Part shown: positions 1 through 64,000 of the stretch, piece by piece
Position numbering within the stretch: position 1 is the stretch's first letter
How the letters are laid out: each line of letters starts with the position of its first letter
Source of the DNA: Fibrobacter sp.
GTDB lineage: Bacteria > Fibrobacterota > Fibrobacteria > Fibrobacterales > Fibrobacteraceae
Assembly (NCBI RefSeq): GCF_017642335.1
Contig: NZ_JAGCPF010000038.1
Reading direction: 5' to 3' (one strand)
DNA: 64,000 nucleotides
The notes under the pieces: generated by a model
What the model was told of the DNA's origin: nothing
Database searches by the model: none
The model's input: only the letters and a program-made list of their open reading frames with translations
Position numbers and translations under genes: made by a program

Positions 1-40
1 TTTTTCCGTTGTAATTTCCCCTTTTTTCTACATTCTCCGC

Positions 41-688
41 ATGCAGGTCAAACAATTTGTTTTCAATCCCTTTGGTGTGAATGCCTACGTGTTGAGCAAC
101 GATGCGGGGGATGCCATACTCATAGACCCGAGCGCGAGCAACGAGCGGGAGCGCAATGCACTCGCCATATATATAAAGGACGCCGGTCTCAAGGTTTGTC
201 GGGTGCTGAATACGCACCTGCACCTGGACCATGTCCTCGGCAACGCGTTCGTGGAGCGTACTTACGGAGTCAAGGCGGAGGCCCACGAGGCCGACTCGTT
301 CCTGCTGGGCTTGCAGCATGAGCAGGGCAGCATGTTTGGCCTGCCCTTCGACGACCCGGCCCCTGCGCTGGGCGGCACTCTCTCTGACGGCGATATCGTG
401 GAGGTGCCGGGAATCAAGCTGCGCGTAATCCACGTGCCGGGGCATTCTCCCGGAGGGCTCGCCTTTTACTGCGAAAGCACCGGCTCTGGTGACGATGACG
501 CTCCGGCTTTGTTCTCGGGCGACATCCTCTTTGCGGGCAGCATGGGCCGTTCCGACCTCTTTGGCGGTGACGGGAATGCCCTCGTAAACGGCATCAAGTC
601 CAAGATCCTGACGCTCCCCGGAAATACCGTCGTGCTCCCGGGTCACGGGCCGTTCACGACGGTCGCCGACGAAAAGATGTGGTTCTAG
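41..688 (+). CDS. MBL-fold metallo-hydrolase (glyoxalase II/YcbL-like)
   Basis: THLHLDH metal-binding motif, PGHSPG, FSGD, VLPGHG. Confidence 0.9.
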   Translation: MQVKQFVFNPFGVNAYVLSNDAGDAILIDPSASNERERNALAIYIKDAGLKVCRVLNTHLHLDHVLGNAFVERTYGVKAEAHEADSFLLGLQHEQGSMFGLPFDDPAPALGGTLSDGDIVEVPGIKLRVIHVPGHSPGGLAFYCESTGSGDDDAPALFSGDILFAGSMGRSDLFGGDGNALVNGIKSKILTLPGNTVVLPGHGPFTTVADEKMWF

Positions 689-691
689 CCT

Positions 692-1813
692 ATGTCGATG
701 TCGCAGGGCCGGATTGGGTGGATTGACGAATTCAAGGGATTCGTGCTGCTGCTCGTGTGCCTTTATCATGTGGAGCAGTCCTTCCCGTGCGCATCCATGG
801 GGATGCTCCACCTGAGCGCTCTCCGCATGTCCGCGTTCTTCTTCATTTCAGGTGTGCTGTTCAGTACGCGCCGTTTCCGCAATTTCGGGAGTTACGCAGC
901 CCATAAAACCAAGGTGCTCCTCTGGCCGTATGTCGCGCTGTCCTTGCTGTTCATGCTGCTCGACCCGGTAATCTACAACTTCGACTTGTTCCCCAAGGCC
1001 CCGCGCATGACGATCATGAATATCCGCCCGGAAATAGCGAACGTCAAGGATTATATCGGCTGGAACGCCGCGAAGATTTTCGTGGCCGGGAAGTCTTCCA
1101 TCGGTTCGGGTCCGCTGTGGTTCGTGTTCACGCTGTACTCCGTGAGCCTGATTTTTTACCTTGTTCAAAAAATGGCGGGGAAGGCGAAGCGCGTTGCCCG
1201 TGTTGTCGTGGCAGCTGTCGCCGTTGTCGCCCTTGCTGCCGGCTGGTTGCTGAACCAGAAACACATGCGGTACCCCCTTGGGCTGGAACGCGACCTGACC
1301 GTGCTGTTCTTCTTTGCCTGTGGCTGGCTGAGTCGCGATGCGATAAAGAAGTTTGGCCGGGCCCACGCCGTGGTCGTGGCTGCCGTCGCCGCCGTCAGTT
1401 TTGCGCTGTACGCCTATTTCGAGGTTCCCAACCCGAATTTCAGCATCATGAACAACGACCTGGGAAAGTCGTTCGTCGGTTTCTTTGCCAGTTCGGTGTC
1501 CGGCATTGTCGGGCTGGTCGCGCTGTTCCAGCTGCTTAGCCGTGTCCCGAATGTTGCCCCCGTCCGCATTTTCAAGGGAATCCTGCGGAACATCTCCAGG
1601 AATGCGCTTGTCATCTTGGCTGTGCACTGGTGGATTTTGCTGGTGATGCGCCTGCTGTTCAAGCCCGAGATCAACCGGCCCGGAATCGCCTACTTGTCGA
1701 TACTGGTGGTTGTGGCGGGCGTAATCGGTGCGATTCCGCTGTTCAGGTGCAAACTCTATAAATTGCTGGGCAAGGAACGCATCAGCGTCCACGAAAGCCT
1801 GAGTATCAAGTAA
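692..1813 (+). CDS. Acyltransferase family 3 (OafA-like membrane O-acyltransferase)
   Basis: RIGWIDEFKG...H start, FFFISG, LWFV motifs, many hydrophobic helices. Confidence 0.85.
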   Translation: MSMSQGRIGWIDEFKGFVLLLVCLYHVEQSFPCASMGMLHLSALRMSAFFFISGVLFSTRRFRNFGSYAAHKTKVLLWPYVALSLLFMLLDPVIYNFDLFPKAPRMTIMNIRPEIANVKDYIGWNAAKIFVAGKSSIGSGPLWFVFTLYSVSLIFYLVQKMAGKAKRVARVVVAAVAVVALAAGWLLNQKHMRYPLGLERDLTVLFFFACGWLSRDAIKKFGRAHAVVVAAVAAVSFALYAYFEVPNPNFSIMNNDLGKSFVGFFASSVSGIVGLVALFQLLSRVPNVAPVRIFKGILRNISRNALVILAVHWWILLVMRLLFKPEINRPGIAYLSILVVVAGVIGAIPLFRCKLYKLLGKERISVHESLSIK

Positions 1814-1829
1814 TTGTTGATGGTGGCGC

Positions 1830-2096
1830 CTACAAGTAGACCTTGGGCGTCCGGGGCGGTTCGGTCGTTTCGCGCTTCTTGGGAACGTAAATCTTGATGG
1901 CGTACACGTTCTGTTCCGTCTCGGCGACGATGTCACCCTCCTGCAGGTCCTCGTAGATGTCGATTTCTATTTCCACGCCGTCGCGGGCGATGCAGCGGAT
2001 GGAGTGCGCGGAAAGTTCCTCGCGCAGGAGCGGGACGTCGACGACCTTCTTGTACGTGCCGTGGTGGGTGGTTCCGAGAATCCTATTGCAAAACAT
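1830..2096 (-). CDS. Small protein resembling the UreE N-terminal domain
   Basis: ILG...VDVPL...DGVEIEI...LQEGDIVAE pattern recalls UreE_N; TATATT box 6 nt upstream of ATG. Confidence 0.5.
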   Translation of the reverse strand: MFCNRILGTTHHGTYKKVVDVPLLREELSAHSIRCIARDGVEIEIDIYEDLQEGDIVAETEQNVYAIKIYVPKKRETTEPPRTPKVYL

Positions 2097-2320
2097 GCGG
2101 AGAATATAAAAAACGAGGCGGGCTCCGGCGCTTGTTAACGCAAAATTAACGATTTAGGCCGAAAAAGTCCCTTTTTTAGCTTTTTTTCCATTTGAATACG
2201 TGATTTTTCTCAATCATGTAAAAATATTTTAATACAGGGGGCCAAAACATATATATATTGGTAACAAAAAGGCCCATTTGTGGAAATGAGCCTTTTTATT
2301 GGGTATAAGAAGAGGTTTAG

Positions 2321-2794
2321 ATGTTGCTAAGAAGGATGAAAGAAAAAAAAGGCTTTGGTATCGTGGAAGTGCTTGTCTCTGCCGCGGTACTTGGCTTTTT
2401 ATATATGGCCTTGCTGCACCTGCAGTTGAGCAATCGTCAGACCATGCTCCGAATCCGTGGACGTGACGGTGCCGTAGAGGTGGCGCAGCAGGTTCTCGAT
2501 TCTCTGCAGATTATCGGGGCCGCGGCCATTGCCAGCAAGGATTCGAGCGACACCACTTACGACGGGCTCGACTATGTGCGCAAGTGGGCCAGGGGCGACA
2601 ACAATCCCCAGGATTCCGTCGAGGTGCGGTATACCACCCGGCTGACCGTAAAACCCGATAGGCAGTATAAGTCTTCGGATTCCTCGCTGTTCTATTCGGT
2701 GAACCATGTCTATGCGAAGAATATATCGGTCCAGGTTTCCTGGCCGTTCAAGAACACTATTCAGTCCATTAGTATCTCAGGAGTCGTGCGATGA
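2321..2794 (+). CDS. Type IV minor pilin, PilV-like
   Basis: Class III signal peptide KKG|FGIVE followed by a hydrophobic helix. Confidence 0.8.
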   Translation: MLLRRMKEKKGFGIVEVLVSAAVLGFLYMALLHLQLSNRQTMLRIRGRDGAVEVAQQVLDSLQIIGAAAIASKDSSDTTYDGLDYVRKWARGDNNPQDSVEVRYTTRLTVKPDRQYKSSDSSLFYSVNHVYAKNISVQVSWPFKNTIQSISISGVVR

Positions 2795-4080
2795 ACAAAC
2801 GCGGTTTTACATTGATGGAACTTGTGGTGTACATGGCCATTCTCGGCGTTGTCGTCATTGTTGCTGGGCAGGCGTTCAGCAACAGCACGAAGCATGGGAT
2901 GAAATCCAAGAGCATGCTTGTTGCAAACCAGGTCGCCGAAGATGTGGGCATCCTTATCCGTGACGACATTGCGCAGATGGGCGTGAAGTCCTTTGTCGAG
3001 GAAGGCGATGCCGATGCTTTCGACAACAAGTTTAGCCTGCATTCTAAAGTCTACATGAACGAAAACACCGACAAGTCTTCTTTCAAGTACGAACACAACA
3101 AGAACGGCATTGGTCGTGACGTTCTTTCGTTTAGGCGGATCAAGGTCAAGGAAGACGGGTCGTTTTATCGCGTGGAAGAAATCGAGTGGGGCTTGGATGC
3201 GTCAAGGACGCTTTACCGCAGCTGCCAGACTATCGAGGGAACCGCCGACAGCTTGGAGTGCCCGAAGACGACCAAAACCAGGGTGTCGCTGGCGGAAAAT
3301 GTCGAAAAGTTCGTACTGACGCCTTCCAAGCCGGATTCGGATATCGGTGAATCCACCATTTTCCCGCTTGCGGCAGAGCAAGGCAAGTTTAAGCTGATTC
3401 CGCGTACCGATCCTTCGAAGGGCCTTTTGACCGTTTCCAAAAACCCGGCGGTTGCAGCTCAGGCGATAACGCTTTCCGGTTTCTCGACCAATTACAGCCC
3501 GGACGGCAATGGCGGATCGGTGACTGCGTACCACCAGGTCTTTGTCGGCAGTACGAGCAGCTCCGATGCATCTTGGACTTCCGCAGCCAAGTTCAACTTT
3601 TTAAAAGACCAGACTTATGAACTCCGCTTCAAGATGCCCTACAACGAGGACGCGTCTCGCATGTTCCGCCCCAACAAGGACCATATGACGGTGGGCTTCA
3701 AGAAGGTTGACGATGGCGGCGTCATCGATTGCCGCAATATTCCCGAAACGTTTATTTTCCCGCCCGAAACCGAAGACGGTGAAGCGACGCACGTGATCCG
3801 CTTTACGCCCCAGGAAAACGTTACCAATGCGATGCTTGCATTTACATTTGCTTTCTATTCGCCTACGGTAGGGGGTGGCTCCTTGACAATCCGCGACGTG
3901 GAAGTGAGAAGTGTTACTGACGAAAGATTCAAGTTCGATAAGGATTATGTCCCGAGCACTTCGGCAGAAAAGATGAAGGTCCGTGCCTTCAAGATGGAAT
4001 TGCATGTGCTCAGAAATGGTGCTGACGGAAAAGTAGAAATGGTTATTCCGGTGCCCAGCAATGGCACGGTTGAGTTATAG
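2791..4080 (+). CDS. Type IV minor pilin, PilW-like, enlarged (429 aa)
   Basis: KRG|FTLME prepilin motif; ATGA overlap with the upstream gene. Confidence 0.8.
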   Translation: MNKRGFTLMELVVYMAILGVVVIVAGQAFSNSTKHGMKSKSMLVANQVAEDVGILIRDDIAQMGVKSFVEEGDADAFDNKFSLHSKVYMNENTDKSSFKYEHNKNGIGRDVLSFRRIKVKEDGSFYRVEEIEWGLDASRTLYRSCQTIEGTADSLECPKTTKTRVSLAENVEKFVLTPSKPDSDIGESTIFPLAAEQGKFKLIPRTDPSKGLLTVSKNPAVAAQAITLSGFSTNYSPDGNGGSVTAYHQVFVGSTSSSDASWTSAAKFNFLKDQTYELRFKMPYNEDASRMFRPNKDHMTVGFKKVDDGGVIDCRNIPETFIFPPETEDGEATHVIRFTPQENVTNAMLAFTFAFYSPTVGGGSLTIRDVEVRSVTDERFKFDKDYVPSTSAEKMKVRAFKMELHVLRNGADGKVEMVIPVPSNGTVEL

Positions 4081-4088
4081 GAGGCGTT

Positions 4089-7000
4089 ATGTTCAAGTCT
4101 CGAAAAGGTGTTTCTCTCTTTACCGTGCTAATCTTCATGCTGATTGCGACGATTGCCGGCACGGCGACGTACAAGTGGCTTACTTCCGAAGGCTTCTCTT
4201 CGGCTAGCCGCATGATGATGAGCGAGGCCCGCGCATCGGCTTATGCCGGTGTCGATGCTGCCCGTGCATGGATGACTTACCATGCGAACGAAACCGGCGC
4301 TATACTTAGGCAGTATATCGTAAGTGGCAGAAAGCCGGTGTCGCTGGACAAGGTGCTGTTGCCCATGGCCAAGCAGGGCCAGTCGTTCAAGGTTAGCCTT
4401 GTGGGGGTGGAGGCCCCGACGGCGAGCGCCACGTACAAGGTCAAGATTGTGTCGACGGGCTATTCGCACGACAGTGCTGCTGTGTATAGTGAAACTGCGG
4501 TGCTGAACGTCGTCGGTCTTTACCGCGTACTCAGGCCTGTTCAACAACAACAATATAGTATCGATTATAATTACGCCTATTTTGGCGGCTCGACCTCGTT
4601 TGCGGGCGCTCATGACGGTTCTGCGATGCTGATTAACGGGGACTGGGGAACCCAAAACGGCTCTAACCCCGGAAAGATGGAGGGCGACTTTATTGTCACC
4701 GGTACGGCAAGGCTGAGCGGAAGCAATATTACTGTTGGCGGAACGGCTTGTATCGGTAACGACATTATGACCGATAACGGCTTGTGGGCCGGAAACCTTT
4801 ACGTGGGCCGCAATTCCATCGGCAATCAGAAGTTTAGCGCAAACGTTGTCGAAGACGCCTACTTTGACGGGAATATCGAAATAGGGCAGATAAACAACCC
4901 TGGCTTTGTTATTGGCGGGAACTTGTTTGTGAACAAGCGGCTTACGACAAAGCTGGACGCCCTGGCGCATACGATTAATGGCAACTTGTGCCTTGGCGAT
5001 CAGGGTTCCATATTGTTCAACGGTGAATCAATGAATTACAATTTTACCGTGAAACACAATGTCTGGATTCCGACATCCTATAAGAATGGAAACATGTATG
5101 GAATATTGACCAATAACCAGTATACGGCATATAGCCATAGAATTTTCGGAAATACGGTCGGTGACAAGGCGTATATAAAAGACGGTACGAGCTGCTACAG
5201 CGGGGCTATCTCTGGTCAAAATATCAGCTGCAGCGGACAGCCGGAGAAATTTTTCCAGCGCCACATGAACGGCAATTCCCAGGCTGGTTTTGCCGGTTTT
5301 ACGACGAAGAATACACTGGTCACGAATATTCCTGATGCACCTCCGTTTGCATGTGGAGCTGAAGTCAAGGAATACTGCAATAAAATATGGAAACCGGCTA
5401 CCTCGACCCAGAAGTGTGGCGATGCCCCGTACTTTGTTCCCGATATTTTAAAGACCGGGCACGAGGAATTCGAGAAATATGCACCGACGAACAAGGGGTT
5501 GGGTACAAAGGCCAAGGATTCCGGTATAGAGGCGTGCAAGAATTTGACTTATTTCTCGGCAGGCAAGGTCGACAACATGAATACTTGCTATAGCCAGTTG
5601 ATGGCCGACAAGGATAAACGCAAGAAATATTTGTATAACGACTATCTGGTTGTCCGTTTGGAATCGAATGAAAACGAGTCCAATGGCGCCGACAATGCCT
5701 CGCATAAACTGAATGGTAAGTTCCTGTTCATTTATGAAAGCGCCCTTAAAGGGAACAATCCCCATTTCCCGCAAACCGAATCGGATGCTAGGGTTTTTGT
5801 TTATTTAAAAGAAGGCACTGAGAACAATACGCACATAAATTGTAATGCGGGTAAAAACACTCCGTACAATTACTTTATTTTCTCGAGGAGGAATGTCGGT
5901 GGACTTTTGGGTAGCTGCATTTGGAATGGCTCCTTCTATGGCACGGCTACGAATTGCGCAAAGATTAGCGATATCAACGGAAGTGTTGAACTGAAGTACG
6001 ATTCGACTATCATAAACGATATGGTCAAGAGCGGAATCGTGTGCGAAGCGAGAATGGAAAAATGCGGGGATCCGCCGCCGAGTTCATCTTCGGCTGCGCC
6101 GAACTCCTCGGCTAATGAGAATTTCGACGGAATCTACGACCCGTACTTTATTGCGACCGGGACCCAGCTCCATATTGCCGTGGAATCCGAAAACAAGATT
6201 TCCAAGCCGGTGTCTTCGGCGAGTGCCATTGAGCCGTCCGTTATTGCGTTGCCGAGAGTCGTCTACTTGAACGAGAATTCTCCGGGTAAATTGAAGGACT
6301 ATGTTTCTGTCGTTGCCTTGAACGGGGCGAAGTTCAATACGGAAGATATCGCCTGTACGGGCAATGGGGCGCCTTCGGGAACGGACAAGATTTACTCCAA
6401 TGGATCCGGACCTAATCCGGGATTATTCAACTGTATGTATACGGCGCGCGGTTCGATGGTCGCCTATGAATCGCCATTCTATGTTGTCGTCGCGGGCGCT
6501 GCGGAATCGACTCCGATGGTCCATTTCGATGGCGATGTGAACGTCGATTTCGTGCTTGGGCAGGCCAACGAGGGTGTTGTCAAGTTGGCGGTAGATGGCT
6601 CGGGCGCTGCAGGGGAATTTGAAGTGTCTATTGCAAAGTCTGACCTGCCTAATGGTTGGGAGGTCGTTCATTATGCAGATGGTTCTCCTGTGAATTGGCA
6701 AACCGCTTCTGACGGGTCGAAGTTCTATGTTGTAAGGAAGCCTTATTCAACAAGTCCGGCTACATATCCGATTTTCAAGGTGAGGGCCAGTAGTAGCGCG
6801 GCATCGGGAATGGTGTACTTTGCCTTGCAGAGCCCGCAGGGGTGCATTATCGGCGGCGGTTCTGTGTTGAAATCGTTCAACATCAAGGGCTCTGCGACAT
6901 TTGAACGGTTGCCTTTGACAAAATATTGCGAAGCGTATCCTGAGGAATGCCCGTCAGGAAGCAAATACGCTATCGCGAAGGATTTGCAGGATTGCCCCAA

Positions 7001-10000
7001 TTTGTCTGGAACATGGGTTCGCGCCGATGGTATTGGCTGCGAGGCGAAGCTACCGAATCAACGCTGGATTTGCGATGCTGCGGTCGGTGCCGCCAACCAG
7101 GTGAACCTTGTGGGTGTTACCTATGATGATGCCATGTGTACTCTGTATAATCCGGAAGAAAACAATGTTGTCGTCAACCCCCAGGACGATAACTCTAATC
7201 CGGGTGGCTATAAATTGTATGCATCGTTAAAACGCAAGTATTATACGTTACACATTGATGTAAAGAATACTATCAATAATAAGAGTGGTGTAGAAGTGTG
7301 GACCGCTGAAGAAATAGATGGACCGTACACTCAACTAGGGTCTACTTGTACTAGCGCTAGCGATGGGGGCTGTCAATATATCGTTTATGCAGGAATGCAT
7401 GTGAGATTAATTCCCCGTGAGGAGGGAAGGGACCATTTGGCCTATTGGGAAACAAGTGGTGACTATCTTAACGTTTCAGAGAAATCGGTTCGACCGCTCT
7501 ACTATGCGGTTGACCAAAGCCGTTCTTATTCGGGTGTGTTTAATATGAGGGACCAGCATTGCTTCTATGCTAACTTTAGTAAGACCCAAATATGGTGCGA
7601 TGCTGAAAGTGTCGGTAATTGTGTTGACCAGTGCAAGACAACTTTGCCCTGCAATATTGATGACGGCGTGTTCGAGAATGCTGGTTGGTTAATTGTGAAT
7701 ACCAACAAGGGCATCACTCATGCTCCTCAAATAAAGGACCAGAAATATATTACGCGGAGTGGCAATGGCCATGTCCTTTTGATGCTGAATACGGTGCAGG
7801 CTGGCTCCGAGGGCACGTTCTCGACGTTGCAGTTTGTGGATGTGATTAAGGAGAATCAGAGTAACAAGCAGAGCGAGCTAATGAATTATGGCATTGTCGT
7901 GAGGTCGACCAAGAACGGGAGCGAATACATCTCGGTGAACTTCTACGGCGTTGGCAAGAAGGATGCCGAATCTACGCATGCCCGTGTTTGTTATTTGGAT
8001 CGTCTGGAGATGGTCGAAGGTAATTTGGACCATTGCCAAGATAAATTGGTAAAGACGGAAAGTGACGTAAATTATGGCTGGCCCGAAGGTACGCCCATGA
8101 ATTTCGTTGTTAACGTGACTGGGGATAGCCTTTTTGCAACGGTGAGCTATGCGAGTGGCAGCACTATCAAGGAGGGCTTTGCCAAGTTCGATTTGAAGGA
8201 AGTGGTGAAGGATGGGGCCAATACCCTGAATGACGAAGAACATGAGTTTGTTGGATTTAAACTGGGTGGGACAAAGAATGGCGCTCTCAGTGCTTTCTGG
8301 CACTCGACCAAGTATGCAGATCAATGCTTCGATGACCCGTCCGTATTCTGCTCGTTTGCTGCAAAATATGTTGGGGGCTCAGTCCCCAGCAATGAATCCG
8401 TATCACCTGCTGTCGGATATTCCAGCTGGTTCATGGATCAGAATTCAGGCGCAAAGTGCGTATCTAAAGTGAGCTATTTCTATAACGGGTGCGATATGCC
8501 GTTCACCAAGTATGGCGGATTCGGGCTTCCTTTGGAACTTGGAACCTGCTTGAATAGAGTAGACGCGGATGGACCGGTGGAAAGATATCTCGCAAGCCCT
8601 GGGCTGCGTTTGAAAAAAGGTGAGGAATATCAGTTCAGCTATGAAGGCTTGCACGGGTTCCCGCATGCGACTCGTCAGGGCTATGTCCGCAACGCATCGA
8701 TAGAAGTGGATTGCCGAGCCGTCAATGGTATGACTTATAAATCAAGCTGTGGTGAGTTCTATGTCGGAGAGACTCACAGCTGTACGCAGGATATTGTGAT
8801 ATCGGAAGGTTCGCCGAACCATGGCATGGAATCGTTCGTTATCGAATCCCCGCTGGCTGACGGCATGAACTTGCGCGAGGCGACCGTGAACTTCTACCTC
8901 GACAAGAATCCCGGCGTGACCGTCAGGGCCCGCTTTGTCGATGCGTCGAACGTGACTTCCGATGTGGTGAACTTGACGGAGGTCGGTTTGAACGAGGTCT
9001 CGTACGAAAAGTTCGCTGACAAGTTCGGCTTTAATCCGGAAAAGGTCAAATCGATTATTTTGGTCGGCTCGGGCAGCTATTCCGTGGACTCCATCGTAAG
9101 CCATTGCTCCTACACGCTCAAGGCGCGTTGCGGACGTGGTGATGCCTTCTATTCTGGAAGTACTTGGCGCATAAAGGCGAGCATTGACCCGCCGCAGGTT
9201 GCGAAGAAATGCAAGGTTGAATCTATCGAGGGGATAACGCCTACGTTCTTTGGCGATTGCAATGCGAGTGGAACCTTCTTGCGCGATGACCCGGGCTTCC
9301 TTGACAGGTTGAACGAGGGAACGGAACATTTGCAGTATTCCTTCAAGGTGTCGGTATACGACGATCCTGATGCGACGGCCAATTCAACTCCAAAAAGTAC
9401 GTGTGTCGCGACAACGCAGGAATATGCGCCGATAGAAATTTCGTGCTCGCTGGATGGCAGCAATGCCGTTGTCCAGGAAGGTGCCGGCGTGCCAGCCTTT
9501 GTGCTCTCTGCAGAAAACTGCCCTGTTGACGGCTGCGTCTACGAGATGGCGCTCTCGACCGGGGCCGAATATGCGCACAGCACGAACCTCGTTGGCCAGC
9601 AGGTTTGGCAACCCGGCTTGAACACGTCGACGAAACTTCCGACGGGCCGCTATTACTATACGGCAAAGATTTACAACGCCAATAAGACGAAGGTGTTGAA
9701 GTCGTGTAACAACGTGAGCTTCGATGTTGTTGCGGCCCAGCCTGCAACGGCAAGCAGCTGTAAACTTGAAAACGGAGAATTCAGTGCGTTTATCGATGGC
9801 TCCGGCAACAATCCCGTAAATACCATGTTGGTTATTACCGATTTGCAGGGCCAGCCGGTCCAGTCGATGAGTTCTTCGGTGAACGTGAAGGATTATGTGA
9901 AGTATACGGTGCCGGCGCTCTCGACGGGTAACTATATCCTTTCGTTGAGGGTGAATGGTGACACGGGATGCTCGGAGCTGTATACGACTCAAGGTGCGTC

Positions 10001-10811
10001 TTCGCCGCTCAAGGTAACCTGCCCGGCCGATGTGACGGGCCAGAATCCAAATTCGGCAATTTCCATATCGCCTACGGCAACCGGGTGCGATGGGAAATGC
10101 AGTTGGGAAGTTGTTGGCGGCTCATCAGGAAATACCGGTAACCAGTATTCTACGGGTGGCGTCAGTTTCTACGATAATGACGGTGTGGATACCAAGGAGT
10201 ACAAGTTCAGGATTAAACGTACTGTGAACGACTATGAACTCAGCGCGGAATGCGGCTTCAAGGTGACGTTTATTCAGCCTCTCAGTATTACCGTGTCGTG
10301 CCCGGGTCCGATTACGAATCAAGACCCGAGTACTGCAATATCTGTGTCTAATGCTGTATCGGGCTGTAACGGGCAATGTAGTTGGAGGGTAACGGGCTTG
10401 ACGCCTGCAGCTACGGGCAATAACTGCTCGTCGGTCAGCTTCAGGGATGCAAATGCTACTGGCTCCAAGAGTTACACCTTCACGGCAACTTGTACAGAAA
10501 ATGGACAGAGCGATTCCAAGAACTGCTCGATTGATGTGTCGTATGCTTCGTCTGGAACGGCTGTTACGCTAGTGTATAACGAAGAAAAGACGTTTAACGC
10601 GGGTGTCACATACAGTGTAACTTGTGAGACGCATGAAGGTACGCAACGTAATCTTGTCTGCATGACAACGGACAATTCTACGCATACATTTACTTATGCG
10701 GGCGGTAGTGCTACTGCGAATCCAGGTTATTGGAGTCACACTGGACCATGCTATACGTCTGCAAAAACGTTGACTACGACGAAGACAATAAAGTGTAAGA
10801 ATGCTTACTAG
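4089..10811 (+). CDS. Giant PilX/GspK-like pilin-anchored Cys-rich surface protein (2240 aa)
   Basis: RKG|VSLFT prepilin-like start lacking Glu5, PilX-like N-terminal helix (ARASAYAGVDAA), many Cys pairs; third gene of a V-W-X order; AGGAGG upstream. Confidence 0.75.
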   Translation: MFKSRKGVSLFTVLIFMLIATIAGTATYKWLTSEGFSSASRMMMSEARASAYAGVDAARAWMTYHANETGAILRQYIVSGRKPVSLDKVLLPMAKQGQSFKVSLVGVEAPTASATYKVKIVSTGYSHDSAAVYSETAVLNVVGLYRVLRPVQQQQYSIDYNYAYFGGSTSFAGAHDGSAMLINGDWGTQNGSNPGKMEGDFIVTGTARLSGSNITVGGTACIGNDIMTDNGLWAGNLYVGRNSIGNQKFSANVVEDAYFDGNIEIGQINNPGFVIGGNLFVNKRLTTKLDALAHTINGNLCLGDQGSILFNGESMNYNFTVKHNVWIPTSYKNGNMYGILTNNQYTAYSHRIFGNTVGDKAYIKDGTSCYSGAISGQNISCSGQPEKFFQRHMNGNSQAGFAGFTTKNTLVTNIPDAPPFACGAEVKEYCNKIWKPATSTQKCGDAPYFVPDILKTGHEEFEKYAPTNKGLGTKAKDSGIEACKNLTYFSAGKVDNMNTCYSQLMADKDKRKKYLYNDYLVVRLESNENESNGADNASHKLNGKFLFIYESALKGNNPHFPQTESDARVFVYLKEGTENNTHINCNAGKNTPYNYFIFSRRNVGGLLGSCIWNGSFYGTATNCAKISDINGSVELKYDSTIINDMVKSGIVCEARMEKCGDPPPSSSSAAPNSSANENFDGIYDPYFIATGTQLHIAVESENKISKPVSSASAIEPSVIALPRVVYLNENSPGKLKDYVSVVALNGAKFNTEDIACTGNGAPSGTDKIYSNGSGPNPGLFNCMYTARGSMVAYESPFYVVVAGAAESTPMVHFDGDVNVDFVLGQANEGVVKLAVDGSGAAGEFEVSIAKSDLPNGWEVVHYADGSPVNWQTASDGSKFYVVRKPYSTSPATYPIFKVRASSSAASGMVYFALQSPQGCIIGGGSVLKSFNIKGSATFERLPLTKYCEAYPEECPSGSKYAIAKDLQDCPNLSGTWVRADGIGCEAKLPNQRWICDAAVGAANQVNLVGVTYDDAMCTLYNPEENNVVVNPQDDNSNPGGYKLYASLKRKYYTLHIDVKNTINNKSGVEVWTAEEIDGPYTQLGSTCTSASDGGCQYIVYAGMHVRLIPREEGRDHLAYWETSGDYLNVSEKSVRPLYYAVDQSRSYSGVFNMRDQHCFYANFSKTQIWCDAESVGNCVDQCKTTLPCNIDDGVFENAGWLIVNTNKGITHAPQIKDQKYITRSGNGHVLLMLNTVQAGSEGTFSTLQFVDVIKENQSNKQSELMNYGIVVRSTKNGSEYISVNFYGVGKKDAESTHARVCYLDRLEMVEGNLDHCQDKLVKTESDVNYGWPEGTPMNFVVNVTGDSLFATVSYASGSTIKEGFAKFDLKEVVKDGANTLNDEEHEFVGFKLGGTKNGALSAFWHSTKYADQCFDDPSVFCSFAAKYVGGSVPSNESVSPAVGYSSWFMDQNSGAKCVSKVSYFYNGCDMPFTKYGGFGLPLELGTCLNRVDADGPVERYLASPGLRLKKGEEYQFSYEGLHGFPHATRQGYVRNASIEVDCRAVNGMTYKSSCGEFYVGETHSCTQDIVISEGSPNHGMESFVIESPLADGMNLREATVNFYLDKNPGVTVRARFVDASNVTSDVVNLTEVGLNEVSYEKFADKFGFNPEKVKSIILVGSGSYSVDSIVSHCSYTLKARCGRGDAFYSGSTWRIKASIDPPQVAKKCKVESIEGITPTFFGDCNASGTFLRDDPGFLDRLNEGTEHLQYSFKVSVYDDPDATANSTPKSTCVATTQEYAPIEISCSLDGSNAVVQEGAGVPAFVLSAENCPVDGCVYEMALSTGAEYAHSTNLVGQQVWQPGLNTSTKLPTGRYYYTAKIYNANKTKVLKSCNNVSFDVVAAQPATASSCKLENGEFSAFIDGSGNNPVNTMLVITDLQGQPVQSMSSSVNVKDYVKYTVPALSTGNYILSLRVNGDTGCSELYTTQGASSPLKVTCPADVTGQNPNSAISISPTATGCDGKCSWEVVGGSSGNTGNQYSTGGVSFYDNDGVDTKEYKFRIKRTVNDYELSAECGFKVTFIQPLSITVSCPGPITNQDPSTAISVSNAVSGCNGQCSWRVTGLTPAATGNNCSSVSFRDANATGSKSYTFTATCTENGQSDSKNCSIDVSYASSGTAVTLVYNEEKTFNAGVTYSVTCETHEGTQRNLVCMTTDNSTHTFTYAGGSATANPGYWSHTGPCYTSAKTLTTTKTIKCKNAY

Positions 10812-10886
10812 TATAATTGATTAAAGTTCTTTCCTTTGACGAGCCCAGTAACGGGCTCGTCATTTAATAAATTTATATTTCACCAT

Positions 10887-12020
10887 ATGAGAATTCCTTT
10901 CAACCAGCCGCCCTTCGTGGGGCCCGAAATCGATTACGTGCGGCAGGCCGTCGAGAGCGGCCGCATTTGCGGTGACGGGCAGTTCAACCAGAAGTGCCAC
11001 GCCTGGCTCGAAAGCAAGACGGGCTGCGCGCGCGCCTTGCTCACCACGAGTTGCACGCATGCGCTCGAGATGTCCGCGCTGCTTTGCGGTATCCGGCCGG
11101 GTGACGAGGTCATCATGCCGTCGTTTACGTTTGTTTCCACGGCCGATGCGTTCGCACTGCGCGGCGCCAAGTGCGTGTTCGTGGATATCCGCCCCGACAC
11201 GATGAACATCGACGAGAAGCTCATCGAGGCGGCCATCACCGAAAAGACGAAGGCCATCGTGCCGGTGCACTACGCGGGCGTGGCCTGCGAGATGGATACC
11301 ATCAACGAAATCGCTCGCAAGCACAATCTGTTTGTCATCGAGGATTCCGCGCAGGGCATGATGTCCACCTACAAGGGCCGTAGCCTCGGTGCGCTCGGGG
11401 ACTTCGGCTGCTACAGCTTCCACGAGACCAAGAACTACAGCATGGGGGAGGGCGGTGCCATCCTCATTGCCGACAAGAAGTATGCCGACCATGCCGAAAT
11501 CATTCGCGAGAAGGGCACGAACCGCGTGCAGTTCCACAGGGGCGAGGTCGACAAGTACACGTGGGTGGAACTGGGCTCGAGCTACCTGCCGAGCGAACTG
11601 AACGCCGCCTACCTTTACGCCGAACTCGAGAACGCCCAGAAGATTTTTGACAACCGCATGGCGAGCTGGAACGCCTACCGCGAGAATCTGCAACCGCTTG
11701 CTGATGCGGGCGATTTGCAGCTCCCCTACATCCCGGCGGAATGCAGCCACAACGCGCACATGTTCTACCTGAAGGTCGCCGACCTCAAGACGCGTACCGC
11801 GCTCATCGCGCACCTCGTGAAGAACGGCATTCTGGCGGTGTTCCACTACGTGCCGCTGCACAGCGCCCCCGCGGGCAAGCGCTTCGGGCGTTTTGTCGGC
11901 GAGGACCGCTACACCACCAGGGAAAGCGACCGCCTGCTGCGCCTGCCCATGTTCTACGGGCTGAAACCCGCCGACCTGGAGTTCGTTTGCGGCAAGGTGA
12001 AGGAATTTTTCGGGAAATAA
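10887..12020 (+). CDS. wecE: dTDP-4-amino-4,6-dideoxygalactose transaminase (DegT/DnrJ family)
   Basis: MRIPFNQPP start, LLTTSCTHALEM, IEDSAQG, SFHETKNY, GTNR motifs. Start placed at ATG 10887, 7 nt after TATATT. Confidence 0.9.
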   Translation: MRIPFNQPPFVGPEIDYVRQAVESGRICGDGQFNQKCHAWLESKTGCARALLTTSCTHALEMSALLCGIRPGDEVIMPSFTFVSTADAFALRGAKCVFVDIRPDTMNIDEKLIEAAITEKTKAIVPVHYAGVACEMDTINEIARKHNLFVIEDSAQGMMSTYKGRSLGALGDFGCYSFHETKNYSMGEGGAILIADKKYADHAEIIREKGTNRVQFHRGEVDKYTWVELGSSYLPSELNAAYLYAELENAQKIFDNRMASWNAYRENLQPLADAGDLQLPYIPAECSHNAHMFYLKVADLKTRTALIAHLVKNGILAVFHYVPLHSAPAGKRFGRFVGEDRYTTRESDRLLRLPMFYGLKPADLEFVCGKVKEFFGK

Positions 12021-12022
12021 AC

Positions 12023-12056
12023 TGTAGATTTTTGCATATATATGCAAAAATCTACA
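12023..12056. terminator. Perfect 34-bp palindrome between convergent genes (candidate bidirectional terminator)
   Basis: tgtagatttttgcatatatatgcaaaaatctaca equals its own reverse complement. Confidence 0.65.
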
Positions 12057-12066
12057 ATAAATCGTC

Positions 12067-12713
12067 TTATTGACGCAACAATGATGTCAAATCAAGCATT
12101 TCTTTTGCGCAATCAACAGTCTGTTCCAAAGTTATCCCTCTGGCAAATGGATTCTTGGCAACAAATCTTCTCCAAAAATCAATTTGTGCCGAATCAGCTT
12201 TGATCTCTTCTAGAATCTGCGGATATTCTTCCAATATTTTGAAAGTGTTTCGCTTGTGAGATGTCGCCTCAAGAGCTTTCTTTAGCGTTTCAAAATTTAT
12301 CTCTTTTTTCTTCAACGTGTAAAGCGTATATACATCGTAGAAGTCTCTAGTTCGGGTATTTGCCATGCCCCTTGAAATAATCGTATCCAGTTTTTCTGCG
12401 AAAACATTCTCTAAAGGATACGCTAAAATTGGTATTACTTTATTATCAAAAACGCATTTATACTTGTATTTCGTTTCCTTGGGAATTATGGTGTCGCGTC
12501 GATGTCCATTGTAGAACGACTTCCAATTCCAAGAATGGAAGCAATCAGGAACCCGCCTTTAATAACAAAATGGTCGCGAAAACGCGAAACGGCAATCCTA
12601 TCCAGCAAACGTTCAAGACAATACATTTGCAAGGTCGCCTGAGGCGTAATTCCATACTTTGTGGATAAATCCTTCAACAGCGCCTTTAGTTGCATTTCGT
12701 TATTAGTTATCAC
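12067..12713 (-). pseudogene. AbiEii-family nucleotidyltransferase toxin, internally deleted and frameshifted
   Basis: N-terminal piece (LERLLDRI...FVIKGG...RSTMDID) stops at 12486; C-terminal piece (IPILAYPLENVFAEKL...RTRDFYD) lies in another frame; middle of the protein is missing. Confidence 0.8.
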
Positions 12714-13312
12714 AGCAATACCTCTAAATACGCCCGGAGTTTTTTCTCTACATGGAATATTTTTGCCAGTTGCATCAGTTTCGGAATATTTTTTTCTTTG
12801 CGATTGACATATGTTTTAATCGCATAGATTATGGTCTGCATATCGGCTGCAACTTTGGCTGTCATGATTTCGCATAAGGTCCTTTCGACAGAATAAGCGC
12901 GGACGCTATTTCCCAAAGGCGTTTTGACATCTACAATTTCAAGAGGATAAAGGTTTTTCGAAGAATGCTTTACCACAATTCCATTTTTCGCTAGAGAGGG
13001 CGAATGGTAAAAACCCTTAAATGTCATTGTCCACGTAAACGGAGCGCGTTCTATCAGAGAATGTAAGAATAAGGCCGTTTCGCACGAGAAGATGCCTGTC
13101 GGGCAGCGATGCTGCAAATTCAGGAGTTCGTCTTCCTGGGCTGTTGCCAACTGATACACACCTCGCTCTACCCTTATGATTTGTCCAGCGTCGGCAAGCT
13201 GTTTCAAAAACATTCTGTGAATACCTGCAAAAGAGGCCTCTTTCGCAGTAATTCTACCACCCCTTTCCGAGAGAAGGTTTATCAGTATTTTTTCTTTGCC
13301 ATTGACGTTCAT
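12710..13312 (-). CDS. abiEi: AbiEi-family type IV antitoxin / transcriptional regulator
   Basis: N-terminal wHTH (RVERGVY), FSCETALFLH, YSVERTLCEI; adjacent to abiEii; start at ATG 13312, 7 nt after TATATT. Confidence 0.8.
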   Translation of the reverse strand: MNVNGKEKILINLLSERGGRITAKEASFAGIHRMFLKQLADAGQIIRVERGVYQLATAQEDELLNLQHRCPTGIFSCETALFLHSLIERAPFTWTMTFKGFYHSPSLAKNGIVVKHSSKNLYPLEIVDVKTPLGNSVRAYSVERTLCEIMTAKVAADMQTIIYAIKTYVNRKEKNIPKLMQLAKIFHVEKKLRAYLEVLL

Positions 13313-13459
13313 ACTAGTAAATATATAAGATATTAGTATAAATGTCAATACAAGCCGTTCTGCCATTGTCAATAGCTTTTTTTAGGCAAAACAATTCAAA
13401 AAATCATAGATATAAATCGCTTTTTTTTACTATTTCTATTTTGGATAAAGACTTTATCG

Positions 13460-14725
13460 ATGACTGCTTCACAAAAGAAACTTCTCCTTCTCGGCGGTAG
13501 CCATGCCGAAATCCCGCTGATCCAGGCCGCGCAGGCGCTGGGCTGGTTCGTGATTACCACGGGCAACAATCGGGACGGCCTCGGGCACCCTTATGCCGAC
13601 AAGACTGTTTTTGCGGACTTCAGTGACAAAGATGCGATGCTGGAATTGGCGCGGGCCGAGGGCGTCACGGCGGTTTGTTCCGGATGCAACGACTTCGCCC
13701 TGCTTTCGACGGTGTATGTCTGCGAAAGGCTAGGGTTGCCGGGCCACGACAGTTACGCGACGAGCCTTGAAATTCACCACAAGGACAAGTACCGGGCATT
13801 GGCCACGCGCCTCGGCATCCCGACGCCGCGGGCGATGGTGGTGCGGAGCGCGCAGGAATTCGAGGAGGCAATTTGTGGCACGGCTTTTGCGGCCCCCGCC
13901 ACCGACAGCCGCGCACCCCTCACGTTCCCGATTATCGTGAAGCCGGTCGATTTGACGGGCGGCAAGGGTATCCACCGCGCGGCGAACAAAGACGAGGCCC
14001 GTGCGGCGTACCGCGACGCGGTGAGCCGCACACGCGAAGACCACGTGGTTGTCGAGGAATTCGTGCAGGGTACGAATCATGGTTTTTCCGCCATGCTGGT
14101 GAAAGGAAAGGTGGCCTTCGCGTTCGCCGACAACGAGCAGTACTACATCAACAAGTACCTGGTCAGCGGGGCGAACACTCCCAGCACCTCCGGCAAAGCG
14201 ACCCTCGCCATGCTCCGCGATTACAGCGAGCGCATCGCGCGGGAACTCCGCCTGGTCGACGGCATTCTGCATATCCAGTACATCGAGCGTGCGGACGGTA
14301 CGCCTGTCATCATCGAGATTTGTCGCCGCCCGCCTGGGGATCTGTACATCAAGTTCGTCAAGTACGCGACCGGCGTTGATTATCCGAGATTCATCGTGAT
14401 GGCCGAAACGGGCATGGACATCTCCGGCATTGCCGACGTGCCTACCCAAGGTTTCTGGCTGCGGCACTGCGTCATGGCGGACTGCCAGGCCGGCGAACGG
14501 ACCGCGACGGGCGACACCTGCAAAGGCATCGTCCGCGATGTCACTTTCGCGCCTGAAATCCAGGGGAACATTGTCGAGAAGTTCCTGTGGCATAAACCCG
14601 GCGAGGTTATTACAGATAAACTCACATACAAGGCCGGAATCGTATTTTTCAAGTTCGCGACCCTTGAAGAAATGACCGACAAAACCGCCCGCATGACCGA
14701 CCTCGTGAAAATCGTTGCGACGTAA
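13460..14725 (+). CDS. ATP-grasp ligase (sugar-modifying, carboxylate-amine ligase-like)
   Basis: LLLLGG start, HHKDKYR, IIVKPVDLTGGKGI, VVEEFVQG, IIEICRR. Confidence 0.85.
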   Translation: MTASQKKLLLLGGSHAEIPLIQAAQALGWFVITTGNNRDGLGHPYADKTVFADFSDKDAMLELARAEGVTAVCSGCNDFALLSTVYVCERLGLPGHDSYATSLEIHHKDKYRALATRLGIPTPRAMVVRSAQEFEEAICGTAFAAPATDSRAPLTFPIIVKPVDLTGGKGIHRAANKDEARAAYRDAVSRTREDHVVVEEFVQGTNHGFSAMLVKGKVAFAFADNEQYYINKYLVSGANTPSTSGKATLAMLRDYSERIARELRLVDGILHIQYIERADGTPVIIEICRRPPGDLYIKFVKYATGVDYPRFIVMAETGMDISGIADVPTQGFWLRHCVMADCQAGERTATGDTCKGIVRDVTFAPEIQGNIVEKFLWHKPGEVITDKLTYKAGIVFFKFATLEEMTDKTARMTDLVKIVAT

Positions 14726-14733
14726 TTCAAAGA

Positions 14734-14795
14734 GTTCCCTTCGGCAAGCTCAGGGAACTTAGTTCTGCAAGCTCCCTGAGCCTGCCGAAGGGAGC
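14734..14795. repeat. Inverted doublet of REP-like palindromes (cccttcggcaagctcaggga / tccctgagcctgccgaaggg)
   Basis: Two ~25-bp hairpin units in opposite orientation, 12 bp apart, intergenic. Confidence 0.75.
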
Positions 14796-14863
14796 TTATT
14801 CAATGAACAAATATGGATCCTAGCCTCTAGTCTCTATCCCCTTTTTAAGCTATATTCAAAAAC

Positions 14864-15991
14864 ATGAAGAAGGAACCTTACCAAATCGCCTTTATCGGTG
14901 GCGGCATCAATTCGGCCATCGGTGAAGTCCACAAGGCGGCAAGCCAGATGGACGGGCATTTCGAGCTCGTGGCGGGCGCGTTCAGCACCCACGCCGAGAC
15001 GAACCGGCAGACTGCCGCGGCCTGGGGAGTGGCTGCGGAACGCACTTACGCCAGTTACCGCGAACTCCTGCAAGCAGAGAAGGGCAAGCTCGACACCGTG
15101 GTGGTGCTCGCGCCGACGGACCTGCACAAGGATATCGTCATCGACGCGCTCCGTGCCGGTTTCCCCGTGATTTGCGAGAAGTCGCTTGCGACCAGCGTCG
15201 AGGAAGGCGAAGAAATCGCGAAGGCGGTCGCCGAGACGAAAGGGTTCTTCTGTACCACTTACAACTACACCGGCTACCCGATGGTGCGCGAACTCAAGCA
15301 GTTCATCGCCGACGGCAAGCTGGGCAAGATCCAGCAGGTGCAAGTCGAGATGCCGCAGGAAGGCTTCATGCGCCTGGGTTCCCATAACGAGCCGCCCAAG
15401 CCGCAGGCCTGGCGCCTCAAGGACACCGTGATTCCCAAGATTTCTTTGGACCTCGGGAGCCACCTGCACAACATGATTTACTTTTTGACGGGCGAGCGCC
15501 CGGAACGCATCGTCGCCGACCAGGCCACCTTCGGGCTGTTCCCGCAAATCGTCGACAACGTGGGTGCGCTCGCGCAGTACACGAACAACATGCGCGCGCA
15601 GGTGTGGTTCAGCAAGACGGCGCTCGGCAACCGCAACGGCCTGCGTATCCGCGTGTACGGCAGCGAAGGCAGCGCCGAGTGGTTCCAGTTGGAACCCGAG
15701 ACGCTCAAGACGTGCGACTTGCGCGGCAACGTGAGCCTTCGCGATCGCACCGGTGACGTGAAAATTGCGAACCAGCAGCGCTACAACCGATTCAAGGCGG
15801 GCCATCCCGCGGGCTTTATCGAGGCGTTTGCCAATTACTACAAGGACATCGCCGATTGCCTCGGGCAATACTTTGAAACCGGAAGCTTTACGAGCCAGTA
15901 CGTGTGCGGCATCCGCACCTCGCTCGAGGGCCTCGCTATGATGCAGGCCGCCGCGAAGTCCGCGCAGAGCAACAAGTGGGAGAACGTATGA
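14864..15991 (+). CDS. Gfo/Idh/MocA family oxidoreductase
   Basis: IAFIGGG, VICEKSLA, DLGSHL motifs. Confidence 0.85.
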   Translation: MKKEPYQIAFIGGGINSAIGEVHKAASQMDGHFELVAGAFSTHAETNRQTAAAWGVAAERTYASYRELLQAEKGKLDTVVVLAPTDLHKDIVIDALRAGFPVICEKSLATSVEEGEEIAKAVAETKGFFCTTYNYTGYPMVRELKQFIADGKLGKIQQVQVEMPQEGFMRLGSHNEPPKPQAWRLKDTVIPKISLDLGSHLHNMIYFLTGERPERIVADQATFGLFPQIVDNVGALAQYTNNMRAQVWFSKTALGNRNGLRIRVYGSEGSAEWFQLEPETLKTCDLRGNVSLRDRTGDVKIANQQRYNRFKAGHPAGFIEAFANYYKDIADCLGQYFETGSFTSQYVCGIRTSLEGLAMMQAAAKSAQSNKWENV

Positions 15992-16947
15992 AGCTTTCGT
16001 TCGTAATCCCTTGCTACCGCAGCGAGAACACCATCGAGACGGTGGTGCAGGAAATCCGCGAGACCGTCGCGGCCCGCAACGCTGCGGCATCTTCGGCCGG
16101 GTCGGACACGCCCGCGAGAACATTCGACTACGAAATCGTGCTGGTGAACGACTGCAGCCCCGACAACGTGTGGCAAGTCATCAAGCGCCTCGCTGCCGAA
16201 GACGACCATGTGAAGGGAATCTGCCTCGCCAAGAACTTCGGGCAGCACTCTGCCCTGATGGCCGGTTACGGGCAGTCCACTGGCGACTACGTGATTAGCC
16301 TCGATGACGACGGCCAGACTCCCGCCACGGAGACCTTCAAGCTCGTGGACAAGCTGGAGGAAGGCTACGATGTGGTGTACGGTTACTATGAACACTCCGC
16401 GCAGCACCTGTTCCGCCGCTTTGGCACCTGGGTCAACAAGAAAATGGCCGAGGCCATCATCGGGCAGCCCAAGACGTTACGCACCACGAGCTTCTTCATC
16501 ATGCGCAAGTTCATCGTCGAAGAGATTGTGCGCTACCCGCACCCCTTCGCCTACATAAGCGGGCTTGTATTCCGTGCGACCAAGAACCTGGGCAACGTGG
16601 CCGTGCAGCACCGCCGCCGCCTCGAAGGCGAGTCGGGCTATACGCTCGCGGGCCTTATCGGGCTCTGGATTAACGGGTTTACGGCATTCTCCGTGAAACC
16701 GCTGCGTGCCGCCACCTACCTCGGCCTCCTCTGCGCCCTTGTCGGATTTGCCGCGGGCATCTTTGTCATCTACAAGAAACTGATGTACCCCGGAATCCCG
16801 GTGGGCTACACCAGCATGCTCGCCACCCTGCTGTTTATCGGCGGCATGATCATGTTCCTGCTCGGGCTCATCGGCGAATACGTGGGCCGCATCTACATCA
16901 GCATCAACCAGTCGCCGCAATACGTGGTGCGCGAACGGACGTTCTAG
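15988..16947 (+). CDS. GT2 undecaprenyl-phosphate glycosyltransferase (ArnC/GtrB-like)
   Basis: VIPCY, LVNDCSPD, KNFGQHSA, LDDDGQ, two C-terminal TM helices; start at ATGA overlap 15988. Confidence 0.85.
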   Translation: MKLSFVIPCYRSENTIETVVQEIRETVAARNAAASSAGSDTPARTFDYEIVLVNDCSPDNVWQVIKRLAAEDDHVKGICLAKNFGQHSALMAGYGQSTGDYVISLDDDGQTPATETFKLVDKLEEGYDVVYGYYEHSAQHLFRRFGTWVNKKMAEAIIGQPKTLRTTSFFIMRKFIVEEIVRYPHPFAYISGLVFRATKNLGNVAVQHRRRLEGESGYTLAGLIGLWINGFTAFSVKPLRAATYLGLLCALVGFAAGIFVIYKKLMYPGIPVGYTSMLATLLFIGGMIMFLLGLIGEYVGRIYISINQSPQYVVRERTF

Positions 16948-16968
16948 GCGGGCGCGAGGCAGCAAACG

Positions 16969-17814
16969 ATGAGCGAATGGACCACAGTCATCAAGCCGAA
17001 ATCGAGCCTGCTCTCGGTCGACTTCGGCGAAATCTGGCAGTACCGCGATCTGTACCGCATGTTCGTGAAGCGCGATATCGTCACGTGGTACAAACAAACT
17101 ATTCTCGGACCGCTGTGGTTCTTTATACAGCCCATCATGACGACCATCATGTTCATGGTCGTGTTCGGCGGCATCGCGAAAATCTCGACGGACGGTTTGC
17201 CGCAGCCGCTGTTCTACCTGGCGGGAATCTGCCTCTGGACCTATTTTTCGGAATGCCTGAACCAGACGAGCAAAACGTTCATCGAAAACGCGAACATGTT
17301 CGGCAAGGTGTATTTCCCGCGGCTCGTTGTGCCGCTTGCGACCGTCACGAGCAACCTCGTGCGGCTCAGCATCCAGATGGGGCTGTTTTTCCTGGTGTTC
17401 GCGTATTACCTGATATTCACCGACGCCCCGGTACACCCTAATTTGTACGCGCTGCTCACGCCGGTACTCGTACTGCTCATCGCCGCGCTCGCGCTCGGTT
17501 TCGGCGTGCTGTTCAGCAGCCTCACCACCAAGTACCGCGACCTGACATTCCTGCTGAGCTTCATCGTTCAACTCTGGATGTACGCGACCCCGGTGATTTA
17601 CCCGCTCAGCACCATCGAGGACCCGCGCCTCAAAATGCTCATGCAGGCTAACCCGCTCACCAGCATCATGGAAACGTTCAAGTTCGGGATGCTCGGGGTA
17701 GGGGAGTTCAGCTGGGCCGCCCTAGGCTACACCGCCGGCTTCGCCGCGTTCATCCTCGCGCTCGGCATCGTCGTGTTCAACAAGATCCAGCGCACCTTCA
17801 TGGATACGGTGTAG
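16969..17814 (+). CDS. wzm: Polysaccharide ABC transporter permease
   Basis: RDIVTWYKQTILGPLW, YRDL, ATPVIYP, NPLTSIME; ABC-2 membrane topology. Confidence 0.9.
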   Translation: MSEWTTVIKPKSSLLSVDFGEIWQYRDLYRMFVKRDIVTWYKQTILGPLWFFIQPIMTTIMFMVVFGGIAKISTDGLPQPLFYLAGICLWTYFSECLNQTSKTFIENANMFGKVYFPRLVVPLATVTSNLVRLSIQMGLFFLVFAYYLIFTDAPVHPNLYALLTPVLVLLIAALALGFGVLFSSLTTKYRDLTFLLSFIVQLWMYATPVIYPLSTIEDPRLKMLMQANPLTSIMETFKFGMLGVGEFSWAALGYTAGFAAFILALGIVVFNKIQRTFMDTV

Positions 17815-17817
17815 GCG

Positions 17818-18816
17818 CTACACCTTAAATCCGGCGTCCATCATGCACTTCTGAGCGAAGCAGTTCGCTTCGTCTTCCTTTTCGGGATAGTTGTGCGTGA
17901 TTTCGATGTTTTGCAAACAAATACCCTTCTTGCCGTGGTAGAGCACGTGCGCTAGTTCATGGAAGAATGTATACCACATCGTTTCGCGCTTCTTGAAGCG
18001 GTCGTGCAATTGGATTAGCGGGACATCCTTGTACCAGCGGTACATGCCGTAAACAGGGGCACTCTTGAAGTTCTGAACGAAAAGTACGCGGATTCCGATT
18101 TTGCGGCAGATTTCTTGCAGGCCGGTCATGCAGTCGTCGACCACCTCCGGCTCGGGAGTCCAATAGGTGATTTTCTTTTCTCGTTTCGGCAGCGTCTTGT
18201 TTGCTGCGGCAAAAGCGATAATTTCGGGGAGGGCCGCCTTCAGTCGCTTGCGGACGGGAATCTGCTCCTGTTTTTCCATCGGGTCGCGGTCCGAGAGAAT
18301 CTCGCCACGGCGAATCCACGCCGAAGTCGCATAAGGGTCCTTGACCTCGGCCAGCGAAATGCTGAATGCCACCTTCAGCCGGGCATTCTTATAGTAGCCG
18401 TCCCACGCCTTCGGAGACGCCACGGCAAAGAATTTCAGCAAGGGCATTAAAGATTTGCTTTCGTCTTTTTTTTCTTGTACCCATTCACGAACGTTAACTT
18501 CGTCAGGGAAGGACTTTTTCCAAAGGGACTGATCCGTCAGCGAGGCCTTGATTCTCTCGCGAGAGAGAAATTCGTCATAAGCAATCTGGCTGCGCAGCCA
18601 AAATGATGCCGGAATTTCCGTAACCATTTCTAAAGCAATAGCAACATCCGGCGTAATGCGGCAATTGCCCTGCAAAATATCATTTACCGCCTTGGGCGTG
18701 TAACCCATGCGCGCGGCCAAGTCGTTCGCGTCAAGGCCCATTTCTTCAAGTTTTTCGGCAAGATGCCGCCCAGGTGGCGTCACCACAGCCAATTCATCAC
18801 ATCTGTACACCTGCAT
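17818..18816 (-). CDS. higA: HigA-like antitoxin (HTH + ImmA/IrrE-type metallopeptidase domain)
   Basis: PPGRHLAE...LAARMG...ITPDVAIALE HTH; FFHELAHV HExxH. Confidence 0.8.
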   Translation of the reverse strand: MQVYRCDELAVVTPPGRHLAEKLEEMGLDANDLAARMGYTPKAVNDILQGNCRITPDVAIALEMVTEIPASFWLRSQIAYDEFLSRERIKASLTDQSLWKKSFPDEVNVREWVQEKKDESKSLMPLLKFFAVASPKAWDGYYKNARLKVAFSISLAEVKDPYATSAWIRRGEILSDRDPMEKQEQIPVRKRLKAALPEIIAFAAANKTLPKREKKITYWTPEPEVVDDCMTGLQEICRKIGIRVLFVQNFKSAPVYGMYRWYKDVPLIQLHDRFKKRETMWYTFFHELAHVLYHGKKGICLQNIEITHNYPEKEDEANCFAQKCMMDAGFKV

Positions 18817-18824
18817 AAACGCTC

Positions 18825-18885
18825 CTACTCGTGATAATCTACAATTTCTAGAATCGAAACGGTTTGATTTATAATTTTAATGCAC
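18825..18885 (-). pseudogene. 3' remnant of a HigB/RelE-like toxin
   Basis: Reads ...IKIINQTVSILEIVDYHE* directly upstream of higA, with an in-frame stop just upstream and no start. Confidence 0.6.
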
Positions 18886-19028
18886 TTATAATATATATTA
18901 AAATTTTAATAAAAGCGATTGGTATATTATTTTTTATAAAGAAATTAATAAAAAAATGATGGAGAAAACGATGGAGAAGATGATGGAGAAAAAAACTTAC
19001 ACGTTCAACTATTGATTGAGTAATTCAA

Positions 19029-20318
19029 TCATTTCTCAAGCAGTTCTCGCGAAATTTCTTCACGGTGGTTCTTGCGAACGCCACAGTCTTTCGCGATTTC
19101 GTCCCAGTTTGCAACGGCATTCTCGACCTGGTCAATGATTCCCGCATACTTGCGGATTCCGATGCGTTCCGCTACCGCCTTGAGATCGTCGCGCGTGATA
19201 TTTTCCTGTTTCATGTTCACGGACATCTGGTGGCGATTTACCCAGCGGCTCCTTGGGTTGTTGGCATAGCACAGGTCGTATGCGGGTGCCAATTTCCAGG
19301 TTCCGTATTCGTCCATCAGGAAAGATATGTTCTTGGTGTGGTCGTCATTGTTCTTTGCCAAAACGTTGAAAACCATGTAGCGGAACACTTCCTCGTCGGC
19401 CTTGGCGTCGAGCCCGAGTTTGCGCATAGCGGCAAAAGCGTCCTCGTAGGAATGGCGAGCGTCACGGTCCAGGTGAGTCAAGGCGGCAAGCGTCTGCATG
19501 TGCAGTTTGGAACCTTCGTCCGTGCGGTCGAAACGTCTGGTCATAAAGTGGCAACCGCTGCGATCTTCTAGAATGCGGCTTTCGCTCATGCGGATTCCGG
19601 CCCGTAGCGCCATCTTGTAGTACGCGTATTCGACGTTCCCTATCCCGCGAGGAATTTCGGTGATGCTGTCGTGTTCGCGGTAGCTTACGCCGTCGAACTT
19701 GAGCAGCCAATAGCCGAACCCTTTTGGCGCAGGAACCTGGCCACTGCGCACTTCGCCCGTAGATTCGTTGTACGCAATAATCGCCTTTGGCTTTGCTCCT
19801 CCGGCAGAAGTGCCGACTCGCAGGATGTCGTACAAAGTCTTGTCCTGCTGCACAAGTTTTTCCCTAAATTTTTTGCGGTCCCGAAAAACGCTCTCAGCCA
19901 GCTTTACGAGATCATCCACAAGTATTTCCGTGGATTCGTCAAGCCCTGGTGTCGGCAAGCTGGGCTCAAACTCCAAGGCGCCCATAGAACGCTTGCCGAC
20001 ATAGCACAGGCGTTCCAGCGGTGTCACCGTCTCTAGCGGACGGCCCATGGTCTGGAACCATTCCGAAATAATCTGGTCGCCGAACCTATCCGGGAGCGAA
20101 TCCGCAATGAGCCCGGGGAGCCCGCGAAAGCAGTCATTCCTGTTCTCGGCAAAAGAGAAAACGCCCTTCGTCACGGGCATCTTTATAGGGGATACCGGCA
20201 ACGGATTGCGGACAAAGGCTGGCTCGTATTCGAAATAGGCGATACCCCGCGACGCATCCCACGAAAGCGCACCGACAGGCGACCCCCACAAGTGCACGTT
20301 TACGACAAGTTCGCTCAT
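19029..20318 (-). CDS. hipA: HipA family kinase toxin
   Basis: HipA N-terminal coupling region, GTSAGGAKPK, NNDDHTKNISF, LAPAYD. Confidence 0.9.
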   Translation of the reverse strand: MSELVVNVHLWGSPVGALSWDASRGIAYFEYEPAFVRNPLPVSPIKMPVTKGVFSFAENRNDCFRGLPGLIADSLPDRFGDQIISEWFQTMGRPLETVTPLERLCYVGKRSMGALEFEPSLPTPGLDESTEILVDDLVKLAESVFRDRKKFREKLVQQDKTLYDILRVGTSAGGAKPKAIIAYNESTGEVRSGQVPAPKGFGYWLLKFDGVSYREHDSITEIPRGIGNVEYAYYKMALRAGIRMSESRILEDRSGCHFMTRRFDRTDEGSKLHMQTLAALTHLDRDARHSYEDAFAAMRKLGLDAKADEEVFRYMVFNVLAKNNDDHTKNISFLMDEYGTWKLAPAYDLCYANNPRSRWVNRHQMSVNMKQENITRDDLKAVAERIGIRKYAGIIDQVENAVANWDEIAKDCGVRKNHREEISRELLEK

Positions 20319-20620
20319 TTGGCCTTGCTCCGTTTGATACGCTGGATCTTGCCGTCCTGCAACCTGCGCAACAGAAGTGGGCTCACGGGAGGTTCCGGCA
20401 GGAACTGCTCTAGATTTTCGAGCAAGCCAAGAGAACGCAGCACGCTCAATAGGATTTGTACAGACACGGCACCCCCGCGTTCCATCTTGGCAATTGTGCC
20501 GACGCCAACACCGGCGGACTCCGCCAGTTCAGATTGCATCAAGCCCTTCCGCAGACGGTATTCCTTGAGTCTTGCTCCCATTTCCTTCAAAATAGAGGGT
20601 GTCGTCATTTCGTTCCACAT
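20315..20620 (-). CDS. HipB-like XRE/HTH antitoxin
   Basis: RLKEYRLRKGLMQSELAESAGVGVGTIAKMERG; overlaps the hipA start. Confidence 0.8.
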   Translation of the reverse strand: MWNEMTTPSILKEMGARLKEYRLRKGLMQSELAESAGVGVGTIAKMERGGAVSVQILLSVLRSLGLLENLEQFLPEPPVSPLLLRRLQDGKIQRIKRSKAK

Positions 20621-20785
20621 GATTATAAATATACACAATAATTATCACAAAAAGAATGATTATCGTAGAAAATGGCGATAAAAATGCTTTTTGTGATAGT
20701 TATAAACGTAATAAAAAGAGCCGGTGATGTATATTCACCGGCTCTGTTTGGTATGATAAATTTTCGGAGATGCTAATTGAATCAA

Positions 20786-22306
20786 TTAACCTATTTTTTC
20801 AATGTCAAAAATTAGATGAATTTTATCGTTCGCGGTTGACATGCCGAGGTATTCTCTAATGTTGCGATCTCCTCTGAAAACTGTTTTCTTGAAATCTTTT
20901 GTTAGAGATTTGCTGTATCCCCATCCGTTGTCCATGTCAAGGGAATACTTGAAAGAACTGATCTTGTCGGCTTGATTGTGTAAGTCAAAATCCCATATGT
21001 CAATTTCTACATCAATTTTGCTTTGGGCGTTGAGGATGTCGGAAAGGTAGAATACATTCCTACCGGGAATGTGAAGTGCGTTAATGCTGTTTCCTTCGTA
21101 AATGATGTCAAATTCCTTGCCCCCGTGTTTTCTTACGCTTGGTTTTGGCCAGCGATCCGCATCGACGATGGTTTTGCCATCTTGCTTTATGGTTATCGTG
21201 AGGAATAATTCGGCATCTATATTCTTTTTGCCGTCGTTGATTTTGCGTGCTTGTGCGACGTGCTTTAGGATAAATTTAATCTTAGAATATCCTTCTGCGG
21301 AACCATCTTTATTTTCTATGATAACGCCGCCTTCGAATTCCTGATAGGTAATGCCGGACGGTGATTCGCTTATGGGACCAATAGGTTTCTTGTAAACGCT
21401 ATTAACTCCGCCTTTGCTTATGTAGTATTTGTAGATGGCGTCGTCACGTGCGCTTAGTGGTTCGTCTCCGAAAACCGGAGCAGTGTCGTTTTCTGGATAA
21501 CATGCGTCGTCTTGATCATAATCTACGAGTCGCCCGTTCTCGCTTGTAGTTATTACTTCATGTCTTGAGTAGGCTACCAGATCTGGGAGGGATACAAGAT
21601 TGTCGCCGTTGGTATCTGCGGCACGATTCTGATTGCAGTTGTTTTCCCAGTCCCACCCGCAGCCTTTAGCCCAATGCTTCGTGAATCTATTGCCGGTTGA
21701 ATTACCCCATGCACTTTCGGCTGCTTGACAAGCTGTGATTACTTTGAAGTCGTCATCTCGTAGGGCGCCTTTCTTAGCTGTTGCGGCTCTTTTAGCTGTT
21801 GCTGCTCTTGCGCGAGGCTTGAATGCGGAAATGATGGATCGATTGAACGCCTTTAGATCGTCTCTGGTAGTGTTGATTTTTTTTCTGAGAGTACTTCTTG
21901 GAGTGATGCTTGCTCCAGAATGGCAGGACTCGATAAGTAGTACTTTGATTCCTGGTATTTCGTCCAAAATATCTCGCAAGTCTACAAAAGAAAGAAAGCC
22001 AGTCTCTTCGCCATTCATGTATAGCCACAGACCATCTGTTGATCCATGACAGTTGATGTAAATATAACTGTATGTTGCATCAGTTGCGTCTTTAAATGTT
22101 TCTTCGATGGTGCTTTTGAGCACGTCTAGAGTTGCGTTATGAATGCTGGTCGGCGTGATGCAGTTCCGTTTAAACATGTTCTCCATGATTCTTCTGTTCG
22201 CTGCACGACGAGTGTGCTCTCTTGTTAAAGTATCAATTCTTTCTTGATTGCTTTTTGCTGAAGAGATTTCGTCAGAAGCCGTGATGATTAAGCCTTTGTT
22301 GTTCAT
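20786..22306 (-). CDS. Caspase-like (peptidase C14 clan CD) protein with an LGFP-like repeat and C-terminal beta domain
   Basis: INCHG and IESCHSG catalytic-like motifs, VITAC; DTNGDNLVS EF-hand-like loop; QEFEGGVI LGFP-like segment. Confidence 0.6.
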   Translation of the reverse strand: MNNKGLIITASDEISSAKSNQERIDTLTREHTRRAANRRIMENMFKRNCITPTSIHNATLDVLKSTIEETFKDATDATYSYIYINCHGSTDGLWLYMNGEETGFLSFVDLRDILDEIPGIKVLLIESCHSGASITPRSTLRKKINTTRDDLKAFNRSIISAFKPRARAATAKRAATAKKGALRDDDFKVITACQAAESAWGNSTGNRFTKHWAKGCGWDWENNCNQNRAADTNGDNLVSLPDLVAYSRHEVITTSENGRLVDYDQDDACYPENDTAPVFGDEPLSARDDAIYKYYISKGGVNSVYKKPIGPISESPSGITYQEFEGGVIIENKDGSAEGYSKIKFILKHVAQARKINDGKKNIDAELFLTITIKQDGKTIVDADRWPKPSVRKHGGKEFDIIYEGNSINALHIPGRNVFYLSDILNAQSKIDVEIDIWDFDLHNQADKISSFKYSLDMDNGWGYSKSLTKDFKKTVFRGDRNIREYLGMSTANDKIHLIFDIEKIG

Positions 22307-22594
22307 AAAATGATGGATTCCTTCTTAGGTGAGTCTGTTTGTATTAAATAAATTATTTTAAATAACTTATTTTTATATTATATAACTTATTTTTATTTGT
22401 TGCGAAATGGATTGTATGAAAAAAAAATAATACAAAGAAAATGCTTTTGTTTTGAACAAAAGAGCGTATACAAACAAATTTATGTAAATTAAAAATTTTC
22501 TAAAAAACGCCAATAGTGCGCGATTTTCAATCGTAAATCAATAAACCCCTCTATTTCGAGGGGTTTAACCCAAAAAGGGTCGAATTCGCCCCCT

Positions 22595-23905
22595 TTAAAG
22601 GAACATCACAAAGTATATCGGCAAATATAAGACAGAGCCTTTTTGCAACACTTTGGAATTATTGGACAGCACAATCCCTTTTGCGTTTTCGTTCGCTTTG
22701 AGCAAGTTGTCGATAGCGCTATGAATCCTATAATCCCTGCCGGACTTTACCTCTATCGGGACAACGGATAACGAATCAAAGTCGTCTATCAAGAAGTCCA
22801 CTTCGCCCTTATGCCGATTATCGTAATAAAAAAGCTTCTTCCCGTGTGCCTTCAGTTCCTGCGCAACGACGGTTTCATAAACCGCCCCAAGATTAATGCT
22901 GGGAACATCGTCCAGCACCGCAGAAATATTCGGGCCATACAACACGCCAGTAAGGATGCCGACGTCATTAAGATACAGTTTCAACAGGTTCTTGGTCGAA
23001 GACTCGATCAAGGGAAACTTGACATCCGTTATTGCAGAAACTTCAAGCGCAACACCAGCATTCGTCAAGTACTCAAATTCATCCTGATAACTTGACAATC
23101 TGGCCGATTTCTTGGATTCTATTTTATTTGCGACAATCCTCTTTTTCTTGTTTTCCATCATCGATGGAATCATGTCGTAAATTTTCCGGATTTTTAATTT
23201 GTTCCGAGCATCATGCTTACTGGCGTCGATGGCGTAGAATTCCTTTATGTCGCTCTGTATCTTGCGGACCTTGACGATGTTTGATTCCTGGATGAACATG
23301 TTCACGGCATCGGGCATGCCGCCAACCAGCAGGTACTTTTTGAACATGTCCATCATCTTGGCATGCATCGATTCGTCAAGTCCCATTTTGCCGAGATACC
23401 TGTTCCTGATTCCCTGAATGGAGAATTCGTTGAATCCGTTCGCCCAAAGGAACTCCTCGAAATCCAGCGGATACATATGTTCCGTCTCAATGCTGCCAAT
23501 TGGAATGGAAGACGTCTTTGCCAGGGCGATGCCCAAACGCGAACTGCTGGCAATATACGTAAAGCGGTCGCCCTGTTTCAAGAATTTGAGCAAAGTCAGC
23601 AAGTGGGGATATTCCTGGATTTCATCAAGAAAGACCAGCGTGTCCTTGGCGTTCCCCATCTTGTTGCCTGCAAACATGCTCAAGCGCAAGTAGAAATCGT
23701 CAACATTCTTGACATCGGCAAACAAATGACTGCCGATCGAATCTTCCCAAAGGTTAACCTCGATATAGTTCTTGAAATGCTTTTGCCCCATATGGCGGAT
23801 AATGAAAGACTTGCCAATCTGCCGTGCGCCATCAATTAGCAGAATCTTGTTGGATCCCGCCGTGAAATACTCTTCCAAACGTTTTTGAATTTTTCGGTAT
23901 AGCAT
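22595..23905 (-). CDS. AAA_14 / DUF4143 ATP-binding protein
   Basis: GARQIGKS Walker A, FLDEIQ Walker B, EVDF...IEVKSG. Confidence 0.85.
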   Translation of the reverse strand: MLYRKIQKRLEEYFTAGSNKILLIDGARQIGKSFIIRHMGQKHFKNYIEVNLWEDSIGSHLFADVKNVDDFYLRLSMFAGNKMGNAKDTLVFLDEIQEYPHLLTLLKFLKQGDRFTYIASSSRLGIALAKTSSIPIGSIETEHMYPLDFEEFLWANGFNEFSIQGIRNRYLGKMGLDESMHAKMMDMFKKYLLVGGMPDAVNMFIQESNIVKVRKIQSDIKEFYAIDASKHDARNKLKIRKIYDMIPSMMENKKKRIVANKIESKKSARLSSYQDEFEYLTNAGVALEVSAITDVKFPLIESSTKNLLKLYLNDVGILTGVLYGPNISAVLDDVPSINLGAVYETVVAQELKAHGKKLFYYDNRHKGEVDFLIDDFDSLSVVPIEVKSGRDYRIHSAIDNLLKANENAKGIVLSNNSKVLQKGSVLYLPIYFVMFL

Positions 23906-24002
23906 TTTTCAATCACTTTTTATGCTAAAAATATACACTTTTCAATCACTTTTAGCAATACTTTTTGACACTTTTCAATAAAAGACTAAGTTCTTTATTT
24001 TG

Positions 24003-24102
24003 CGAAAAAACGCCAATAGTGCGCGATATTTCAAAAAAAATGAGCGAATTCTCAAGGAATTTCACCTTTTTACACCGCGACTTTGAACACGATGCCGCCC
24101 GT
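24003..24102. repeat. Copy 2 of the brnA-3'/promoter repeat (other copies at 22505-22530 and 25432-25590)
   Basis: ccaatagtgcgc...ggaatttcacctttttacaccgcgactttgaacacgatgccgcccgt is near-identical to 25432-25524. Confidence 0.9.
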
Positions 24103-24127
24103 AATGTCAATTTTAAGGGACTTCAAT

Positions 24128-25315
24128 CTACAGTTCGTTCATTGCCACTAGATTTCTAAACTGAATGTGTCGAACCGTGCTGGTGGAATAGTCGATTTCG
24201 TCGTTTGATATGACAATCTTTTGGATGGAATTGTCGAACCTGTTGAACGCCCCAAACTCCCGTTCATAAGCCTTCTCCTCGGCAACGGAATACGCCGCTT
24301 GGATATAAAAGGTTTTGCCGCCCTTGTTGGCTATAAAATCAATTTCGTGTTTGCCATCGTTAAAAACTTGAACATCGTACCCCATATAAACAAGCTCATT
24401 ATAGACAACATTCTCAAAATTATGAGTCAAGTCAAAGCGGTTATTGTATGCACGAATCGAGTTGAACGAAACATCCTCATTGTACATCTTGTAGTAGTAA
24501 CTCAACTCCCGTTTTGCCTTGGTAGAAAACAGCCTAACCGGTTGAACAACATAGGCTTCTTCCAAGTAACCGAGATACTTTATGATAGTAGTGACAGTGC
24601 ACTTAAACGAGTTCGTTTTCATATAGTCAGCAACAGAGCGTGCCGAAAAAATACGGGCGTTCGACACTAGCACATAATTTACCAACCTAGTAAAAATTTC
24701 AGTCCGTCTGATCTTGTAGCGGGAAATGATATCGTTGAGGACTATGGTATCGTTAATTTCGTTCAAATATTTCTTTTGGCTTTCTATGTCGCCATACTCA
24801 ACACGTTTCGGAAAACCTCCCCATATGATGTAATCCGTCAGGTTCATCGACCTGCCCAACTGCGTCGCATATTCAAGCAGTTCCCTATACACAAAAGGGC
24901 GAACCCTGAACGACACATACCGTCCGGACAGTTCCTTGGTAAATTCTCGCGACAAAAGTTTGGAATTGGACCCGCTGATGAATACGGAACAGTTGCGAAC
25001 GCGGAGTGTGCGACAAGCAGCGGCCCAATCTTCTACGCGCTGAACCTCATCTAGAAAAACATAGCACAGTTGGTCCTTGCCCGGCCGGTTTTTGTCAACG
25101 TACTCCAAGAGTTTCATTGCATTAGGCACAGTCGCCAACACTGCAGCATCTTCGAAATCCAATGAGACAACATTGCCTGAACGTTCCTTGATCTCTTTGT
25201 GTATATCAGCCAAAATGACCGACTTGCCACAGCGTCGGATTCCAGTAATCACCTTTATCAGGTCGGAATCGTAAAAAGCCCTTATGGGAGCAATGTAGCG
25301 TTCTCTGAATATCAT
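24128..25315 (-). CDS. AAA_14 / DUF4143 ATP-binding protein
   Basis: GIRRCGKS, FLDEVQ, SGSNSKLL, EIDFIA; start placed at MIFRERY. Confidence 0.85.
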   Translation of the reverse strand: MIFRERYIAPIRAFYDSDLIKVITGIRRCGKSVILADIHKEIKERSGNVVSLDFEDAAVLATVPNAMKLLEYVDKNRPGKDQLCYVFLDEVQRVEDWAAACRTLRVRNCSVFISGSNSKLLSREFTKELSGRYVSFRVRPFVYRELLEYATQLGRSMNLTDYIIWGGFPKRVEYGDIESQKKYLNEINDTIVLNDIISRYKIRRTEIFTRLVNYVLVSNARIFSARSVADYMKTNSFKCTVTTIIKYLGYLEEAYVVQPVRLFSTKAKRELSYYYKMYNEDVSFNSIRAYNNRFDLTHNFENVVYNELVYMGYDVQVFNDGKHEIDFIANKGGKTFYIQAAYSVAEEKAYEREFGAFNRFDNSIQKIVISNDEIDYSTSTVRHIQFRNLVAMNEL

Positions 25316-25333
25316 AAACACCTCGCTGCTCAA

Positions 25334-25416
25334 TTTCTACTAGACAATTTAATCATTTTTACAAAAATTGTCTAGTAGAAATAGACAATTTCATTTAATT
25401 TTATGAAATTGTCCAG
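25334..25416. promoter_or_regulatory. Inverted-repeat operator-like boxes upstream of the AAA ATPase
   Basis: tttctactagacaattt (25334-25350) / aaattgtctagtagaaa (25365-25381) perfect 17-bp IR, plus a second weaker pair. Confidence 0.5.
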
Positions 25417-25491
25417 TAAATTTGTGAAAAATCACCAATAGTGCGCAATATTTCTAAAAAAATGGGCGATTTTTCAAGGAATTTCACCTTT

Positions 25492-25587
25492 TTACACCGC
25501 GACTTTGAACACGATGCCGCCCGTCACGTAACGGTGGATGATAGAATTGATGAGCGTCTGGTAAGGCATGCCCGCGGCCTTCGCCAT
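25492..25587 (-). pseudogene. C-terminal remnant of a BrnA/CopG-like antitoxin
   Basis: MAKAAGMPYQTLINSIIHRYVTGGIVFKVAV*; in-frame stop 3 codons upstream. Confidence 0.65.
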
Positions 25588-25641
25588 TTTCAGTTAGTAA
25601 GGATTCCTTACATACCTTTTTCCGCAATTTGCTCCATATGG

Positions 25642-25672
25642 AGTGGTAGTTTCCATTTTGGAAACTACCACT
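25642..25672. terminator. Hairpin, candidate intrinsic terminator
   Basis: agtggtagtttcc / ggaaactaccact 13-bp stem followed by a T run. Confidence 0.55.
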
Positions 25673-25781
25673 TTTTCAAAAATATCAGCAAGCGATATTG
25701 CCTAAGACTTGTGAGTTCTGGGGCGCTCAGCCACGACCAGAACGAGCCGGATTCCTAAAATAGGGATAAAGGGACATCCCA

Positions 25782-26438
25782 TTACTTTCTATTTTTTTCT
25801 TTGACTTGCCGGTCTATGGACTTTACGAATGCGAGAGCCTTCTCAATATAGTCCTTCACATCCTGCTCTTTAATCGGAATCTTTTCTGCTGAATTCGGCC
25901 GACGGTCAGACTGATGCGCAATCTGGTTCCTGCGACGGTAAAGCCCATCGATAAATGATTTCTGTTTAGAATCGGCTTTGAGTCCAACTATTCCCAAATT
26001 CATCTGCATATGCTCAAATCCGAGAAAACAATTTTCCCGGTTCACCGAGTCGATCTCTTCACCAAGCAACGATTCTGCATTTTCGGGGGTTCTGTATAAT
26101 TTTAGCATTACTGGGAATGAAACCTTAAACTTCTTGCTCTTATCCGTCTCAGGCCACTCCCCATTGAAAATCTTCAGAAGACCATATTTTACCAGTTCAT
26201 GAATGTAAAAATCCAAAGCGCTTTCGAGAAAGACAACCTGGCTGCGCCATATCTCTTCTGCAGACCGAAGATCGGCCTTGAGTTCATTCTGCGCAAGACC
26301 AAATTTGTCCTTCACGTCCTTCAAATTTTCATCGAAATGCTTCCGAACATCGCTTATCGTTATTGGCGAGCGAATCGAGTTTTTAGGACGGACATTTTCA
26401 ATCCGGGAAGTTTCGTCAACAAAACGTCTCATTATCAC
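25782..26438 (-). CDS. HEPN-domain protein (putative RNase)
   Basis: RRNQIAH Rx4H motif near the C-terminus; FLESALDFYIHE helix; coupled to the upstream ATPase. Confidence 0.7.
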   Translation of the reverse strand: MIMRRFVDETSRIENVRPKNSIRSPITISDVRKHFDENLKDVKDKFGLAQNELKADLRSAEEIWRSQVVFLESALDFYIHELVKYGLLKIFNGEWPETDKSKKFKVSFPVMLKLYRTPENAESLLGEEIDSVNRENCFLGFEHMQMNLGIVGLKADSKQKSFIDGLYRRRNQIAHQSDRRPNSAEKIPIKEQDVKDYIEKALAFVKSIDRQVKEKNRK

Positions 26439-27646
26439 TTCTCACGGAAATTACTGTTCAACATAGGAATAGCGCCGTATCGTCCCAAAATATATCCCTT
26501 CTTGATGTTTTCATCCTTGCGAACATTCTTAAGTTCCGCAAGCGAATACAAATCCGTTGATCGCGTCTTTGGATTAAGTTCGGTAAACCAAATCTGATCA
26601 CGACGCACCTCGTTCAAGTCTAATAAATCGGAATCATGAGTTGCGGTAATAAGCTGGCTGCTAGAATCCCTATTTTGACAAAAACGTTTGATTATTTCAG
26701 CAACTATCGAGGGGTGCAAATGCGCTTCAATCTCATCACAAACAAGCACTCTATTATTTGTTAGTACATCCATCATTGGGCATATGAATTGGAATAATTT
26801 TTTGACACCCGAAGATTCCTCTCTATAATCCACCTCAAAATTTTTGTACACCAACTTCAACTCATACCCAATTGTATTCTGCATCATTTGCGGAGTCGTT
26901 GTTATTGAAACAGCATCATCAACTAAAATTTGCTGTCCATCTTTAATTTTTATATCAACTAAATCGCACCCTATACTTCTCATAAATCTGAGAAATTTTG
27001 CCTTCATCTGGGGACTATTCTTAAGCTGGTGCATGGAATAATTAAACAAGGATTCACTTTCTCTAAAAAACAAAAGATTTTCCAAAAAGAACATAAAAGC
27101 CGCAGAAACTTGAGGAATGTCGGTCTCGTTGGCAGCACATGAGAGGAGCAACTTATTTGGTTTTATACGCCCCTTACAATTATCACCCGCCTTCTTGAAG
27201 GAATCGGCAAATTGATAGTCCATAAATGACGTTCTCTCGAAAATCACGGCCCTCTTCACTCCTGGCCAATAATGAAGATATTCATCCACGATGCCATCTT
27301 CGTTATAACTAAACCCATAAGAATACTTCACACCATTCTTTTCAAAAATTACCGCAAATAAGGTCGGTTCCTTCTTCTTTGAAAGTTTATGCGGATACCT
27401 CAAAATCGGAAAGCCCGGTTGGACGGTATTACTAGTCAGCACAATTCTATACATAAGCAACAGGGCGTCCAGCAGAGACGTCTTACCAGATCCATTCGCT
27501 CCATACACTTCAGCCACTCGCAAATAACGTCCTTTACCAAAAGATATGAGAGAACCTTTGATGCTATCATCTTTAGATGCAGCCATGGAAAAAACGACTG
27601 GTTCCTTAATGGAACGATAATTTGAACAGGTAAACTGAATGAGCAT
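26435..27646 (-). CDS. AAA_21 (ABC-type) ATPase, abortive-infection type
   Basis: YGANGSGKT, ESSGVKK signature, CDEIEAHLHP, ATHD, GRYGAIP. Confidence 0.85.
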   Translation of the reverse strand: MLIQFTCSNYRSIKEPVVFSMAASKDDSIKGSLISFGKGRYLRVAEVYGANGSGKTSLLDALLLMYRIVLTSNTVQPGFPILRYPHKLSKKKEPTLFAVIFEKNGVKYSYGFSYNEDGIVDEYLHYWPGVKRAVIFERTSFMDYQFADSFKKAGDNCKGRIKPNKLLLSCAANETDIPQVSAAFMFFLENLLFFRESESLFNYSMHQLKNSPQMKAKFLRFMRSIGCDLVDIKIKDGQQILVDDAVSITTTPQMMQNTIGYELKLVYKNFEVDYREESSGVKKLFQFICPMMDVLTNNRVLVCDEIEAHLHPSIVAEIIKRFCQNRDSSSQLITATHDSDLLDLNEVRRDQIWFTELNPKTRSTDLYSLAELKNVRKDENIKKGYILGRYGAIPMLNSNFREK

Positions 27647-27791
27647 AATTCGCCTTCTGTGTTTTGTTTCCAAGGGAAAATATAGCCTATTTTTTGCAAA
27701 ATAGCAAATATTTTTATCATTTTTGCAGATTTTTCACAAAAACCAGCATTATTTTCCAAAGTTTTAAACTAATCAACAACATATAACGCCC

Positions 27792-27876
27792 ATTATAAGG
27801 GACCTGCCGGAGCAGCGAAAAATGCGCGTTTTTCGCGCAATTTTTTTGAATCGGCTTCTCGGCTGTCCCTTATAAT
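27792..27876. mobile_element. 85-bp MITE-like element with terminal inverted repeats
   Basis: attataagggac / gtcccttataat perfect 12-bp TIR extending imperfectly to ~23 bp; inner gcgaaaaa/tttttcgc palindrome; right 69 bp repeated at 30682-30750. Confidence 0.5.
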
Positions 27877-27906
27877 CTATATTGCTTACATACAATGACC
27901 GCCATT
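27877..27906 (+). pseudogene. wzt stub A: promoter box plus first ~4 codons (ATGACCGCCATT)
   Basis: Upstream 69 bp match stub B at 67/69; MTAI matches the wzt start; sequence then runs into REP-like DNA. Confidence 0.55.
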
Positions 27907-28014
27907 GTCATTGCGCAAGCGCCATGACCTGCCGGTTACGAAATATCGAAACATGGATGTTTCGCTGCTTCGCAACCTAGTATGTCATTGCGAGGCCGAA
28001 GGCCGTGGCGATCT
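27904..28014. repeat. REP-like palindromes of the GTCATTGCGAG...GCAATCT family
   Basis: gtcattgcgaggccgaaggccgtggcgatct at 27984-28014 and a partial gtcattgcg at 27907. Confidence 0.7.
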
Positions 28015-28063
28015 TGGATGGTTTAGAAAAACTCCATGAAGCGCTATTGCAGCTGCATGACCA

Positions 28064-28759
28064 TCATTGATTACTAAACAATAAATGGATGTTACTATGG
28101 CGATGTAACGAATTGGTTGATTCCATGATAAAATTCCAGGAATCCTTATAATCCATCTTCACTGCAAATTCGGAACTGCTTATAAAAGCGAGAAAGTCAG
28201 AAAGACGCCCCGCATACATTTCATCGAACTTATTTGACAAATCCTTCTTTTCTGCATCAGACAAACTTTCGGCCTTGTTATGCAAGACGTGCTCCAAGTT
28301 TCGAGACAGGTAATAAATCTCGTACGGAATTCCGTTGTAAATTTGCGGAGTTGAGAATAATCTTTTCACCACGGCCGTCTTTCGAGCGTTTCGTTGCCTA
28401 ATTCCATCAGGATTTGATGTTATGATTTTTTCATCCATGTAACAGATCTGCTCGTCGCCACTCTTTTTTTCTATACAGCTTTCAGGAATAAATGCACCAT
28501 CTGTATCTATAAGGTGCACAATCTTCTGGATGTCGTTCTTCTTTAATTTTGTTGAGTTAAGAAACCTATCGATGGGTTGCTTGAGTTTTGACAAAATAGT
28601 TGATGGCGAGGAAAAATCCTGCGTGGTAATATCGCAACGAAGGACATAAACCCTCACCTCATTGTTTTCAAAAAACGATTCCCACAATCCTTCAAAAGAA
28701 ATTTCGTCAGAGATTCCTTCAACCAAAAACAGCAGAACCTTTTTCTTGACACTAGCCAT
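28064..28759 (-). CDS. TOPRIM-like protein partnered with an ABC ATPase
   Basis: LFLVEGISDE and LIDTDG (E...DxD) TOPRIM-type motifs; overlaps the ATPase stop. Confidence 0.6.
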   Translation of the reverse strand: MASVKKKVLLFLVEGISDEISFEGLWESFFENNEVRVYVLRCDITTQDFSSPSTILSKLKQPIDRFLNSTKLKKNDIQKIVHLIDTDGAFIPESCIEKKSGDEQICYMDEKIITSNPDGIRQRNARKTAVVKRLFSTPQIYNGIPYEIYYLSRNLEHVLHNKAESLSDAEKKDLSNKFDEMYAGRLSDFLAFISSSEFAVKMDYKDSWNFIMESTNSLHRHSNIHLLFSNQ

Positions 28760-30143
28760 TTTTCACCCCGGAATTTCTCAAGGCACGACGAATAAGGTGG
28801 AATTTTGTTTCCGTAGCCAGGATTTCATCCTGTCCGCCAATATTCAAGGCACGAATGTAGCAATCTCTGAGATTGTTCGTCGGCCGAATGTTCTTCAAAT
28901 GGATGTACCTATTGTCAGGATTGGTTGTCGTGAAGACAATGTCCTGCTTGTCCAAAATTTCTAGCGGGCGCAGGTTATGCGAAGTGAACACCAGCTGTCC
29001 CTTCCCGCTTTCCATTATAACCTTCAGCAAATCTCCAAGCAGAACTTCGAAAATGCCGGCATCAAGTTCGTCTATCGCAACGCAAACAGATTCATTGTTA
29101 TACATGGCAATAATAAGGTTCAAAATGGATAAGATCTTGCGAACGCCTTCGGATTCATATCTAATCGGGAGACGTTTGTCCTGACGAACAGAAACCAACT
29201 CATATCGGACGCCCATGGAACCATCGTTCAAAAGTTCTCGTCCGTAAACCATCGGCTCAATAGATAAGCCTGGAACCAAAGCGCCAAGGACATCAGCCAT
29301 CGACGCCAATACACTTTCGGTCAAATCAAAGATTTGCTCGTTTACCGTTATGGGCCCCTGCTGTCCAATAGGGATATCACCAATGGCGGTAGCATCCTTA
29401 TGTCGATATTTTACGGATAAAGGTATTACGGCATCCATGCTAATAAGACCAGAATGCGCTCCCGTTATCGTAAAAAGATTAAAGCTTGCGTAACTATTGA
29501 TCGCCTGCACAATCTCGATCATTTCCGCTTCTTCTGAATCTTTCAAGAGCGCAAAGAAATCTGGTGAAAAGAGAAAGGACGATTTTTTATCTTGGGAAAT
29601 CCTCATTGCAACAGACGCCTGAATCTTTTTCTCCTGCCCTTTTACAATGCTATCATAACGAGACTTCGGAGTAAAATTTGGCTTATCCTCGAAATCCAAT
29701 TCGTATGAGAATAAATTCGTCATTCGCCCGGGGAATTTTCCCGAATCTTCCGTCGCAACAGAAAGTTTCTCCGCAGCAAAGGCGCACCCCACCTTGTAAG
29801 TGACTTTCTTTGCTATGGTGCCTGAATAAAGAACATGATAGGATTTTCCATCCTCGAACTTTATTAAAAATTTTATAGATATGGTCACCTTGTTGCTATC
29901 AAGATTTATGCACTTTTCCATGTCGGTCCACAAGGGCTGCCCCATAGCAATTTGCTTGAATAGACCTAGCGCCTGGATTACGGTAGTCTTGCCGGATCCA
30001 TTTTGCCCATAGAGGCCAACAACTGACGACTGATCAAAAGCTGTTGCAGACAAAACATCTTGTTGAAAGTCGAAACATCCATGTTGGACATTCTTTAAAT
30101 GCTCTATAGAAAGGGACAGTATGCGAATTTTGCTATTTTTCAT
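28752..30143 (-). CDS. AAA_21 (ABC-type) ATPase
   Basis: YGQNGSGKT, ESEGVRK, IDELDAGI, FTSHN. Confidence 0.85.
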   Translation of the reverse strand: MKNSKIRILSLSIEHLKNVQHGCFDFQQDVLSATAFDQSSVVGLYGQNGSGKTTVIQALGLFKQIAMGQPLWTDMEKCINLDSNKVTISIKFLIKFEDGKSYHVLYSGTIAKKVTYKVGCAFAAEKLSVATEDSGKFPGRMTNLFSYELDFEDKPNFTPKSRYDSIVKGQEKKIQASVAMRISQDKKSSFLFSPDFFALLKDSEEAEMIEIVQAINSYASFNLFTITGAHSGLISMDAVIPLSVKYRHKDATAIGDIPIGQQGPITVNEQIFDLTESVLASMADVLGALVPGLSIEPMVYGRELLNDGSMGVRYELVSVRQDKRLPIRYESEGVRKILSILNLIIAMYNNESVCVAIDELDAGIFEVLLGDLLKVIMESGKGQLVFTSHNLRPLEILDKQDIVFTTTNPDNRYIHLKNIRPTNNLRDCYIRALNIGGQDEILATETKFHLIRRALRNSGVKNG

Positions 30144-30224
30144 AAAAAATTACCATTTGCGTGATAAATATACAAAATTGTCAATAGGAGTGTGAGATTT
30201 TGTAATAAAAAATACATTTTTTTA

Positions 30225-30563
30225 CTACTTGACCCAACGGTACTTTCTGGTAAATGCCTCCTTTTTCGTTTCATAATGGCGATACTGGTCATCTATTATG
30301 GCGGCTTTTAGTAGCCATCCAGCGCTTTTTGCTGTCATCTTGAACGCGTCACTCCGACCTCGATAGGACTCGAACAGGTCTTGCAACGGCGTTCCGTTCC
30401 AGTCAAAGTTTTCTCCGCCCATCAAATCCCGTAAAGAAAACCACTCGCCAGCTACGACTTTATCGTAACAACGGATGGCTCCTTGAAGAAAATCCTTGAT
30501 TTCTTCAGCTTTTTCCTTGGAAATGGAACGGACAGATCTGATTTTATTTTCTTGAGTAAGCAT
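30225..30563 (-). CDS. Hypothetical protein (112 aa)
   Basis: Clean ORF with AGGAG upstream; no family recognised. Confidence 0.6.
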   Translation of the reverse strand: MLTQENKIRSVRSISKEKAEEIKDFLQGAIRCYDKVVAGEWFSLRDLMGGENFDWNGTPLQDLFESYRGRSDAFKMTAKSAGWLLKAAIIDDQYRHYETKKEAFTRKYRWVK

Positions 30564-30757
30564 AATTGCTCCTTTTTTAATGTTTTATTGAGAAAAAGAG
30601 GTAGTTTCGGCAAAAAGTTTCTATTTACATAATAGTAGGGTTTTAACTGCCTTCTATGGCTGGCTGGGCTGCTAGAATATCAAAAATGCGCGTTTTTCGC
30701 ACATTTTTTTTGAATCGGCTTCTCGGCTGTCCCTTATAATCTATATTGCTCAATAGA

Positions 30758-31251
30758 ATGACAACCGCCATCGAGTTCGAGAACATCAGCAAGCAGTACC
30801 GTCTGGGGCTAGTGAGCACCGGGACGCTTAGCCACGACCTGAACAGGTTCTGGCAGACCAAGGTGCTGCGCCGTGAGGACCCCTACCTCAAGGTGGGCGA
30901 AGTCAACGACCGCGCGCACAAGGGCGACAGCGAATACGTGTGGGCCCTGAAAGACATCAATTTTAAAGTGGAACAGGGCGACGTCGTGGGAATCATCGGC
31001 AGGAACGGCGCCGGCAAGAGCACGCTCCTCAAGCTGCTGAGCCGCGTGACCGCCCCCACCACCGGCACCATCCGCGCACGGGGCCGCATCGCGAGCCTCC
31101 TCGAAGTGGGCACCGGATTCCACCCGGAGATGACCGGCCGCGAGAACATCTACATGAACGGCGCCATCATGGGCATGAGCCGCGCCGAGATTACCCGCAA
31201 GCTCGACGAGATCGTGGACTTCAGTGGCTGCGAACGCTACCTGGACACCCC
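30758..31251 (+). pseudogene. wzt stub B: 5' ~165 codons of the ABC ATPase, truncated at YLDTP just before the signature motif
   Basis: Near-identical to 40460-40950; ORF continues into unrelated AT-rich DNA and stops at 31276. Confidence 0.95.
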
Positions 31252-31308
31252 AAAGAAAAAATATTGTTATTATTAAACTATCTCACTAAAACGTTTTTTA
31301 GGTTAAAA

Positions 31309-32493
31309 ATGTTCTTAAAAGAAATCACACTAGAAAATTTTTTAAGCTATGGCAAGAAAACGACATTGCCGCTTAACAACCTAAACATACTGATCGGCAC
31401 GAACGCTTCAGGAAAAACAAACCTTATCGAAGCAATCGATTTTCTTCATCACGCACCAACAGACCTTCTGAAACCAATCAGTGGTGGTGGTGGCATATTT
31501 GACTGGCTATGGAAAGGCGATTTGAAAAATCCCAATGTTGAAGCTTCTGTAGAGGCTATTTTTTCAAAATCAGACAAAAAAAACATAAGACATGCAATCA
31601 AATTCAGTGCAGTTGCACAGCGTTTTCAAATAATAGATGAACGTATTGAAGAAGCTGAGCCGCAAGAAGGTCATCAAGAGCCTTACTTCTACTATCACTT
31701 CAACAATGGAAGGCCATACCTAAATGTTCTTACCGATGAAGAATCAGGCAAAGTCAAACGCAGATCCTTACAATCCGAAGACATCCTACTAGACAAGTCT
31801 ATTCTTTCCCAAAGAAAGGACTCTGACGTTTATCCCGAAATAACATGGTTAGGAAAACAATTAGATAATATCGGCATTTATCGAGATTGGAGTTTTGGAC
31901 GTTACACTCCTGCTCGACTTCCGCAAAAAACAGATTTGCCAAACAAATATCTTGAAAACGATTGTTCAAACTTAAGTTTAGTACTAAACCATTTAGAATT
32001 ATTCAATAAATCAAAAAAAATCATTCAAGAAGCTCTTTCTAAAATTGTTCCTGGAATTGAAGACTTTCACATCAATATTGAATCTGGCTCAGCACAATTA
32101 TTCGTAATCGAGAATGGAATGCGCATACCCGCAACTCGGTTGTCGGAAGGCCTTATGCGCTATATATGTCTACTTGCCATATTGTGCAATCCAGAACCGC
32201 AACAGCTTATTTGCATCGAAGAACCTGAATTAGGGATGCACCCAGACATGCTCACTGTTCTTGCGGATTTGATTCGCGCAGCTTCACAAGAAACACAAAT
32301 TATTATAACAACACATTCATCCATGCTGGTTGATTATTTCACAGACTCTCCAGAAGCCATTATTGTTGCGGAAAAAGAAGAAAACGGGACTTCGTTGAAG
32401 CATCTTGAGATTGATAAACTTAAACCTTGGCTCGAGAAATACCGCCTAGGTCAACTGTGGCTACAAGGCGACATTGGAGGCACAAGATGGTAA
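31309..32493 (+). CDS. AAA_21 (ABC-type) ATPase
   Basis: GTNASGKT, LSEGLMR, IEEPELGMHP, TTHS; start at MFLKE. Confidence 0.85.
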   Translation: MFLKEITLENFLSYGKKTTLPLNNLNILIGTNASGKTNLIEAIDFLHHAPTDLLKPISGGGGIFDWLWKGDLKNPNVEASVEAIFSKSDKKNIRHAIKFSAVAQRFQIIDERIEEAEPQEGHQEPYFYYHFNNGRPYLNVLTDEESGKVKRRSLQSEDILLDKSILSQRKDSDVYPEITWLGKQLDNIGIYRDWSFGRYTPARLPQKTDLPNKYLENDCSNLSLVLNHLELFNKSKKIIQEALSKIVPGIEDFHINIESGSAQLFVIENGMRIPATRLSEGLMRYICLLAILCNPEPQQLICIEEPELGMHPDMLTVLADLIRAASQETQIIITTHSSMLVDYFTDSPEAIIVAEKEENGTSLKHLEIDKLKPWLEKYRLGQLWLQGDIGGTRW

Positions 32494-33113
32494 AAACAGA
32501 TAGAAAACTCTTTGTTGAAGGCGGAGGAGATTCCGAATCGCTTCATACCGAATGTCGCAAAGGATTTCGTACCTTTTTAGAAAGAGCTGGATTAAAAGGT
32601 AAAATGCCACGAATCGTCTCTTGTGGAGGAAGGCGACAAGCAGTTGATAAGTTTTTGCACTCTATCAATATGGGTGAAGACGCCTTTTTGCTAATCGATA
32701 GCGAAGGAAAAGTCTCGGAAGAGTTAATATCGACAGAATTTTTGAGTCAAGAATTTAAGGAATTTGAAGGGAAACAAGGTTTAAGTGACAAATGCCATTT
32801 AATGGTAGAATGCATGGAAGCTTGGTTTCTTGCGGACACAGAGGCTCTGGGAAAATACTTTAATCCAGGTTTTGACCAAAATAAGTTGCCCAAACACCAA
32901 TCAATAGAGTCTATTTCAAAAGAAAACCTATACAAAAGTCTAAAGGAATGCACTAAATTAACCAAGACAAAAGGTGAATACAGCAAAGGTCAACATTCTT
33001 TCAAAATATTGGCCTTGATTAACCCGCAATTAGTGTCCGAAGCCTCACCATGGGCGAAAAAATTCATTGACAGTTTGAAAGGTGGCGTGGCAATCCAGAC
33101 GCAAGGGCGTTGA
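32487..33113 (+). CDS. DUF4276-like (TOPRIM-related) protein
   Basis: LFVEGGGD, LIDSEG, ECMEAWFLAD, YSKGQHS; overlaps the ATPase. Confidence 0.75.
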   Translation: MVKTDRKLFVEGGGDSESLHTECRKGFRTFLERAGLKGKMPRIVSCGGRRQAVDKFLHSINMGEDAFLLIDSEGKVSEELISTEFLSQEFKEFEGKQGLSDKCHLMVECMEAWFLADTEALGKYFNPGFDQNKLPKHQSIESISKENLYKSLKECTKLTKTKGEYSKGQHSFKILALINPQLVSEASPWAKKFIDSLKGGVAIQTQGR

Positions 33114-33147
33114 TTGAAAAAGTTATGATCGCAATCAAGTTCGAGAA

Positions 33148-34164
33148 ATGGTTCAAGAAAAAGACAAAAATCCCATCGTTTTCTTTTCATGGCAATCAGA
33201 CTTAGATGCAAAAACCAATCGCAACATCATTGGTGATTGTATAAAAGATATTTGCAAAAAGAATAACCTTTTATATGACGAGGCTACGAAAGACCGGTGC
33301 GGCAGTCCCGACATCGCGAGATCTATAGAAGAGAAAATTCGATTGGCAGACATATTTGTTGCAGATGTAACTGTGATAAATGCCGAAAGTCAATCGAAAC
33401 CAACCCCAAATCCCAATGTTCTTTTTGAACTGGGAATTGCCCAAGCAATACTCGGCTGGGAAAGAATAATCCTTATTGTTAACACTGCCTATGTTGCAAT
33501 TGAATCTCTGCCATTTGACATAGACAAACACAGAGCTATTCCTTATTCGCTTGCCCCACAATGCGCTCAAAAATTAAGCAACAAACAAAGAATGAATCTT
33601 TTATACGATACCCTTAAAAAGGGAATTCTTTCAATAATAAAAGCAAACCCTCTAAAGGAAATTTTAAAAAGAAATCGCACAAAACAAATACAATACAACA
33701 AAGACTATGAAAAACTTGAGAATCTTTTAGACTATTTTTTCTTTGATTCTATACAGGAATTTTGCGAGAACGGCCCCAAAGATGTCGATAAATACATGCT
33801 TCTTTTTCAAAAGCATCTCGCCATAGAAGTAAAGAATCCATCATTCATTTTTTATGACAAAGAACTCGAAGCATTAATAAAGGACATTCATAGTACACTA
33901 AACAAGAGCATCCCTTCAAGCGCTCCATATCGTCCCAATTCTGACCGAACAAGCTTGACATGGGAAATCCCTTTTGACGTTCCCCCGTCAAAAGACGAAG
34001 AAAAATTATTTCATTCAGCAGTATCCGCTTGCAGAAAATTAGAAAAATTAATAAGACGCCTCGCTCACATAGTTCATGAAAGATATCCAGGAATTGATCT
34101 TGATGTTAAAAGTGGAATGAACAGCACAGATTTTTTTAAAGAAGTTTTTTCGCAGTCCGGATGA
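33148..34164 (+). CDS. TIR-like / nucleoside-deoxyribosyltransferase-like nucleotide-binding protein
   Basis: VFFSWQSD, ADIFVADVT, NPNVLFELGIA, LPFDI. Confidence 0.65.
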   Translation: MVQEKDKNPIVFFSWQSDLDAKTNRNIIGDCIKDICKKNNLLYDEATKDRCGSPDIARSIEEKIRLADIFVADVTVINAESQSKPTPNPNVLFELGIAQAILGWERIILIVNTAYVAIESLPFDIDKHRAIPYSLAPQCAQKLSNKQRMNLLYDTLKKGILSIIKANPLKEILKRNRTKQIQYNKDYEKLENLLDYFFFDSIQEFCENGPKDVDKYMLLFQKHLAIEVKNPSFIFYDKELEALIKDIHSTLNKSIPSSAPYRPNSDRTSLTWEIPFDVPPSKDEEKLFHSAVSACRKLEKLIRRLAHIVHERYPGIDLDVKSGMNSTDFFKEVFSQSG

Positions 34165-34304
34165 TTCACAACATTATTCCTAAGGATTGCTGGGGGTTCA
34201 GTTCTGATGAAATTTTACAATCTCTATTAGAGAAAAATCCCGATTATCGGAAACTAAACGACGAAGATACTCTGTTTGAATTGATTGACGAAAAGAGTGT
34301 TTAA
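34161..34304 (+). CDS. Small 47-aa ORF (MIHNIIPKDCWGFSS...), below the ORF-track cutoff
   Basis: ATGA overlap with the upstream stop; followed by a terminator. Confidence 0.4.
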   Translation: MIHNIIPKDCWGFSSDEILQSLLEKNPDYRKLNDEDTLFELIDEKSV

Positions 34305-34316
34305 CTCAAATAAGGA

Positions 34317-34341
34317 AATCGGCAGGCTTGGCCTGCCGATT
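34317..34341. terminator. Intrinsic terminator between convergent genes
   Basis: aatcggcagg / cctgccgatt stem, T run downstream. Confidence 0.7.
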
Positions 34342-34356
34342 AGTTTTTGTAGTTTC

Positions 34357-34614
34357 TTACTCCTTATTAATTTTTTCACATTCTCTACACTCGTCTGGCA
34401 AGGAGTCAAATACCTCATGTACCAAGGAGTGAAGTTTTTCGCGATCTAGTTCAACATCCGCATTCGCGACCACCTTCGCTTCTATTTTTTCAATTCCAGA
34501 AGGAATGTCTTCTAGCATCGCATAGTACGAATCGGGGTGAAAAATACACGGTTTGACCGCATTGCCGTCTTGTAGCACACGAATGGCTACTTTATATAAT
34601 TCAAAGGAATTCAT
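34357..34614 (-). CDS. Hypothetical protein (85 aa)
   Basis: ORF ending at the terminator. Confidence 0.5.
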   Translation of the reverse strand: MNSFELYKVAIRVLQDGNAVKPCIFHPDSYYAMLEDIPSGIEKIEAKVVANADVELDREKLHSLVHEVFDSLPDECRECEKINKE

Positions 34615-35045
34615 AATGAAACTCCTGTATTTAAATTTAACTTACCATCACCACGCGGCAATGGATAAAAAAACGAGGCAAACATTTACAAGCCTCATTT
34701 CTTCTGATCCTTCAATCGATAAGGAACGTTTAATTATTACATCGGAACGTCGATTCGTTCCAGTCATTATAGTTGGTTCAATTTGGGCCTTTTTTCTACC
34801 GATGCCTTAAGGCGTTTGCCGACAGAGCCCGAAAACCAATTTTACTACAAATATACAAAAAAAAGTCAAATGCCAATACAATCTTTTAAGAACCCAATTA
34901 TTCTTTCCGTCTTTAATCTATATTACAGCAATATGCAGAACGGCAAGATAAAGAAAGTTATCCTATTGCTTCTTCAACTGGTTATGGGGAAGCTTACATG
35001 TCCAATTTACACAAGAGACCGTTTTCTGGATGGATTTCCCAATTT

Positions 35046-35936
35046 CTATTTCACCATTGCAAGTACCTGTTCCTTGGTGACGAAGTTCAGTACAGAAAAT
35101 GCAGTCATCTGGTTTCCGAGATCTTTGAGCGATGCGCCCACATGATAAATCACGTCGTCGACGATGACAAAACGGTCATGGACCTCACGCATGTTTTCTA
35201 GGCGGACTGTCGGAAATTCCCGGTTCAAGCGCGCTTCTTCCTCCCTCATTGTGCGAGTGATTCTGGCGGAATAGATTGTTGCGTCCACACCCTGGGCGCG
35301 TTTTGCCATGAGCGAAAGGACCATGTCGTTGGCATACGGATCGATGATGAAGAGTTCCTTTTTTGCCGAACGCACCAGCTGCACGGCGAATTCGTAGCCG
35401 CTCCAGTGCGCATGGGCGGGCAAGAGGCCCTCGCTTGGTGGCAGGTTCGCCTTCACGAAGAAATCCACCTGCCTTTCTAGGTTGATTATGCGGGAATCAA
35501 GGTATTCCAGCCTGTTTTCGTGGGAAACCAGGCGCTGGTTGACGCTGCAACCCCGGAGCAGATGCTCTTTCAGGACTTGGTTCGCCCAGCGGCGAAATTG
35601 TATTCCCCGACAAGTGTTGACGCGAAACCCTACAGAGATAATCATGTCGAGATTATATAGAGTAACCATTCTTTTTACAGATCTTTGGCCCTCCTTTTGA
35701 ACTAGTTCCAAAATGGAACTAGTTGCCTTTTCTTCTAATTCCTGGGTTTCAATGATACTCCTTATATGTTTGGTTATCGCCTGTCGTTGAACATCGAACA
35801 GCTCCGCCATCTGTGCCTGGGTGAGCCAGACGGTCTCGTTCTCTACCCGGACCTCGATGTGGAATTCCCCGCCCTCCGGCTGGTACACGATGATCTCGTT
35901 CTTGTCGGCGACCGGCAACGTCTCTTTTTCGCTCAT
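35046..35936 (-). CDS. RhuM-like DNA-binding protein with a C-terminal PLD-like domain
   Basis: ETVWLTQAQMAELF, YNLDMIISVGFRV, FRRWA; IIDPY and HDRFVIVD. Confidence 0.8.
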   Translation of the reverse strand: MSEKETLPVADKNEIIVYQPEGGEFHIEVRVENETVWLTQAQMAELFDVQRQAITKHIRSIIETQELEEKATSSILELVQKEGQRSVKRMVTLYNLDMIISVGFRVNTCRGIQFRRWANQVLKEHLLRGCSVNQRLVSHENRLEYLDSRIINLERQVDFFVKANLPPSEGLLPAHAHWSGYEFAVQLVRSAKKELFIIDPYANDMVLSLMAKRAQGVDATIYSARITRTMREEEARLNREFPTVRLENMREVHDRFVIVDDVIYHVGASLKDLGNQMTAFSVLNFVTKEQVLAMVK

Positions 35937-36199
35937 TTACGGCTCCTTTGACGCCTTGGGCGTCCGTGACGACGGCTCAGAAATACAAACCATGTAAACA
36001 TGGTTGTGCTTCATTCGCCTTGCACGATTTTCCTGCAAATGGGCTTCTGGTTGCGGGTCTTAATCGGTTCTTGCAAATATGTAATGCACATCCGTGCATT
36101 ATCAAATATAATTCCGCGGGGTGGCGATGTCAATAGGTAGGCGGATTTTTTCTCAATTGTTTTCCAGGTTTTCCCCTAATATCTATATTACTTGATAGT

Positions 36200-36395
36200 A
36201 TGTCGTCTGCTATTGAGTTCGAGAACATCAGCAAGCAGTACCGCCTGGGGCTAGTGAGCACCGGGACGCTCAGCCACGACCTGAACAGGTTCTGGCAGAC
36301 CAAGGTGCTGCGCCGCGAGGACCCCTACCTCAAGGTGGGCGAAGTGATGCCGTTGAGATTATCGATCGCGAACGCTACCTAGACACCCCAGTGAA
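36200..36395 (+). pseudogene. wzt stub C: codons 1-49 fused to a remnant of the EIVD..CERYLDTPVK segment
   Basis: 36200-36345 matches the wzt 5' end; 36354-36395 (gagattatcgatc gcgaacgctacctagacaccccagtgaa) matches about 40906-40956. Confidence 0.9.
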
Positions 36396-36407
36396 GAAGA
36401 TTTCACT

Positions 36408-37538
36408 ATGCTAAAGAAAATCATTCCGACACTAGCATCTAGAGAATCAAAGGAGCTTCTTTGCATTGATGCTCTTAAGGGCATAGGTGCGTTCATCATT
36501 GCATTCTTTTGGCATTATCAGCATTTTACGCCTATCCAAGAGTTTCCACTTTCCAGCATTTTTGAAATTAGCTGCACCCATGGCTATTTAATGGTAGAAT
36601 TATTCTTTATGCTTTCTGGTTTCGGGATGGCTTTGGGGTATCAGAAAAAAATTCAAGATAAAGAAATTAAGTTTTTTCCTTATATAAAAAAGAGATTTTG
36701 TAGGTTGTACCCGCCTTTTCTGGTAGCTTTGTTTGCCACGGGATTTCTAGAGTGCGTCCATATAACGCAAACGGGAACAACCTTCATTTATGGTAACTTC
36801 GACTTATATCATTTCTTATTAAATCTACTATTGCTTCAAAACGGATTGATTGCAACGGAGTGGTCGTTTAACTCACCATCATGGTGCATCTGCATATGTA
36901 TGTTATGCTATATTCTTTTTTACATAGTGGTATATAAGGGCGCTAGCGAACGTTCTCTGTTCTATAAATGTATTATCGTTTTGTTCTTTGCCGAATATCT
37001 CTTTTTCGGAATGGCAAAGCCCATCTTTAACGCTCAAATCGCTCGCGGGATTTCATGCTTTTCCATCGGAGTTATGCTTTCGTATGCATGGCGATACAAG
37101 GACCGCTTCAACTATCAATATCTTGGAAAAATTTTGCTATTGCTTCTCATTGGAGGGTATATTGCTATTCGGTATAACCCCTACATTACAGGGAATATGC
37201 AGCAACTATTCATATTAGGAATTGGCCCTGTAATTATCCTAACATCATTGTTTCATAAACACTTAAACATCATTTTCCAAAACAAAATTTTTGTTTTTTT
37301 AGGCTCAATATCCTTGAATATTTATTTGTGGCATTACCCTGTTCAATGTGCCATAAAAGACTTAGACCTGCTTTTCTCGCTAAGTCTTGATTTTTCATCT
37401 ATTTTGACTTGGTCGATATATGTAATGGCGACTCTTGCGGTTGCAGTTTTTGATAGGTATTTCGCTTCAAAGTGCTACAACAAGGTTTTTTCAACTTTTA
37501 TTGCGCAATTTAAGGCCAATAGCGCTCCAAACCACTAA
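36408..37538 (+). CDS. Acyltransferase family 3
   Basis: IDALKG...WHY, VELFFMLSGFG, KRFCRLYP, PSWCI, IYLWHYP. Confidence 0.85.
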   Translation: MLKKIIPTLASRESKELLCIDALKGIGAFIIAFFWHYQHFTPIQEFPLSSIFEISCTHGYLMVELFFMLSGFGMALGYQKKIQDKEIKFFPYIKKRFCRLYPPFLVALFATGFLECVHITQTGTTFIYGNFDLYHFLLNLLLLQNGLIATEWSFNSPSWCICICMLCYILFYIVVYKGASERSLFYKCIIVLFFAEYLFFGMAKPIFNAQIARGISCFSIGVMLSYAWRYKDRFNYQYLGKILLLLLIGGYIAIRYNPYITGNMQQLFILGIGPVIILTSLFHKHLNIIFQNKIFVFLGSISLNIYLWHYPVQCAIKDLDLLFSLSLDFSSILTWSIYVMATLAVAVFDRYFASKCYNKVFSTFIAQFKANSAPNH

Positions 37539-37559
37539 ATCTTTTTTACATTACTTTTC

Positions 37560-37806
37560 ATGACCGCGATCGAGTTTGAAAACATCAGCAAGCAGTACCG
37601 CCTGGGGCTAGTGAGCACCGGGACGCTCAGCCACGACCTGAACAGGTTCTGGCAGACCAAGGTACTGCGCCGCGAGGACACCTACCTCAAGGTGGGCGAG
37701 GTGAACGACCGCGCGCACAAGGGCGACAGCGAATACGTGTGGGCCCTGAAGGACATCAACTTCATGGTGGAACAGGGCGACGTCGTGGGCTTCATCGGCA
37801 GAACAT
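37560..37806 (+). pseudogene. wzt stub D: 5' ~82 codons, truncated within Walker A
   Basis: Matches 40460-40705 with a few missense changes; ORF reads on to TGA 37847, overlapping the next ATG. Confidence 0.95.
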
Positions 37807-37843
37807 GTTCTACCAACTTTATCATCATTAAGATGGTTCACCA

Positions 37844-39124
37844 ATGAATAACAAAAACGTCATTCACATTCAGGATTTATCCAACCCCAAAGCCATAAGT
37901 GATTTTGTAAGTGAATATCTAGATTTAAAAAAAAGGCGAGTAAAAGAATATATAGTAGATTTTCAAAAATGCGACGCGATTTACCCTAATTCAATCGTTC
38001 CTATAATGGCATATATAGAGGCTTTAAAGGCTGATGGAGAAAACTTTACTATTTGGCCTCCTCAAGACCCCAAAACAGCCGGCATGATAAGCGTTCGCGA
38101 CATCGAGAATCTTGATTTTGTTGATTCTCCCCTATCAAAAATTTGGAAATTTGATTCAAATCATATTCATATTTTTGTAAACAAACTGATGGATTGTATC
38201 AGCAGATCCACTGTTTGTTCCGAGGGGGTATTAGGAACTATTGAATGGTCAATAAATGAAGTAATGGACAATGTACCCGAGCATGCTGACGTTGAATATG
38301 GTTACGTCATGGTTCAATTGCATAAATCGAACAATAGAGTTGCACTAGCTATCGCCGATACAGGTATAGGCTTTAAAGAGTCGTTTAAAAAATCAAAACA
38401 ATATCGGCCGATAACCGATGTTGATGCAATTACATTAGCGCTTAAAAAAGGGGTGACCTCTTCTGACGAACGAGGCCGCGGAAACGGATTATATGGTTTG
38501 TACAACCTGGTTACATCCACCGAAAATGGGCGTTTGCGCATTTGCTCAGCATCAGGTATGGTAAATATTGAGAAAAATAAAAATCAGAAACCCCTAAACT
38601 CATTACACCCCTTAAAAACGCATGGCGATCATACAATAACAACAATTGATTTTCAACTACCTCTAGATGAAAGAATAAATATAACAGAAGCATTAGAAGG
38701 TTACACGCCACCCCTTGTCACAGCAAGAATTGAACAATACGAAAAAGACAATGACTATGTTTTCTCTTTAAAAGACATGTCTAATGGCTTTGCAACAAGA
38801 TCTGAGGGCAAACGAGTTAGAACAAAAATAGAGAATATGTCTATCGAATTAAACAGAGAAAAAATTATTTTAGATTTTTCCGATATATCTATGATTTCAT
38901 CTTCTTTTGCTGATGAAGTAATTGGAAAATTAATGGAAAAGTATGGTTATGAAAATTTCAACAAATTTTTCCTCATTTCAAATGTTGAAAGAAATGTAGA
39001 ATCTCTTCTCAATTATGCGATTACAAACAGAACAATAAACGAGGACACATATAATACAAAGGATAAAGGTGTAAAGGCCTTTATTAGGAAAATTCTAGTA
39101 CACCTGCTAGAGAAGTTGAATTAG
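37844..39124 (+). CDS. STAS-like + GHKL/HATPase + DUF4325-like protein
   Basis: INEVMDNVPEH, IADTGIG, GRGNGL GHKL boxes; LDFSDISMISSSFADEVIGKL C-terminal STAS-like domain. Confidence 0.7.
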   Translation: MNNKNVIHIQDLSNPKAISDFVSEYLDLKKRRVKEYIVDFQKCDAIYPNSIVPIMAYIEALKADGENFTIWPPQDPKTAGMISVRDIENLDFVDSPLSKIWKFDSNHIHIFVNKLMDCISRSTVCSEGVLGTIEWSINEVMDNVPEHADVEYGYVMVQLHKSNNRVALAIADTGIGFKESFKKSKQYRPITDVDAITLALKKGVTSSDERGRGNGLYGLYNLVTSTENGRLRICSASGMVNIEKNKNQKPLNSLHPLKTHGDHTITTIDFQLPLDERINITEALEGYTPPLVTARIEQYEKDNDYVFSLKDMSNGFATRSEGKRVRTKIENMSIELNREKIILDFSDISMISSSFADEVIGKLMEKYGYENFNKFFLISNVERNVESLLNYAITNRTINEDTYNTKDKGVKAFIRKILVHLLEKLN

Positions 39125-39317
39125 AGCAAACCATATTCACCACTAATACCAAGATCGATTTTCTTTTTTGGAAATTCATAAAATACTACGGCACAAACTG
39201 TGCACCATTTGCGGTATGTCATTCGCCTCCAAAACCATTCACGAAAGCAGGTCCAAATATGTATTATTCATTTTTCCCAACACTACATAAAAATCTTTAT
39301 TCTATATTAGTTTTAAC

Positions 39318-40430
39318 ATGATTTGCTCAGACCTAAAAAAAGGCTTACACAGTTGGCTAGACAAACTTAACCAACCGTTTCTCTTAAACCAAGGAGAAAC
39401 AGAAATCCTGACTTTGCGACAAGATGGCGACAGAGACGAGGTATTCGATGTTCTAAAGGGTATCGCCATATTCCTCGTGATTATTGGGCATTGCACATCA
39501 GGACCATTGAAAGTATTTGCTCATACATTTCACATACCCTTATTCTTTTTTATTGCCGGATATTTTCTTAAAATTCGCCCTATCCGGCAAGAAATTCAAC
39601 TTAGCACAAAAAGACTCATCATTCCATATTTTTTTGTAGCTTTTTTCTCTTCTCTCATAGCGATTCTCCAAGATCTTTCACACTACACCTGGGCGGACGG
39701 AACTTATTCTCAAGAAATAATCATTAGACTGTTACTTGGCTTTAGAACGGACTTCGCGCCCAGTTGGATGAATGGAAACATCGGCATTCTTTGGTTCATT
39801 CTCGCCATGTTTTGGGCTCGGTGTATCGCAGTATTTTTAATTGGAAAAATTCACTCAATAAAGAAACTTTGCGTTATTTTTTTCATTCTAGCAATTCTAG
39901 GGATTGTTTTAGGAAAATTCGTTTTTGTTCCTTACTGCATTCCACATGGTCTCACCGCTTCGGCCCTAGTTTATGTTGGTTTTCTCATAAGAAAATTTAG
40001 GATACTAAACTCAGAATATATTAACAAAATCCTTCCTTTTCTGCTTATACTTTGGCTATGCAGTTTGAACCATGGCGGCTTGGGAATGGCTAGCGGGAAT
40101 TATCCTTTGGGCTTTATTTTTAGTTCATTAGGAGCTCTAGGAGCCTTTTTAACATTGTATATTGTCGTAAAAACAATCTACAGAAAAGATTCCACATTTT
40201 GGAGATTTATCTATTTCGGAGGACGTTTTAGTCTAATTATCTACTGTGTCCACGCTATCGAATTTGACAATTTCAACTGGAAAGCCTTCGCTCTGTTGCA
40301 TCATGTCCCCTTAAATCATTTTGACCTGTTCCAATTGGCAGCACATTTTACCATTACCCTTGTATTCACATCTATTATTTTAAAGATTAAGCCAATTAAA
40401 GAACATATTTTCCAAATAAGAAATGTTTAA
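39318..40430 (+). CDS. Acyltransferase family 3 (paralog of 48578-49576)
   Basis: FDVLKGIAIFLVIIGHC, PLFFFIAG, GILWFI. Confidence 0.85.
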   Translation: MICSDLKKGLHSWLDKLNQPFLLNQGETEILTLRQDGDRDEVFDVLKGIAIFLVIIGHCTSGPLKVFAHTFHIPLFFFIAGYFLKIRPIRQEIQLSTKRLIIPYFFVAFFSSLIAILQDLSHYTWADGTYSQEIIIRLLLGFRTDFAPSWMNGNIGILWFILAMFWARCIAVFLIGKIHSIKKLCVIFFILAILGIVLGKFVFVPYCIPHGLTASALVYVGFLIRKFRILNSEYINKILPFLLILWLCSLNHGGLGMASGNYPLGFIFSSLGALGAFLTLYIVVKTIYRKDSTFWRFIYFGGRFSLIIYCVHAIEFDNFNWKAFALLHHVPLNHFDLFQLAAHFTITLVFTSIILKIKPIKEHIFQIRNV

Positions 40431-40459
40431 AAATCTGCAAAAAATTATTTTTTTACAAA

Positions 40460-41725
40460 ATGATAGCCATCGAGTTCGAGAACATCAGCAAGCAGTACCG
40501 ACTGGGGCTAGTGAGCACCGGGACGCTCAGCCACGACCTGAACAGGTTCTGGCAGACTAAGGTGCTGCGCCGCGAGGACCCCTACCTCAAGGTGGGCGAA
40601 GTCAACGACCGCGCGCACAAGGGCGCAAGCGAGTACGTGTGGGCCCTCAAGGACATCAACTTCAAGGTGGAACAGGGCGACGTCGTGGGAATCATCGGGC
40701 GTAACGGCGCCGGCAAGAGCACCCTCCTCAAGCTGCTGAGCCGCGTGACCGCTCCCACCACCGGCACCATCCGCGCACGGGGCCGCATCGCGAGCCTCCT
40801 CGAAGTGGGCACCGGGTTCCACCCGGAGATGACCGGGCGCGAGAACATCTACATGAACGGCGCCATCATGGGCATGAGCCGCGCGGAGATTACCCGCAAG
40901 CTCGATGAAATCGTGGACTTCAGCGGCTGCGAACGCTACCTGGACACCCCCGTGAAACGCTACAGCAGCGGCATGACCGTACGCCTCGGATTCGCCATCG
41001 CAGCACACTTGGAACCCGAAATCCTCGTGGTGGACGAAGTGCTGGCCGTGGGCGACGCCGAATTCCAAAAGAAGGCCATCGGCAAGATGCAGGACGTAAG
41101 CCGCGGCGAAGGCAGAACCGTGCTGTTCGTGAGCCATAATATGGGCGCGGTGAAGAATTTGTGTAAGCGCGGAATTGTGCTGAATCAGGGACAAGTGACG
41201 TTTGATGGAGCGGCAGACAATGCCGTAAATTTTTATACAGGAAGTTATCGCTTATCAGAAGAAGACGAACTAATCAATCGGGTAACAAAAACGGCAAAAG
41301 GCATTTCAATAAAGCATTTCTCTTTTAACGGCTCAACATCTAGTCAAACAACTATCACAAATGGACAAAAATCCATTGAGGTCTGCATTGAGGGTTATAC
41401 TAGCAGCCCTCTTTCTAAAGTTGACATCAGATTGACTATAAAAAATTCTTTGGGAACACCACTAGCAACTCTTGCAGAAGGACACTATAAAAATAGCACT
41501 CAGGATTTTGATATCGGAGATTTCTCGATAAAGAAAGAATTCATTTTGCCCAAATATCTTTCACAAGGGCTTTGCATTGTCGACATCTATTTGCACAAGC
41601 CAAACGTCATGTACTATATGGAAGCCCCCAATTGTGCAACAATAGACATTAACGGAAATAGCGAACGATTCGGACAGGCCCTTTTATTAAACAGGGATGG
41701 CTTTTTCGGATTTGAAACGAAATAA
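40460..41725 (+). CDS. wzt: Polysaccharide ABC transporter ATP-binding protein with Wzt_C domain (intact copy)
   Basis: GRNGAGKST, YSSGM, VVDEVLAVGD, VSHN, plus a C-terminal extension. Confidence 0.95.
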   Translation: MIAIEFENISKQYRLGLVSTGTLSHDLNRFWQTKVLRREDPYLKVGEVNDRAHKGASEYVWALKDINFKVEQGDVVGIIGRNGAGKSTLLKLLSRVTAPTTGTIRARGRIASLLEVGTGFHPEMTGRENIYMNGAIMGMSRAEITRKLDEIVDFSGCERYLDTPVKRYSSGMTVRLGFAIAAHLEPEILVVDEVLAVGDAEFQKKAIGKMQDVSRGEGRTVLFVSHNMGAVKNLCKRGIVLNQGQVTFDGAADNAVNFYTGSYRLSEEDELINRVTKTAKGISIKHFSFNGSTSSQTTITNGQKSIEVCIEGYTSSPLSKVDIRLTIKNSLGTPLATLAEGHYKNSTQDFDIGDFSIKKEFILPKYLSQGLCIVDIYLHKPNVMYYMEAPNCATIDINGNSERFGQALLLNRDGFFGFETK

Positions 41726-41737
41726 ATAGAGTGTCTT

Positions 41738-42862
41738 ATGCCCCTATTATTTGATTTAACGGCCTCCCAACCGAACAATACAATTAAAAGACATGGTGGC
41801 GGGAAGTACTGTGAAATGCTTTTTGATGGCTTATGCAAAAGAAAAGCGTCTTTTCAGGCTTTCTATGACTCAAGCAAATATCTTAACCCTCAAGTATGTG
41901 AAAGTCTGAAACAATACGATATTAAACTTCATGATATAAAAGACAAACCGCTTCAATTAATTGTTAATCAAAACGACATTGATGCAATATATTCTGCTTT
42001 ACCAGAAGCGTTACAGCCGTGGCCAACTTGCAAAATTCTAGGAACCATTCACGGATTGCGGAGTCTTGAACTTGAATATGATTTCTATGGGCACTGGTTG
42101 TTAGATTCTGGAGTCGTTGGGTTAAATACGTTTTTAGGTTATTTCTTCAACAAAAAGAATAAAAAGCAAACATTCAAACATTATCAAAAATTACTCCGGA
42201 CATCAAATTTTTCTTTCGTAACCGATTCTAATCATTCAAAAAAAGTAATTCAAGCGATTTGTCCAGAATTAGACATTCCCGTCTTCTACCCTCCATCAAC
42301 ATCAATCTGTCAGTCAAAAAAAACGTCAAATGAAAAATACATTTTAATAGTTTCTGCAGATAGATTTGAAAAAAACTGCACTAGAGCCATCATTGCAATT
42401 GATGAACTTCTTTCAAAAAAACGAATCCCTTCAGATGTACTTATCAAAATAACGGGAATAACACGCAATATTTCTAGATACAACATAAAAAACATATCTA
42501 ATTTCAGATTCCTAGGATATGTTGACGAAAGGGAGCTGGATTCACTCTATGCGAATGCGTATGCCTTTATATATCCATCTTTAAATGAGGGCTTTGGCTA
42601 CCCGCCGCTGGAAGCCATGAAATATAATGTTCCCGTAATAGCATCAAACGCGGCGTCTATTCCAGAAGTCTGTGGAAATGCCGCTTTATATTTCAGTCCA
42701 ACATCCATAAGCGAATTAGAAGAGAAAATTATTGGATTACAAAACAAAAACATCTATTCTGATTTACAAAAAAAAGGGGCGGCGAGGTTTCAGGAAATAG
42801 AGGCAAGGCAAAAAGAAGATTTAGATAAACTTGTTGATTGGATTATACGCAACGCTACGTAA
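41738..42862 (+). CDS. Glycosyltransferase family 4
   Basis: YPSLNEGFGYPPLEAM, SIPEVCG. Confidence 0.85.
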   Translation: MPLLFDLTASQPNNTIKRHGGGKYCEMLFDGLCKRKASFQAFYDSSKYLNPQVCESLKQYDIKLHDIKDKPLQLIVNQNDIDAIYSALPEALQPWPTCKILGTIHGLRSLELEYDFYGHWLLDSGVVGLNTFLGYFFNKKNKKQTFKHYQKLLRTSNFSFVTDSNHSKKVIQAICPELDIPVFYPPSTSICQSKKTSNEKYILIVSADRFEKNCTRAIIAIDELLSKKRIPSDVLIKITGITRNISRYNIKNISNFRFLGYVDERELDSLYANAYAFIYPSLNEGFGYPPLEAMKYNVPVIASNAASIPEVCGNAALYFSPTSISELEEKIIGLQNKNIYSDLQKKGAARFQEIEARQKEDLDKLVDWIIRNAT

Positions 42863-42868
42863 AAGCAT

Positions 42869-43669
42869 ATGATTTTAGATAAACTTCGTAATAATTCTAT
42901 CTGCATAAAGATATATTCATACCTAAAATGGCATGAACGATTCGCACTAATAAAAAATTTTGGATTTAGATACAAATGCCCTTTTTGCGGATATCATGCA
43001 CGAAAAATGAACCCCATTGGCTGTGATTTTAAAGTCATTTACGAAAAAGAAATTGTAGGATGTGGACGTCGTTTCGCGGGATGTATAAAATGTGGCTCGA
43101 CAGACAAAGAACGCTTAGTATTTACATATATGCAAAGCATTAATTTTTTTGAAAATCCAAACAAAAGCATTCTGCATATGGCTCCGGAACTTAATTTGAG
43201 TAAACAATTCCTCAGACACAAATTTAAAGAATACATTTGCGGTGATTATTTCGCCCCTGGATATGAAAATGTTTATCCCAGCTACGTAAAAAACATAAAT
43301 ATTTTGAACATTCCTTACAGTAATGAATATTTTGATGTTGTCATATGCAACCATGTGTTAGAGCACATCGAAAATGACCTCAAAGGAATGTCTGAAATAT
43401 ATCGAGTTTTGCGAAAAGGAGGATTTGCGATTCTGCAAGTGCCCATTTCTTATATAACAGATAAAACTTATGAAGATCCAAGCATCTCTGACCCTGCAGA
43501 ACGCGAAAAAGTGTTTGGGCAATGCGATCATGTGAGAATTTACGGACTAGACTATTTTGATAGGTTGAAAAAAGTCGGCTTTGAAGTTGAAATTGTTTCT
43601 GATTTGGCAACAAGATATTCCAAGTATGGATTAAATAGCAAAGAAAAAATTTTCATCTGCCATAAGTGA
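42869..43669 (+). CDS. Class I SAM-dependent methyltransferase
   Basis: CPFCG...CIKCGS, LHMAPE, CNHVLEHI, RVLRKGG. Confidence 0.85.
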   Translation: MILDKLRNNSICIKIYSYLKWHERFALIKNFGFRYKCPFCGYHARKMNPIGCDFKVIYEKEIVGCGRRFAGCIKCGSTDKERLVFTYMQSINFFENPNKSILHMAPELNLSKQFLRHKFKEYICGDYFAPGYENVYPSYVKNINILNIPYSNEYFDVVICNHVLEHIENDLKGMSEIYRVLRKGGFAILQVPISYITDKTYEDPSISDPAEREKVFGQCDHVRIYGLDYFDRLKKVGFEVEIVSDLATRYSKYGLNSKEKIFICHK

Positions 43670-43805
43670 ATGAAAAAGCCGCATTAAATATATCAAAGTT
43701 GGATAATTGTTAATTTATTTACATTACAAAACGAATATGTGAATTGTGGTTACCCATTGCGGGAAAGCTTACATATCCATAAATTTTTAAACAAGTTGTT
43801 TTTTT

Positions 43806-44789
43806 TTATTTTGCGAATATTTTAAAAGTACAGCAATACAACTTAGCCAAATAATTGACAATGCCTAGTATTATCTTATTTTTTTTCTTCGATGATAAAA
43901 TCAGATCACGCAAAAGACCATACGAAGGATTTTTAAATAATTTATCTTCGTTATTAAGTTTCACCATAGCAGCAGAAAAGCATTTATTGGGATTTTGTAT
44001 AATTCGTTGAAAAGTTTCAAGTTGTTTATTCGAAATTTTAACGGACTGCCAAAAACTTTTTTTCTTCAATTCGAAAAATTCTTCCGATTCTGCAGTCTGT
44101 AACCCTGAGCTAAAGTAATGAATGAGCTTAGCTCCCAACAAATAACGGATGGAAAAATCAATTTGAACATTATAAAAGTCTGGGAGAGGCTTCGCAACAC
44201 CAACTTTGTACGAATTAACATAATTTAAAGACTGCTGATCCGTAAAAACACCTTTGTCGCAAGAATATTTCCACCAGCGATTCCAATCATCCATAAAACT
44301 ATGAGCAACGGGAGAGTCCTTAACAAATAGCACGCCCCCATTAATGAAGAAATCTGTATTTATTTTAAAATTTAATTTATTCGCAAATGTTTGATGGATT
44401 TCTTTCCATTTGAAGTTTTCAAACTTCACATTTCCATCAGGAACGCCCATAATATCGCCATCAAAATCTTTAAAATCAATAGCCCCAACCCATAAGGTGT
44501 CAACATCAACATACAGCAAATCACCAGCAACATATTTATGCATTGATGTTTTCAAAGAACGAGAACGAATCATTGCATTAACAGAATCATCAAATGGCAC
44601 AACATTACATTCATCAATATAGTCTAGGATACGCTCCCGATTTCCCTTTATAGAATCATTGGTTTTTTCGTCCATCAGCAACGCAATCGAAATGCCTGGC
44701 ATATGGTACTTTGCAGACATTACGGACAATAAAGCCTGTTCATAATAACAATCCGTTTCTTGGCTAACAAGTACATAAAGTAATTTCAT
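43806..44789 (-). CDS. GT8-like glycosyltransferase
   Basis: YVDVD DxD, INGGV, DQQSLN, IHYF. Confidence 0.7.
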   Translation of the reverse strand: MKLLYVLVSQETDCYYEQALLSVMSAKYHMPGISIALLMDEKTNDSIKGNRERILDYIDECNVVPFDDSVNAMIRSRSLKTSMHKYVAGDLLYVDVDTLWVGAIDFKDFDGDIMGVPDGNVKFENFKWKEIHQTFANKLNFKINTDFFINGGVLFVKDSPVAHSFMDDWNRWWKYSCDKGVFTDQQSLNYVNSYKVGVAKPLPDFYNVQIDFSIRYLLGAKLIHYFSSGLQTAESEEFFELKKKSFWQSVKISNKQLETFQRIIQNPNKCFSAAMVKLNNEDKLFKNPSYGLLRDLILSSKKKNKIILGIVNYLAKLYCCTFKIFAK

Positions 44790-44932
44790 ATGCTATCTCT
44801 ATCGTGCAAAAGCTCCGCCTTTTATAATCTTTTGACAATCTATAAATTTTTTTCTATTTAAAATATACATCAATCCGGCCCTATTAGTTTAACCATTCTT
44901 AATTCATTAACATATTTTTTAGATTTAACAAT

Positions 44933-45781
44933 ATGAGTAAATACATCGCAGCAGTCATATTATACAACCCCAATATTAATCAACTACAAAAATGTCTAGC
45001 GCCTATTGCAAACAATGTTGATTTACTCTATTTCATAGATAACGCTTCTAAAAATGAATTTGAGATTAACAATTGCGTAAAAAATTTTTCCAACGCAAAA
45101 ATTGTTAGGAATTGCCAAAATCAGGGATTGTCAAAACCTTTTAACCAGCTTTTAAAATATTCGAGAGAACACAATTTTTCACATTTGCTACTTCTTGATC
45201 AAGATTCTGAGCCTTCATCTAACTTTATTGAGGAGCTGAAAAAATATGCTGACAAAAACTTTGTTTGCTACACTCCTCTACTAATTCATAAATCACCCGA
45301 TTATCAAAAAACATATGGATGTACACCACATGGTGAAACTGAAAACATAAAAGAATCAATCAATTCAGGAACTCTCATCAATATAAATAAGCTTCCCGCA
45401 GGCATTTGTTTTGACGAAAATTTATTCATAGACTGGATTGACATTGATTTTTTCTATCAACTTGAACTAGCTTCAAAGAAAACCCTTCGAATCAACAATG
45501 CAAAACTTTTAATTAACATAGGCAATCAAAAAGTCCATCATGTTTTTAAATACACTTGGTTTTCCTCCGGTTATTCAGCATTTCGTCTAAAGAAACAAGC
45601 TCAAGACACTGTTTATTTCTTTCTAAAATATCGCAAGCACAATTTTATTAAAGGTCACATCACATTTCTCTTGTGGCGTTGGTTGATGATGCTGTTTTTA
45701 GAAAATAAACGCATCCGAAAAAGTTTGGCGATCATTTCAGGATTAATCCAAGGTCTTCGCCTATACAAATATTTATATTAA
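44933..45781 (+). CDS. GT2 rhamnosyltransferase-like
   Basis: ILYNP, IDNAS, LLLDQDS, INSG, FIDWID. Confidence 0.8.
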   Translation: MSKYIAAVILYNPNINQLQKCLAPIANNVDLLYFIDNASKNEFEINNCVKNFSNAKIVRNCQNQGLSKPFNQLLKYSREHNFSHLLLLDQDSEPSSNFIEELKKYADKNFVCYTPLLIHKSPDYQKTYGCTPHGETENIKESINSGTLININKLPAGICFDENLFIDWIDIDFFYQLELASKKTLRINNAKLLINIGNQKVHHVFKYTWFSSGYSAFRLKKQAQDTVYFFLKYRKHNFIKGHITFLLWRWLMMLFLENKRIRKSLAIISGLIQGLRLYKYLY

Positions 45782-45786
45782 TAAGC

Positions 45787-46890
45787 ATGGACAAGCCTCT
45801 CATCATAGCGTTCTATCTCCCTCAATACCACCCCATTCCCGAGAACGATGAATGGTGGGGCAAAGGCTTTACTGAATGGACAAACGTTGGCAAGGCAAAG
45901 CCTCTTTTCAGAGGCCATTATCAGCCTAAGGTCCCTGCCGATTTAGGATATTATGATTTAAGGATTCCGGAAATACGCGAAAAACAAGTTGAACTTGCTC
46001 GTGAATCTGGTGTAAATGGCTTTTGTTATTGGCACTACTGGTTTGGCAATGGAAAAGAATTACTTGAACGGCCCTTTAAAGACGTCGTAGAATCTGGCAA
46101 ACCGAATTTCCCATTCTGTCTAGGGTGGGCTAACGAAAACTGGCAGGCAAAATTATGGAACGCAGATTGCAGTTCCTCGGTCAAAAAGGACCTCATTATT
46201 CAAGAATACCCTGGTACTGAGGATATAAGAAATCATTTTTACAGCCAACTAAAGGCCTTTAAAGATTCCCGCTACATAAGAATCAACAACCGCCCGCTGT
46301 TCTTGATATATTCACCGCTGAAACATCCCCAGTTACAGGATTTTTTTCGTATATGGAATGTTCTTGTCAAAGAAAATAATGTTGCTGAATCATTCTACTT
46401 CGTAGGTTTGGCAAAAGATGATCAAGAAATGGAAAACATAAAAAAAATGGGTTTTGATGCCGTTACAAGTGGTCTGTTAGACAGAATACCATCTGTATAT
46501 ATGAAACGGCCTCTTCTTTATAGAATGATCAAATACATCCTACGTACAAAATTCAATAGACCCATCGTTATCTCATACTCCAAAGCAGCACAACTGTTTA
46601 CTCATCCCGATTTCGACCGCAAAGAATATATAATCCCAACACTCATTCCGAATTGGGATCATTCTCCAAGAAGTGGCGGTAATGCAGTTATTCTCCATAA
46701 TGCTACTCCAGAAGCGTTTCAGAAGCATTGCGAATCCGTGCTGAGCGTTGTAAAAGAAAAAGAAAATAAAATCATCTTCTTAAAATCATGGAACGAATGG
46801 GGTGAAGGAAATTATATGGAACCCGATTTAAAATATGGTAAGGGATATATCCAAGCTCTTGCTAAAGCAATAAAAAAGGTGTTTCCGTGA
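45787..46890 (+). CDS. WbsX-family / GH99-like-domain protein
   Basis: AFYLPQYHPIPENDEWWGKGFTEWTNV, FCYWHYWF, WANENW, SWNEWGEG. Confidence 0.85.
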   Translation: MDKPLIIAFYLPQYHPIPENDEWWGKGFTEWTNVGKAKPLFRGHYQPKVPADLGYYDLRIPEIREKQVELARESGVNGFCYWHYWFGNGKELLERPFKDVVESGKPNFPFCLGWANENWQAKLWNADCSSSVKKDLIIQEYPGTEDIRNHFYSQLKAFKDSRYIRINNRPLFLIYSPLKHPQLQDFFRIWNVLVKENNVAESFYFVGLAKDDQEMENIKKMGFDAVTSGLLDRIPSVYMKRPLLYRMIKYILRTKFNRPIVISYSKAAQLFTHPDFDRKEYIIPTLIPNWDHSPRSGGNAVILHNATPEAFQKHCESVLSVVKEKENKIIFLKSWNEWGEGNYMEPDLKYGKGYIQALAKAIKKVFP

Positions 46891-47774
46891 AAAATTTATA
46901 CATAACCATTTTCACGCCCACCTACAATCGCAGACAATTGATAGAAAGACTCTATCAATCACTTTTGTCACAAACTCAAAAAAATTTTGAGTGGTTGGTG
47001 GTTGATGATGGCAGTACCGATGACACTGAAAACTTTTTCGAGCCACTCTTATCCGAACAGAAACCCTTTCCTATTCGCTATATAAAGCAAAAAAATGGTG
47101 GCAAACACAGAGCAATAAATAACGGCGTAAAAAAGGCATCTGGAGAACTATTTTTCATTGTCGATTCCGACGACTATCTAACTGAAAACGCAATTGAGAA
47201 AATAAATCAATGGATGACAACCCTAGATGGTTCGCATAAGTGGGCAGGAATTGCAGGATTAAGAGGTCAAACAAAGAATAGAGTTCTTGGTCAGTACAAT
47301 TCCTCATCTAAATATATTGATGCAAAAAATAGCGAAAGACGCAAGTACAACTTATTAGGTGATAAAGCTGAAGTCTATTTCACGGACGTTTTAAAGAAAT
47401 ATCCATTCCCAGAAATCTCTGGTGAAAATTTCATCTCTGAAGAAATTGTATGGAATGCTATAGCGCGAGATGGTTATTGTTTAAGATGGTTTAACGAGAT
47501 TATCTATATCTGTGATTACCTTGATGGAGGATTAACAAAAGATAATTCCAAAGATCAAAACAATCCTCAGGGACGACTTCTTTGGGCAAAGGGCCAGCTA
47601 GAGACATTCCCTAATTCATGGAGAGATCGATTTCTCGCCATTGGCATATATCGTCATTCGGTTCGCAATGCGGAATCTTTACGTCAAACGGCAAATAAGC
47701 TAGACGTTTCTTTGTTTCTCGTGATTTTTGCATCCATGCTTTTATCATTATACAGCCATATTTTTTCCAATTAG
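46887..47774 (+). CDS. GT2 glycosyltransferase
   Basis: FTPTYNR, VDDGSTD, NGGKHRA, IVDSDD. Confidence 0.9.
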   Translation: MKNLYITIFTPTYNRRQLIERLYQSLLSQTQKNFEWLVVDDGSTDDTENFFEPLLSEQKPFPIRYIKQKNGGKHRAINNGVKKASGELFFIVDSDDYLTENAIEKINQWMTTLDGSHKWAGIAGLRGQTKNRVLGQYNSSSKYIDAKNSERRKYNLLGDKAEVYFTDVLKKYPFPEISGENFISEEIVWNAIARDGYCLRWFNEIIYICDYLDGGLTKDNSKDQNNPQGRLLWAKGQLETFPNSWRDRFLAIGIYRHSVRNAESLRQTANKLDVSLFLVIFASMLLSLYSHIFSN

Positions 47775-47782
47775 ATGTATAT

Positions 47783-48559
47783 ATGATTCCTAATGTTATA
47801 CATTATTGCTGGTTTAGTGAAGATCCTTATCCGCCTAAAATTGCGGAATGCATTGCTAGTTGGGAGAAATACATGCCGGGCTATCAAATCAAAAGATGGT
47901 CAGCAAAGAATTTTGACATTGATTCTGTAAAATTGGTTCGAGAGGCGTATGACGCAAAAAAATGGGCTTTTGCAACCGATTACATACGTTTGTACGCATT
48001 ATGCAATGAAGGTGGAATCTATTTAGATTCCGATGTTCTCTTGCATCAAAATGTTGAATCTTTTTTGAAATCTGATTATGTTTCCGCAATCGAATTTCAT
48101 CCTATCGACAAAAAAGCATACAAGCAAAGCATTACCCCAAATTTTAAGCGAAATGAATCCGTAAGTTGTGTAGACGGAGTTGGCCTACAAGCTGCATTTA
48201 TGGCAAGTATCCCACATCATCCGTTTGTTGAAAAATGTCTAGCACAATACGAAAATATATCACTCAATCAAATTTTAGAAAGAAGCCTTTTAGCCCCAAC
48301 AATGCAAGCTCTCGCGGCAGAACCGTTCGGTTTTTTGTATAAAAATGAAGAGCAGCATTTGAGCCATTCAATAACATTATACCCAACATCCATTATCGGC
48401 CAAAATGCATATGAAACAAAAGGTAGGATTGCGACGCATCTTTGTGCCGGAAGTTGGGAAAATAGCCCTTTAAAACATAAAATCATTGATTTGTTGAATA
48501 ACCGCTGGCATGTTCTGCCTTATTTATATAAAATTTTGCCTATCAGCAAAAAGAAATAA
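47783..48559 (+). CDS. GT32-like DxD glycosyltransferase (capsular polysaccharide synthesis)
   Basis: IPNVIHYCWF, ATDYIRLYAL, GGIYLDSD. Confidence 0.85.
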   Translation: MIPNVIHYCWFSEDPYPPKIAECIASWEKYMPGYQIKRWSAKNFDIDSVKLVREAYDAKKWAFATDYIRLYALCNEGGIYLDSDVLLHQNVESFLKSDYVSAIEFHPIDKKAYKQSITPNFKRNESVSCVDGVGLQAAFMASIPHHPFVEKCLAQYENISLNQILERSLLAPTMQALAAEPFGFLYKNEEQHLSHSITLYPTSIIGQNAYETKGRIATHLCAGSWENSPLKHKIIDLLNNRWHVLPYLYKILPISKKK

Positions 48560-48577
48560 GAAGTCAACGTATTCAAT

Positions 48578-49576
48578 CTACATCGTCTTTATTTGAAAAA
48601 CTTTTTCACGCAATGGTTTTATTTTTAACAACACTAATGAAATCATCAACACAATGGCTGTTCGCGTTGGAATTTGAAAAAGAGTAAAATATTCGGAAGG
48701 AATCACAAAATATTTCGCTATAGCATTCCAGTTGCAGAAATTAATTTCTATCGCATGAACGCAATAAATGACCAAACAAACTCTTCCCAAAAAAGAAATC
48801 GCATTCAAGAATCGCCTGTCTTTGATGGAAAATCGCTTAACTGCTAAATAGAGGACAAAGAACACTCCATAAGCGCCTAATGTACCGGAAATACATTCTG
48901 TTGAAAACCAACAGCAGACCATGCTGAGTCCACCTTGACTACTGCAATAAATCCATAGAAATATTAGAATTGGAAGTATTCTCTTTATTTTGGTTGAATT
49001 GAGTAAATCAAAGAAATTCGTCATAAAACCAATATAAATAAACCCAGCAGCAAAGAACCCCTGTGGAATACAATAAGGGACAAAGACATATTTATGCAAT
49101 AGCATTCCTAAAAACACAAAGAAGGCAACTAAGGTACATTGTATTTTTGTCGATTTCACATTATTAATCAGTAACAAAACCAGGTTTCTCCCCCAGAATA
49201 ACGCTGGTAGAAACCAAAGAATCCCAATATCACCAATTAGCCATTCAGGAGAGTGATCTCCTCTAACACAGAGCAGATATTTCGTCATCAATTGTAAAAA
49301 TTCTGAGATGCAGAAAGGGCCTCTTGCAAAACCCATAAATAATTCTACAATACAAATGCAGCAAACCACAAAAAGGTATGGAATAAACAGTTTTTTTGCA
49401 CTTATCTGAATTTCTTCAATTAGGGACCTTTTTTTTAGAAAAAATCCAGTAATGAAAAAGAACAAAGGCATATGGAACGAATCTATAAATGGATGTAAGT
49501 GTCCAATATCGCAGTGACCGATAATAACAAGGATAATTGCCAATCCCTTTAAGATATCAAAGGTTTTATCTCGCAT
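48578..49576 (-). CDS. Acyltransferase family 3
   Basis: FDILKGLAIILVIIGHC, HMPLFFFITG, GILWFL. Confidence 0.85.
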   Translation of the reverse strand: MRDKTFDILKGLAIILVIIGHCDIGHLHPFIDSFHMPLFFFITGFFLKKRSLIEEIQISAKKLFIPYLFVVCCICIVELFMGFARGPFCISEFLQLMTKYLLCVRGDHSPEWLIGDIGILWFLPALFWGRNLVLLLINNVKSTKIQCTLVAFFVFLGMLLHKYVFVPYCIPQGFFAAGFIYIGFMTNFFDLLNSTKIKRILPILIFLWIYCSSQGGLSMVCCWFSTECISGTLGAYGVFFVLYLAVKRFSIKDRRFLNAISFLGRVCLVIYCVHAIEINFCNWNAIAKYFVIPSEYFTLFQIPTRTAIVLMISLVLLKIKPLREKVFQIKTM

Positions 49577-50711
49577 ATAGATTCTCTAATTGACTATAGC
49601 ATATTCTAATATCAAATCGTTTACATTTTATTTGTGGATGTTTGCGGTCAATTGCGGCGCCCAAAAACTCTATTCTTTTACCCCAAGATTTAACTTCATC
49701 AATTGGTAATGGGAATACATTGTCTGTTATCGCTGTCTCCTTTGGCACTGCTGCGCTCACTACGCATGGCAATCCATTATATTGAGCTTCCACCAATGTC
49801 ATAGGGAACGCTTCTCGCTTCGATGGCAGCAAAAGTACATCCATAGCGCAGTAGAAACAGACAATATCTCTTTGAAGTCCGGCGAAAATAACCTTATCAT
49901 CAATGTGTCTTTGTTTTACCAAATTTTGAATTTCTGCTTGTAACGGTCCATTCCCAACGAGCAATAGTTTGCATTTGTCATGCATTCGGGAATATTCAGA
50001 GAATAGGTCAACAATGAATTTATGATTTTTTTCTGGATAGAATCTCCCCACATGTCCCATGACAAAGTCATCCTCTGCGATTCCATACTTTGCGCGGATT
50101 TCTCGACGTGCCGCTTCGTTAAATTTGAACCGTTCCGGGTCGATTGCGTTGGGGAGAATCGTCACCTTGCCTTTCTTTACAGCGCTTCGTCCCCAGCCGT
50201 TGATGGCGGCAGCCTCGCCACAGGCAAGCCAATGGGTAGCAAACATTTTGCAGGGAATGCGGAGTATGGAGCAGAGGAGACTCTTTACAAGGTGGTTCGG
50301 CGGGCTCACCAACCTTGTTTTAGGTCCTTTGACGGGCTCTTGAGCAGTATATGCTTGATGGTGGTGGGCAATTCTTTTTTTGATTCCGGCGAGCATAGCC
50401 AAAAAGCACACGTAGCTGTTCATGAACCAGTCCAAGTGACTATGGACTACATCGTAGCGGCCTTTTCTAAAGATTCGGAACATCGTCCACAGGTGCTTTA
50501 GCGGGTGGTGGACCTTATCGGGAATCTGGATGCAGTTGATTCCGGCCTCGTTGAAACGCTCCAATATTTGCGGATTCGGTTCGTACTGGTACAGCAAATC
50601 AAAATGGATATCGCGCATACGGGAACAGTAGTTCAGAACCACCTGTTCCGAACCGCCGCCTACAATCCCGTGCAGCACCTGACAAACGCGAATTTGTTTT
50701 TTTTGAATCAT
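49566..50711 (-). CDS. Glycosyltransferase family 4 (EpsF-like) with an in-frame REP-derived insert
   Basis: GGSEQVV, HVGRFYPEKNH, EAFPMTLVEAQ. Confidence 0.85.
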   Translation of the reverse strand: MIQKKQIRVCQVLHGIVGGGSEQVVLNYCSRMRDIHFDLLYQYEPNPQILERFNEAGINCIQIPDKVHHPLKHLWTMFRIFRKGRYDVVHSHLDWFMNSYVCFLAMLAGIKKRIAHHHQAYTAQEPVKGPKTRLVSPPNHLVKSLLCSILRIPCKMFATHWLACGEAAAINGWGRSAVKKGKVTILPNAIDPERFKFNEAARREIRAKYGIAEDDFVMGHVGRFYPEKNHKFIVDLFSEYSRMHDKCKLLLVGNGPLQAEIQNLVKQRHIDDKVIFAGLQRDIVCFYCAMDVLLLPSKREAFPMTLVEAQYNGLPCVVSAAVPKETAITDNVFPLPIDEVKSWGKRIEFLGAAIDRKHPQIKCKRFDIRICYSQLENLYAR

Positions 50712-50714
50712 TTA

Positions 50715-52049
50715 TTAGAATTCCACTCCTGAAAGATACCGTTTCAGCAGAAATGCACAAAAATACGGGAACGTGTAGATGTTGTTCTGGAATCCGGCAT
50801 TTCCAGCAGAAAACTTGATACCCGTCGTAATGTCCGGGTATGCATCGCTCTTGACGAGGGTCGACAACGATTTTGCGGTTCCGGCTTTCGCCTTGACTTC
50901 AACCGGCACAAGCGACTTTTTCGTTCGCACAAAAAAGTCCTGCTCCAGCGTAGAGTTCTCTTTCTTATAATAGAAAAGCTCGTACCCTTGCTTGCTCAAA
51001 ATCTCGGCAACAATGTTTTCGTAAAGGGCGCCCTTGTACACATTCATATTCCTATTTGCTCGCAGATCTTCCTGGGATTCATCATCGAGATTCGCGACAA
51101 GGAGCCCCGTGTCCTTGAAATAAATCTTGTACTTCGTTTCTTCGAAGTTCCCCTTCAGCGGGAGTTCCGGCGTATGCAGGCAATGGCAGAGATTGACCAT
51201 GCCGGCATCGTTAAGCCATTCGACACACCCCCAGTAATCCTTGAATTTCGCCCCACTCGCCACCTTGGAAACCTGGAACTTCTTGTTTTCTTTCGCCAAC
51301 TGTACAGGAATGCTGTTGAACACGTTGAGCACTCTGGTCTTGTCTATCCCTTCGACATACTTCTTTATATCTTCTTTGTAATCCGCGATGAGGGCGCGCT
51401 GGAGCGCCAGCGTTCCCTCGAATGTTCCCTTTTCGACAAAAGAACGCACCACTTCGGGCATTCCCCCGAGAAGGCAATAGTCCATGAACAGACCGCCAAA
51501 AACATTCATGTCCGTTTGATTAAACGGTGTTACTGACTGCATATGTGACAGAAGATCATCGACCACATCCGAACCATATCCCATGGCCCACAGGAATTCC
51601 TCGAAATCCATCGACTGCATCTGAAATTCCGACTTGTAGCCAACACTGTTGCTCTCTATGCGCTTGTAGTTGGTTCCCAGCATGGATCCGCTGCAAATCA
51701 CATCGAAGCGACCGTCTATGCAGAACGACTTGAGCGATGTCGCGATTTCAGGATAGTCCTGAATCTCGTCGAAAAGAATAAGGGTTTCTCCAGGTATGAA
51801 CTTCTTTTCGGAATCAATGCGAGAGATATTTCTGATGACATCCTGTACGGTGTAGCCATCTTCGCAGATGGTCTTGTACTTTTTCTCCAGCACAAAGTTT
51901 ATGTTGACAAAATTTTCGTAATTTACTGCGAAATGCTTGATGGACTCCGTCTTCCCTATCTGACGGGCTCCCTTGACAATCAAGGGCTTCCTATCGGCGG
52001 AATGTTTCCATTCTAGCAGGAAATCATCTAGTTTGCGTTTCAGGTACAT
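50715..52049 (-). CDS. AAA_14 / DUF4143 ATP-binding protein
   Basis: GARQIGKT, FDEIQD, EVKAK. Confidence 0.85.
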   Translation of the reverse strand: MYLKRKLDDFLLEWKHSADRKPLIVKGARQIGKTESIKHFAVNYENFVNINFVLEKKYKTICEDGYTVQDVIRNISRIDSEKKFIPGETLILFDEIQDYPEIATSLKSFCIDGRFDVICSGSMLGTNYKRIESNSVGYKSEFQMQSMDFEEFLWAMGYGSDVVDDLLSHMQSVTPFNQTDMNVFGGLFMDYCLLGGMPEVVRSFVEKGTFEGTLALQRALIADYKEDIKKYVEGIDKTRVLNVFNSIPVQLAKENKKFQVSKVASGAKFKDYWGCVEWLNDAGMVNLCHCLHTPELPLKGNFEETKYKIYFKDTGLLVANLDDESQEDLRANRNMNVYKGALYENIVAEILSKQGYELFYYKKENSTLEQDFFVRTKKSLVPVEVKAKAGTAKSLSTLVKSDAYPDITTGIKFSAGNAGFQNNIYTFPYFCAFLLKRYLSGVEF

Positions 52050-52222
52050 GTCCTAAATATACACCTTTTTCTAAAAAATGAGTGAGTTTTCTACAATTTT
52101 TACTAAAAAATGAGGGAGTTCTTGGATTTTTTCACTAAAAGATGATTGTTGATGCGTTTGGTGCGTTTTCGTTGATGTATTTGGCAATGTTTTGTTGATG
52201 CACGCGGCCTGTTTTTTAACTT

Positions 52223-54037
52223 TTGGACATGTCTCTCAAACGTGCCTTAACTTACTCAGTAGTCATCAATTTGTTTTTTCTGGCTTTGTGCCTCATTTTT
52301 GGCGATCTCAAGTTTGGGGCGATTGATGACTATTTTATGGCGGCGAGGCTCACCGGCGCTTTGGGAACGGAATATAATCCTCACTTGATTTTCGTGAACG
52401 CCATCTACGGCTATGCACTGCTGCCGCTGTACCACCTTTTCCCCAAGATTGGGTGGTACTATATAGGCGAGATGTTCTCGGTTTTCCTGTCGTTTACGGT
52501 TATCGGCTACGTTTTGCTGCAGCGTTGCGGCGAGCGGTGGGGGGCGATTCTGGCCGCACTGTTTACGGCGCTTTTTGCGAGCGACTTTTATTTGGTGGTG
52601 CAGTTTACGCAGTGTGCCTCGATACTGAGTGCAGCGGGGATGCTGCTGTTCGCGTATGGAGTGGTTGATTGCCGCGCCCCTAAAGGGGCTCGCAATGACA
52701 AGGTAAATTCTAACGAGGCTCATAGTGACAATGTAATTTCTGACGGGGCTCATAGTGACAATATGAGGCTGGATCTCCAGAATGACAAATTGAAACAACT
52801 TCAGACCATAGTTCCAATTGTTTTTGGAGTTATTTTGATGCTGTGGGGTTCGGTGATGCGGTGGCAGGCGTTCTTGATGGGGATGCCGTTCTTCTGCCTC
52901 GGACTGTTATTTATTCTCAAGCAATGTTGGGCGGCCAAGTGGCACGTAATTGCGGGACTGGTTGTAATGTTTGCAGGTGCGTTTGCAATGCACCACTGGG
53001 ACCAAAACATTTACAAGGCTCCTGAATATCAAGATTACGTCAAGTTCCAGGGGCCACGTGTCACTTTAGGCGATAAAGGTGATTATAACCAAAATGCCGT
53101 TTACGAGGACGCCGAAGAATTAGGCCTTAGCGGGAAAGATCTCCATATGCTTACAGAATGGACCCTATACGACACGGAGGTTTTTTCTGTTGATAGCCTT
53201 AAGCGCTATACGGGAATGATTCGCCCATATTCTAATAGCAATCCAATCCTACTTATTCCGAGAAAACTTTTAGACGCTTTGGGGCATTCACTACATTCTC
53301 CTCTATTTTGGACTTGGTTTATTTTATGCCTTCTTGCTTATATAACCAAATCCAAGAACTTTCTGTATTTGTGGGCATCTTTATTTTTGGTTTTTGCTTT
53401 AATGACTCACTTACTTACCATAGGGCGACTTGTTTATCGGGTAGAAGGCGGTTTTTGGCTCTATGCCGCAGTGCTTGCAATTCCGCTTTTCGGAAAGATT
53501 GAGCGTGAGGTTCCTAAAAAGTTGGTGTATGTTGCCTTGTGTGTTGTCGCAATTGCGAACATTTCCTTATATGCAACTTCCGGTGAAATGGTTCGCGATC
53601 CCAGTGGTGGAAAATTACGTACGTTAGCCATCAAAGACACGACAGATTATCAGCAAGTTTTTGACTTCATCGATAATCAACCCAATAAGATGTTCTTGCT
53701 TTCGATGGACGCTTTTATGCGATTCAGCCACCACCGTAATCCGCCTTACTTGGCAGAACCAATAGGCATTTATCGGAATACGGTATCTTTCGGATATTGG
53801 ACGCCTTATCTGCCCGAAGTCAAGGATGCTCTAAATGTCTTTGGAATAGACAATCCGATGAAAGACGTGGTTAATGATAACGTAATTGTCTTGAATGTTC
53901 CTTATTTGGCTGATTTTTTGCAGCGGCACTACTACGATAGTGTAGCCGTTGATACGCTTAAAGAAATTGGCGAAATGACATTCTTAAAATATAGGCTAGT
54001 CAACGTTGATTCGTTAACACAAGGGGGCGAACAATGA
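52223..54037 (+). CDS. Polytopic membrane protein, candidate GT-C glycosyltransferase
   Basis: About 12 TM helices, IDDY acidic pair in the first external loop, soluble C-terminal domain; context in a glycan locus. Confidence 0.55.
   Translation: MDMSLKRALTYSVVINLFFLALCLIFGDLKFGAIDDYFMAARLTGALGTEYNPHLIFVNAIYGYALLPLYHLFPKIGWYYIGEMFSVFLSFTVIGYVLLQRCGERWGAILAALFTALFASDFYLVVQFTQCASILSAAGMLLFAYGVVDCRAPKGARNDKVNSNEAHSDNVISDGAHSDNMRLDLQNDKLKQLQTIVPIVFGVILMLWGSVMRWQAFLMGMPFFCLGLLFILKQCWAAKWHVIAGLVVMFAGAFAMHHWDQNIYKAPEYQDYVKFQGPRVTLGDKGDYNQNAVYEDAEELGLSGKDLHMLTEWTLYDTEVFSVDSLKRYTGMIRPYSNSNPILLIPRKLLDALGHSLHSPLFWTWFILCLLAYITKSKNFLYLWASLFLVFALMTHLLTIGRLVYRVEGGFWLYAAVLAIPLFGKIEREVPKKLVYVALCVVAIANISLYATSGEMVRDPSGGKLRTLAIKDTTDYQQVFDFIDNQPNKMFLLSMDAFMRFSHHRNPPYLAEPIGIYRNTVSFGYWTPYLPEVKDALNVFGIDNPMKDVVNDNVIVLNVPYLADFLQRHYYDSVAVDTLKEIGEMTFLKYRLVNVDSLTQGGEQ
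52667..52790. repeat. In-frame REP-like element plus degenerate tandem copies inside the CDS
   Basis: gattgccgcgcccctaaaggggctcgcaatgac followed by three further ...tgacaa units about 30 nt apart. Confidence 0.75.
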
Positions 54038-55308
54038 AACGTCTCCTGTATCCGCTGATTGCCTGCGCACTTGTAACAATTGTGCCGTTTTTGCTTACCT
54101 TTGAGAATGGACAGAACATTGTCCGCGGCCTTTTCGGTTACGAATATTTCGCATTGTTGCTACTTATTGTCTTTGTTAAAGAAAGATTGACGAAGGTAGG
54201 ATTGTCATTGCGAGAACTCCTTCGGAGTTCGAAGCAATCTTTACTCCGGTTCGCATTATGGTCTTTCGCATTGTTGCTATGTATACTGGCATTTATTTGG
54301 GTTGCATGGGTTGATTTGCAAAATCTTCTTGCGATAAAAGGTTGGAATACTGGTTGGTATGGCGTTCTCCCGTTTGTAACCAGCGCGCTAGCCATCGCTA
54401 TGGTGTGGCAACTAAAGCCATTCAAATTCAGCGCCATCTGTTTTATTTTGTTCGTTGCCTTGATTCTCCACCTGGAAGCGAATAACCAGTATGCTGCCCA
54501 ACCTTTGGCGCAATTCCCGTCTATTGATTATTTGGAACGAATCGCGCCTCAACCACCCCAGCGTAAGGAAATGTCTGAGGATTTCCGCAAAAAATACACC
54601 GTCACCGATTCCGTGACAATCACACGCGATTATATAGATACAACTTGCAACAACGTCGTTATCCTTGTCGAAAGTTGGGGAGTCCCGCTTGAAATACAGC
54701 GCTTCGAAAAACAACTAAGTGCATTTAATGGCATCAAGACTGTGGCTGGTATCCATAACCGTATGTATAGCCGTACGCGTACAGCCGAGCGAGAAGACCT
54801 GATATATGCAATCCATCGTGATTCTACCGGCCGTGACACAACTTTCTTGCCCAAAGTATTCAACGGTATCGGCTATAAGACTACGTTCTTGTTCGGTGGC
54901 GATAGCTTGGAACATTGGCGGTATAAGTACATCAAAAACATTGGCTTTAGCGATGCTATTTATGGTAAGTTGCTAGACGATGGAAATCGATTAAATGATC
55001 TGCAAATGATTGTGAAAGTTGATAGTATCCTGGCCGATACAGCGCAAAAACATTTTATTACATGGACAACGGCAGATACGAAGTTCCCGATGGCGGAATT
55101 TCCGAATATTTATTACAGCGATGTGAACTCTATTGATTCTGCATATAATGCGAAAATAAATAGCACGCTAGAAAAAGTTGCTGCGCTTGCCCGCAAACAT
55201 CCCGAAACTCGCTTTATAATCCAGGGTGATCACAACCCAATTCTGTCGCCCATTGCATTCCAAGAGAAATTCTATAAACGTTGGGTGCCCTATGTTGTGT
55301 TGAATTAG
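54034..55308 (+). CDS. Membrane-anchored alkaline-phosphatase-superfamily (LTA synthase/sulfatase-like) protein
   Basis: N-terminal TM helices, VVILVESW and QGDHNP metal-site-like motifs. Confidence 0.6.
   Translation: MKRLLYPLIACALVTIVPFLLTFENGQNIVRGLFGYEYFALLLLIVFVKERLTKVGLSLRELLRSSKQSLLRFALWSFALLLCILAFIWVAWVDLQNLLAIKGWNTGWYGVLPFVTSALAIAMVWQLKPFKFSAICFILFVALILHLEANNQYAAQPLAQFPSIDYLERIAPQPPQRKEMSEDFRKKYTVTDSVTITRDYIDTTCNNVVILVESWGVPLEIQRFEKQLSAFNGIKTVAGIHNRMYSRTRTAEREDLIYAIHRDSTGRDTTFLPKVFNGIGYKTTFLFGGDSLEHWRYKYIKNIGFSDAIYGKLLDDGNRLNDLQMIVKVDSILADTAQKHFITWTTADTKFPMAEFPNIYYSDVNSIDSAYNAKINSTLEKVAALARKHPETRFIIQGDHNPILSPIAFQEKFYKRWVPYVVLN
54204..54240. repeat. In-frame REP-like palindrome inside the CDS
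   Basis: gtcattgcgagaactccttcggagttcgaagcaatct. Confidence 0.8.
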
Positions 55309-55462
55309 GATAAGTAATCGTTCAAAAAAAGATTGATATTTTTTTGACCGGAACTTAATTGCGAGGAAATCAGTGCCGTTGCAACGATTAATGCTCTCAT
55401 GATGTCCGGAATCAACTTTTTTTAATTCAATGTTGTACCATTTTTTTTTGTAAACAAAAAAA

Positions 55463-55481
55463 GACCCGCTTTTTGCGGGTC
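55463..55481. terminator. Intrinsic terminator between convergent genes
   Basis: gacccgc-ttttt-gcgggtc flanked by an A run. Confidence 0.7.
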
Positions 55482-55506
55482 CATTGTGAAATCTTGTGTT
55501 AGAAGA

Positions 55507-56013
55507 TTACGGCGTGCCAACGACACCAGACTGGTCAAGCTTGCCAAAGCCCGGAACGAGAACGTCGCAGACACCGGCAGCGCCACCACTTACACCAGCA
55601 TCATAAACGGCACCATTGTTACCAGTTCCGCCTTTGGAGATTTTGAGGTTCCAATACATGGAAGTGGTGCAATCATTCAGGTTAGCCTTAGGAGTGGCTC
55701 TCCAAATTTCATCCGTGTTCGTTGTCAAAGCCAATGTACCGGCCGTATATCCCGTTTTAATAGAGTCATACTGGAACACTTGGTTTGTTGTTTTCATGTT
55801 GTAACCAATCATTCCCCAGCTACCATAGTTGATGCCGGATTCGCTCACGAAGGCGTCCTGCAGCTTGATGTATTCACCAGCGGCCGGGCCGATTTCAGAG
55901 GCCTTGGACTTGGCGATCATACCGAACAGTTTCGGCACTGCGACGGCGGCGAGGATGCCCATGATCACGATCACGACCATCAATTCGATAAGGGTAAAAC
56001 CTTGTTTCTTCAT
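55507..56013 (-). CDS. Type IV pilin (major-type)
   Basis: MKKQG|FTLIELMVVIVIMGILAAVAVPKLFG; C-terminal Cys pair. Confidence 0.9.
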   Translation of the reverse strand: MKKQGFTLIELMVVIVIMGILAAVAVPKLFGMIAKSKASEIGPAAGEYIKLQDAFVSESGINYGSWGMIGYNMKTTNQVFQYDSIKTGYTAGTLALTTNTDEIWRATPKANLNDCTTSMYWNLKISKGGTGNNGAVYDAGVSGGAAGVCDVLVPGFGKLDQSGVVGTP

Positions 56014-56341
56014 AGTGTACTCCTTGTTGTTTGTGACACACTTTTTTGGGCGGAATTGCCCGGTTACATCCATAAATATACCATCTTTTTCCACAAAAGC
56101 AACACTTGTGTCAATTTTTTGTCATGATTGTGTCATAGAACACACCCAAAATGGCAAAAGTGGCATTTTTGTAGACAAAAACAGCGTTCATGGCTGATTT
56201 GATGTTCTATATATAGTAAAAATTTTTTAAAAAAATCTGTTTTTGGCTTATTTTTTTCGACTTTTTTTTATTCCATCTTGGAATATAGGCCCTTTATTGC
56301 TAGTTTTTTTTTACAGAGTCTTTACAACTGCGGGATTGGTT

Positions 56342-56875
56342 ATGAAATATAGCTCAACAAAGTCCGGCTTTTCGCTCATAGAACTCATGGTTGCCATAGT
56401 CATAATGGGCGTACTTTCTGCGATTGCCGTGCCCAAGCTTTTCGGCCAGATGGCCAAGGCGAAAGCGAGCGAACTGTACTCGTCTGCGGGCAGCTACATT
56501 CACTTGCAAGATACGTACAACGCAGAATACAATGAACGTATCGGTTCTTGGAAAGTTATCGGATATATTATGCCAAGTAACAAAGACTTCAAGTATTATG
56601 AAGGTAACAACGAAGGTGGTGATCCTGCGGCATCGACCGTATCTGTTAACGATGGTGAATCTGCCGCATGGAAGGCGGTGAACAATTTTGCACTCAATGA
56701 TTGCAGTGTGGGGAGTGTTTGGCAAATTGATGTAAGTGCACCTTCCACTACGGCATATAATCTTGAATATAAAGTAAGCATTACGGATGGTGACAATGGT
56801 GCCTGCCATGCAATCACGAGGCACTTCAGCGGGCTCGATTCCCACAACAAAATCGTCGACCCCCCTAACCCGTAA
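56342..56875 (+). CDS. Type IV pilin paralog
   Basis: KSG|FSLIELMVAIVIMGVLSAIAVPKLFG; shares LNDC...W and C-terminal Cys with the neighbouring pilin. Confidence 0.9.
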   Translation: MKYSSTKSGFSLIELMVAIVIMGVLSAIAVPKLFGQMAKAKASELYSSAGSYIHLQDTYNAEYNERIGSWKVIGYIMPSNKDFKYYEGNNEGGDPAASTVSVNDGESAAWKAVNNFALNDCSVGSVWQIDVSAPSTTAYNLEYKVSITDGDNGACHAITRHFSGLDSHNKIVDPPNP

Positions 56876-56939
56876 CCGACCCCATCCACCGCAATTGAAA
56901 AAGGACGAGCCCCGGCCCGTCCTTGGTTTTATATTTATT

Positions 56940-57066
56940 GTGATGAACGATTAGACAACCATTCCGCCAAATCCACGATACGAACACCTTCGTATTGATA
57001 GGGTTCATGTTTTGTTCTGGCTAAAACCATTTTGGGATATGCGTCGTTGATTTTCTTATTTCGCAA
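56940..57066 (-). pseudogene. 3' remnant of an AAA/DUF4143 ATPase
   Basis: Reads KINDAYPKMVLARTKHEPYQYEGVRIVDLAEWL, typical of the C-terminus of this family. Confidence 0.55.
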
Positions 57067-57253
57067 TAATAAAAATGATAAAAATTGCGAAATAGCGGTA
57101 GTTGTAATTTTTTAAATGAAAAAGGACGAGCCACCGGCCCGTCCTTGGTTTTATTGTTCATATTTACATAAAATACAGCATTCGTTATACTATTTGTCAA
57201 TATGAAATGCTCCCTTGCTTGTTTATTTGGGCAAATAATTCTATATTAAGAGC

Positions 57254-57436
57254 ATGGCATTAGCGATAAGCACAGTTCCGGTTTTGACCGATGATGTTGC
57301 GGAGGATTTTGTCCGTCAGGCGGATTATAATTCCAAGCATCTCTCCGGTTCCCAATTCAGCGCCGACAAAGAGGCGTGGTGCCTTCGCATAGTCGAAAAT
57401 TCTAGACTCGACCAGCTAAAAAGAGCAAGGACATGA
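57254..57436 (+). CDS. Small antitoxin-like protein usually found before GNAT toxins
   Basis: MALAISTVPVLTDDVAEDF; TATATT 6 nt upstream; ATGA-coupled to a GNAT remnant. Confidence 0.55.
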   Translation: MALAISTVPVLTDDVAEDFVRQADYNSKHLSGSQFSADKEAWCLRIVENSRLDQLKRART

Positions 57437-57618
57437 TTGTCGATGCGTACAACGAGGAAAGACTTTTGAATTTTTATGCCGATTGCGGATTAAATCCGAT
57501 TTTCAGTTCCGAGGAACAGGAACGTAAGTATCGGCAGATAAATGATGACAAGCGTCTAGAAACTAGATTGTTGTATCGTGACCTTATTTTGCTGAAACGG
57601 CAATCTATACGGAATTAG
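57433..57618 (+). pseudogene. C-terminal remnant of a GNAT acetyltransferase
   Basis: IVDAYN...LNFY...TRLLYRDL matches only the last part of a GNAT fold. Confidence 0.55.
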
Positions 57619-57722
57619 TGAAATATAACGACCCCATCCACAGCAATTGAAAAAGGACGAGCCCCGGCCCGTCCTTGGTTTTAATAAACGTCATCAGAAA
57701 AGTGTCGCTAGGTCAAAATACC

Positions 57723-58019
57723 CTACATCGCATCTTCACTTTCGTACGCTATACTATCGTGGTATAGCGTCTCTGGCGCTACATCGACATTGCCATTATC
57801 CCATGTTACGACGCCATGGAATATGCTTGGGTTGCGGAATATCTTATCATCGTCAAGTACAGAAAAAGCGGAGCCTTTTAGGGAATTTGTGTCAAATAAG
57901 CGCTTTTCTCCCGTAGAGAATGTAAGTAACAGCATTCTGCCCACAAGAGGCTTCGCCTCTGTGACTTTGATGTTCTCCTGAAAAGAACCTGCATAACAAA
58001 TGCCATCCATAATAAACAT
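57723..58019 (-). CDS. DUF2442-like protein (putative TA partner)
   Basis: LLLTFSTGEKRLFD...VVTWDNGNVDVAPETLY. Confidence 0.8.
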   Translation of the reverse strand: MFIMDGICYAGSFQENIKVTEAKPLVGRMLLLTFSTGEKRLFDTNSLKGSAFSVLDDDKIFRNPSIFHGVVTWDNGNVDVAPETLYHDSIAYESEDAM

Positions 58020-58028
58020 AAAAGCAAC

Positions 58029-58295
58029 CTATTTCATCGGTTCAATTTTTTCAAAGTGCTCGCCTTTTACAGCCAGATTCCAGGCCTTGTACGCTTCTTC
58101 TTCATGAAATGCGAGCCAGCCTGTTACCATTTTCAACTGCTTGTGCGGCAAAGAACCTGCTAACAATTCCCCGTCTATACCAATAACAGCCTCATAATCA
58201 CCATAATAGACATGAACATGAGGCTTGTTATGCTGCTTGATATCGCAAAACAGCATATAAATAATCATTCCTGCAAATCGGCTTAGTTCGGGCAT
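58029..58295 (-). CDS. DUF4160-like protein (putative TA partner)
   Basis: MPELSRFAGMIIYM...HNKPHVHVYYG. Confidence 0.85.
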   Translation of the reverse strand: MPELSRFAGMIIYMLFCDIKQHNKPHVHVYYGDYEAVIGIDGELLAGSLPHKQLKMVTGWLAFHEEEAYKAWNLAVKGEHFEKIEPMK

Positions 58296-58397
58296 TTCGA
58301 CCTCAGTAAAGTGTACAACCTGTCAAATTAAAAAAACAAAAAAACTTCTCTGCAAGTTCCTTGTTGTATCGGCGAAAAAGGAAATCTTTTTCTAAAA

Positions 58398-58556
58398 TCA
58401 AATGAGACCGGCCTCTTTCAGAATCAAATCGGCTTTACGGATTTGTTCGGAAAAATTCTGACGTCCACGCATCTTAGTAACGCGTTCTGCCGCAAGGGCG
58501 AACGCAAGGGCTTCTTGCCCTTTTAAGGTGGGTATGGGTCTAATTTCAAGTGCCAT
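58398..58556 (-). CDS. Small antitoxin-like protein, homologous to 57254-57436, with no partner
   Basis: MALEIRPIPTLKGQEALAF; TATATT 6 nt upstream. Confidence 0.55.
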   Translation of the reverse strand: MALEIRPIPTLKGQEALAFALAAERVTKMRGRQNFSEQIRKADLILKEAGLI

Positions 58557-58687
58557 ACTTATAATATAGAATTTATACACTCCAAAAGCAAGCGAAACAA
58601 ACTGCGTCAAGGCCATTCATCGCCAAAAAAGCGTTTTTAGCCGCTTTTTGGCGATAATCGCTGTTTAGTACATCTAAGCGCCCAAGG

Positions 58688-61600
58688 CTAGGGATTCTCT
58701 TCGGTTTCGTCCTTTACTTCGTAGGTGACGGAGCAGAGGACCTTGCCTGAATGCCAGAGGTTGTAGGTGTATGTGCCGGGGGTCTCGGGCGGGTAGGCGT
58801 CCATGTCCACGTATCCGTTGTTGGGCCAGGTGCTGCCGCCCACTCCGTCGCCATACATGCTCCCGTTGTCGCTACGGTTCAGGTCGACCTGCATCGTTTG
58901 GCCGGTGGTGTTCTTGTTCCTGGTCTTGAAGCGGCCGCCCTCGATGTAGCACTGGGCTTCCTCGGCGGGTTCCTCTTCGGTGTAGGTATATTGCACGGAG
59001 CACGCTTCTTCGCCGTTGATGCTCAGCACTATTATATAGTCGCCGGCTTCGGTTATTGCGGGGAGCGGCTCGTTGAACCGGGTGGTCGACGGGCTCGCGC
59101 TCTTGGTGCTGCCCACGGTGTTGCCCAGCTTGTCGAGGTACCACAGCTTGAGGTTGTTGGTGCTGCCCACGGCCAGGTTCAGGTCGGCGGTGAAGCGCTT
59201 GTTCACCTCGTCGATGGCGCAGTTGTCGGCCCTGGAGCCGTTCGCGCCGGTGACGACGGTGATGTCGGCGGTGCAGGAGAGGCCTGCGTAGGTGAGCGTG
59301 TAGCGGTAGTTGCCGGGGGTCGTGTTGATGTTCGGACTCCAGCTGTTCACTTGGCCGTTGCCCTGGTACAAGAGATCCATGGGGGGCTGGCTGCCAACCC
59401 TCGCCTCGATGAGGCAACCGGACGGCGGGCAGTTCGTGACCTTGTAGTTGAGCGAGGGCAGGTTTTCGCCCGGGTTAATCGGTGTCGTGGAACTCAGTGC
59501 GCATGTGAGTTCGTTCGGCTGGACAGTAATGGCTGGCGTCGTGCAGGTTTCCTCTTCGCCGTTGTCCTTGGACTTCGTGGTGACGGTGAAGGTGAACGAA
59601 CGGCTGCCGCCGCTGAGGTTGATGTTCTTCTGCAGGTCGACCGCGGGGATGTAGAATTTTCCATCCACCGAGCAGTCCTTCTCGTCGGTTTTGTAAGAGT
59701 TGTTTACGCCGTTAACCTTGCAGGTCGCGCTGCCCGCATTGACGATGTTGGATGAAATCAGGAAATGGTCTCCATTCAGCTCGGCTGTGCAGCCGTGGAT
59801 GCCCACGCTGTTGGGACAGTCGCTTGAAAGGCTGGAAATGGTAAAGTCATTTGAGCTTGAGAACTCGATGGACACGACCTTTTCGGGGTCGAATTCCTGC
59901 ATATCGGACATCAGGTTCACTTCGCGCGAGAACATGCCATTGCCGCTGATGCGGAATTCCTGCGACTTGAGGCCGTTCGCGTCGTTCATAACCATTGTGA
60001 CGGTGGGTTGGTTCCCGGAGCCGTCATTTTCGGGGAGGCCCTTGATTTCACCTAGGATGCTGGATGACCTGAGGTTTGCGATGCCGCCCGTGACGTTTAC
60101 AACGCAGGAGTTCTGGTTATTGCAGTTGCTGAGATTGAATGATGCTCCCTGAGAGCATTCGTTGATGCTGCCGACCATGAATCTGCCGCAGGTGGCTTCG
60201 TAGGTATGCCCGTTGCCGCCCGTGTTGGAGCAATCGACGACCACGCTCGCGTCGCGCACGGCGCCGGAAATGGTGGTGCCGTTGTAGTCGTAGGTCTTGG
60301 TCATCCCGTGCAAGCCGGCATAGGTAAACTTGTACTTTTCGTTCCTTAGTGTGTTCGCGTTGACACCGCTCACGTAGTACGGGCCGTCGCTATCGGCGCT
60401 GCAACTGCCGCAGTGCGTGGTGCCGTCTAGCCATTTTTCACAAGTATTCTTTCCGTAACCTCCGGCCAGGTCGCAGCCGTTGTAGTGGTAGATTATGGAG
60501 CAGCCGGGACGGAGCTTGTCCGGGTTGTTGGCGTCGCTGAAATAGCTGGATGTGCCCACCCAGGGCTTGACGTCTTCGTTGAGGGGGAGGATGCCGCCTA
60601 GGTAGTGCGCTGCGAACGAACAACTTACCTGCGGCACGTCGAAGCAGTTTTCCGATTCCCAGTCATCGGAGAGCCAGCCGAGGTTCATCACCTTGAAGCA
60701 GTCGTCGGCCATGCTGAGGCCCACATACTCGTCGATGTTCGCGCCGACGGGGAGCTTGACGTTGACCGAGGAACGTACCCAGGTGCCGTCATTTTTTTTG
60801 TAGCTGATTTTTACCTTCGCCGAATCGCCGAACACCTCTATATCGGTGTTGAAAACGATATTCGGTACATCGCCCTTGCTTATCGTGATATTGGGGATGG
60901 TTGTATGGTCGCAATCTCCGCTGTTCTCGTTTTTGATGCCGGAGCCGTCGCCTGTACAAACGCGTACTTCTAAGACGTCGCTGCCGACGTTATTGACCTG
61001 GCTTGCCCTTCCGTAAATTTGGATAATGGCATATTGCGAGGCGTTGTCGTTAGAGCGCAGCATGAAGCCGCTGTTTAGCGGAGAGTAACTGTTCCCTTTT
61101 TTCTCGCGGAAACAGGCCTTGAATCGCGACGTTAGCGTTCCGTGACCGCCTGCTTGAGCGCGGTTCAACAGGTAGGTAATAGAGGCGTTGCTACTATTCG
61201 CATTTTTCCCATTTGAATAGTATATGAATTCGCCTTGCTTGCTTGGTGGCGAGAATGTCTGGCCGTCGTTAGTTCTTGTCACCAACCATTCCGATTTCGG
61301 ATAATTTCCATCACCATCTACTTTGCAGGAATGGCCCTTGCCGCTAGATGTGCACTTGTCAATGCATTTGTTTGAAGACCCGGGGCCGCACCAAATCTCC
61401 ACGTCCTTGAAATCCGTGTAGAAGCAGTGGTTCTCGGGTTGGTTGAATTGTGCGACGACGGTTGTGTCGTGAAGTAGCGAGACCGGTACTTTCCAGCTAG
61501 TCAGGTTGTCTTCCACGGTTCCATCACTGCGCATGAATAGCCACTGGTTGAATTGTTCCCCCGCCTCTTCGATTCTGCGTAGTTCCACATGTTCGCCGGC

Positions 61601-64000
61601 ATATACTGAAATCCTGCATGTGTCGCCTGCGTTACAGGTGCGCTTGGTGATGGCTGATTCGGGGGTGGTTTCGTCGATGATTTGTTTGGAATTGCGTACT
61701 TCCACTTTGGAACTCGTTGCGCCATCCAGGAATACCTTGAGATTGAACAGTTTTGCCTTGTACGACGCGTAGAGCGTGTATGTTTGACCGTCCCTCAAGG
61801 TGGCGATCGAGGAATCAGGAATGAACACATCGCAGTAGGGTGAAATTGTCCTCGACTGCAATTTGACTGCCTCGGGGTTCGCTATGCCGCAAATCCACTT
61901 GTTGTTGGGTTCCTGAGTCGAAGGCTCGGTACAGTTGGGGCGTATCCACTCGCCTGCGGCGGCCGCGACGAGGTTGCCTTCGCAGGTGGGCCTTTGGATT
62001 ATGGAACGGCAGTCAACACCGTTGATTTCCTTGTGGCCGTTGTTGTCGCAGAAACCTGTTTCGGGGATATCCTCGCGCTTTACCGTGGCGGCTCCCACGA
62101 GCCATACAGTCTCGTTTGGAACTAGGCCAATTCTTGCATTGTCGGTTACGGAGAGAATTTCAAAATGGATTTGGTCATTTTCTGCGGCATCCTGTACCTT
62201 GACTCGGAAAATGTCGGTCACGGTTCCCGGTTGCAATGTTACCGAGTATATCTTTGAACCATCGTCTTCGTTTGCGAGCAACGTTACATGGGATCCGACT
62301 TTGGTTACGGTCCAGCCGCTATGGACTTCGGTTACGCGTACTTGCGCTTGCACGGGTTCTCGCTGATTGCCGTCAGTCTCGATTTTTACGTTTACCGTGC
62401 CACCGCCAAAGATGCGCGTTGACGATTCCGTGAAACTTACGGCGGATTTTGCACCAGCTTCGGCATCCACGACTACCCAGAAAGGTATAGTCCCGTAGCT
62501 CTTGTTGGTCGCAGTGTATTCACACCAGTATACGGGGGATGATAGCGGCTTGGAGGTGTAAAGACTTTGATTATCATTTTTGTCGAGATTGGGCGTGCAC
62601 TTTACATTGTTTGATGAGTAGGTTTCCCTGGCTCCGTTCAGGTTGATTAGCTTGAAGTAGTCCGAGAGCTTGCCTGCGGGAGTGTCGCTCAGGTAGGCGA
62701 TGCGCGGTAAGATGACGATGCTCGGCTTGACGGTCGTGTACTGTTTGGAGGTCAGGTTGTCGTACAGGATTTCCTTGTTCCTGCGTTGCGATTCGAGCGT
62801 TATGGAAAGTTGCGGGGCCGTGGCTACGTAGAAACGGTCATAACCTGCTTCTTTATTCAGTTCTTCGCCTTCGCGGTTGGTGTCGTCTGCGCTTTCGTTG
62901 GTTAGGGAGCCGCATGAGCCGAATTCGTCGTATCCGCAGATGACTGAGCTGTCAATCAAGTCTTGCATCAGCTTTTCGTTGAAATTGATGTGTTGGTAAC
63001 CCTGATTTATCTTTCCGATTTTTGAGCAGTTATCGGCAGTTAAGTAAAATGAACCATCCCAGTTTTTCCCGGGGGAACTGTTCTCCAACCAGTCAATATC
63101 TTTTTTGGAATAGATAAAGTAGTTGTGCTTGCCTGAAGCGTTTGATGTGTTGACTGTTCCGGCGCCATTTGCAAGGTAGACGAAAACATTCGTGTTCGCT
63201 GATGTCGGGGGGAATTTTAACATGCTGAATTTAGTATCGGCGATGAAGATATAGTTCCCCTCAAGAGTCCCTTGGGGGTCTTTGAAAATGGAGTTGTCTC
63301 CGCTGCCGTGCAATTTTACGACAAGATATCCATGGTACATCTTGTTGGGCGGGGTCTGGTTGTAGCAGTTCTTTAAACGGCTCATCTGGTATGGACCGTT
63401 GACGCCTTCAATCTTTGCACAGCTGACCTGGTCGGCCAATTTTGAGAATGCGTCGTAGGCTGTGGTAATCACGTCGTCAATTTTATAGTTACTACCGGCG
63501 CACCCTTTTGTTGGCTTGCCGAGGATGCTGTCGCAGAATGTTACAATCGATGTGTCGCAATCCATCTGGGGTGTTGCTATGTTGGTGGCGGTTGCGGCAG
63601 ATGTGAAGAAATCATAGTTCTGGGCTTTTCGTCCGCTTTTACATCCTTGGATCGGTCTGTCATTCGATGTACAGGTTGTCAAGTTCGGCATGTATATGGA
63701 GTAGCCGGATCCCCCGAGTTGCATGTTGGAGACTATATTGTTAGAGGGGCCTGGATAATTGAGAAAGGCGTCGCCATTTTTGATTTTTACGTTCTTTGAT
63801 ACTTTGAATGTTTTCTGATATTCTTGCTGGACATCTATTTTGCCGTTGTTCTCTAGACAAAGATTCCCGGAGACTGTGAATGGCATGGTCTTTTCGGGAT
63901 AGAGTGTTGCTTTTAAAGTCACGTCTTTTGCAAATGATGAACCTTGATTGCCACCAGCGTTACTGATTCTCACATTTTTATCAAAAACGGCATTACCCGA
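58688..64000 (-). CDS. Second giant PilX-like Cys-rich surface protein, 5' end beyond the window
   Basis: Frame is open to position 64000. Shared blocks with 4089-10811: FYVATAPQL/YFIATGTQL, LPRIAYL/LPRVVYL, HCFYTDF/HCFYANF, CSFAAHY/CSFAAKY, YAGLHG/YEGLHG. Confidence 0.85.
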   Translation of the reverse strand, partial: SGNAVFDKNVRISNAGGNQGSSFAKDVTLKATLYPEKTMPFTVSGNLCLENNGKIDVQQEYQKTFKVSKNVKIKNGDAFLNYPGPSNNIVSNMQLGGSGYSIYMPNLTTCTSNDRPIQGCKSGRKAQNYDFFTSAATATNIATPQMDCDTSIVTFCDSILGKPTKGCAGSNYKIDDVITTAYDAFSKLADQVSCAKIEGVNGPYQMSRLKNCYNQTPPNKMYHGYLVVKLHGSGDNSIFKDPQGTLEGNYIFIADTKFSMLKFPPTSANTNVFVYLANGAGTVNTSNASGKHNYFIYSKKDIDWLENSSPGKNWDGSFYLTADNCSKIGKINQGYQHINFNEKLMQDLIDSSVICGYDEFGSCGSLTNESADDTNREGEELNKEAGYDRFYVATAPQLSITLESQRRNKEILYDNLTSKQYTTVKPSIVILPRIAYLSDTPAGKLSDYFKLINLNGARETYSSNNVKCTPNLDKNDNQSLYTSKPLSSPVYWCEYTATNKSYGTIPFWVVVDAEAGAKSAVSFTESSTRIFGGGTVNVKIETDGNQREPVQAQVRVTEVHSGWTVTKVGSHVTLLANEDDGSKIYSVTLQPGTVTDIFRVKVQDAAENDQIHFEILSVTDNARIGLVPNETVWLVGAATVKREDIPETGFCDNNGHKEINGVDCRSIIQRPTCEGNLVAAAAGEWIRPNCTEPSTQEPNNKWICGIANPEAVKLQSRTISPYCDVFIPDSSIATLRDGQTYTLYASYKAKLFNLKVFLDGATSSKVEVRNSKQIIDETTPESAITKRTCNAGDTCRISVYAGEHVELRRIEEAGEQFNQWLFMRSDGTVEDNLTSWKVPVSLLHDTTVVAQFNQPENHCFYTDFKDVEIWCGPGSSNKCIDKCTSSGKGHSCKVDGDGNYPKSEWLVTRTNDGQTFSPPSKQGEFIYYSNGKNANSSNASITYLLNRAQAGGHGTLTSRFKACFREKKGNSYSPLNSGFMLRSNDNASQYAIIQIYGRASQVNNVGSDVLEVRVCTGDGSGIKNENSGDCDHTTIPNITISKGDVPNIVFNTDIEVFGDSAKVKISYKKNDGTWVRSSVNVKLPVGANIDEYVGLSMADDCFKVMNLGWLSDDWESENCFDVPQVSCSFAAHYLGGILPLNEDVKPWVGTSSYFSDANNPDKLRPGCSIIYHYNGCDLAGGYGKNTCEKWLDGTTHCGSCSADSDGPYYVSGVNANTLRNEKYKFTYAGLHGMTKTYDYNGTTISGAVRDASVVVDCSNTGGNGHTYEATCGRFMVGSINECSQGASFNLSNCNNQNSCVVNVTGGIANLRSSSILGEIKGLPENDGSGNQPTVTMVMNDANGLKSQEFRISGNGMFSREVNLMSDMQEFDPEKVVSIEFSSSNDFTISSLSSDCPNSVGIHGCTAELNGDHFLISSNIVNAGSATCKVNGVNNSYKTDEKDCSVDGKFYIPAVDLQKNINLSGGSRSFTFTVTTKSKDNGEEETCTTPAITVQPNELTCALSSTTPINPGENLPSLNYKVTNCPPSGCLIEARVGSQPPMDLLYQGNGQVNSWSPNINTTPGNYRYTLTYAGLSCTADITVVTGANGSRADNCAIDEVNKRFTADLNLAVGSTNNLKLWYLDKLGNTVGSTKSASPSTTRFNEPLPAITEAGDYIIVLSINGEEACSVQYTYTEEEPAEEAQCYIEGGRFKTRNKNTTGQTMQVDLNRSDNGSMYGDGVGGSTWPNNGYVDMDAYPPETPGTYTYNLWHSGKVLCSVTYEVKDETEENP

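Follow-up and report, generated by a model that had tools for sequence, protein, structure and literature searches.

The interval between wzm and wzt in this Fibrobacter sp. genome (73 contigs, probably a MAG) is a stack of anti-phage and sugar-modifying genes split by residual wzt 5' ends. We consider it probable that the stack grew through successive recombination events for which the conserved 5' part of wzt (about 750 nt, coding for the NBD) was the anchor. In the window, that is, the whole stretch of 64,000 nucleotides analysed, the ABC-2 permease gene wzm (16969-17814, + strand; PF01061, E 7.6e-22) forms the left conserved border of the array and lies 22.6 kb from the intact wzt (40460-41725, + strand; PF00005, E 3e-22, with a weak Wzt_C match). 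As the best reading of the sequence comparisons, the wzm-wzt interval would be a variable slot across the whole genus, and the array a record of defence island growth through ordinary recombination on one conserved gene.

Truncated wzt copies were located by blastn of the intact gene against the window, together with a repeat search. Copies B, C and D all lie on the + strand upstream of the intact wzt, and their matches are far above chance (E 1e-62 to 0). Stub B (30758-31251, wzt nt 1-491), preceded by its leader (30670-30757), is 95.3% identical to wzt over 485 nt (30767-31251, nt 7-491). Stub C, which together with its leader spans 36100-36395, is composed of nt 1-143 (36200-36345; 97.1% identity for 36209-36345, nt 7-143) and, after an internal deletion, nt 453-497 (36351-36395). 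Stub D (37560-37803, nt 1-243) matches at 92.5% by blastn (37560-37798, nt 1-239). A preliminary description of this DNA had reported four truncated copies in the 22.6 kb between wzm and wzt. The gap and copies B, C and D stand, while its copy 'A' (27895-27905) is not a true stub, being 11 nt of the wzt start, ATGACCGCCAT. Its list also missed two stubs, both on the + strand. Stub E (25675-25743, nt 16-84) is old or divergent and cut at both ends, with 75% identity to the intact wzt of the window (E 3e-7) and 80-82% to that of species G014; homology to the conspecific strain L019 breaks exactly at its left edge. Stub G (33125-33147, ATGATCGCAATCAAGTTCGAGAA) is the first 23 nt of wzt, 20/23 matching, and adjoins the ATG of a TIR-like gene. 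The same junction in L019 reads ATGACCGCGATCGAGTTTGAAAA, which agrees with the start of D at 23/23 positions.

The wzt gene combines a conserved NBD-coding part (nt 1 to about 750) with a variable C-terminal part, and its DNA conservation across species stops at nt 700-776 or so. Between species, similarity is 5-10 points higher in the wzt 5' DNA than in the neighbouring wzm, whose protein is 94-99.6% identical among other species of the genus; this fits frequent exchange. Divergence among the wzt copies, and between them and the intact wzt, amounts to 5-8%, chiefly at third codon positions, which account for 23/27 differences in stub B (3/163 codons changed) and 15/21 in stub D (239 nt), and, for stubs against wzt in five other species, for 11/12, 23/25, 17/21, 16/23 and 9/9. 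Such a bias indicates that divergence took place while the copies were working genes in different lineages. The stub tree proposed in the preliminary description agrees with its claim of distinct alleles, the four window copies being monophyletic in none of 200 bootstrap trees. By their substitution pattern, the stubs are separate functional alleles and not decayed duplicates or a recent tandem duplication. Their cut points fall at nt 23, 44, 63, 73, 84, 143, 239-252, 369, 453, 491 and 497, and no common motif was found at these points. All lie below nt 500 or so, though wzt homology extends to about 750, as fits the need for a homologous anchor downstream. Since stub decay is not monotonic with distance from wzt, strict newest-next-to-wzt stacking is not established.

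Besides the stubs, module edges are also marked by a leader, a brnA'-promoter piece and small hairpin repeats. Leader A, with the 11 nt of wzt start and a dispersed repeat (27798-28030, + strand), contains a terminator hairpin and a promoter-like TATAAT; 69 nt of it (27818-27886) are 97% identical to leader B (30682-30750). The repeat that follows 'A' (27906-28030, about 125 nt) is present at least 25 times in the genome, and its right end has three different continuations in three strains. The unit of leader, 11 nt and repeat stands directly before the intact wzt in two other species (G020 and G006), before a TIR-like gene in L019 and before a sulfatase gene in L020. A second repeated landmark is the 3' remnant of a brnA-like antitoxin gene with a promoter piece (25421-25635, - strand), reading ...AKAAGMPYQTLINSIIHRYV... 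up to the stop, whose 99-nt core recurs in L001, L005, L006 and L009 at 91-99% identity. Nested copies of the promoter piece occur at 22496-22527, 23999-24107 and 25421-25529, and strains differ there by exactly one unit, repeat to repeat. Another leader-like promoter piece, together with a residual 5' end of a sulfatase cargo gene (34905-34999, + strand), matches the start of the intact gene in L020; its TAATCTATATT is present at 11 places in the genome, including 3 within the array. Small hairpin repeats are found at junctions in G003, G020, G010 and G019 and in the window at 35944, where an 85-nt dispersed member extends to 36028 (nhmmer 68 bits). The leader promoter probably drives the transcription of co-oriented cargo whose start lies 0-60 nt beyond a stub.

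Pfam and PADLOC bear out the cargo first assigned to the segments after B, C and D. On the - strand next to wzm, an HTH/M78 (ImmA-like) gene is followed by a HipA and HipB-like toxin-antitoxin pair (17818-20638; Pfam). In other species the M78 gene is found in three separate slots, HipBA lies directly after wzm in G010 (97% identity), and the presence of the segment differs among conspecific strains. Also on the - strand are a 506-aa caspase/CHAT-like gene (weak CHAT/C13 matches) and two PDC-S01 (AAA_14-DUF4143) genes (20786-25333; PADLOC E 1e-170 and 3e-112), each with a nested promoter-piece copy before it; a HEPN (RiboL-PSP) gene and AbiLi-like ABC ATPase pair (25782-27673; PF18735 E 3.7e-13, PF13304, PADLOC AbiLi E 1.5e-82); and a 231-aa Toprim-like gene, an AbiLi/AriA-like ATPase and a 112-aa ORF (28064-30563; profile matches, PADLOC). 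This last module is 87% identical to one in G010 that sits between a stub (nt 16-92) and a leader plus intact wzt. After stub B, on the + strand, come the HEC-01A ATPase and HEC-01B (DUF4276) (31264-33113; PADLOC E 4e-162 and 1.5e-67); in G067, the stub before a diverged HEC-01 pair is cut at nt 252, and the pair adjoins the intact wzt. The TIR-like gene after stub G (PF10137 E 2e-5; PADLOC TIR effector E 9e-7) is accompanied by a 47-aa ORF and a bidirectional terminator at 34317-34341 (together 33148-34341, + strand). A RhuM-family gene (PF13310) and the 85-nt repeat occupy 35046-36028 on the - strand, and the segment from RhuM through repeat and leader into C (34999-36347) is 90% identical to G014, there contiguous with the intact wzt. 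Acyltransferase 1 (Acyl_transf_3; 36408-37538, + strand; PF01757, E 9.5e-26) follows C, and a STAS-like (DUF4325)/HATPase gene with acyltransferase 2 (37844-40430, + strand; PF14213, PF13581, PF01757) follows D. The two acyltransferases are unrelated; one 47% identical to the second lies just upstream of wzt in G089.

Stubs upstream of wzt are present in 9 of 101 species of the genus. Conspecific strains, known in large part from metagenome contigs in which strain mixing within conserved repeats is possible, carry from one to five or more stubs with differing cargo. Stub number and cargo thus vary at both levels, an outcome in favour of the preliminary description. In two near-identical strains the glycan cluster is switched, with breakpoints within a wzt 5' copy. 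Strain L026 is 98% identical to the window until nt 73 of stub C, where the stub is cut and unrelated DNA begins, bringing a different acyltransferase, wzt and glycan cluster before homology returns at 50349. Strain L108 shows 0 mismatches across 12.3 kb to wzt nt 518 and then another allele and cluster, placing the crossover at or before that nucleotide. In strain L110, all 15 SNPs in 9.2 kb fall within wzt copies, 11 of them making the intact wzt identical to stub B at those sites, and stub D has a conversion-like patch at nt 105-144. The L108 breakpoint and L110 SNPs support the view that the wzt 5' end is a recombination substrate.

We propose, as the best reading of these sequences, that each stub would be the scar of a recombination event that was homologous in the wzt 5' part and illegitimate at its other end, and that such events would often be coupled to glycan-cluster switching. 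Growth of the array would go hand in hand with replacement of the glycan cluster downstream, a point that amends the earlier reading. Incoming DNA from another strain or species, by whatever route it might enter the cell, would consist of cargo, sometimes a leader, and its own wzt 5' end, often bringing also the remaining wzt and a different glycan cluster. Homologous pairing would take place within the wzt 5' region or downstream of it, while the other end of the incoming DNA, for which there is no homologue, would be joined to a point within the resident leader or wzt 5' end, illegitimately or via a short dispersed repeat. The resident 5' end would stay as a stub, a complete wzt would re-form downstream, and repeated rounds would stack the modules. 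The order within the arriving unit is suggested by window cargo that adjoins the intact wzt in other species. It replaces the earlier idea that a wzt start arrives at the head of its cargo; a stub would head cargo only as a consequence, as the resident 5' end left behind. Later, leaders, stubs and small repeats could serve as portable homology for RecA-type recombination, and exchange between copies would lead to gene conversion, loss or gain of whole modules and reassortment between strains. Some observations count against this explanation. Cargo start codons lie 0-90 nt from six junctions, so random illegitimate ends would need selection; the junction of stub G with the TIR-like gene is common to two diverged alleles; and no exact STAS-acyltransferase or HEC-01-TIR donor module was found within the genus. 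Given the hairpin repeats at several junctions, some of the 'illegitimate' ends may be repeat-mediated or come from another activity.

Modules could instead spread in Campbell fashion, a wzt 5' fragment with cargo and leader excising as a circle between direct wzt 5' copies and, after transfer, re-integrating by a single crossover into any such copy, with one stub gained each time. The direct repeats (137-485 nt, 92-97% identity) are adequate substrates, gene conversion shows that wzt copies recombine, and whole repeat-bounded units distinguish strains. A stub(44)/acyltransferase junction is also identical in the conspecific L018 and in G089, another species, and a stub can therefore move jointly with its cargo; shared junctions would be explained equally if a ready-made stretch of array were transferred by ordinary double crossover. 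We regard this route as unlikely, since each first junction would still require an illegitimate event, the left junction of the ATPase-pair cargo differs between G010 and the window, and the absence of stubs longer than about 500 nt is left unexplained. A truly integron- or transposon-like system that captures DNA site-specifically at the wzt 5' end, with MITE-like hairpin repeats or an unlinked recombinase as its agent, is less probable still. It could account for the hairpin repeats at several stub/cargo junctions, for three repeat insertions inside stubs, all at TT^C (nt 20, 92 and 203), for the three-way continuation at 28030 and for the ends of B and C lying 6 nt apart with the L108 crossover nearby; four other species also have weak tyrosine recombinases 12-18 kb downstream of wzt. 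However, cut points are scattered over nt 23-497 without a common motif, the stubs are long homologous tracts and not short core sites, and the hairpin repeats are genome-wide (25-36 or more copies) and absent from most window junctions. No Rfam family or attC-like ends were found. In agreement with the preliminary description, no PF00589 (tyrosine) recombinase was found anywhere on the contig, nor did the Pfam scan of ORFs at 16.9-41.7 kb and 50.7-56.9 kb turn up recombinase or transposase families.

We give very little credence to a local origin, by tandem duplication of the wzt 5' end with decay and unrelated insertions, or to a chimeric metagenome assembly joined through it. The genome is fragmented, assembly joins classically occur at conserved repeats, and one 100%-identical metagenome contig may itself be the source of the present genome. 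However, stub/cargo junction sequences have to exist in real reads, and the array was recovered again in separate metagenome assemblies, from another sample (L108/L016, with a different downstream cluster) and by another assembler (L110). Other species have stubs in genomes of 10-20 contigs that are 99-100% complete, too, and the third-codon-position bias excludes a decayed local duplicate.

Integrase-borne islands such as SXT at the prfC 5' end or e14 at icd rebuild the end of their target gene. Their inserts, too, are flanked by a duplicate of part of the target gene, which ends up functional again, but an integrase and a fixed core site give a constant stub length, which the wzt array does not have. 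In core-gene-flanked defence hotspots and the 'minimal mobile elements' of Neisseria, cassettes are exchanged via flanking homology without mobility genes, and different cassettes likewise lie between the same conserved genes strain by strain. Those cassettes replace one another, whereas here they pile up, each event leaving a datable stub. The preliminary description called the array integron-like, which is an analogy only. Integrons, too, are arrays that grow, with cassettes mostly in one orientation, several of which apparently rely on an upstream promoter, but the wzt array has no IntI, attI or attC, its junctions are at variable positions within coding sequence, and many of its modules are antisense with their own promoters. 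Homology-facilitated illegitimate recombination offers the same one-sided homologous anchor, nearby illegitimate join and variable junction positions. According to the work cited in PMC5361080 (de Vries & Wackernagel 2002; Prudhomme et al. 2002; Meier & Wackernagel 2003), it has been demonstrated experimentally in naturally transformable bacteria; for wzt it is inferred from scars.

The closest described precedent is found among the displacement arrays of polymorphic-toxin loci, in the T6SS effector-immunity arrays of Vibrio cholerae (Kirchberger et al. 2017, PMC5361080) and in the 'C-terminal displacement' and orphan modules of Rhs (Jackson et al. 2009, as cited there), for which array-building by homologous plus illegitimate recombination has already been proposed (PMC5361080). 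In both kinds of array a conserved part of the resident gene is the homologous anchor, modules would arrive without an integrase, by recombination with homology at one end and an illegitimate join at the other, displaced old modules retain fragments of the conserved gene, and the strain-variable blocks then move by ordinary homologous recombination. The wzt array differs in that its anchor is a glycan-export ATPase and not a toxin gene, its cargo comprises anti-phage systems, toxin-antitoxin genes and acyltransferases and not immunity genes, and its events appear coupled to glycan-cluster switching. In summary, this kind of array is already known, and the wzt array is its mirror image, anchored at the 5' end and growing upstream of the intact gene.

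The window occupies positions 2184-66183 of contig C30 in a genome (G000) of 3.77 Mb, 73 contigs and 52% G+C. It carries a Wzm/Wzt ABC-transporter locus for glycan export, with a permease gene (wzm, 16969-17814; PF01061, ABC-2 permease), an ATPase gene (wzt, 40460-41725; PF00005, with a C-terminal extension matching Wzt_C below the cut-off, 17.5 vs 30.4 bits) and glycosyltransferase and methyltransferase genes downstream of wzt. The nucleotide-binding part of Wzt (40460-41179) shares 82-86% protein identity with homologues from Bacteroidales MAGs (Paludibacter, Prevotellaceae), which is unusually high if the host phylum differs.

The 22.6 kb that separate wzm from the intact wzt contain repeated truncated copies of the 5' end of this one resident gene (stubs B, C, D, E and G, and leader A), all in one orientation. 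Stub B (30767-31251) corresponds to wzt nt 7-491 with 95.3% identity, stub C to nt 7-143 (36209-36345, 97.1%) and nt 453-497 (36351-36395), and stub D (37560-37798) to nt 1-239 (92.5%); all three lie on the same strand as wzt. Stub E (25675-25743) matches nt 16-84 with 75% identity. Stub G (33125-33147) is the first 23 nt of wzt and directly abuts the ATG of a TIR-like gene, a junction that shows a perfect 23-nt wzt start in a conspecific strain. Unit A consists of a shared 69-nt leader, 11 nt of wzt start and a member of a dispersed repeat of about 125 nt, and the same unit precedes the intact wzt in two other species. A sigma-70 consensus scan, based on a consensus that may not be that of the host, did not single out the leader, whose spacer is 19 nt. 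Partial wzt copies in this interval had been reported in the preliminary description and were confirmed by blastn and a repeat search; its copies B, C and D stand, while A is no real stub and E and G had escaped it. Since wzt DNA is conserved across species to about nt 700-776, all stub ends are true truncations. The gene is cut at nt 23, 44, 63, 73, 84, 143, 239-252, 369, 453, 491 and 497, and no motif shared by the junctions or cut points was found.

The window copies differ by 5-8% from the intact gene and from one another, as much as wzt genes of different species do. Third codon positions hold 23 of the 27 differences between stub B and the intact gene and 15 of 21 for stub D; for stubs of other species the counts are 11/12, 23/25, 17/21, 16/23 and 9/9. 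This distribution indicates that the copies diverged under purifying selection as working genes, so that they are alleles and not decayed duplicates. Support in a tree of the 5' copies is limited to 2 of 21 branches, and the one thing that this poorly resolved tree shows is that the copies of the window fail to group: the four formed a clade in 0 of 200 bootstrap trees. Stub C pairs with the wzt of species genome G014 in this poorly resolved tree.

The cargo of the array was identified with Pfam and PADLOC. From wzm onwards it comprises an HTH-M78 gene, HipA with a HipB-like gene, a caspase/CHAT-like protein of 506 aa, two PDC-S01 ATPases, a HEPN and AbiLi-like pair, and a Toprim-like and AbiLi/AriA-like pair. 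Stubs B and G are followed by HEC-01A, HEC-01B with the TIR-like gene, and then RhuM; stub C by an acyltransferase; stub D by a STAS-like/HATPase gene and a second acyltransferase, unrelated to the one after C. PDC-S01 (twice), AbiLi-like genes (twice), HEC-01, the TIR-like gene and HipBA count as known or candidate defence systems. They are located between conserved core genes and their content varies across genomes, as in a defence island or core-gene-flanked hotspot. An integron has promoterless cassettes in one orientation that share a promoter; here, the genes behind stubs B, G, C and D are oriented as the stubs are and begin 0-58 nt past them, and about half of the modules are antisense.

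Other parts of the locus are variable as well. Within 49566-52049, the right border of the swapped glycan block lies at about 50349, inside a GT4 gene, and is adjoined by a third PDC-S01-type DUF4143 ATPase (50715-52049), so both sides of the variable glycan cluster are flanked by defence genes. Another small variable slot, at about 12000-13470, is bordered by the genes for a DegT aminotransferase and an ATP-grasp protein; in conspecific strains it is either empty or occupied by AbiEi alone or by AbiEii together with AbiEi. Within the array there is a further landmark on the minus strand, a nested series of the 3' end of a brnA-like antitoxin plus a promoter piece (22496-22527, 23999-24107 and 25421-25635). 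Its copies stand upstream of three different genes, and its 99-nt core (25493-25591) is found with 91-99% identity in four other species. The two PDC-S01 genes of the array have been gained or lost between these nested copies, and the difference between conspecific strains amounts to exactly one unit reaching from repeat to repeat.

Small MITE-like hairpin repeats of 65-125 nt, with the form TTTGACGCCnnnGGCGTC...GGCTCGG-variable stem-GCnCTCGCC, have at least 25-36 copies in the genome, among them 35944-36028 and 27906-28030 in the window; the repeat of unit A, of about 125 nt, belongs to a family with at least 25 copies. Further hairpin copies occur in compared loci L001 (14253-14328 and 14443-14506) and L018 (20388-20453). 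In other genomes they are inserted within wzt stubs at nt 20, 92 and 203, always at TT^C. Rfam gave no match at the gathering threshold in the window, these repeats included. We rejected the hairpins as general attC-like sites, since copies are scattered over the whole genome and most junctions lack one.

Comparison across the genus indicates what is acquired. The wzt 5' end was matched in 48 of 101 species genomes, and nine of the 101 (G000, G003, G010, G014, G019, G020, G059, G067 and G089) have at least one partial copy on the same strand as the intact gene and a few kb upstream of it. The distance between wzm and wzt is as short as 385 nt in G008 and exceeds 17 kb at the other extreme. Several modules of the window adjoin an intact wzt elsewhere. 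The segment formed by RhuM, repeat, leader and stub C is 90% identical to G014, where it is contiguous with wzt. The ATPase pair has a counterpart of 87% identity in G010, with a stub to its left and leader plus wzt to its right. In G067, wzt is directly preceded by a HEC-01 pair, which itself comes after a stub cut at nt 252, and in G089 an acyltransferase lies just upstream of wzt. Thus, the arriving unit is best described as cargo, with or without leader, plus its own wzt 5' end, and the stub at the left would be the remnant of the resident gene. A sign of recombination in the wzt 5' copies is that this DNA exceeds the adjacent wzm in between-species similarity by 5-10 points. Among the 101 genomes, only distant or tiny donor matches were obtained for what are probably the youngest modules, STAS-acyltransferase and HEC-01-TIR, and none of the junctions was matched by a donor sequence.

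A mirror series of wzm 3' stubs was not found in the window; the single case encountered is a 23-nt wzm 3' end in G019, inside the array (L003 12224-12246). The junction between GT2 and wzm is a second variable slot in the genus. In other species (L003, L007, L008 and L012-L015), GT2 and wzm are separated by a variable gene set of 1.2-4 kb, with RhuM and M78 modules among its members, and in the window the two genes are adjacent. In G006, a GT2 3' remnant of 28 codons is found close to an M78 module that has been relocated (L010 8830-8913).

Exact-protein look-ups retrieved conspecific metagenome contigs that are 97-100% identical in shared parts and represent at least five versions of the array. 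In the version met most often (18 contigs), an acyltransferase comes after a single stub of 46 nt. In another, leader A with its repeat is joined to stub G (23 nt) and the TIR-like gene, and 5 kb of the window are missing. A third has a sulfatase gene behind leader A, of which the window retains only the first ~75 nt (within 34905-34999). The versions break at 25676, 27798/27838, 28030, 30670-30777 and 33125, that is, at edges of leaders, stubs and the small repeat. Other strain breakpoints fall within the anchor itself. Between 33125 and nt 73 of stub C, L026 and the window share 98% identity; past this point L026 has unrelated DNA, an acyltransferase and a glycan cluster that differ from those of the window, and a 426-aa wzt, and homology restarts at 50349. 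Over 12.3 kb, as far as wzt nt 518, L108 shows no mismatch; it then diverges by about 10% to nt ~756, and its C-terminal domain and cluster after that are different. Between L110 and the window there are 15 differences in 9.2 kb, all within wzt copies: 11 in the intact wzt (nt 99-447), at each of which L110 agrees with stub B, and four in D (nt 105-144), each equal to the other copies. This pattern is consistent with gene conversion, although metagenome assemblies can mix strains within conserved repeats.

How such an array is built can be approached from its junctions. The tyrosine recombinase family PF00589 has no match on contig C30, its four matches in the genome being on other contigs, and no recombinase or transposase family was matched among the Pfam-scanned ORFs. 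Four other species have a weak-scoring tyrosine recombinase gene towards the distal end of the glycan cluster, 12-18 kb downstream of wzt (G003:C14:222821-223198, G006:C4:54906-55283, G098:C1:547028-547495 and G010:C1:138996-139460); it has no counterpart in the window. No IntI lies beside the array, and motif comparison, the hairpin repeats and Rfam gave no attC-type site at each cassette end. A fixed core site, as in integrase islands, is equally lacking on this integrase-free contig, the stubs spanning 11 to 497 nt. The proposal that the wzt 5' end acts as a landing pad was right in substance, and the likeness to an integron is an analogy only. The locus does have truncated same-orientation copies, allelic copies, variable junctions without a recombinase and breakpoints in the anchor, as displacement arrays do.

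Cut points that are scattered and share no motif argue against a site-specific enzyme. Moreover, no cut point lies beyond about nt 500 although homology extends to about 750, as expected if each event needs some 250 nt or more of downstream homology as anchor. On both grounds we favour one-sided homologous/illegitimate recombination in wzt, with the order of events deduced from the sequences. Recombination would be homologous in the conserved part of wzt and illegitimate or short-repeat-mediated at the other end. Such events would recur many times, often within a swap of the glycan cluster, and ordinary homologous recombination among the resulting repeats would follow. Campbell-type re-insertion of excised circles may contribute to the spread, as the junction between a stub of 44 nt and an acyltransferase, common to a conspecific strain and G089, suggests, but it cannot create the first junctions. 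Some other activity may also have a role at the junctions: hairpin repeats are present at several of them, the start codons of the cargo are close to them, and stubs B (31251) and C (36395) end only 6 nt apart, at nt 491 and 497 (...CERYLDTP). The L108 crossover, just before nt 519, is near these ends, and there may be a recombination hot spot around nt 491-518.

One-sided recombination in wzt gives a testable model in which the homology is on one side, RecA is required and the anchor measures at least about 250 nt. The locus speaks to the question of how systems enter and move between defence islands that lack mobility genes, and it is a readable record: with every acquisition a piece of the anchor gene was left behind, and strains can be compared for the allele, length and neighbours of each piece. 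The same anchor ties two fast-evolving, phage-facing traits, surface glycan type and intracellular defence, so a single transfer can change both. It is tempting, if rather unlikely, to see in the leader and wzt 5' end a selected, recombinase-free platform for capture and expression, by which any DNA linked to a wzt 5' end would be taken up through host recombination, put behind a ready promoter and reshuffled via the repeated leaders, stubs and small hairpin repeats. If true, this would provide the genus with an integron-like means of assembling and exchanging genes for defence and surface modification; were it general, integrase-less defence islands could owe their growth to the ends of conserved core genes, a long-sought route.

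The one-sided mechanism favoured above has been proposed for T6SS immunity arrays of V. cholerae and for the displacement of Rhs C-termini (PMC5361080). In comparison, the wzt array is mirrored to a 5' anchor and carries defence cargo; with it, the notion of displacement arrays, which comes from toxin-immunity loci, applies to a housekeeping exporter gene as well. In summary, it is a known kind of displacement array or hotspot in a new form, one that links glycan switching with the growth of a defence island.

Follow-up and report, generated by a model that had tools for sequence, protein, structure and literature searches.

Repeat copies and cargo genes of the island

The window (the whole 64,000-nt stretch of Fibrobacter sp. 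DNA analysed here) contains three copies of a short segment, each of which lies, in minus-strand order, upstream of a different cargo gene: copy A precedes ATPase1, copy B precedes ATPase2, and copy C precedes a gene for a 506-aa protein (Table 1). These genes belong to an island bounded by the 3' end of wzm. The wzm-wzt gap of Fibrobacter is a variable island that behaves as a hotspot of the minimal-mobile-element type, as wzm and wzt flank differing contents in the window and in G003, G010, G067 and G092 (G-numbers denote Fibrobacter comparison genomes, one per species, and L-numbers metagenome loci). A search of the ORFs of at least 150 aa between 17.8 and 40.4 kb gave zero matches to integrase or transposase families, and the island, whose ORFs thus include no integrase family, does not classify as an integron.

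Table 1. Coordinates of the features of the island in the window
Feature	Position	Strand	Description
Right-hand context	16969..20638		hipB-hipA (19029-20638, -), HTH/M78 gene (17818-18816, -), wzm 3' end (16969-17814, +)
506-aa gene module	20715..22495	-	100-nt leader, CDS 20786-22306 (weakly caspase/legumain-like), terminator hairpin
Copy C	22496..22527	-	32-nt stub: GCGCACTATTGG box with flanks, zero codons
Second hairpin	22542..22567	-	Terminator-like palindromic element, present in many Fibrobacter genomes
ATPase2 module	22569..23984	-	Three ATTGAAAAGTG boxes, promoter-like site 23958-23930, CDS 22595-23905 (AAA_14 + DUF4143; PDC-S01), terminator hairpin
Copy B	23999..24102	-	Last 10 brnA codons, stop 24070-24072, same 71-nt spacer with box as copy A
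Joint J2	24103..24124		22-nt filler between ATPase1 module and brnA codon -10
ATPase1 module	24125..25420	-	Own palindromic boxes (25338-25418) and promoter-like sites, CDS 24128-25315 (AAA_14 + DUF4143; PADLOC PDC-S01)
Copy A	25421..25591	-	Last 31 codons of CopG/BrnA-like antitoxin and 71-nt downstream spacer ending in GCGCACTATTGG box
Joint J1	25592..25615	-	24-25-nt piece of rhuM-type gene fused to brnA codon -31 at AAATG microhomology (8/10 bases alike)
Hairpin remnant	25633..25680	-	88-91% identical to ATPase2 3' flank in G092, G002, G084
Left neighbour	25782..27673	-	AbiLi-like AAA_21 ATPase (26435-27673) and RiboL-PSP HEPN gene (25782-26438)

The original prediction, of three nested repeats that share one end and differ in length at the other, proved accurate in its geometry. 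The 12-mer CCAATAGTGCGC occurs on the plus strand at three sites in the window (22510, 24013 and 25435) against a chance expectation of 0.26 matches, and at least three copies were reached in 0 of 100 shuffles. Throughout the 3.77-Mb assembly it is limited to the same three copies, also with the degenerate pattern GCGYAYTATTG, so that a dispersed genome-wide element, the reading that would have spoken against an insertion series, is rejected. A second brnA-like locus on contig 29 showed only weak, unrelated similarity. Copy A contains a minus-strand reading frame from an ATG at 25587 to a TAA at 25492-25494, whose 31 codons translate to exactly the C-terminal residues of the intact 95-97-aa antitoxins found in relatives, and the copy matches G010 and G012 at 96-97% identity across 171-180 nt; the ten codons of copy B were likewise as predicted. 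Copies A and B agree at 96 of 104 positions (92.3%), leaving eight differing sites, and diverge at a single point (25420 and 23998, respectively), and the similarity of copy C, which is 91% identical to B and 78% to A, stops within a few bases of the same point. Five independent metagenome assemblies hold the array at 98-100% identity with the same eight A/B differences, which excludes an assembly artefact, and these differences are kept in strains about 2% apart.

The name brnA-like denotes resemblance and not membership of the BrnA family, since an intact 95-aa orthologue (L025:1313-1600) scores 30.6 bits against PF12441 CopG_antitoxin (cut-off 28) and 20.4 bits against PF14384 BrnA_antitoxin, below the cut-off of 26.1, and since the 102-aa gene that overlaps upstream of the antitoxin matches zero Pfam or NCBIfam models and hence not BrnT (DUF497). 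The 3' end of brnA is present in 36 of the 100 other Fibrobacter species, and many of these loci have an intact brnT-brnA, as anticipated for other strains; 18 distinct neighbours stand behind brnA among 28 loci/species. In the window genome there is no intact anchor: the head copy A is cut at J1, and brnT is absent.

Both ATPases match profiles of the PADLOC candidate defence family PDC-S01 over their full length (ATPase1, E = 5.8e-112, residues 1-390; ATPase2, E = 9.5e-171, residues 1-436), and their prediction as AAA ATPases stands. They are 23% identical to each other over 188 aa, and for each there are orthologues, 94-98% identical, that stand in other contexts in other species. The ATPase1 module ends 3 nt past the stop codon, with no inverted repeat or recombination site. 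Members of the ATPase1 family from different phyla share about 70% identity. The third cargo, predicted to be caspase-like, gave sub-threshold family scores only (CHAT, E = 0.011; Peptidase_C13, E = 0.03; caspase_w_EACC1, 15.8 bits against a cut-off of 140), with no clan CD family above cut-off and no PDB relative. A caspase/legumain-like resemblance is nevertheless plausible, because three distant homologues of the 506-aa protein carry PF01650 or PF00656.

Comparison loci, allele lineages and joints

A metagenome contig, L159, carries, in this order, an intact brnA of 95 aa with its spacer, ATPase2, copy C and the gene for the 506-aa protein, and is 94.3% identical to the window from 20637 to 24102; copy B carries the diagnostic bases of L159. 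This contig is a precursor-type locus that probably represents the state prior to the arrival of ATPase1. ATPase2 stands directly behind an intact anchor in L159 and also in G012, G077, L141, L146 and L149. For ATPase1, no donor with an intact brnA directly in front was found, and behind the landmark the gene was seen only after the 31-codon stub. The allelic bases point to A and B as two alleles of one landmark, with A matching the lineage that carries joint J1 and B that of L159. An earlier idea, a Campbell-type single crossover of a circular donor, had been suggested by the apparently reciprocal A/B SNPs; it was dropped as no longer needed, since L159 indicates that the left-hand bases of B are simply those of the intact-brnA lineage.

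Copy C has a different standing. In four sources it is a fixed part of the sequence that precedes the 506-aa gene; it is kept with that gene in L159, L161 and L167, and occurs in a diverged version in a more distant lineage; none of the loci compared has the 506-aa gene directly behind brnA. As copy C travels with the 506-aa gene, its descent from the brnA flank is unproven, and it may never have been adjacent to brnA. The predicted origin from a brnA-like 3' end is thus borne out for A and B, as true remnants, and is left unproven for C.

The interval 25615-25585, which includes J1, is 96.8% identical to the interior of the G024 rhuM gene. The identical joint occurs in G010 and in the metagenome loci L128, L130, L144, L147 and L148, and, all cases counted, it has four kinds of cargo on its right and two or more contexts on its left: in these loci ATPase2, a deleted ATPase2 or ATPase3 lies downstream, and AbiEi/Eii or AbiLi-HEPN upstream. 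The AbiLi-HEPN pair upstream of J1 in L148 shares 96% protein identity with the pair in the window. A unique joint with so many partners argues for homologous exchange inside the landmark. G010 was considered as a direct derivative of the window through recombination between A and B, which is unsupported given that its spacer is the common ATPase2-linked allele and that its internal ATPase2 deletion is common to four other species. Both G010 and L144 retain half of the terminator of the 506-aa gene as a deletion scar.

At J2, the filler had no source among 101 Fibrobacter genomes, with up to 3 mismatches allowed. The hairpin whose remnant lies to the left of J1 follows ATPase2 in species with ATPase2 upstream of brnT-brnA. 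The mapping of the junctions, proposed as a check for microhomology, gave microhomology at J1 and filler at J2, and the variable ends are illegitimate joints of these two kinds, not homologous crossovers. The prediction that accretion is homology-driven therefore fits the exchange within the landmark, as documented by J1 and its multiple partners, and fails for the variable ends.

The shared box and competing readings

The part common to all three copies had been predicted to be a promoter. It contains no sigma-70-like match, and the count for the whole region was no higher than in shuffles. It is instead homologous to the first of three operator-like boxes upstream of a third ATPase gene, ATPase3, which in four contexts is preceded by the box three times at a spacing of 34 nt, the middle box overlapping a promoter-like site (TTGCGC-17 nt-TATATT). 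The 12-nt box is invariant in A, B, C and most relatives while the bases on both sides vary, and it is commoner in the genus than its reversed control. These properties would suit a segment retained by function, that is, an operator or leader that regulates each downstream gene and recurs through selection and not through insertion history. However, an ATPase3 orthologue is missing from the genome (best match, 44% identity), every cargo is equipped, downstream of the shared segment, with a promoter-like site and different repeated boxes of its own, and the spacer gave no meaningful Rfam match or family and no common RNA fold. Furthermore, a regulatory role is impossible for the brnA codons in A and B, and in L144 the retained brnA codons are interrupted by a stop. 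Regulation accounts for the retention of the box, not for the origin of the copies, and being silent on this point it can coexist with displacement; as a replacement for it, we consider it unlikely.

Even less probable, in our judgement, is a dedicated, site-directed mechanism that moves the ATPase genes as discrete cassettes into the spacer beyond the first operator-like box and leaves the stubs as by-products. The homology of the ATPase1 module ends at the same two points in the window, in G007/G064 and in G017, despite three different upstream and three different downstream flanks, and a sister lineage of 58-60% identity starts a few bases from its first palindrome in several contexts. Likewise, a stretch of about 15 nt behind the first box takes in the joints of ATPase1, ATPase2, the G091 ATPase and the 506-aa gene's leader, DUF4143 is part of the PD-(D/E)XK nuclease superfamily (PMC3424549), and the ATPase1 family is distributed across phyla as noted above. 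On the other side, the island has no integrase, transposase or att-like repeat, the stubs vary in length (31, 10 and 0 codons), and filler and microhomology are typical of illegitimate joining. Moreover, the two-box stubs of G078, G095 and L159 have their breaks elsewhere, and the sharpness of the ATPase2 module ends is partly an artefact, as everything was compared with the window's own joint. A more specific version, which we regard as a long shot, is that AAA_14/DUF4143 (PDC-S01) genes are self-contained triple-operator cassettes that insert, or are inserted, preferentially between the first and second boxes of a resident paralogue's operator, perhaps because protein bound there causes a break or a stall, possibly through their own PD-(D/E)XK domain. 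If this were true, a new kind of targeted displacement, one defence gene for another, would have left the brnA/operator stubs as its footprints.

Finally, an in-situ tandem duplication of one brnA-ATPase unit followed by divergence, with which the arrangement of A and B as direct repeats of period 1422 nt would agree, is refuted by the contrast between 23% identity of the ATPases and 92% identity of the repeats, by the close orthologues of each ATPase in foreign contexts, and by the fit of B to the L159 lineage and of A to the J1 lineage.

Proposed history of the locus and related systems

We favour, at a probability of roughly 0.65, the reading that the stubs are scars of sequential displacement, in which strain-to-strain exchange left one illegitimate end, and not traces of a mobile element. 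The wzm-wzt island usually contains a toxin-antitoxin pair of the brnT-brnA-like kind, and the defence-type genes that directly follow brnA are exchangeable; strains would trade this cargo by recombination between allelic versions of the locus, mostly as clean replacement. Occasionally, the incoming DNA would join illegitimately at one end, inside the resident brnA or spacer (homology-facilitated illegitimate recombination, or displacement), so that the new cargo brings its own landmark copy and settles ahead of the resident cargo, which is left with a 3' piece of the landmark. In the window, a resident array of brnA, spacer, ATPase2, copy C and the 506-aa gene would have been cut at brnA codon -10 (J2) by a segment that ended in J1, the 31-codon brnA stub, the spacer and ATPase1, the stub itself having been made earlier in the donor lineage by the separate illegitimate joint J1. 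The common 3' end of the copies would then mark the border of the variable cargo, just past the first operator-like box of the displaced third ATPase gene. The order of these events, the route of DNA entry and the position of the homologous crossover are what we infer from the scars.

Several observations agree with displacement. Copies A and B are 3' anchor fragments of 31 and 10 codons with the same 71-nt spacer end, C corresponds to the last 32 nt, and the low identity of the two ATPases together with the different allele lineages of A and B indicates that the cargos were stacked, not duplicated. Others count against it. The head of the window's array lacks an intact anchor, copy A being truncated, whereas an intact anchor heads the shorter array of L159; no donor brnA-ATPase1 and no source of the J2 filler were found in the genomes and loci compared. 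The identical ATPase1 module ends in three upstream and three downstream contexts are not predicted by random illegitimate joining, and the clustering of the joints of four cargos after the first box is a further point against it. Among genes linked to natural transformation, a ComEC homologue is present, but the ComEC family is nearly universal.

Gene gain and loss in defence islands without a nearby integrase or transposase is still largely inferred, and the Fibrobacter locus offers a readable record. On the displacement reading, the dead landmark pieces suggest that whole defence-type genes were stacked through failed allelic replacement between strains, and the several partners of J1 suggest that a landmark of about 200 nt suffices for further homologous shuffling. 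Nearly all intermediate states exist in the comparison set, among them the precursor-type locus (L159), a sister allele with other cargo (L148) and derivatives minus pieces (G010 and L144), which makes the displacement model testable on population data.

A displacement model with homology at one end, an illegitimate joint at the other and no recombinase was proposed for the orphan immunity arrays of the Vibrio cholerae T6SS and for Rhs loci (Kirchberger et al. 2017, PMC5361080), a paper that also cites Rhs C-terminal displacement and orphan cdiA-CT/cdiI modules. As in these T6SS, Rhs and CDI arrays, fresh cargo lies behind a conserved anchor, old cargo is shifted downstream with a 3' anchor fragment that shares the cargo-side end, and one homologous and one illegitimate end are proposed in a recombinase-free setting. 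In contrast, where those arrays use the constant part of the toxin gene to which the cargo belongs, the Fibrobacter anchor is an unrelated antitoxin gene together with the leader of a displaced ATPase gene. Its cargos are defence-type genes that stand alone and carry promoters of their own, and the anchor copy at the head is itself cut short. For these reasons the stubs, unlike those of Rhs and CDI, cannot re-activate orphans. Homology-facilitated illegitimate recombination, described in transformable bacteria (de Vries and Wackernagel 2002; Prudhomme et al. 2002; Meier and Wackernagel 2003; as cited in PMC5361080) and in E. coli conjugation (PMC3240628), likewise combines one homologous anchor with one microhomology or filler joint and a net gain of foreign DNA beside the anchor, but it has been measured in the laboratory, whereas the Fibrobacter case is read from scars alone.

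The minimal mobile elements of Neisseria, in the terms in which PMC1538595 and PMC3082526 cite them, also place different whole-gene cassettes between the same flanking genes by homologous exchange and without mobility genes; these are clean replacements, while the Fibrobacter locus in addition accumulates cassettes and nested landmark remnants. The array further resembles those of integrons as a one-directional series of unrelated promoter-proximal genes split by a recurring sequence, but it has no intI, attI or attC, its recurring sequence includes dead coding sequence of varying length, and its cassettes are self-promoted. The mechanism is not new in kind; what the locus adds to the displacement pattern of Rhs, CDI and T6SS is a landmark that is an ordinary toxin-antitoxin gene pair, in a fibre-degrading rumen bacterium.

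Three repeat copies in the wzm–wzt island

The 12-mer CCAATAGTGCGC occurs in the window at 22510, 24013 and 25435, where 0.26 occurrences are expected by chance and none of 100 shuffles gave three. These sites mark copies A, B and C of a repeat. In A and B it comprises a landmark, the 3' end of a brnA-like antitoxin gene with its 71-nt spacer, and, as originally predicted, each copy lies 5' of a different cargo gene and keeps a different number of antitoxin codons. When the whole assembly (3.77 Mb, 73 contigs, 94.5% complete) was scanned, no fourth copy was detected, either of CCAATAGTGCGC or of the degenerate GCGYAYTATTG, and full copy A as a query retrieved the three sites and otherwise only weak matches to other antitoxin genes. 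The view that the repeat is a dispersed genome-wide element thus failed. Furthermore, the array was found in five independent metagenome assemblies at 98–100% identity, with A and B differing at the same eight sites, indicating that it is real and older than the ~2% strain divergence.

Features of the island and its borders
Feature	Position	Strand	Remarks
wzm 3' end	16969-17814		convergent to the minus-strand series
HTH/M78 gene		-	after hipB-hipA
hipB-hipA		-	beyond the 506-aa gene
506-aa gene	22306-20786	-	after copy C
Copy C	22496-22527	-	32 nt, 91% to B; zero codons
ATPase2	23905-22595	-	after copy B; then two hairpins, then copy C
Copy B	23999-24102	-	96/104 identical to A; 10 codons + stop
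ATPase1	25315-24128	-	between copies A and B
Copy A	25421-25591	-	ATG 25587 to TAA 25492, 31 codons
Joint J1	25582-25615		truncates copy A at brnA codon -31
AbiLi-like ATPase + RiboL-PSP HEPN gene	27673-25782	-	before copy A
Intact wzt	40460-41725		

ATPase1 and ATPase2 each combine an AAA_14 with a DUF4143 domain; their matches to the PADLOC candidate family PDC-S01 have E values of about 6e-112 and 1e-171, respectively. All caspase-type signals in the 506-aa protein were sub-threshold. The left neighbour of the array matches AbiLi, followed farther left by a wzt 5' stub, HEC-01A/B and a TIR gene. No recombinase family match was obtained among ORFs of at least 150 aa between wzm and wzt. Two more small remnants (wzt start and its upstream region) lie amid the defence genes at 25673-25743 and 27793-27905, and are 77–95% identical to the wzt starts found in the window itself. 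In the AbiLi-like gene, the 5' part (27123-27807) drops to 75% identity with L178/L179, from strains 98% identical across the array, and is a sharp recombination mosaic within a defence gene. The hairpin AAACCCCTCGAAATAGAGGGGTTT (22542-22567), present on both strands of many Fibrobacter genomes, is a dispersed palindromic, terminator-like element. Members of the ATPase1 family (24128-25315) number >5000 at E <= 1e-100, and proteins of ~70–79% identity bear names from Saccharibacteria, Clostridia, Blautia and Fibrobacterales, a range that suggests very extensive horizontal spread. At another locus (metagenome contigs L169-L176), two copies of a small EamA-family-containing gene pair bracket an NYN-domain gene and ATPase1, apparently a further case of a landmark duplicated around cargo.

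The intact landmark and the truncation joints

We investigated the landmark in relatives within the genus Fibrobacter. The brnA 3' end was matched in 36 of 100 other Fibrobacter species genomes, and many of these loci carry an overlapping 102-aa gene followed by an intact 95–97-aa antitoxin, whose C-terminus is identical to the 31-codon peptide of copy A. The antitoxin passed the CopG_antitoxin model and failed that of BrnA, and zero family models matched its 102-aa partner; "brnA-like" therefore denotes no more than resemblance. The pair is located between wzm and wzt in several species. The genes directly behind brnA, which the original prediction proposed to compare, form 18 clusters among 28 loci, including ATPase2, another AAA_14 ATPase, the wzm 3' end and a glycosyltransferase. 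The type-1 spacer (71 nt, as in A and B) was detected only in G010 (the MAG Fibrobacter sp. UBA7003, the closest structural relative), G012, G091 and some metagenome contigs; in other species, brnA is followed by another spacer, which contains a TTGACA-17 nt-TATATT site. The third codon of the short brnA allele of G091 (L048) is changed from AAA to the stop TAA, so that this allele is probably a pseudogene, and locus L144 has a stop codon within the 31-codon stub.

Mapping of junction microhomologies, as had been suggested, gave different pictures for the two joints. At J1, an exact 25-nt internal piece of a rhuM-type gene is joined to brnA across AAATG, where 8/10 bases agree, and upstream lies a remnant of a hairpin that trails ATPase2 in those species with ATPase2 before brnT. 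At J2 (brnA codon -10, copy B), ATPase1 homology to orthologues ends 3 nt past the stop and is followed by a 22-nt filler instead, for which no source was found in 101 Fibrobacter genomes. J1 is identical in G010, L128, L130, L144, L147 and L148, with ATPase2, an internally deleted ATPase2 or ATPase3 (a third ATPase gene, seen in relatives) on its right, and AbiEi/Eii or AbiLi-HEPN on its left. For one old joint to have acquired several partners on both sides, homologous crossovers within the ~200-nt landmark are required.

The metagenome contig L159 contains intact 95-aa brnA, a two-box spacer, ATPase2, both hairpins, copy C and the 506-aa gene, at 94.3% identity to window 20637-24102. Copy B carries the diagnostic bases of L159, with one 34-nt box unit fewer, and the left-hand bases of copy A are those of the J1 lineage. 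Thus, B is the residue of a resident brnA of the L159 type, and a J1-type allele supplied A together with ATPase1. The A/B SNP pattern was first read as a circular donor's reciprocal crossover, an explanation that L159 renders unnecessary. Within the L159 spacer (2030-2170), the second box has an op2-type 5' flank and an op1-type 3' flank, as would be expected of a crossover within the 12-nt box.

The shared box and the history of copy C

The shared segment had been regarded as a promoter, which was not borne out: it contains zero sigma-70-like sites, matches no Rfam family and shows no common fold, and its box GCGCACTATTGG with flanks is homologous to box 1 of three, 34 nt apart, 5' of ATPase3. 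ATPase3 is 96–97% identical across G024, G085, G058 and L148, and its orthologue is absent from this genome (best match, 44%). In L148, an AbiLi-HEPN pair with 96% identity to that of the window is followed by J1, the 31-codon stub, the type-1 spacer, three boxes and ATPase3, so the type-1 spacer is the short brnA 3' flank fused to the first part of the ATPase3 control region. ATPase1, ATPase2 and the G091 ATPase have each taken the place of the remainder. Each cargo has its own sigma-70-like site farther downstream and its own distinct repeated boxes. Just 5' of the genes lie two TAGACAATTT-type palindromes for ATPase1 (25338-25418), three ATTGAAAAGTG boxes for ATPase2 (23903-23984) and three GCGCACTATTG boxes at 34-nt spacing for ATPase3 (L053:9486-9565); such a box set for each AAA_14/DUF4143 ATPase gene suggests gene-specific autoregulation.

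G010 (L045:14941-15112) and L144 have the second half of the 506-aa gene terminator fused to the ATPase2 hairpin region, a deletion scar showing that both lineages once had the 506-aa gene. An internal ATPase2 deletion (23884 to 23043) has the same two break points in at least five other species (G010, G002, G024, G017, G004), and in G024 the deleted ATPase2 precedes a full three-box ATPase3 region. The scars and the spread deletion indicate that the island both grows and decays, and that its pieces spread by recombination. In the window, L159, L161 and L167, copy C is conserved as one block with a 100-nt leader and the 506-aa gene; at this position, the box is degenerate in a lineage of 81% protein identity and missing from G061. 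Copy C, which keeps no codons, is thus an old one-box stub that now moves along with the 506-aa gene; its ancestor may have been the spacer next to brnA or a different ATPase3-type promoter.

Serial displacement and its alternatives

We consider serial displacement the best reading, with a probability of roughly 0.65. Allelic DNA from another strain would recombine by homology on one side, and its other side would join illegitimately within the resident landmark, stacking the new cargo before the old. The predicted homology-driven accretion accordingly stands for the crossovers within the landmark, as seen from the J1 partners, but not for the other end, joined by microhomology or filler. A regulatory role of the box, compatible with displacement, seems unlikely. 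Insertion as a targeted cassette is more improbable still, yet stays alive through features outside the displacement model: the window, G007/G064 and G017 share both ends of the ATPase1 module (24125-25420) exactly, with three different flanks on either side of it, which random illegitimate joining fails to explain, and four cargo joints cluster within ~15 nt past the first box. The serial displacement that we favour is the model also put forward for V. cholerae T6SS immunity arrays and for Rhs loci (PMC5361080).

What the first reader, a model, noticed from the sequence alone, without database searches (positions are those of the whole stretch)
31229..36395. Two wzt stubs end at the same site (CERYLDTP), just before the ABC signature motif
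Seen: B diverges after gcgaacgctacctggacacccc (31251). C has lost codons ~50-150 but keeps gcgaacgctacctagacaccccagtgaa (36368-36395) and then switches to cargo. Both read cccc-A where intact wzt reads cccc-C (40951). Inference: either a preferred, possibly site-specific, crossover at about 40930-40955 of wzt, or B and C descend from one insertion event whose cargo was later exchanged. Both truncations remove the signature motif, so the stubs are catalytically dead.
Basis: partly seen in the sequence, partly recalled or inferred. Interest (0 to 1): 0.7.

Follow-up and report, generated by a model that had tools for sequence, protein, structure and literature searches.

The report
wzt stub array, not att site
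In this rumen Fibrobacter genome, the gap between the glycan-export genes wzm and wzt holds 22 kb of anti-phage and sugar-modifying gene cassettes, each preceded by a dead front piece of wzt. The cassettes seem to be swapped between strains by ordinary homologous recombination, so the two front pieces that end almost together do not mark a dedicated integration site.

Summary

**What is there**
- Stub B matches wzt up to 31251/31252 (wzt nt 491/492).
- Stub C keeps wzt nt 7-143, then 22 unrelated bases, then nt 470-498 (36368-36396).
- The two ends are therefore 6 nt apart, not identical.
- The shared "A" is a synonymous CCA allele that also occurs in another species' intact wzt.

**Context**
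- B and C are two of five wzt 5' stubs in a 22-kb, low-GC island between wzm (16969-17814) and intact wzt (40460-41725).
- The island carries HEC-01, AbiL-like, PDC-S01, HipA and RhuM genes plus acyltransferases.
- No recombinase lies on the contig.

**Evidence for homologous recombination**
- Near-identical cassettes occur in other strains in permuted order or behind other wzt alleles.
- The crossovers fall inside the wzt 5' repeats.

**Breakpoint surveys**
- In 101 Fibrobacter genomes and about 110 other loci, 33 other junction classes spread over nt 32-453. None lies at 491-498.
- A protein-database survey does show a diffuse excess of breaks at Wzt residues 162-170 (P about 0.003).
- That excess includes an independent junction at nt 492 with different cargo.
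- A loose hot zone is therefore possible. A site-specific core is not.

The parts
16969..17814 (+). wzm, the ABC-2 permease; left border of the island
   Evidence: PF01061 ABC2_membrane, E = 7.6e-22. In relatives wzm lies 1.3-7 kb upstream of wzt.
17818..25674 (-). Leftmost cargo: HTH/M78 peptidase, HipA, a 506-aa caspase-like ORF, and two PDC-S01 (AAA_14 + DUF4143) ATPases
   Evidence: Pfam and PADLOC hits. Low GC from about 22 kb onward.
25675..25743 (+). Stub A: wzt nt 16-84, 75% identical (oldest or most diverged)
   Evidence: blastn; the repeat finder family D3.
25782..27673 (-). Cassette: HEPN_RiboL-PSP gene plus an AbiLi-like AAA_21 ATPase
   Evidence: In loci L099 and L160 the same pair sits directly upstream of an intact wzt.
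27818..27905 (+). Stub 0: wzt upstream region plus the first ~14 nt of wzt
   Evidence: 91% identical to 30682-30771. The same ATGACCGCCA-plus-insert structure occurs in G012.
28064..30563 (-). Cassette: 231-aa ORF, AAA_15/AbiLi-like ATPase, and a 112-aa ORF
   Evidence: Homologous blocks lie next to wzt in L093, L126, L159, L082 and L113.
30682..31252 (+). Stub B: upstream region plus wzt nt 1-491/492. Its ORF (30758-31276) ends ...CERYLDTPKKKYCYY*
   Evidence: The same junction occurs behind other wzt alleles in P0005, P0006, P0008 and L168.
31253..36144 (+). Cassette 3: HEC-01A ATPase (31309-32493), HEC-01B/DUF4276 (32487-33113), TIR-like gene (33148-34164), small ORFs, and RhuM (35046-35936, minus strand)
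   Evidence: PADLOC HEC-01A E = 1e-161 and HEC-01B E = 1e-67; Pfam. In G010, RhuM plus the C-type upstream region joins directly to an intact wzt.
36145..36345 (+). Stub C, part 1: its own upstream region plus wzt nt 1-143
36346..36367 (+). 22-nt filler of unknown origin
   Evidence: No match in the genome or in any held locus. This junction occurs only in G000-type contigs.
36368..36396 (+). Stub C, tail: wzt nt 470-498. It overlaps B's last 23 nt (one mismatch).
36397..37559 (+). Cassette 4: acyltransferase-3 gene (36408-37538)
   Evidence: PF01757. It follows a different neighbour in L073 and sits in permuted order in L166.
37560..37798 (+). Stub D: wzt nt 1-239 (to about nt 248 if a 1-nt deletion is allowed). 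Its ORF stop overlaps the next gene's ATG.
37799..40459 (+). Cassette 5: HATPase + DUF4325 (DrmA-like) gene (37844-39124) and a second acyltransferase (39318-40430)
   Evidence: 99.9% identical in L166.
40460..41725 (+). Intact wzt (421 aa). The B and C break positions correspond to 40950-40957.
   Evidence: PF00005 plus a weak Wzt_C hit.

Best explanation
The wzm-wzt gap in Fibrobacter is a recombinase-free hotspot where cassettes pile up.

**Proposed mechanism**
- Each cassette is a block of defence or glycan-modifying genes.
- On its left it carries a displaced 5' piece of wzt (a stub). On its right lies the next wzt 5' copy.
- Because every cassette lies between two direct copies of the wzt 5' region, ordinary RecA-type homologous recombination can insert, remove or reorder it. 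This can happen in any genome that has wzt. Each insertion leaves one intact wzt at the right end and pushes earlier stubs leftward.
- The stub/cargo joint itself was made once per cassette, by an illegitimate (non-homologous) join.

**How B and C fit**
- B (joint at wzt nt 491/492, HEC-01 cargo) and C (joint at nt 498, acyltransferase cargo, plus an internal deletion of nt 144-469) are two such separate joints.
- They lie 6 nt apart either by chance or because a roughly 50-nt stretch just before the ABC signature motif is a loosely favoured place for such joints.
- There is no att core and no dedicated recombinase.

**Shown versus inferred**
- Shown: the anatomy, the cassette shuffling, and the crossovers inside the wzt repeats.
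- Inferred: the route of DNA entry, the illegitimate origin of each joint, and the cause of the hot zone.
For: - **Anatomy.** Five stubs lie upstream of intact wzt between wzm and wzt. GC is low and the content is defence genes.
- **Each cargo-plus-next-wzt-start is a natural unit.** The unit sits against an intact wzt or a wzt start in other genomes: L099 and L160 for the HEPN/AAA_21 pair, G010 for RhuM, L073 and L056 for the acyltransferases.
- **Permuted order with crossovers inside wzt.** L166 carries cassettes 5 and 4 at 99.7-99.9% identity but in swapped order. The stub in front of cassette 4 there has the SNPs of G000's intact copy at nt 9, 12, 42 and 99.
- **Same joint, different stub allele.** L168 has the B joint and HEC-01 cargo at about 99.5% identity, while the stub body is 93-97% identical and comes from another allele. 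P0005, P0006 and P0008 show the same.
- **Breakpoints are spread.** Elsewhere they run from nt 32 to 453 in 33 classes, none at 491-498.
- **No recombinase** in the island or on the contig.
- **Internal deletions in stubs recur.** Examples are C, the N-type stub in L168 (nt 78-417), and G010 (nt 253-396, via an AACGGCGCC repeat), so C's structure is ordinary.
- **Hot zone.** 13 of 50 break classes fall at residues 162-170 (P about 0.003). Separate DNA-verified joints lie at nt 492 (L172, different taxon and cargo), 504, 508, 510 and 510.
Against: - No experiment or read-level data supports the model.
- How the first stub/cargo joint forms is not shown. A simple linear double crossover does not by itself duplicate the wzt 5' end.
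- Natural competence of Fibrobacter is not established. ComEC is present, but that is weak evidence.
- The hot-zone statistic rests on ORF ends in metagenome gene calls. These include frameshifts and small deletions and come from several taxa.
- The smaller nucleotide-level survey showed no joint at nt 454-640 outside G000.
- Nucleotide conservation is flat over nt 1-690, so no homology edge explains a hot zone.
- B's end and C's tail overlap by 23 nt and share the rare CCA allele. The single-stub rival explains this more directly.
Confidence: 0.6

Rival explanations
1. B and the tail of C are two halves of one ancestral stub.
- An earlier locus had upstream-B, then wzt nt 1-498, joined to the acyltransferase cassette.
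- A 5.1-kb foreign block (31253-36367) later inserted near the stub's 3' end. The block carried HEC-01, the TIR-like gene, RhuM, its own wzt upstream region, wzt nt 1-143 and 22 nt of the donor's next cargo.
- The insertion duplicated 23 bp (wzt nt 470-492).
- On this reading there was only ever one breakpoint (nt 498).
For: - B's last 23 nt and C's tail start are the same wzt segment, with one mismatch.
- Both carry the rare CCA allele. Only 1 of about 17 other alleles reads CCA.
- The model explains why C keeps an odd 28-nt wzt remnant.
- The filler would then be the start of a donor cargo that followed a stub ending at nt 143. Stubs ending near nt 141-147 are common.
Against: - The insertion would have to land within the last ~28 nt of the stub, which is as unlikely as the coincidence it replaces.
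- No unsplit form (...DTPVKKISLC) appears among the top hits of two protein searches.
- No donor carries the filler in a longer context.
- Cassette 4, with its deleted stub, exists without cassette 3 in L166.
- A 23-bp flanking duplication has no established mechanism here.
- Internal deletions of stubs are common without any such insertion.
Confidence: 0.2
2. A site-specific recombinase, acting in trans or since lost, recognises an att core at about GACACCCC(A) in wzt and inserts different elements there.
For: - B and C end within 6 nt of each other, and both read CCCCA.
- An independent junction at exactly nt 492, with other cargo, occurs in another taxon (L172/L173).
- Break classes are in excess at residues 162-170.
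Against: - There is no integrase, resolvase or transposase in the island or on the contig.
- Joints in the zone fall at nt 492, 498, 504, 508 and 510, not at one base.
- The cargo sides share no motif.
- The right ends of the cassettes carry no att copy. They are the wzt start itself.
- The other stubs in this genome end at nt 14, 84, 143 and 239.
- 33 further junction classes elsewhere run from nt 32 to 453.
- CCA is a synonymous allele, not a crossover scar.
- A pattern scan for B/C-type joints found nothing in the metagenome or GTDB contig collections.
Confidence: 0.05
3. The repeated stubs are an assembly artefact: a chimeric MAG contig that collapses several strains' wzm-wzt regions.
For: - The genome is a 73-contig MAG.
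- wzt 5' repeats are the kind of sequence at which assemblers mis-join.
Against: - An independently assembled 207-kb scaffold has the same 21 kb at 99.97% identity.
- A Logan contig present in 6 samples spans the C junction and cassette 4.
- Similar arrays occur in many other genomes and contigs, including a 245-kb contig.
Confidence: 0.03

Closest known systems
Minimal mobile elements (MMEs) of Neisseria (Saunders and Snyder 2002, cited in PMC1538595; see also PMC3082526)
   Same: Different gene cassettes occupy the same chromosomal site between two conserved genes in different strains. There are no mobility genes, and exchange is by homologous recombination in the conserved flanks.
   Different: Here the right flank (the wzt 5' end) is duplicated with every acquisition. 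Cassettes therefore accumulate as an array with stubs instead of replacing one another. Competence of the host is not established.
Orphan rhs-CT/rhsI and cdiA-CT/cdiI arrays (PMC3967940)
   Same: The arrays consist of displaced gene fragments that keep part of the conserved gene sequence next to variable cargo. Recombination between the main gene and the fragments rearranges the locus.
   Different: In Rhs and CDI loci it is the 3' tips that are displaced downstream, and the cargo is a toxin tip plus an immunity gene fused in frame. Here 5' ends are displaced upstream, the cargo is unrelated genes, and the stubs encode no useful part of the cargo.
Homology-facilitated illegitimate recombination (definition in the abstract of PMC3240628)
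   Same: One end of the acquired DNA is joined through homology (wzt). The other end is joined at a non-homologous point, with little or no microhomology. For example, the L171 joint has a 2-nt microhomology.
   Different: Classical events do not duplicate the anchor. An extra step is needed to leave both a stub and a full copy, such as a circular intermediate, sister-chromosome exchange, or insertion followed by repair.
Integrons
   Same: An ordered array of mostly co-oriented cassettes sits behind a fixed chromosomal position, and the cassette order can be permuted.
   Different: There is no IntI integrase, no attI and no attC. The repeat between cassettes is a 14-490-nt piece of a housekeeping gene, and the exchange appears to be homologous.
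Defence islands at core-genome hotspots
   Same: The region clusters HEC-01, AbiL-like, PDC-S01, TIR-like, HipA and RhuM genes between conserved genes and varies between close relatives.
   Different: The site lies inside a glycan-export operon. Defence genes are mixed with acyltransferases, and the borders are marked by target-gene stubs rather than by integrase or tRNA features.

Membership tests
Integrase-mediated genomic island with an att site | A tyrosine or serine recombinase gene in or beside the island | tested here: not met
   No recombinase family was found in any island ORF. PF00589 hits lie only on contigs C27, C47, C3 and C8. PF00239 gave no hit.
Integrase-mediated genomic island with an att site | The same att core at the joints of independent insertions | tested here: not met
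   Joints fall at wzt nt 14, 84, 143, 239-248, 491/492 and 498 in this genome, and at nt 32-453 elsewhere. Within the hot zone they fall at nt 492, 498, 504, 508 and 510.
Integron | IntI integrase, attI, and attC sites between cassettes | tested here: not met
   There is no integrase. The repeats between cassettes are wzt 5' fragments. Rfam found nothing in 17-42 kb.
Minimal mobile element-type site | Conserved flanking genes with different cassette content in different strains | tested here: met
   wzm and wzt are conserved. The gap ranges from 1.3 to more than 22 kb with different genes in G001, G007, G010, G011, G012, G013, L166, L168 and L169.
Minimal mobile element-type site | Exchange by homologous recombination in the flanks | tested here: met
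   Crossover points lie inside the wzt 5' copies: L166 versus G000 (SNPs at nt 9, 12, 42, 99) and L168 versus G000.
Minimal mobile element-type site | A naturally transformable host | not testable with these tools
   ComEC is present and the window carries pilin genes. Neither shows competence.
Wzt / ABC transporter ATPase (the stubs as fragments of it) | Walker A, signature motif, Walker B and H-loop all present | tested here: not met
   The intact copy has all of them (PF00005). B ends before YSSGM, C lacks Walker A and everything after nt 498, and D ends at about Walker A.
Defence island | Several known or candidate defence systems clustered together | tested here: met
   PADLOC hits: HEC-01A/B (E = 1e-161 and 1e-67), AbiLi-like ATPases, PDC-S01 twice, a TIR effector and a DrmA-like gene. 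Pfam hits: HEPN_RiboL-PSP, HipA and RhuM.

The most novel reading that the evidence does not exclude
The roughly 50 nt of wzt just upstream of the ABC signature motif (nt ~460-510) may be a real, cross-taxon hot zone where unrelated cargo becomes joined to the gene. Cargos seen there include HEC-01, DarT-Macro, acyltransferases and fatty-acid-type genes. If so, some process not yet recognised would be responsible. It could be a nuclease or homing-like cut made by, or for, the cargo. It could also be strong selection on how much of a truncated nucleotide-binding domain a cell tolerates or needs as a recombination arm. Either way, the wzt 5' stub would act as a portable, integrase-free 'attachment arm' for defence cassettes.
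Probability: 0.2. Interest if true: 0.65.

Novelty: new variant of a known kind. Interest (0 to 1): 0.45.

Why it matters
- **For defence islands.** The locus shows how a defence island can grow and be reshuffled without any integrase or transposase. Each acquisition duplicates the front of a conserved gene, and that duplicate then serves as the homology arm for the next exchange.
- **For rumen biology.** In Fibrobacter, a major fibre degrader, the site lies inside the operon that exports a surface glycan. Anti-phage genes and glycan-modifying acyltransferases therefore travel together next to genes for a surface glycan that could be a phage receptor (my inference, not tested here).
- **For annotation.** Short 'ABC transporter ATP-binding protein' ORFs upstream of wzt are landmarks of such arrays, not genes.
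- **For the finding as posed.** A shared stub end is weak evidence for an att site unless many independent cargos share the exact base.

Tried and rejected
1. **Filler as a diverged wzt homologue.** In one frame C's 22-nt filler reads DAVEIIDRERYLDTPVKK. No source sequence exists in the genome or in any held locus, so I dropped the idea.
2. **Diverged wzt continuing beyond the joints** (KKKY against VKRY in B; the tail after D). Identities are not above chance once the composition is shuffled.
3. **Homology between the cargo sides of B and C.** Identity in register is 19/40 (shuffle P = 0.014; empirical P = 0.004). Gapped local alignment is at background (P = 0.42). The result is inconclusive and I treat it as no support.
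4. **Pattern scans for B/C-type joints.** Nothing was found in the metagenome or GTDB contig collections.
5. **Junction DNA searches in 101 genus genomes.** Only the wzt part matched.
6. **A homology-block edge as the cause of a hot zone.** Nucleotide conservation is flat (0.80-0.91) from nt 1 to 690, so I rejected this.
7. **A common origin for the B and N-type joints** (both carry AAA_21 + DUF4276 cargo). Their post-junction DNA is unrelated.
8. **Rfam.** No hit for the island or for the small hairpin inserts.
10. **Artefact tails.** Tails reading EIGRAHV or RSEEHTSELQS are Illumina adapter read-through. I removed them from the counts.

Full report
**1. The observation**

The sequence facts hold.
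- Stub B (ORF 30758-31276) aligns with intact wzt (40460-41725) at 95.3% over 485 nt and stops matching after GACACCCC at 31251.
- Stub C aligns at 97% over wzt nt 7-143 (36209-36345). It then has 22 unrelated bases, then 28-29 nt equal to wzt nt 470-498 (36368-36396). The acyltransferase gene follows at 36408.
- Both stubs read A where the intact gene reads C (40951), and both lack the signature motif.

Four corrections matter.
- The ends are 6 nt apart: nt 491/492 for B and nt 498 for C.
- C lost codons 49-156, and filler replaces them.
- CCA is a synonymous allele found in another species' intact wzt. In C, the A is simply wzt sequence.
- B and C are two of five stubs. The others are at 25675-25743, 27818-27905 and 37560-37798.

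The array is not an assembly artefact. An independently assembled 207-kb scaffold carries the same 21 kb at 99.97% identity, and a Logan contig seen in 6 samples spans the C junction.

**2. What the region is**

- wzm is at 16969-17814 (PF01061).
- Everything from 17818 to 40459 lies between wzm and wzt. From about 22 kb onward this stretch is low in GC.
- Its genes, by Pfam and PADLOC:
  - an HTH/M78 peptidase and HipA;
  - two PDC-S01 ATPases;
  - a HEPN_RiboL-PSP gene with an AbiLi-like ATPase;
  - a second AbiLi-like ATPase with a 231-aa partner;
  - HEC-01A/B (E = 1e-161 and 1e-67) with a TIR-like gene;
  - RhuM;
  - a DrmA-like HATPase-DUF4325 protein;
  - two acyltransferases.
- None of these is a recombinase. 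The genome's four tyrosine recombinases lie on other contigs, and it has no serine recombinase.
- The genus is Fibrobacter, mostly rumen MAGs.

**3. Relatives**

- In other Fibrobacter species the wzm-wzt gap measures 1.3-7 kb and holds different genes.
  - G012 has only one PDC-S01 ATPase there.
  - G010 has RhuM plus the "C-type" upstream region running straight into an intact wzt.
  - G007, G010, G042, G052, G089 and others carry stubs of their own.
- Each cargo block of this window, together with the wzt start to its right, can be found elsewhere sitting against an intact wzt or a wzt start. The array therefore looks like a stack of such units, each of which displaced the previous wzt 5' end to the left.

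**4. Evidence that homologous recombination moves the cassettes**

- Contig L166 holds cassettes 5 and 4 at 99.7-99.9% identity to this window, but in the opposite order.
  - The stub in front of cassette 4 there carries the SNPs of this genome's intact copy at wzt nt 9, 12, 42 and 99.
  - The crossover therefore lay inside the 137-nt wzt repeat.
- Contig L168 has the B junction and its HEC-01 cargo at about 99.5% identity, but a stub body from another allele (93-97%, with a 54-nt insert).
- Database proteins P0005, P0006 and P0008 show the same B-type ending on other alleles.
- L169 shows the simplest state: wzm, a few genes, one stub, one ATPase-DUF4276 pair, then intact wzt.

**5. The att-site test**

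I built one from 101 genus genomes, 81 metagenome loci and 33 GTDB loci.
  - It holds 33 junction classes besides this genome's own, spread from nt 32 to 453.
  - None lies at nt 491-498.
- The apparent peaks at nt 92 and 203 come from small hairpin inserts, not from cargo joints.
- The cargo sides of B and C share no motif.
- Pattern scans for B/C-type joints found nothing elsewhere.
- Together with the missing recombinase, this rejects a site-specific core.

**6. A diffuse hot zone**

- I searched a 5.8-billion-protein collection with Wzt residues 1-130. This query scores all longer stubs alike, wherever they break.
- It gave 51 distinct break classes at residues 131-210.
  - 14 lie at residues 162-170. 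Leaving out B, that is 13 (binomial P about 0.003).
  - 23 lie at residues 154-170 (P about 0.0003).
- DNA look-ups confirm separate stub/cargo joints:

| wzt nt | Locus | Cargo or structure |
|---|---|---|
| 492 | L172/L173 (more AT-rich allele) | Fatty-acid-type genes |
| 504 | L171 | Joined to wzt nt 78 plus a hairpin insert |
| 508 | L169 | A different AAA_21 + DUF4276 pair |
| 510 | L170 | DarT-Macro |
| 510 | L174 | Internal deletion |

- Caveats:
  - the classes include frameshifts and small deletions;
  - they come from several taxa;
  - the nucleotide survey saw nothing in this zone outside G000.
- Conservation is flat along nt 1-690, so no homology edge explains the excess. I regard a loose hot zone as possible and unexplained.

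**7. B and C specifically**

- *Reading I prefer (about 0.6).* B and C are separate illegitimate joints, and C later lost nt 144-469. Internal deletions of stubs are common: the N-type stub in L168 lacks nt 78-417, and G010 lacks nt 253-396 through a 9-nt repeat.
- *Second reading (about 0.2).* B's last 23 nt and C's tail are the same wzt segment, with one mismatch and the same rare CCA. B plus the C tail could therefore be one old stub (nt 1-498 joined to the acyltransferase) that was split by a 5.1-kb insertion with a 23-bp duplication.
  - No unsplit form and no donor for the filler were found.
  - The insertion would itself need to land in the last 28 nt of the stub.

**8. Comparison with known systems**

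- The site behaves like a Neisseria minimal mobile element: conserved flanks, no mobility genes, and homologous exchange (PMC1538595, PMC3082526).
- It differs in that the flank is duplicated at each step, so cassettes accumulate.
- The displaced fragments recall orphan rhs-CT and cdiA-CT arrays (PMC3967940), mirrored to the 5' end.
- The first joint of each cassette fits illegitimate joining next to a homologous anchor (PMC3240628). An extra step is needed to keep both the stub and a full copy, and that step is not shown.
- It is not an integron and not an integrase island, because the defining features were tested and not met.

**9. Verdict**

- The finding is real as an observation.
- Its att-site reading is not supported.
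- The underlying structure is a recombinase-free, stub-delimited cassette array in a glycan-export operon. This is a new variant of known hotspot and MME-type systems.
- An open question remains about why joints crowd just before the signature motif.

Noticed in passing
L136:5230-5305 (e76); L142:7420-7484 (e64); many other loci: A family of small hairpin elements sits inside wzt stubs and copies in many Fibrobacter genomes. There are 76-nt and 65-nt forms with a shared core (CGCTCGG..stem-ACAAGTT-stem..CTCGC..TCGGG). They lie at wzt nt 92, at nt 203 and just before nt 16. A few diverged copies occur elsewhere in those genomes, none in this genome, and there is no Rfam match. They may be MITE- or REP-like.
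   Followed up: partly
L168:3443-4015 and proteins P0008, P0013, P0020, P0032, P0064, P0249: An in-frame 54-nt insert that reads RTALGNFVALVRMVLEGD sits at about wzt nt 307 in many stub ORFs of other strains.
   Followed up: no
window 27869-28025 and L033:14967-15120: In both this genome and G012, ATGACCGCCA (wzt nt 1-10) is followed by a ~140-nt insert. The insert contains a GTCATTGCGAGGCCGAAGGCCGTGGCAATC hairpin. In G012 a full wzt restarts at its ATG after the insert.
   Followed up: partly
window 23999-24107 and 25421-25529: A second nested-repeat series (91% identical) lies upstream of the two minus-strand PDC-S01 ATPase genes. It suggests that the same landmark-plus-cargo stacking also works from the left side of the island.
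   Followed up: no
window 41150-41725 and downstream to ~50 kb: Intact wzt switches from GC-rich to AT-rich near nt 690-740, where conservation between species also collapses. The AT-rich part continues into the glycosyltransferase block, as expected if the glycan cluster is swapped with a crossover at the end of the nucleotide-binding domain.
   Followed up: partly
window 37844-37847: The stop codon of stub D's ORF overlaps the start codon of the DrmA-like HATPase-DUF4325 gene (ATGA). This fits translational coupling of the cargo to the stub.
   Followed up: no
L170:2032-3064: In another metagenome contig, a wzt stub ending after YSS is followed directly by a DarT-Macro (DarTG-type) pair. A protein with a faint Y1 transposase hit lies just upstream of the stub.
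   Followed up: no
L174:5001-10582: A contig from a more distant taxon (about 80% Wzt identity) also has an array: stub, RhuM, PDDEXK_3, a second stub, a Fic-like gene, then intact wzt. The phenomenon is therefore not confined to this genus-level lineage.
   Followed up: no
proteins P0037, P0046, P0060, P0250, P0296: Some metagenome ORFs end in EIGRAHV or RSEEHTSELQS. This is Illumina adapter sequence translated at contig ends, and it can be mistaken for gene junctions.
   Followed up: yes

Follow-up and report, generated by a model that had tools for sequence, protein, structure and literature searches.

The Fibrobacter wzt gene as a probable mosaic of a core ATPase domain and tails from an AT-rich cassette pool

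Considered together, the observations in this study make it highly probable that wzt of a Fibrobacter sp. glycan locus (40460-41725, + strand; an ABC ATPase of 421 aa) is a mosaic, in which a core nucleotide-binding domain (NBD) carries a tail that derives from an AT-rich cassette pool and is exchanged by recombination. The gene was analysed within a stretch of 64,000 nt, referred to here as the window, that belongs to a draft genome of 3.77 Mb (73 contigs, 51.9% GC). Neighbouring genes encode the Fib_succ_major domain, and among named homologues the nearest comes from a MAG of Fibrobacter sp. An earlier sequence-only reading had described wzt as a chimera of a GC-rich NBD and an AT-rich C-terminal domain, and the description is borne out: the gene is a mosaic with a variable part that is continuous in composition with the downstream genes. 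Three segments of wzt, all on the + strand, can be distinguished. The conserved GC-rich nucleotide-binding half (40460..41155) extends from the Walker A motif to the H-loop VSHNM and has a third-position GC content (GC3) of 0.87. It is followed by a transition zone (41156..41242) that encodes the last NBD strands and the hinge-helix region in AT-rich codons, the protein being semi-conserved, and by the C-terminal, likewise AT-rich carbohydrate-binding domain (CBD; 41243..41725), here designated type 'a'.

Assignment of the front half is based on the ABC_tran family (PF00005; Pfam), matched by residues 63-194 with an E value of 3e-22, and on the motifs GRNGAGKST, YSSGM and VSHNM in the translation, which represent the Walker A, signature and H-loop elements. 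Examined in windows of 20 codons, GC3 ranges between 0.70 and 1.00 up to codon ~225, reaches 0.5 by codon 231 and 0.2-0.35 by codon 246-256, the drop thus spanning ~20 codons after the H-loop. The maximum-likelihood change point is at codon 232, corresponding to window nt 41156, and it separates a GC3 of 0.87 on the left (codons 1-232) from one of 0.36-0.37 on the right (codons 233-421) at a log-likelihood gain of 59.5. Shuffling the wzt codons (n = 2000) gave a mean gain of 2.3 and a maximum of 10.0, and the 99th percentile of the gain in 2726 stop-to-stop frames of at least 300 codons from the same genome was 35, with wzt among the top ~10. The bias for C or G at third positions and its abrupt replacement by AT-rich codons, as had been noted from the sequence, are therefore real features of the gene, and the landmarks given for them were correct (VSHN at codons 224-227, ~41129-41140; shift complete by ~41230).

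Both halves of wzt are outliers in relation to the GC3 of long ORFs in the genome (median 0.61, 5-95% range 0.41-0.79). The front half is similar to wzm and the conserved upstream glycan genes (0.76-0.85). The tail is similar to the downstream block (41738-49576), through which the AT-rich codons run on at a GC3 of 0.30-0.38, just as the sequence-only reading had it for the glycosyltransferase (GT) cluster. It also resembles the acyltransferase-3 gene located directly upstream of wzt (39318..40430, + strand; PF01757, E 1.8e-19; GC3 0.36). Because this upstream neighbour is AT-rich as well, the ATPase-coding 700 bp represent a GC-rich islet with AT-rich stretches on both sides. Elsewhere in the same genome, two RHS-repeat genes exhibit the same GC3 step.

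The locus around wzt combines conserved and variable parts. The wzm gene (16969..17814, + strand; PF01061 ABC2_membrane, E 7.6e-22; GC3 0.85), encoding the ABC-2 permease partner of Wzt, is preceded by conserved glycan genes (DegT, ATP-grasp, GFO/IDH, GT2) and shows 76-91% nucleotide identity to wzm of other Fibrobacter species; in the window, wzt lies 22.6 kb downstream from it. The order of genes 3' of wzt is GT4, methyltransferase, a protein without family, GT2, WbsX, GT2, Gly_transf_sug and acyltransferase. The GT4 glycosyltransferase gene (41738..42862, + strand; PF00534, E 7e-22) is adjoined by that of a SAM-dependent methyltransferase (42869..43669, + strand; Methyltransf_11, E 2e-11), a candidate capping enzyme whose presence at 42869 had been recognised before. 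The remaining AT-rich variable block (43806..49576), comprising two GT2 genes, WbsX, Gly_transf_sug, Acyl_transf_3 and one protein without family match, is mosaic between species. Another GT4 gene (49566..50711, - strand; PF00534, E 1.7e-27), of intermediate GC3 (0.48) and with 73% amino acid identity to a gene of locus L033, marks the right edge of the variable block.

The nature of the tail is most apparent from its predicted structure. The Pfam family Wzt_C matched residues 280-400 with 17.5 bits, a score below the cut-off of 30.4, and a phmmer search of the tail against PDB chains retrieved nothing relevant, so that a comparison of folds was needed. In AlphaFold models of the full-length protein and of the C-domain alone, the tail had pLDDT values mostly above 85-90 and an all-beta architecture, and the pTM of the C-domain model was 0.76. 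In a Foldseek search with the C-domain model, the top 16 matches were all Wzt CBDs (8DKY, 6O14, 2R5O, 5HNO/5HNP; TM ~0.6, E 1e-6 to 5e-5) from A. aeolicus, E. coli O9a and an O12-specific transporter. The best structural match of the full-length model was A. aeolicus Wzt, superimposed end-to-end over ~425 columns (E 4e-33). The predicted fold identifies the tail as a carbohydrate-binding domain of the Wzt kind, in agreement with the Wzt_C designation of the sequence-only reading. Membership in Wzt is reflected in the NBD motifs, the predicted jelly-roll CBD and the Wzm partner at the locus, all of which were found. Domains of this kind recognise the cap that terminates the chain and permit export (PMC9445017, PMC11231755, PMC7685785).

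Comparison across the genus reveals different histories for the two parts of wzt. A search of 101 species genomes of Fibrobacter retrieved 35 further loci (36 with the window); one genome represents each species, every comparison is thus between species, and the counts are descriptive rather than independent tests, the species being akin and the comparisons all made against one genome. Over its initial 685-779 nt, wzt is matched at 84-96% nucleotide identity in more than 30 of the 101 genomes. Homology ends at nt 685-779 (cut-short hits aside), and in none of the 101 genomes does a nucleotide match continue into the tail. A GC3 step at codon 211-263 is present in 36 of 36 loci, with GC3 of 0.69-0.88 to its left and 0.25-0.43 to its right in the 35 other than the window. 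The ATPase halves share at least 93% amino acid identity (median 97%) over these loci, and the tails, with a median identity of 22%, represent at least 18 types at a cut-off of 45%. Among the matches listed from metagenome contigs searched with the NBD, relatives had at most 87% amino acid identity. A homologue from a Parabacteroides MAG shows a step in GC3 from 0.56 to 0.26 at codon 227, and in a Muribaculaceae homologue the step is barely there.

Tail type is scattered at random on the NBD tree. On the maximum-likelihood tree from NBD DNA, 30 changes of tail type are counted, compared to 29.1 +/- 1.1 when labels are shuffled, and the AU test applied to the NBD data rejects a clade of the three loci having the window's tail type (p = 0.0003). 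The closest NBD pairs (98% nucleotide identity) bear tails that are 20% identical, and the tail type of the window recurs, with 74-91% identity, on NBDs placed elsewhere in the tree. The NBD tree and the tail types are thus incongruent, a comparison that the sequence-only reading had proposed in the form of separate NBD and Wzt_C trees. The NBD has the behaviour of core DNA: the third-position identities of NBD and wzm to other species are correlated (rho 0.79), and the NBD follows the core (wzm) divergence while the CBD type does not. In 25 of 25 comparisons the third-position identity of the NBD was above that of wzm (76% vs 61%), an excess compatible with a degree of homogenisation through recombination.

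The boundary between the two parts can be located from the similarity that loci of the same tail type have in excess of others. The extra similarity is at most 0.8 points up to wzt nt 690, increases to 12.6 points at nt 691-750 and amounts to 21.8 points at nt 751-810. Between nt 690 and 780, the mean pairwise nucleotide identity decreases from 0.83-0.91 to 0.5, and pooled GC3 decreases together with it from ~0.6-0.9 to 0.3-0.4. Because conservation, GC3 and type linkage all shift at nt 690-780, the exchangeable unit starts inside the structural NBD, and it is composed of the last NBD strands, the hinge-helix region (with Y259 invariant in 74 homologues), the linker and the binding domain. The hinge helix of the Aquifex transporter helps the CBD hold the O antigen (PMC9445017), and by analogy a joint inheritance of hinge and CBD would make functional sense. 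The sequence-only reading had placed recombination inside the NBD. Crossovers at that location are hypothetical, given that linkage to the tail starts past nt 690, just beyond the H-loop, and that a four-gamete/PHI-like test inside the NBD identified 56% of site pairs as incompatible with no distance effect at any neighbourhood size. With incompatibility independent of distance, very frequent recombination and recurrent synonymous mutation look alike in the NBD.

As regards the age of the junction, the type 'a' CBD has 64-78% nucleotide identity to its counterpart in locus L045, which is about as diverged as the core flanks, and the NBD/CBD junction is the same in both. Because the junction is shared with a lineage that diverged to this extent, the GC step is understood as long-maintained and not as a fresh scar; it is a lasting property of core DNA abutting the cassette pool. 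A recent acquisition of the tail from a low-GC donor was considered as well and rejected, the same junction being present in lineages as diverged as the core flanks.

The evidence just described bears on explanations that involve no exchange of tails. One gene might evolve at two rates, with the ATPase under extreme purifying selection and strong codon bias and the CBD diverging rapidly in place under diversifying selection while its relaxed codon use drifts towards AT. Such a gene would be consistent with tail types that are all still homologous (blastp E 1e-25 to 1e-49 for the window tail against others) and with an NBD that is conserved across phyla (82-89% amino acid identity to Bacteroidales proteins). 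It would have tail types that follow the NBD, however, and the random placement on the NBD tree, the AU test rejecting co-ancestry, the near-identical NBDs with dissimilar tails and the similar tails on NBDs of different clades render this explanation very unlikely. The AT-rich codons, moreover, are already found in the conserved residues 232-260 and continue unbroken into the downstream genes. An error of assembly, by which a contig of metagenomic origin was joined wrongly within the conserved NBD, could be suspected from a draft of 73 contigs and from the presence, in this contig, of at least four repeats of the wzt 5' part. We assign it a negligible probability, for 35 other genomes, as well as independent metagenome contigs, have the same junction and GC step, collinearity with the window extends over 39444-43670 in both L043 and L044, which come from different samples, and the repeats are 92-97% identical, not identical.

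A further explanation inverts the roles and makes the GC-rich NBD the moving part, a 700-bp segment copied by gene conversion into AT-rich cassettes. The AT-rich DNA on both sides of the NBD, in the window as well as in L043/L044, would be in line with it, and so would the collinear block of acyltransferase, wzt, GT4 and methyltransferase, in which the acyltransferase (39318..40430) is syntenic with the type 'a' wzt at 79-84% nucleotide identity to these two loci. An excess of third-position identity in the NBD over wzm, consistent in direction over all comparisons, is likewise expected if the NBD is homogenised. Against it, the NBD shares the composition of the conserved upstream genes, its divergence follows that of wzm, and wzm and wzt are adjacent (383 bp) in small-gap loci, from which it follows that the AT-rich DNA upstream of wzt was inserted. 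On balance, a moving NBD is unlikely. Some homogenisation of the NBD by recombination fits equally with a core NBD that receives tails from the cassette pool, which is the explanation we prefer.

The extent to which downstream genes accompany the tail is limited. Tight linkage to tail type is confined to the first downstream gene, the rest of the GT block being linked weakly: the first gene is shared (at least 60% identity) in 45% of locus pairs of the same tail type versus 0.3% of other pairs, and the mean number of downstream genes shared is 0.93 versus 0.17. The earlier proposal that the specificity domain is swapped together with the glycan genes is therefore supported in part, the association being strong for the gene next to wzt and weak for the genes beyond it. 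Tracking of Wzt_C type with GT content, suggested there as a check, is likewise closest for the first gene and is imperfect, in that the GT4 and methyltransferase of the window recur in locus L032 (85%/82% identity) beside a tail that is 21% identical.

Genes in the first position after wzt were annotated with Pfam, and their specificity for the position was assessed by homology. They encode FkbM methyltransferase and polysaccharide pyruvyl transferase in three tail types each; TupA-like ATP-grasp, radical SAM, GT2 and GT4 proteins in two each; and LicD, CDP-glycerol glycerophosphotransferase, a 620-aa kinase-domain protein and a protein without Pfam family in one each. A non-GT decorating enzyme is found first in 12 of 18 tail types (13 when the no-Pfam protein is counted). 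The decorating-enzyme families are almost confined to the first position, and the GT2 and GT4 families are spread along the clusters. Judged from gene order, the pattern is compatible with the pairing of a reader domain and a cap enzyme, and the presence of a decorating enzyme beside wzt in most types suggests that the type 'a' CBD, too, may read a terminal cap.

For type 'a', the GT4 at 41738 is found directly after wzt in four of four lineages (72-91% amino acid or ~77% nucleotide identity). An intact methyltransferase is present in L043/L044; that of L045/L046 is truncated, and L155 has none. Because two of the four lineages are without intact methyltransferase and all keep the GT4, a methyl cap is unsupported for type 'a'. 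The idea of a methyl cap introduced by the enzyme at 42869, put forward in the sequence-only reading, is weakened accordingly, the constant partner being the GT4. This first gene is an ordinary GT4, and the GT4 family occurs also elsewhere in the clusters. In a broader sense it is conceivable, if somewhat doubtful, that the wzt neighbours make caps beyond methyl, methyl-phosphate and Kdo, and that the NBD is a fixed dock for at least 18 modules of 'CBD plus cap-enzyme'. If true, every cap so predicted would have its corresponding reader domain available for testing.

Between wzm and wzt, the window contains an inserted island (17815..40459) of defence, toxin-antitoxin and acyltransferase cassettes that is punctuated by 5' stubs of wzt. 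Pfam families and combinations identified in the island are HTH-M78, HipA, AAA_14-DUF4143 (twice), HEPN+AAA_21, AAA_15, AAA_21+DUF4276, TIR-like, RhuM, Acyl_transf_3 (twice) and HATPase-DUF4325. In other species the gap between wzm and wzt measures 383 bp to 7 kb, in some cases with stubs, and several of the island cassettes adjoin wzm or the intact wzt there; HipA is 98% identical to the copy in L155, compared to 92% for wzm. The five stubs of the window are all 5' fragments of wzt on the wzt strand (+). The oldest (25675..25743) corresponds to wzt nt 16-84 at 75% identity. A copy of the wzt upstream region with ~13 nt of wzt (27818..27900) is 97% identical to 30682-30750 and is followed by a stub (30746..31251) that covers wzt nt 7-491 at 95% identity and has a GC3 of 0.88. 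The fourth (36200..36395) has an internal deletion and retains wzt nt 7-143 plus 470-~501. The last (37560..37798) comprises wzt nt 1-239 at 92% identity (GC3 0.92), and its frame extends to 37847 and thus into the following gene, which starts at 37844. A tblastn search with ~150 CBD sequences detected no CBD fragment in the window besides that of the intact wzt, and Pfam detected no integrase or transposase family in the island (17.8-40.5 kb). Site-specific integration was rejected, considering the absence of these families from 17.8-40.5 kb together with stub ends that differ from one another (wzt nt ~84, ~13, 491, ~501 and 239).

The stubs fit the idea of relics from events that had their left join inside the resident wzt. 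Such events may have been serotype switches or insertions of cassettes, both being compatible with the data, and the earlier suggestion that stubs are by-products of switching is plausible in this sense. The exclusive occurrence of 5' fragments, with no orphan tails, is in its favour, but switching is not separable from the traffic of cassettes through the wzm-wzt gap.

A mechanistic scenario can be proposed on this basis. Wzt would serve as ATPase in a Wzm/Wzt exporter from the class in which the end of the polysaccharide is checked. The first ~690 nt of its gene, from Walker A to the H-loop (GC3 ~0.8), would be part of a vertically inherited core together with DegT, ATP-grasp, GFO, GT2 and wzm; from just past the H-loop, the hinge, the linker, the CBD and the adjacent downstream gene or genes would constitute AT-rich cassettes that move between Fibrobacter lineages. 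The minimal co-inherited unit may consist of the CBD and the first downstream gene, whose product, to judge from gene order, would make the chain-end cap that the CBD reads; in the window, this gene would be the GT4, possibly helped by the adjacent methyltransferase. The distal glycosyltransferases would be shuffled separately. In view of the position of the boundary, the simplest account of the exchange would be homologous recombination, for which conserved NBD DNA could supply the left arm and genes shared further to the right the other one. Stubs would then be left behind by joins inside the resident wzt and might later offer additional homology to cassettes that enter or leave the gap.

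Transporters with an end-checking ATPase are known from E. coli O8/O9a (= Klebsiella O5/O3) and Klebsiella O12, in which a C-terminal jelly-roll CBD on the ABC ATPase reads the terminating cap, the CBD is serotype-specific and the cluster also includes the gene of the terminator enzyme (PMC9445017, PMC11231755, PMC7685785). The Fibrobacter tail matches 2R5O and 5HNO by predicted fold; by sequence, it shares ~14% identity with the CBDs of these transporters and has a sub-threshold score for Wzt_C, and it is known here from genes and models. Specific for Fibrobacter is the combination of at least 18 CBD types with one near-invariant NBD within a single genus, and the candidate cap enzymes include families beyond the caps described in PMC9445017 (methyl, methyl-phosphate, Kdo). 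In the CPA 'TET operon' of Pseudomonas syringae (wzt-wbdD-wbdA), the genes up to wzm are conserved and follow the core phylogeny, and those from wzt onward (transport, elongation, termination) are variable and core-incongruent, as attributed to recombination or horizontal transfer (PMC7820976). The break in P. syringae was described between wzm and wzt, whereas that in Fibrobacter is inside wzt, past the H-loop, and involves a GC3 step of 0.5; in Fibrobacter, unlike P. syringae, an insertion hotspot with wzt stubs separates the two genes. A serotype-specific C-domain of Wzt and a cluster that is variable from wzt onward are thus established for Enterobacteria and Pseudomonas. New in the current study are the host genus, a boundary located within wzt itself, the count of tail types per NBD and the set of candidate cap enzymes. 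A literature search combining Fibrobacter and wzt found nothing on the topic. The work of Mann, Kimber and Whitfield from 2019 is reportedly a survey of CBD-linked transporters and their terminators.

There exist analogies to polymorphic systems of other function. Rhs/CDI polymorphic toxins consist of a conserved core and a swapped C-terminal tip with a linked downstream gene, and displaced 3' 'orphan' tips accumulate downstream of them. A GC-rich conserved 5' part, an AT-rich variable 3' part and a co-inherited downstream partner are features that wzt has in common with these toxins; it differs in function and in having only 5' stubs, located upstream, with no orphan CBD fragments in the window. 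Minimal mobile elements of Neisseria are cassettes between conserved genes that are swapped by homologous recombination and have no recombinase of their own. The wzm-wzt gap, as opposed to the chimeric gene, resembles these elements in that its island is without integrase or transposase family.

Lastly, our analysis shows precisely where, in an exporter of the cap-dependent type, the fixed machinery gives way to the specificity module that is exchangeable. Because the boundary follows right after the H-loop, the CBD is accompanied by the hinge region, which in the Aquifex structure contributes to holding the glycan. On a common ATPase, the genus offers at least 18 naturally occurring matched combinations of a binding domain with a neighbour enzyme, which could guide experiments on recognition, and the modular organisation could inform on the diversity of surface glycans, with possible relevance for phage or host interactions, in a major fibre degrader of the rumen.

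Across the genus, the interval between wzm (16969-17814) and wzt (40460-41725) is a hotspot of insertion. Its length ranges from 383 bp to 22.6 kb when the window (17815-40459) is compared with the fetched loci L031-L069, the window's own gap being the largest. Different species have cassettes of this gap in common, and the identity of these between species is higher than that of the core flanks: the HipA gene (19038-20728) shares 98% identity with the copy in locus L155, as compared to 92% for wzm. The wzt stubs within the gap are 5' fragments of the gene; expression of the cargo may be driven by, or coupled to, them. The reading frame of stub 3 (37560-37847) continues into foreign DNA to a stop at 37847, where its end overlaps the ATG of the next gene at 37844 (ATGA); the ORF of stub 1 and the one following it also overlap (31264-31276). 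Upstream, a small AT-rich insertion (12067-13372) carrying an AbiEi-like antitoxin gene and a 99-aa ORF interrupts the conserved glycan genes, elsewhere GC-rich.

A within-gene fall in third-position GC (GC3) of the wzt kind is seen also in two RHS-repeat genes on contig C26 of the same genome (region about 92-101 kb; locus L156), from 0.79 to 0.26 at codon ~393 (9156-11051) and from 0.82 to 0.30 at codon ~503 (15701-17965). These are the genome's strongest steps, clean cases only being considered, and the two proteins probably belong to the polymorphic toxins, their C-terminal tips having been exchanged. In a Fibrobacter MAG having the window's type of C-terminal domain, the methyltransferase is reduced to its 3' third, found in two independent assemblies (L045:12442-12765; L046:3843-4144) and a probable pseudogene.

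The genus harbours a second wzt lineage (L041 and L042, from genomes G018 and G034; G078:C22:81365-82021; G095:C10:296579-297149), its NBD 69-72% identical in nucleotides and 83-85% in amino acids to the window's; no significant GC3 step was found in these genes. Both lineages occur together in two species, which therefore may possess two glycan export loci. The window's NBD (40460-41155) has 82-89% amino acid identity to Wzt from MAGs of the Bacteroidales (Muribaculaceae, Parabacteroides; P0018-P0120). Such identity is unusually high between phyla and suggests that the exporter family has been passed between phyla among gut and rumen bacteria.
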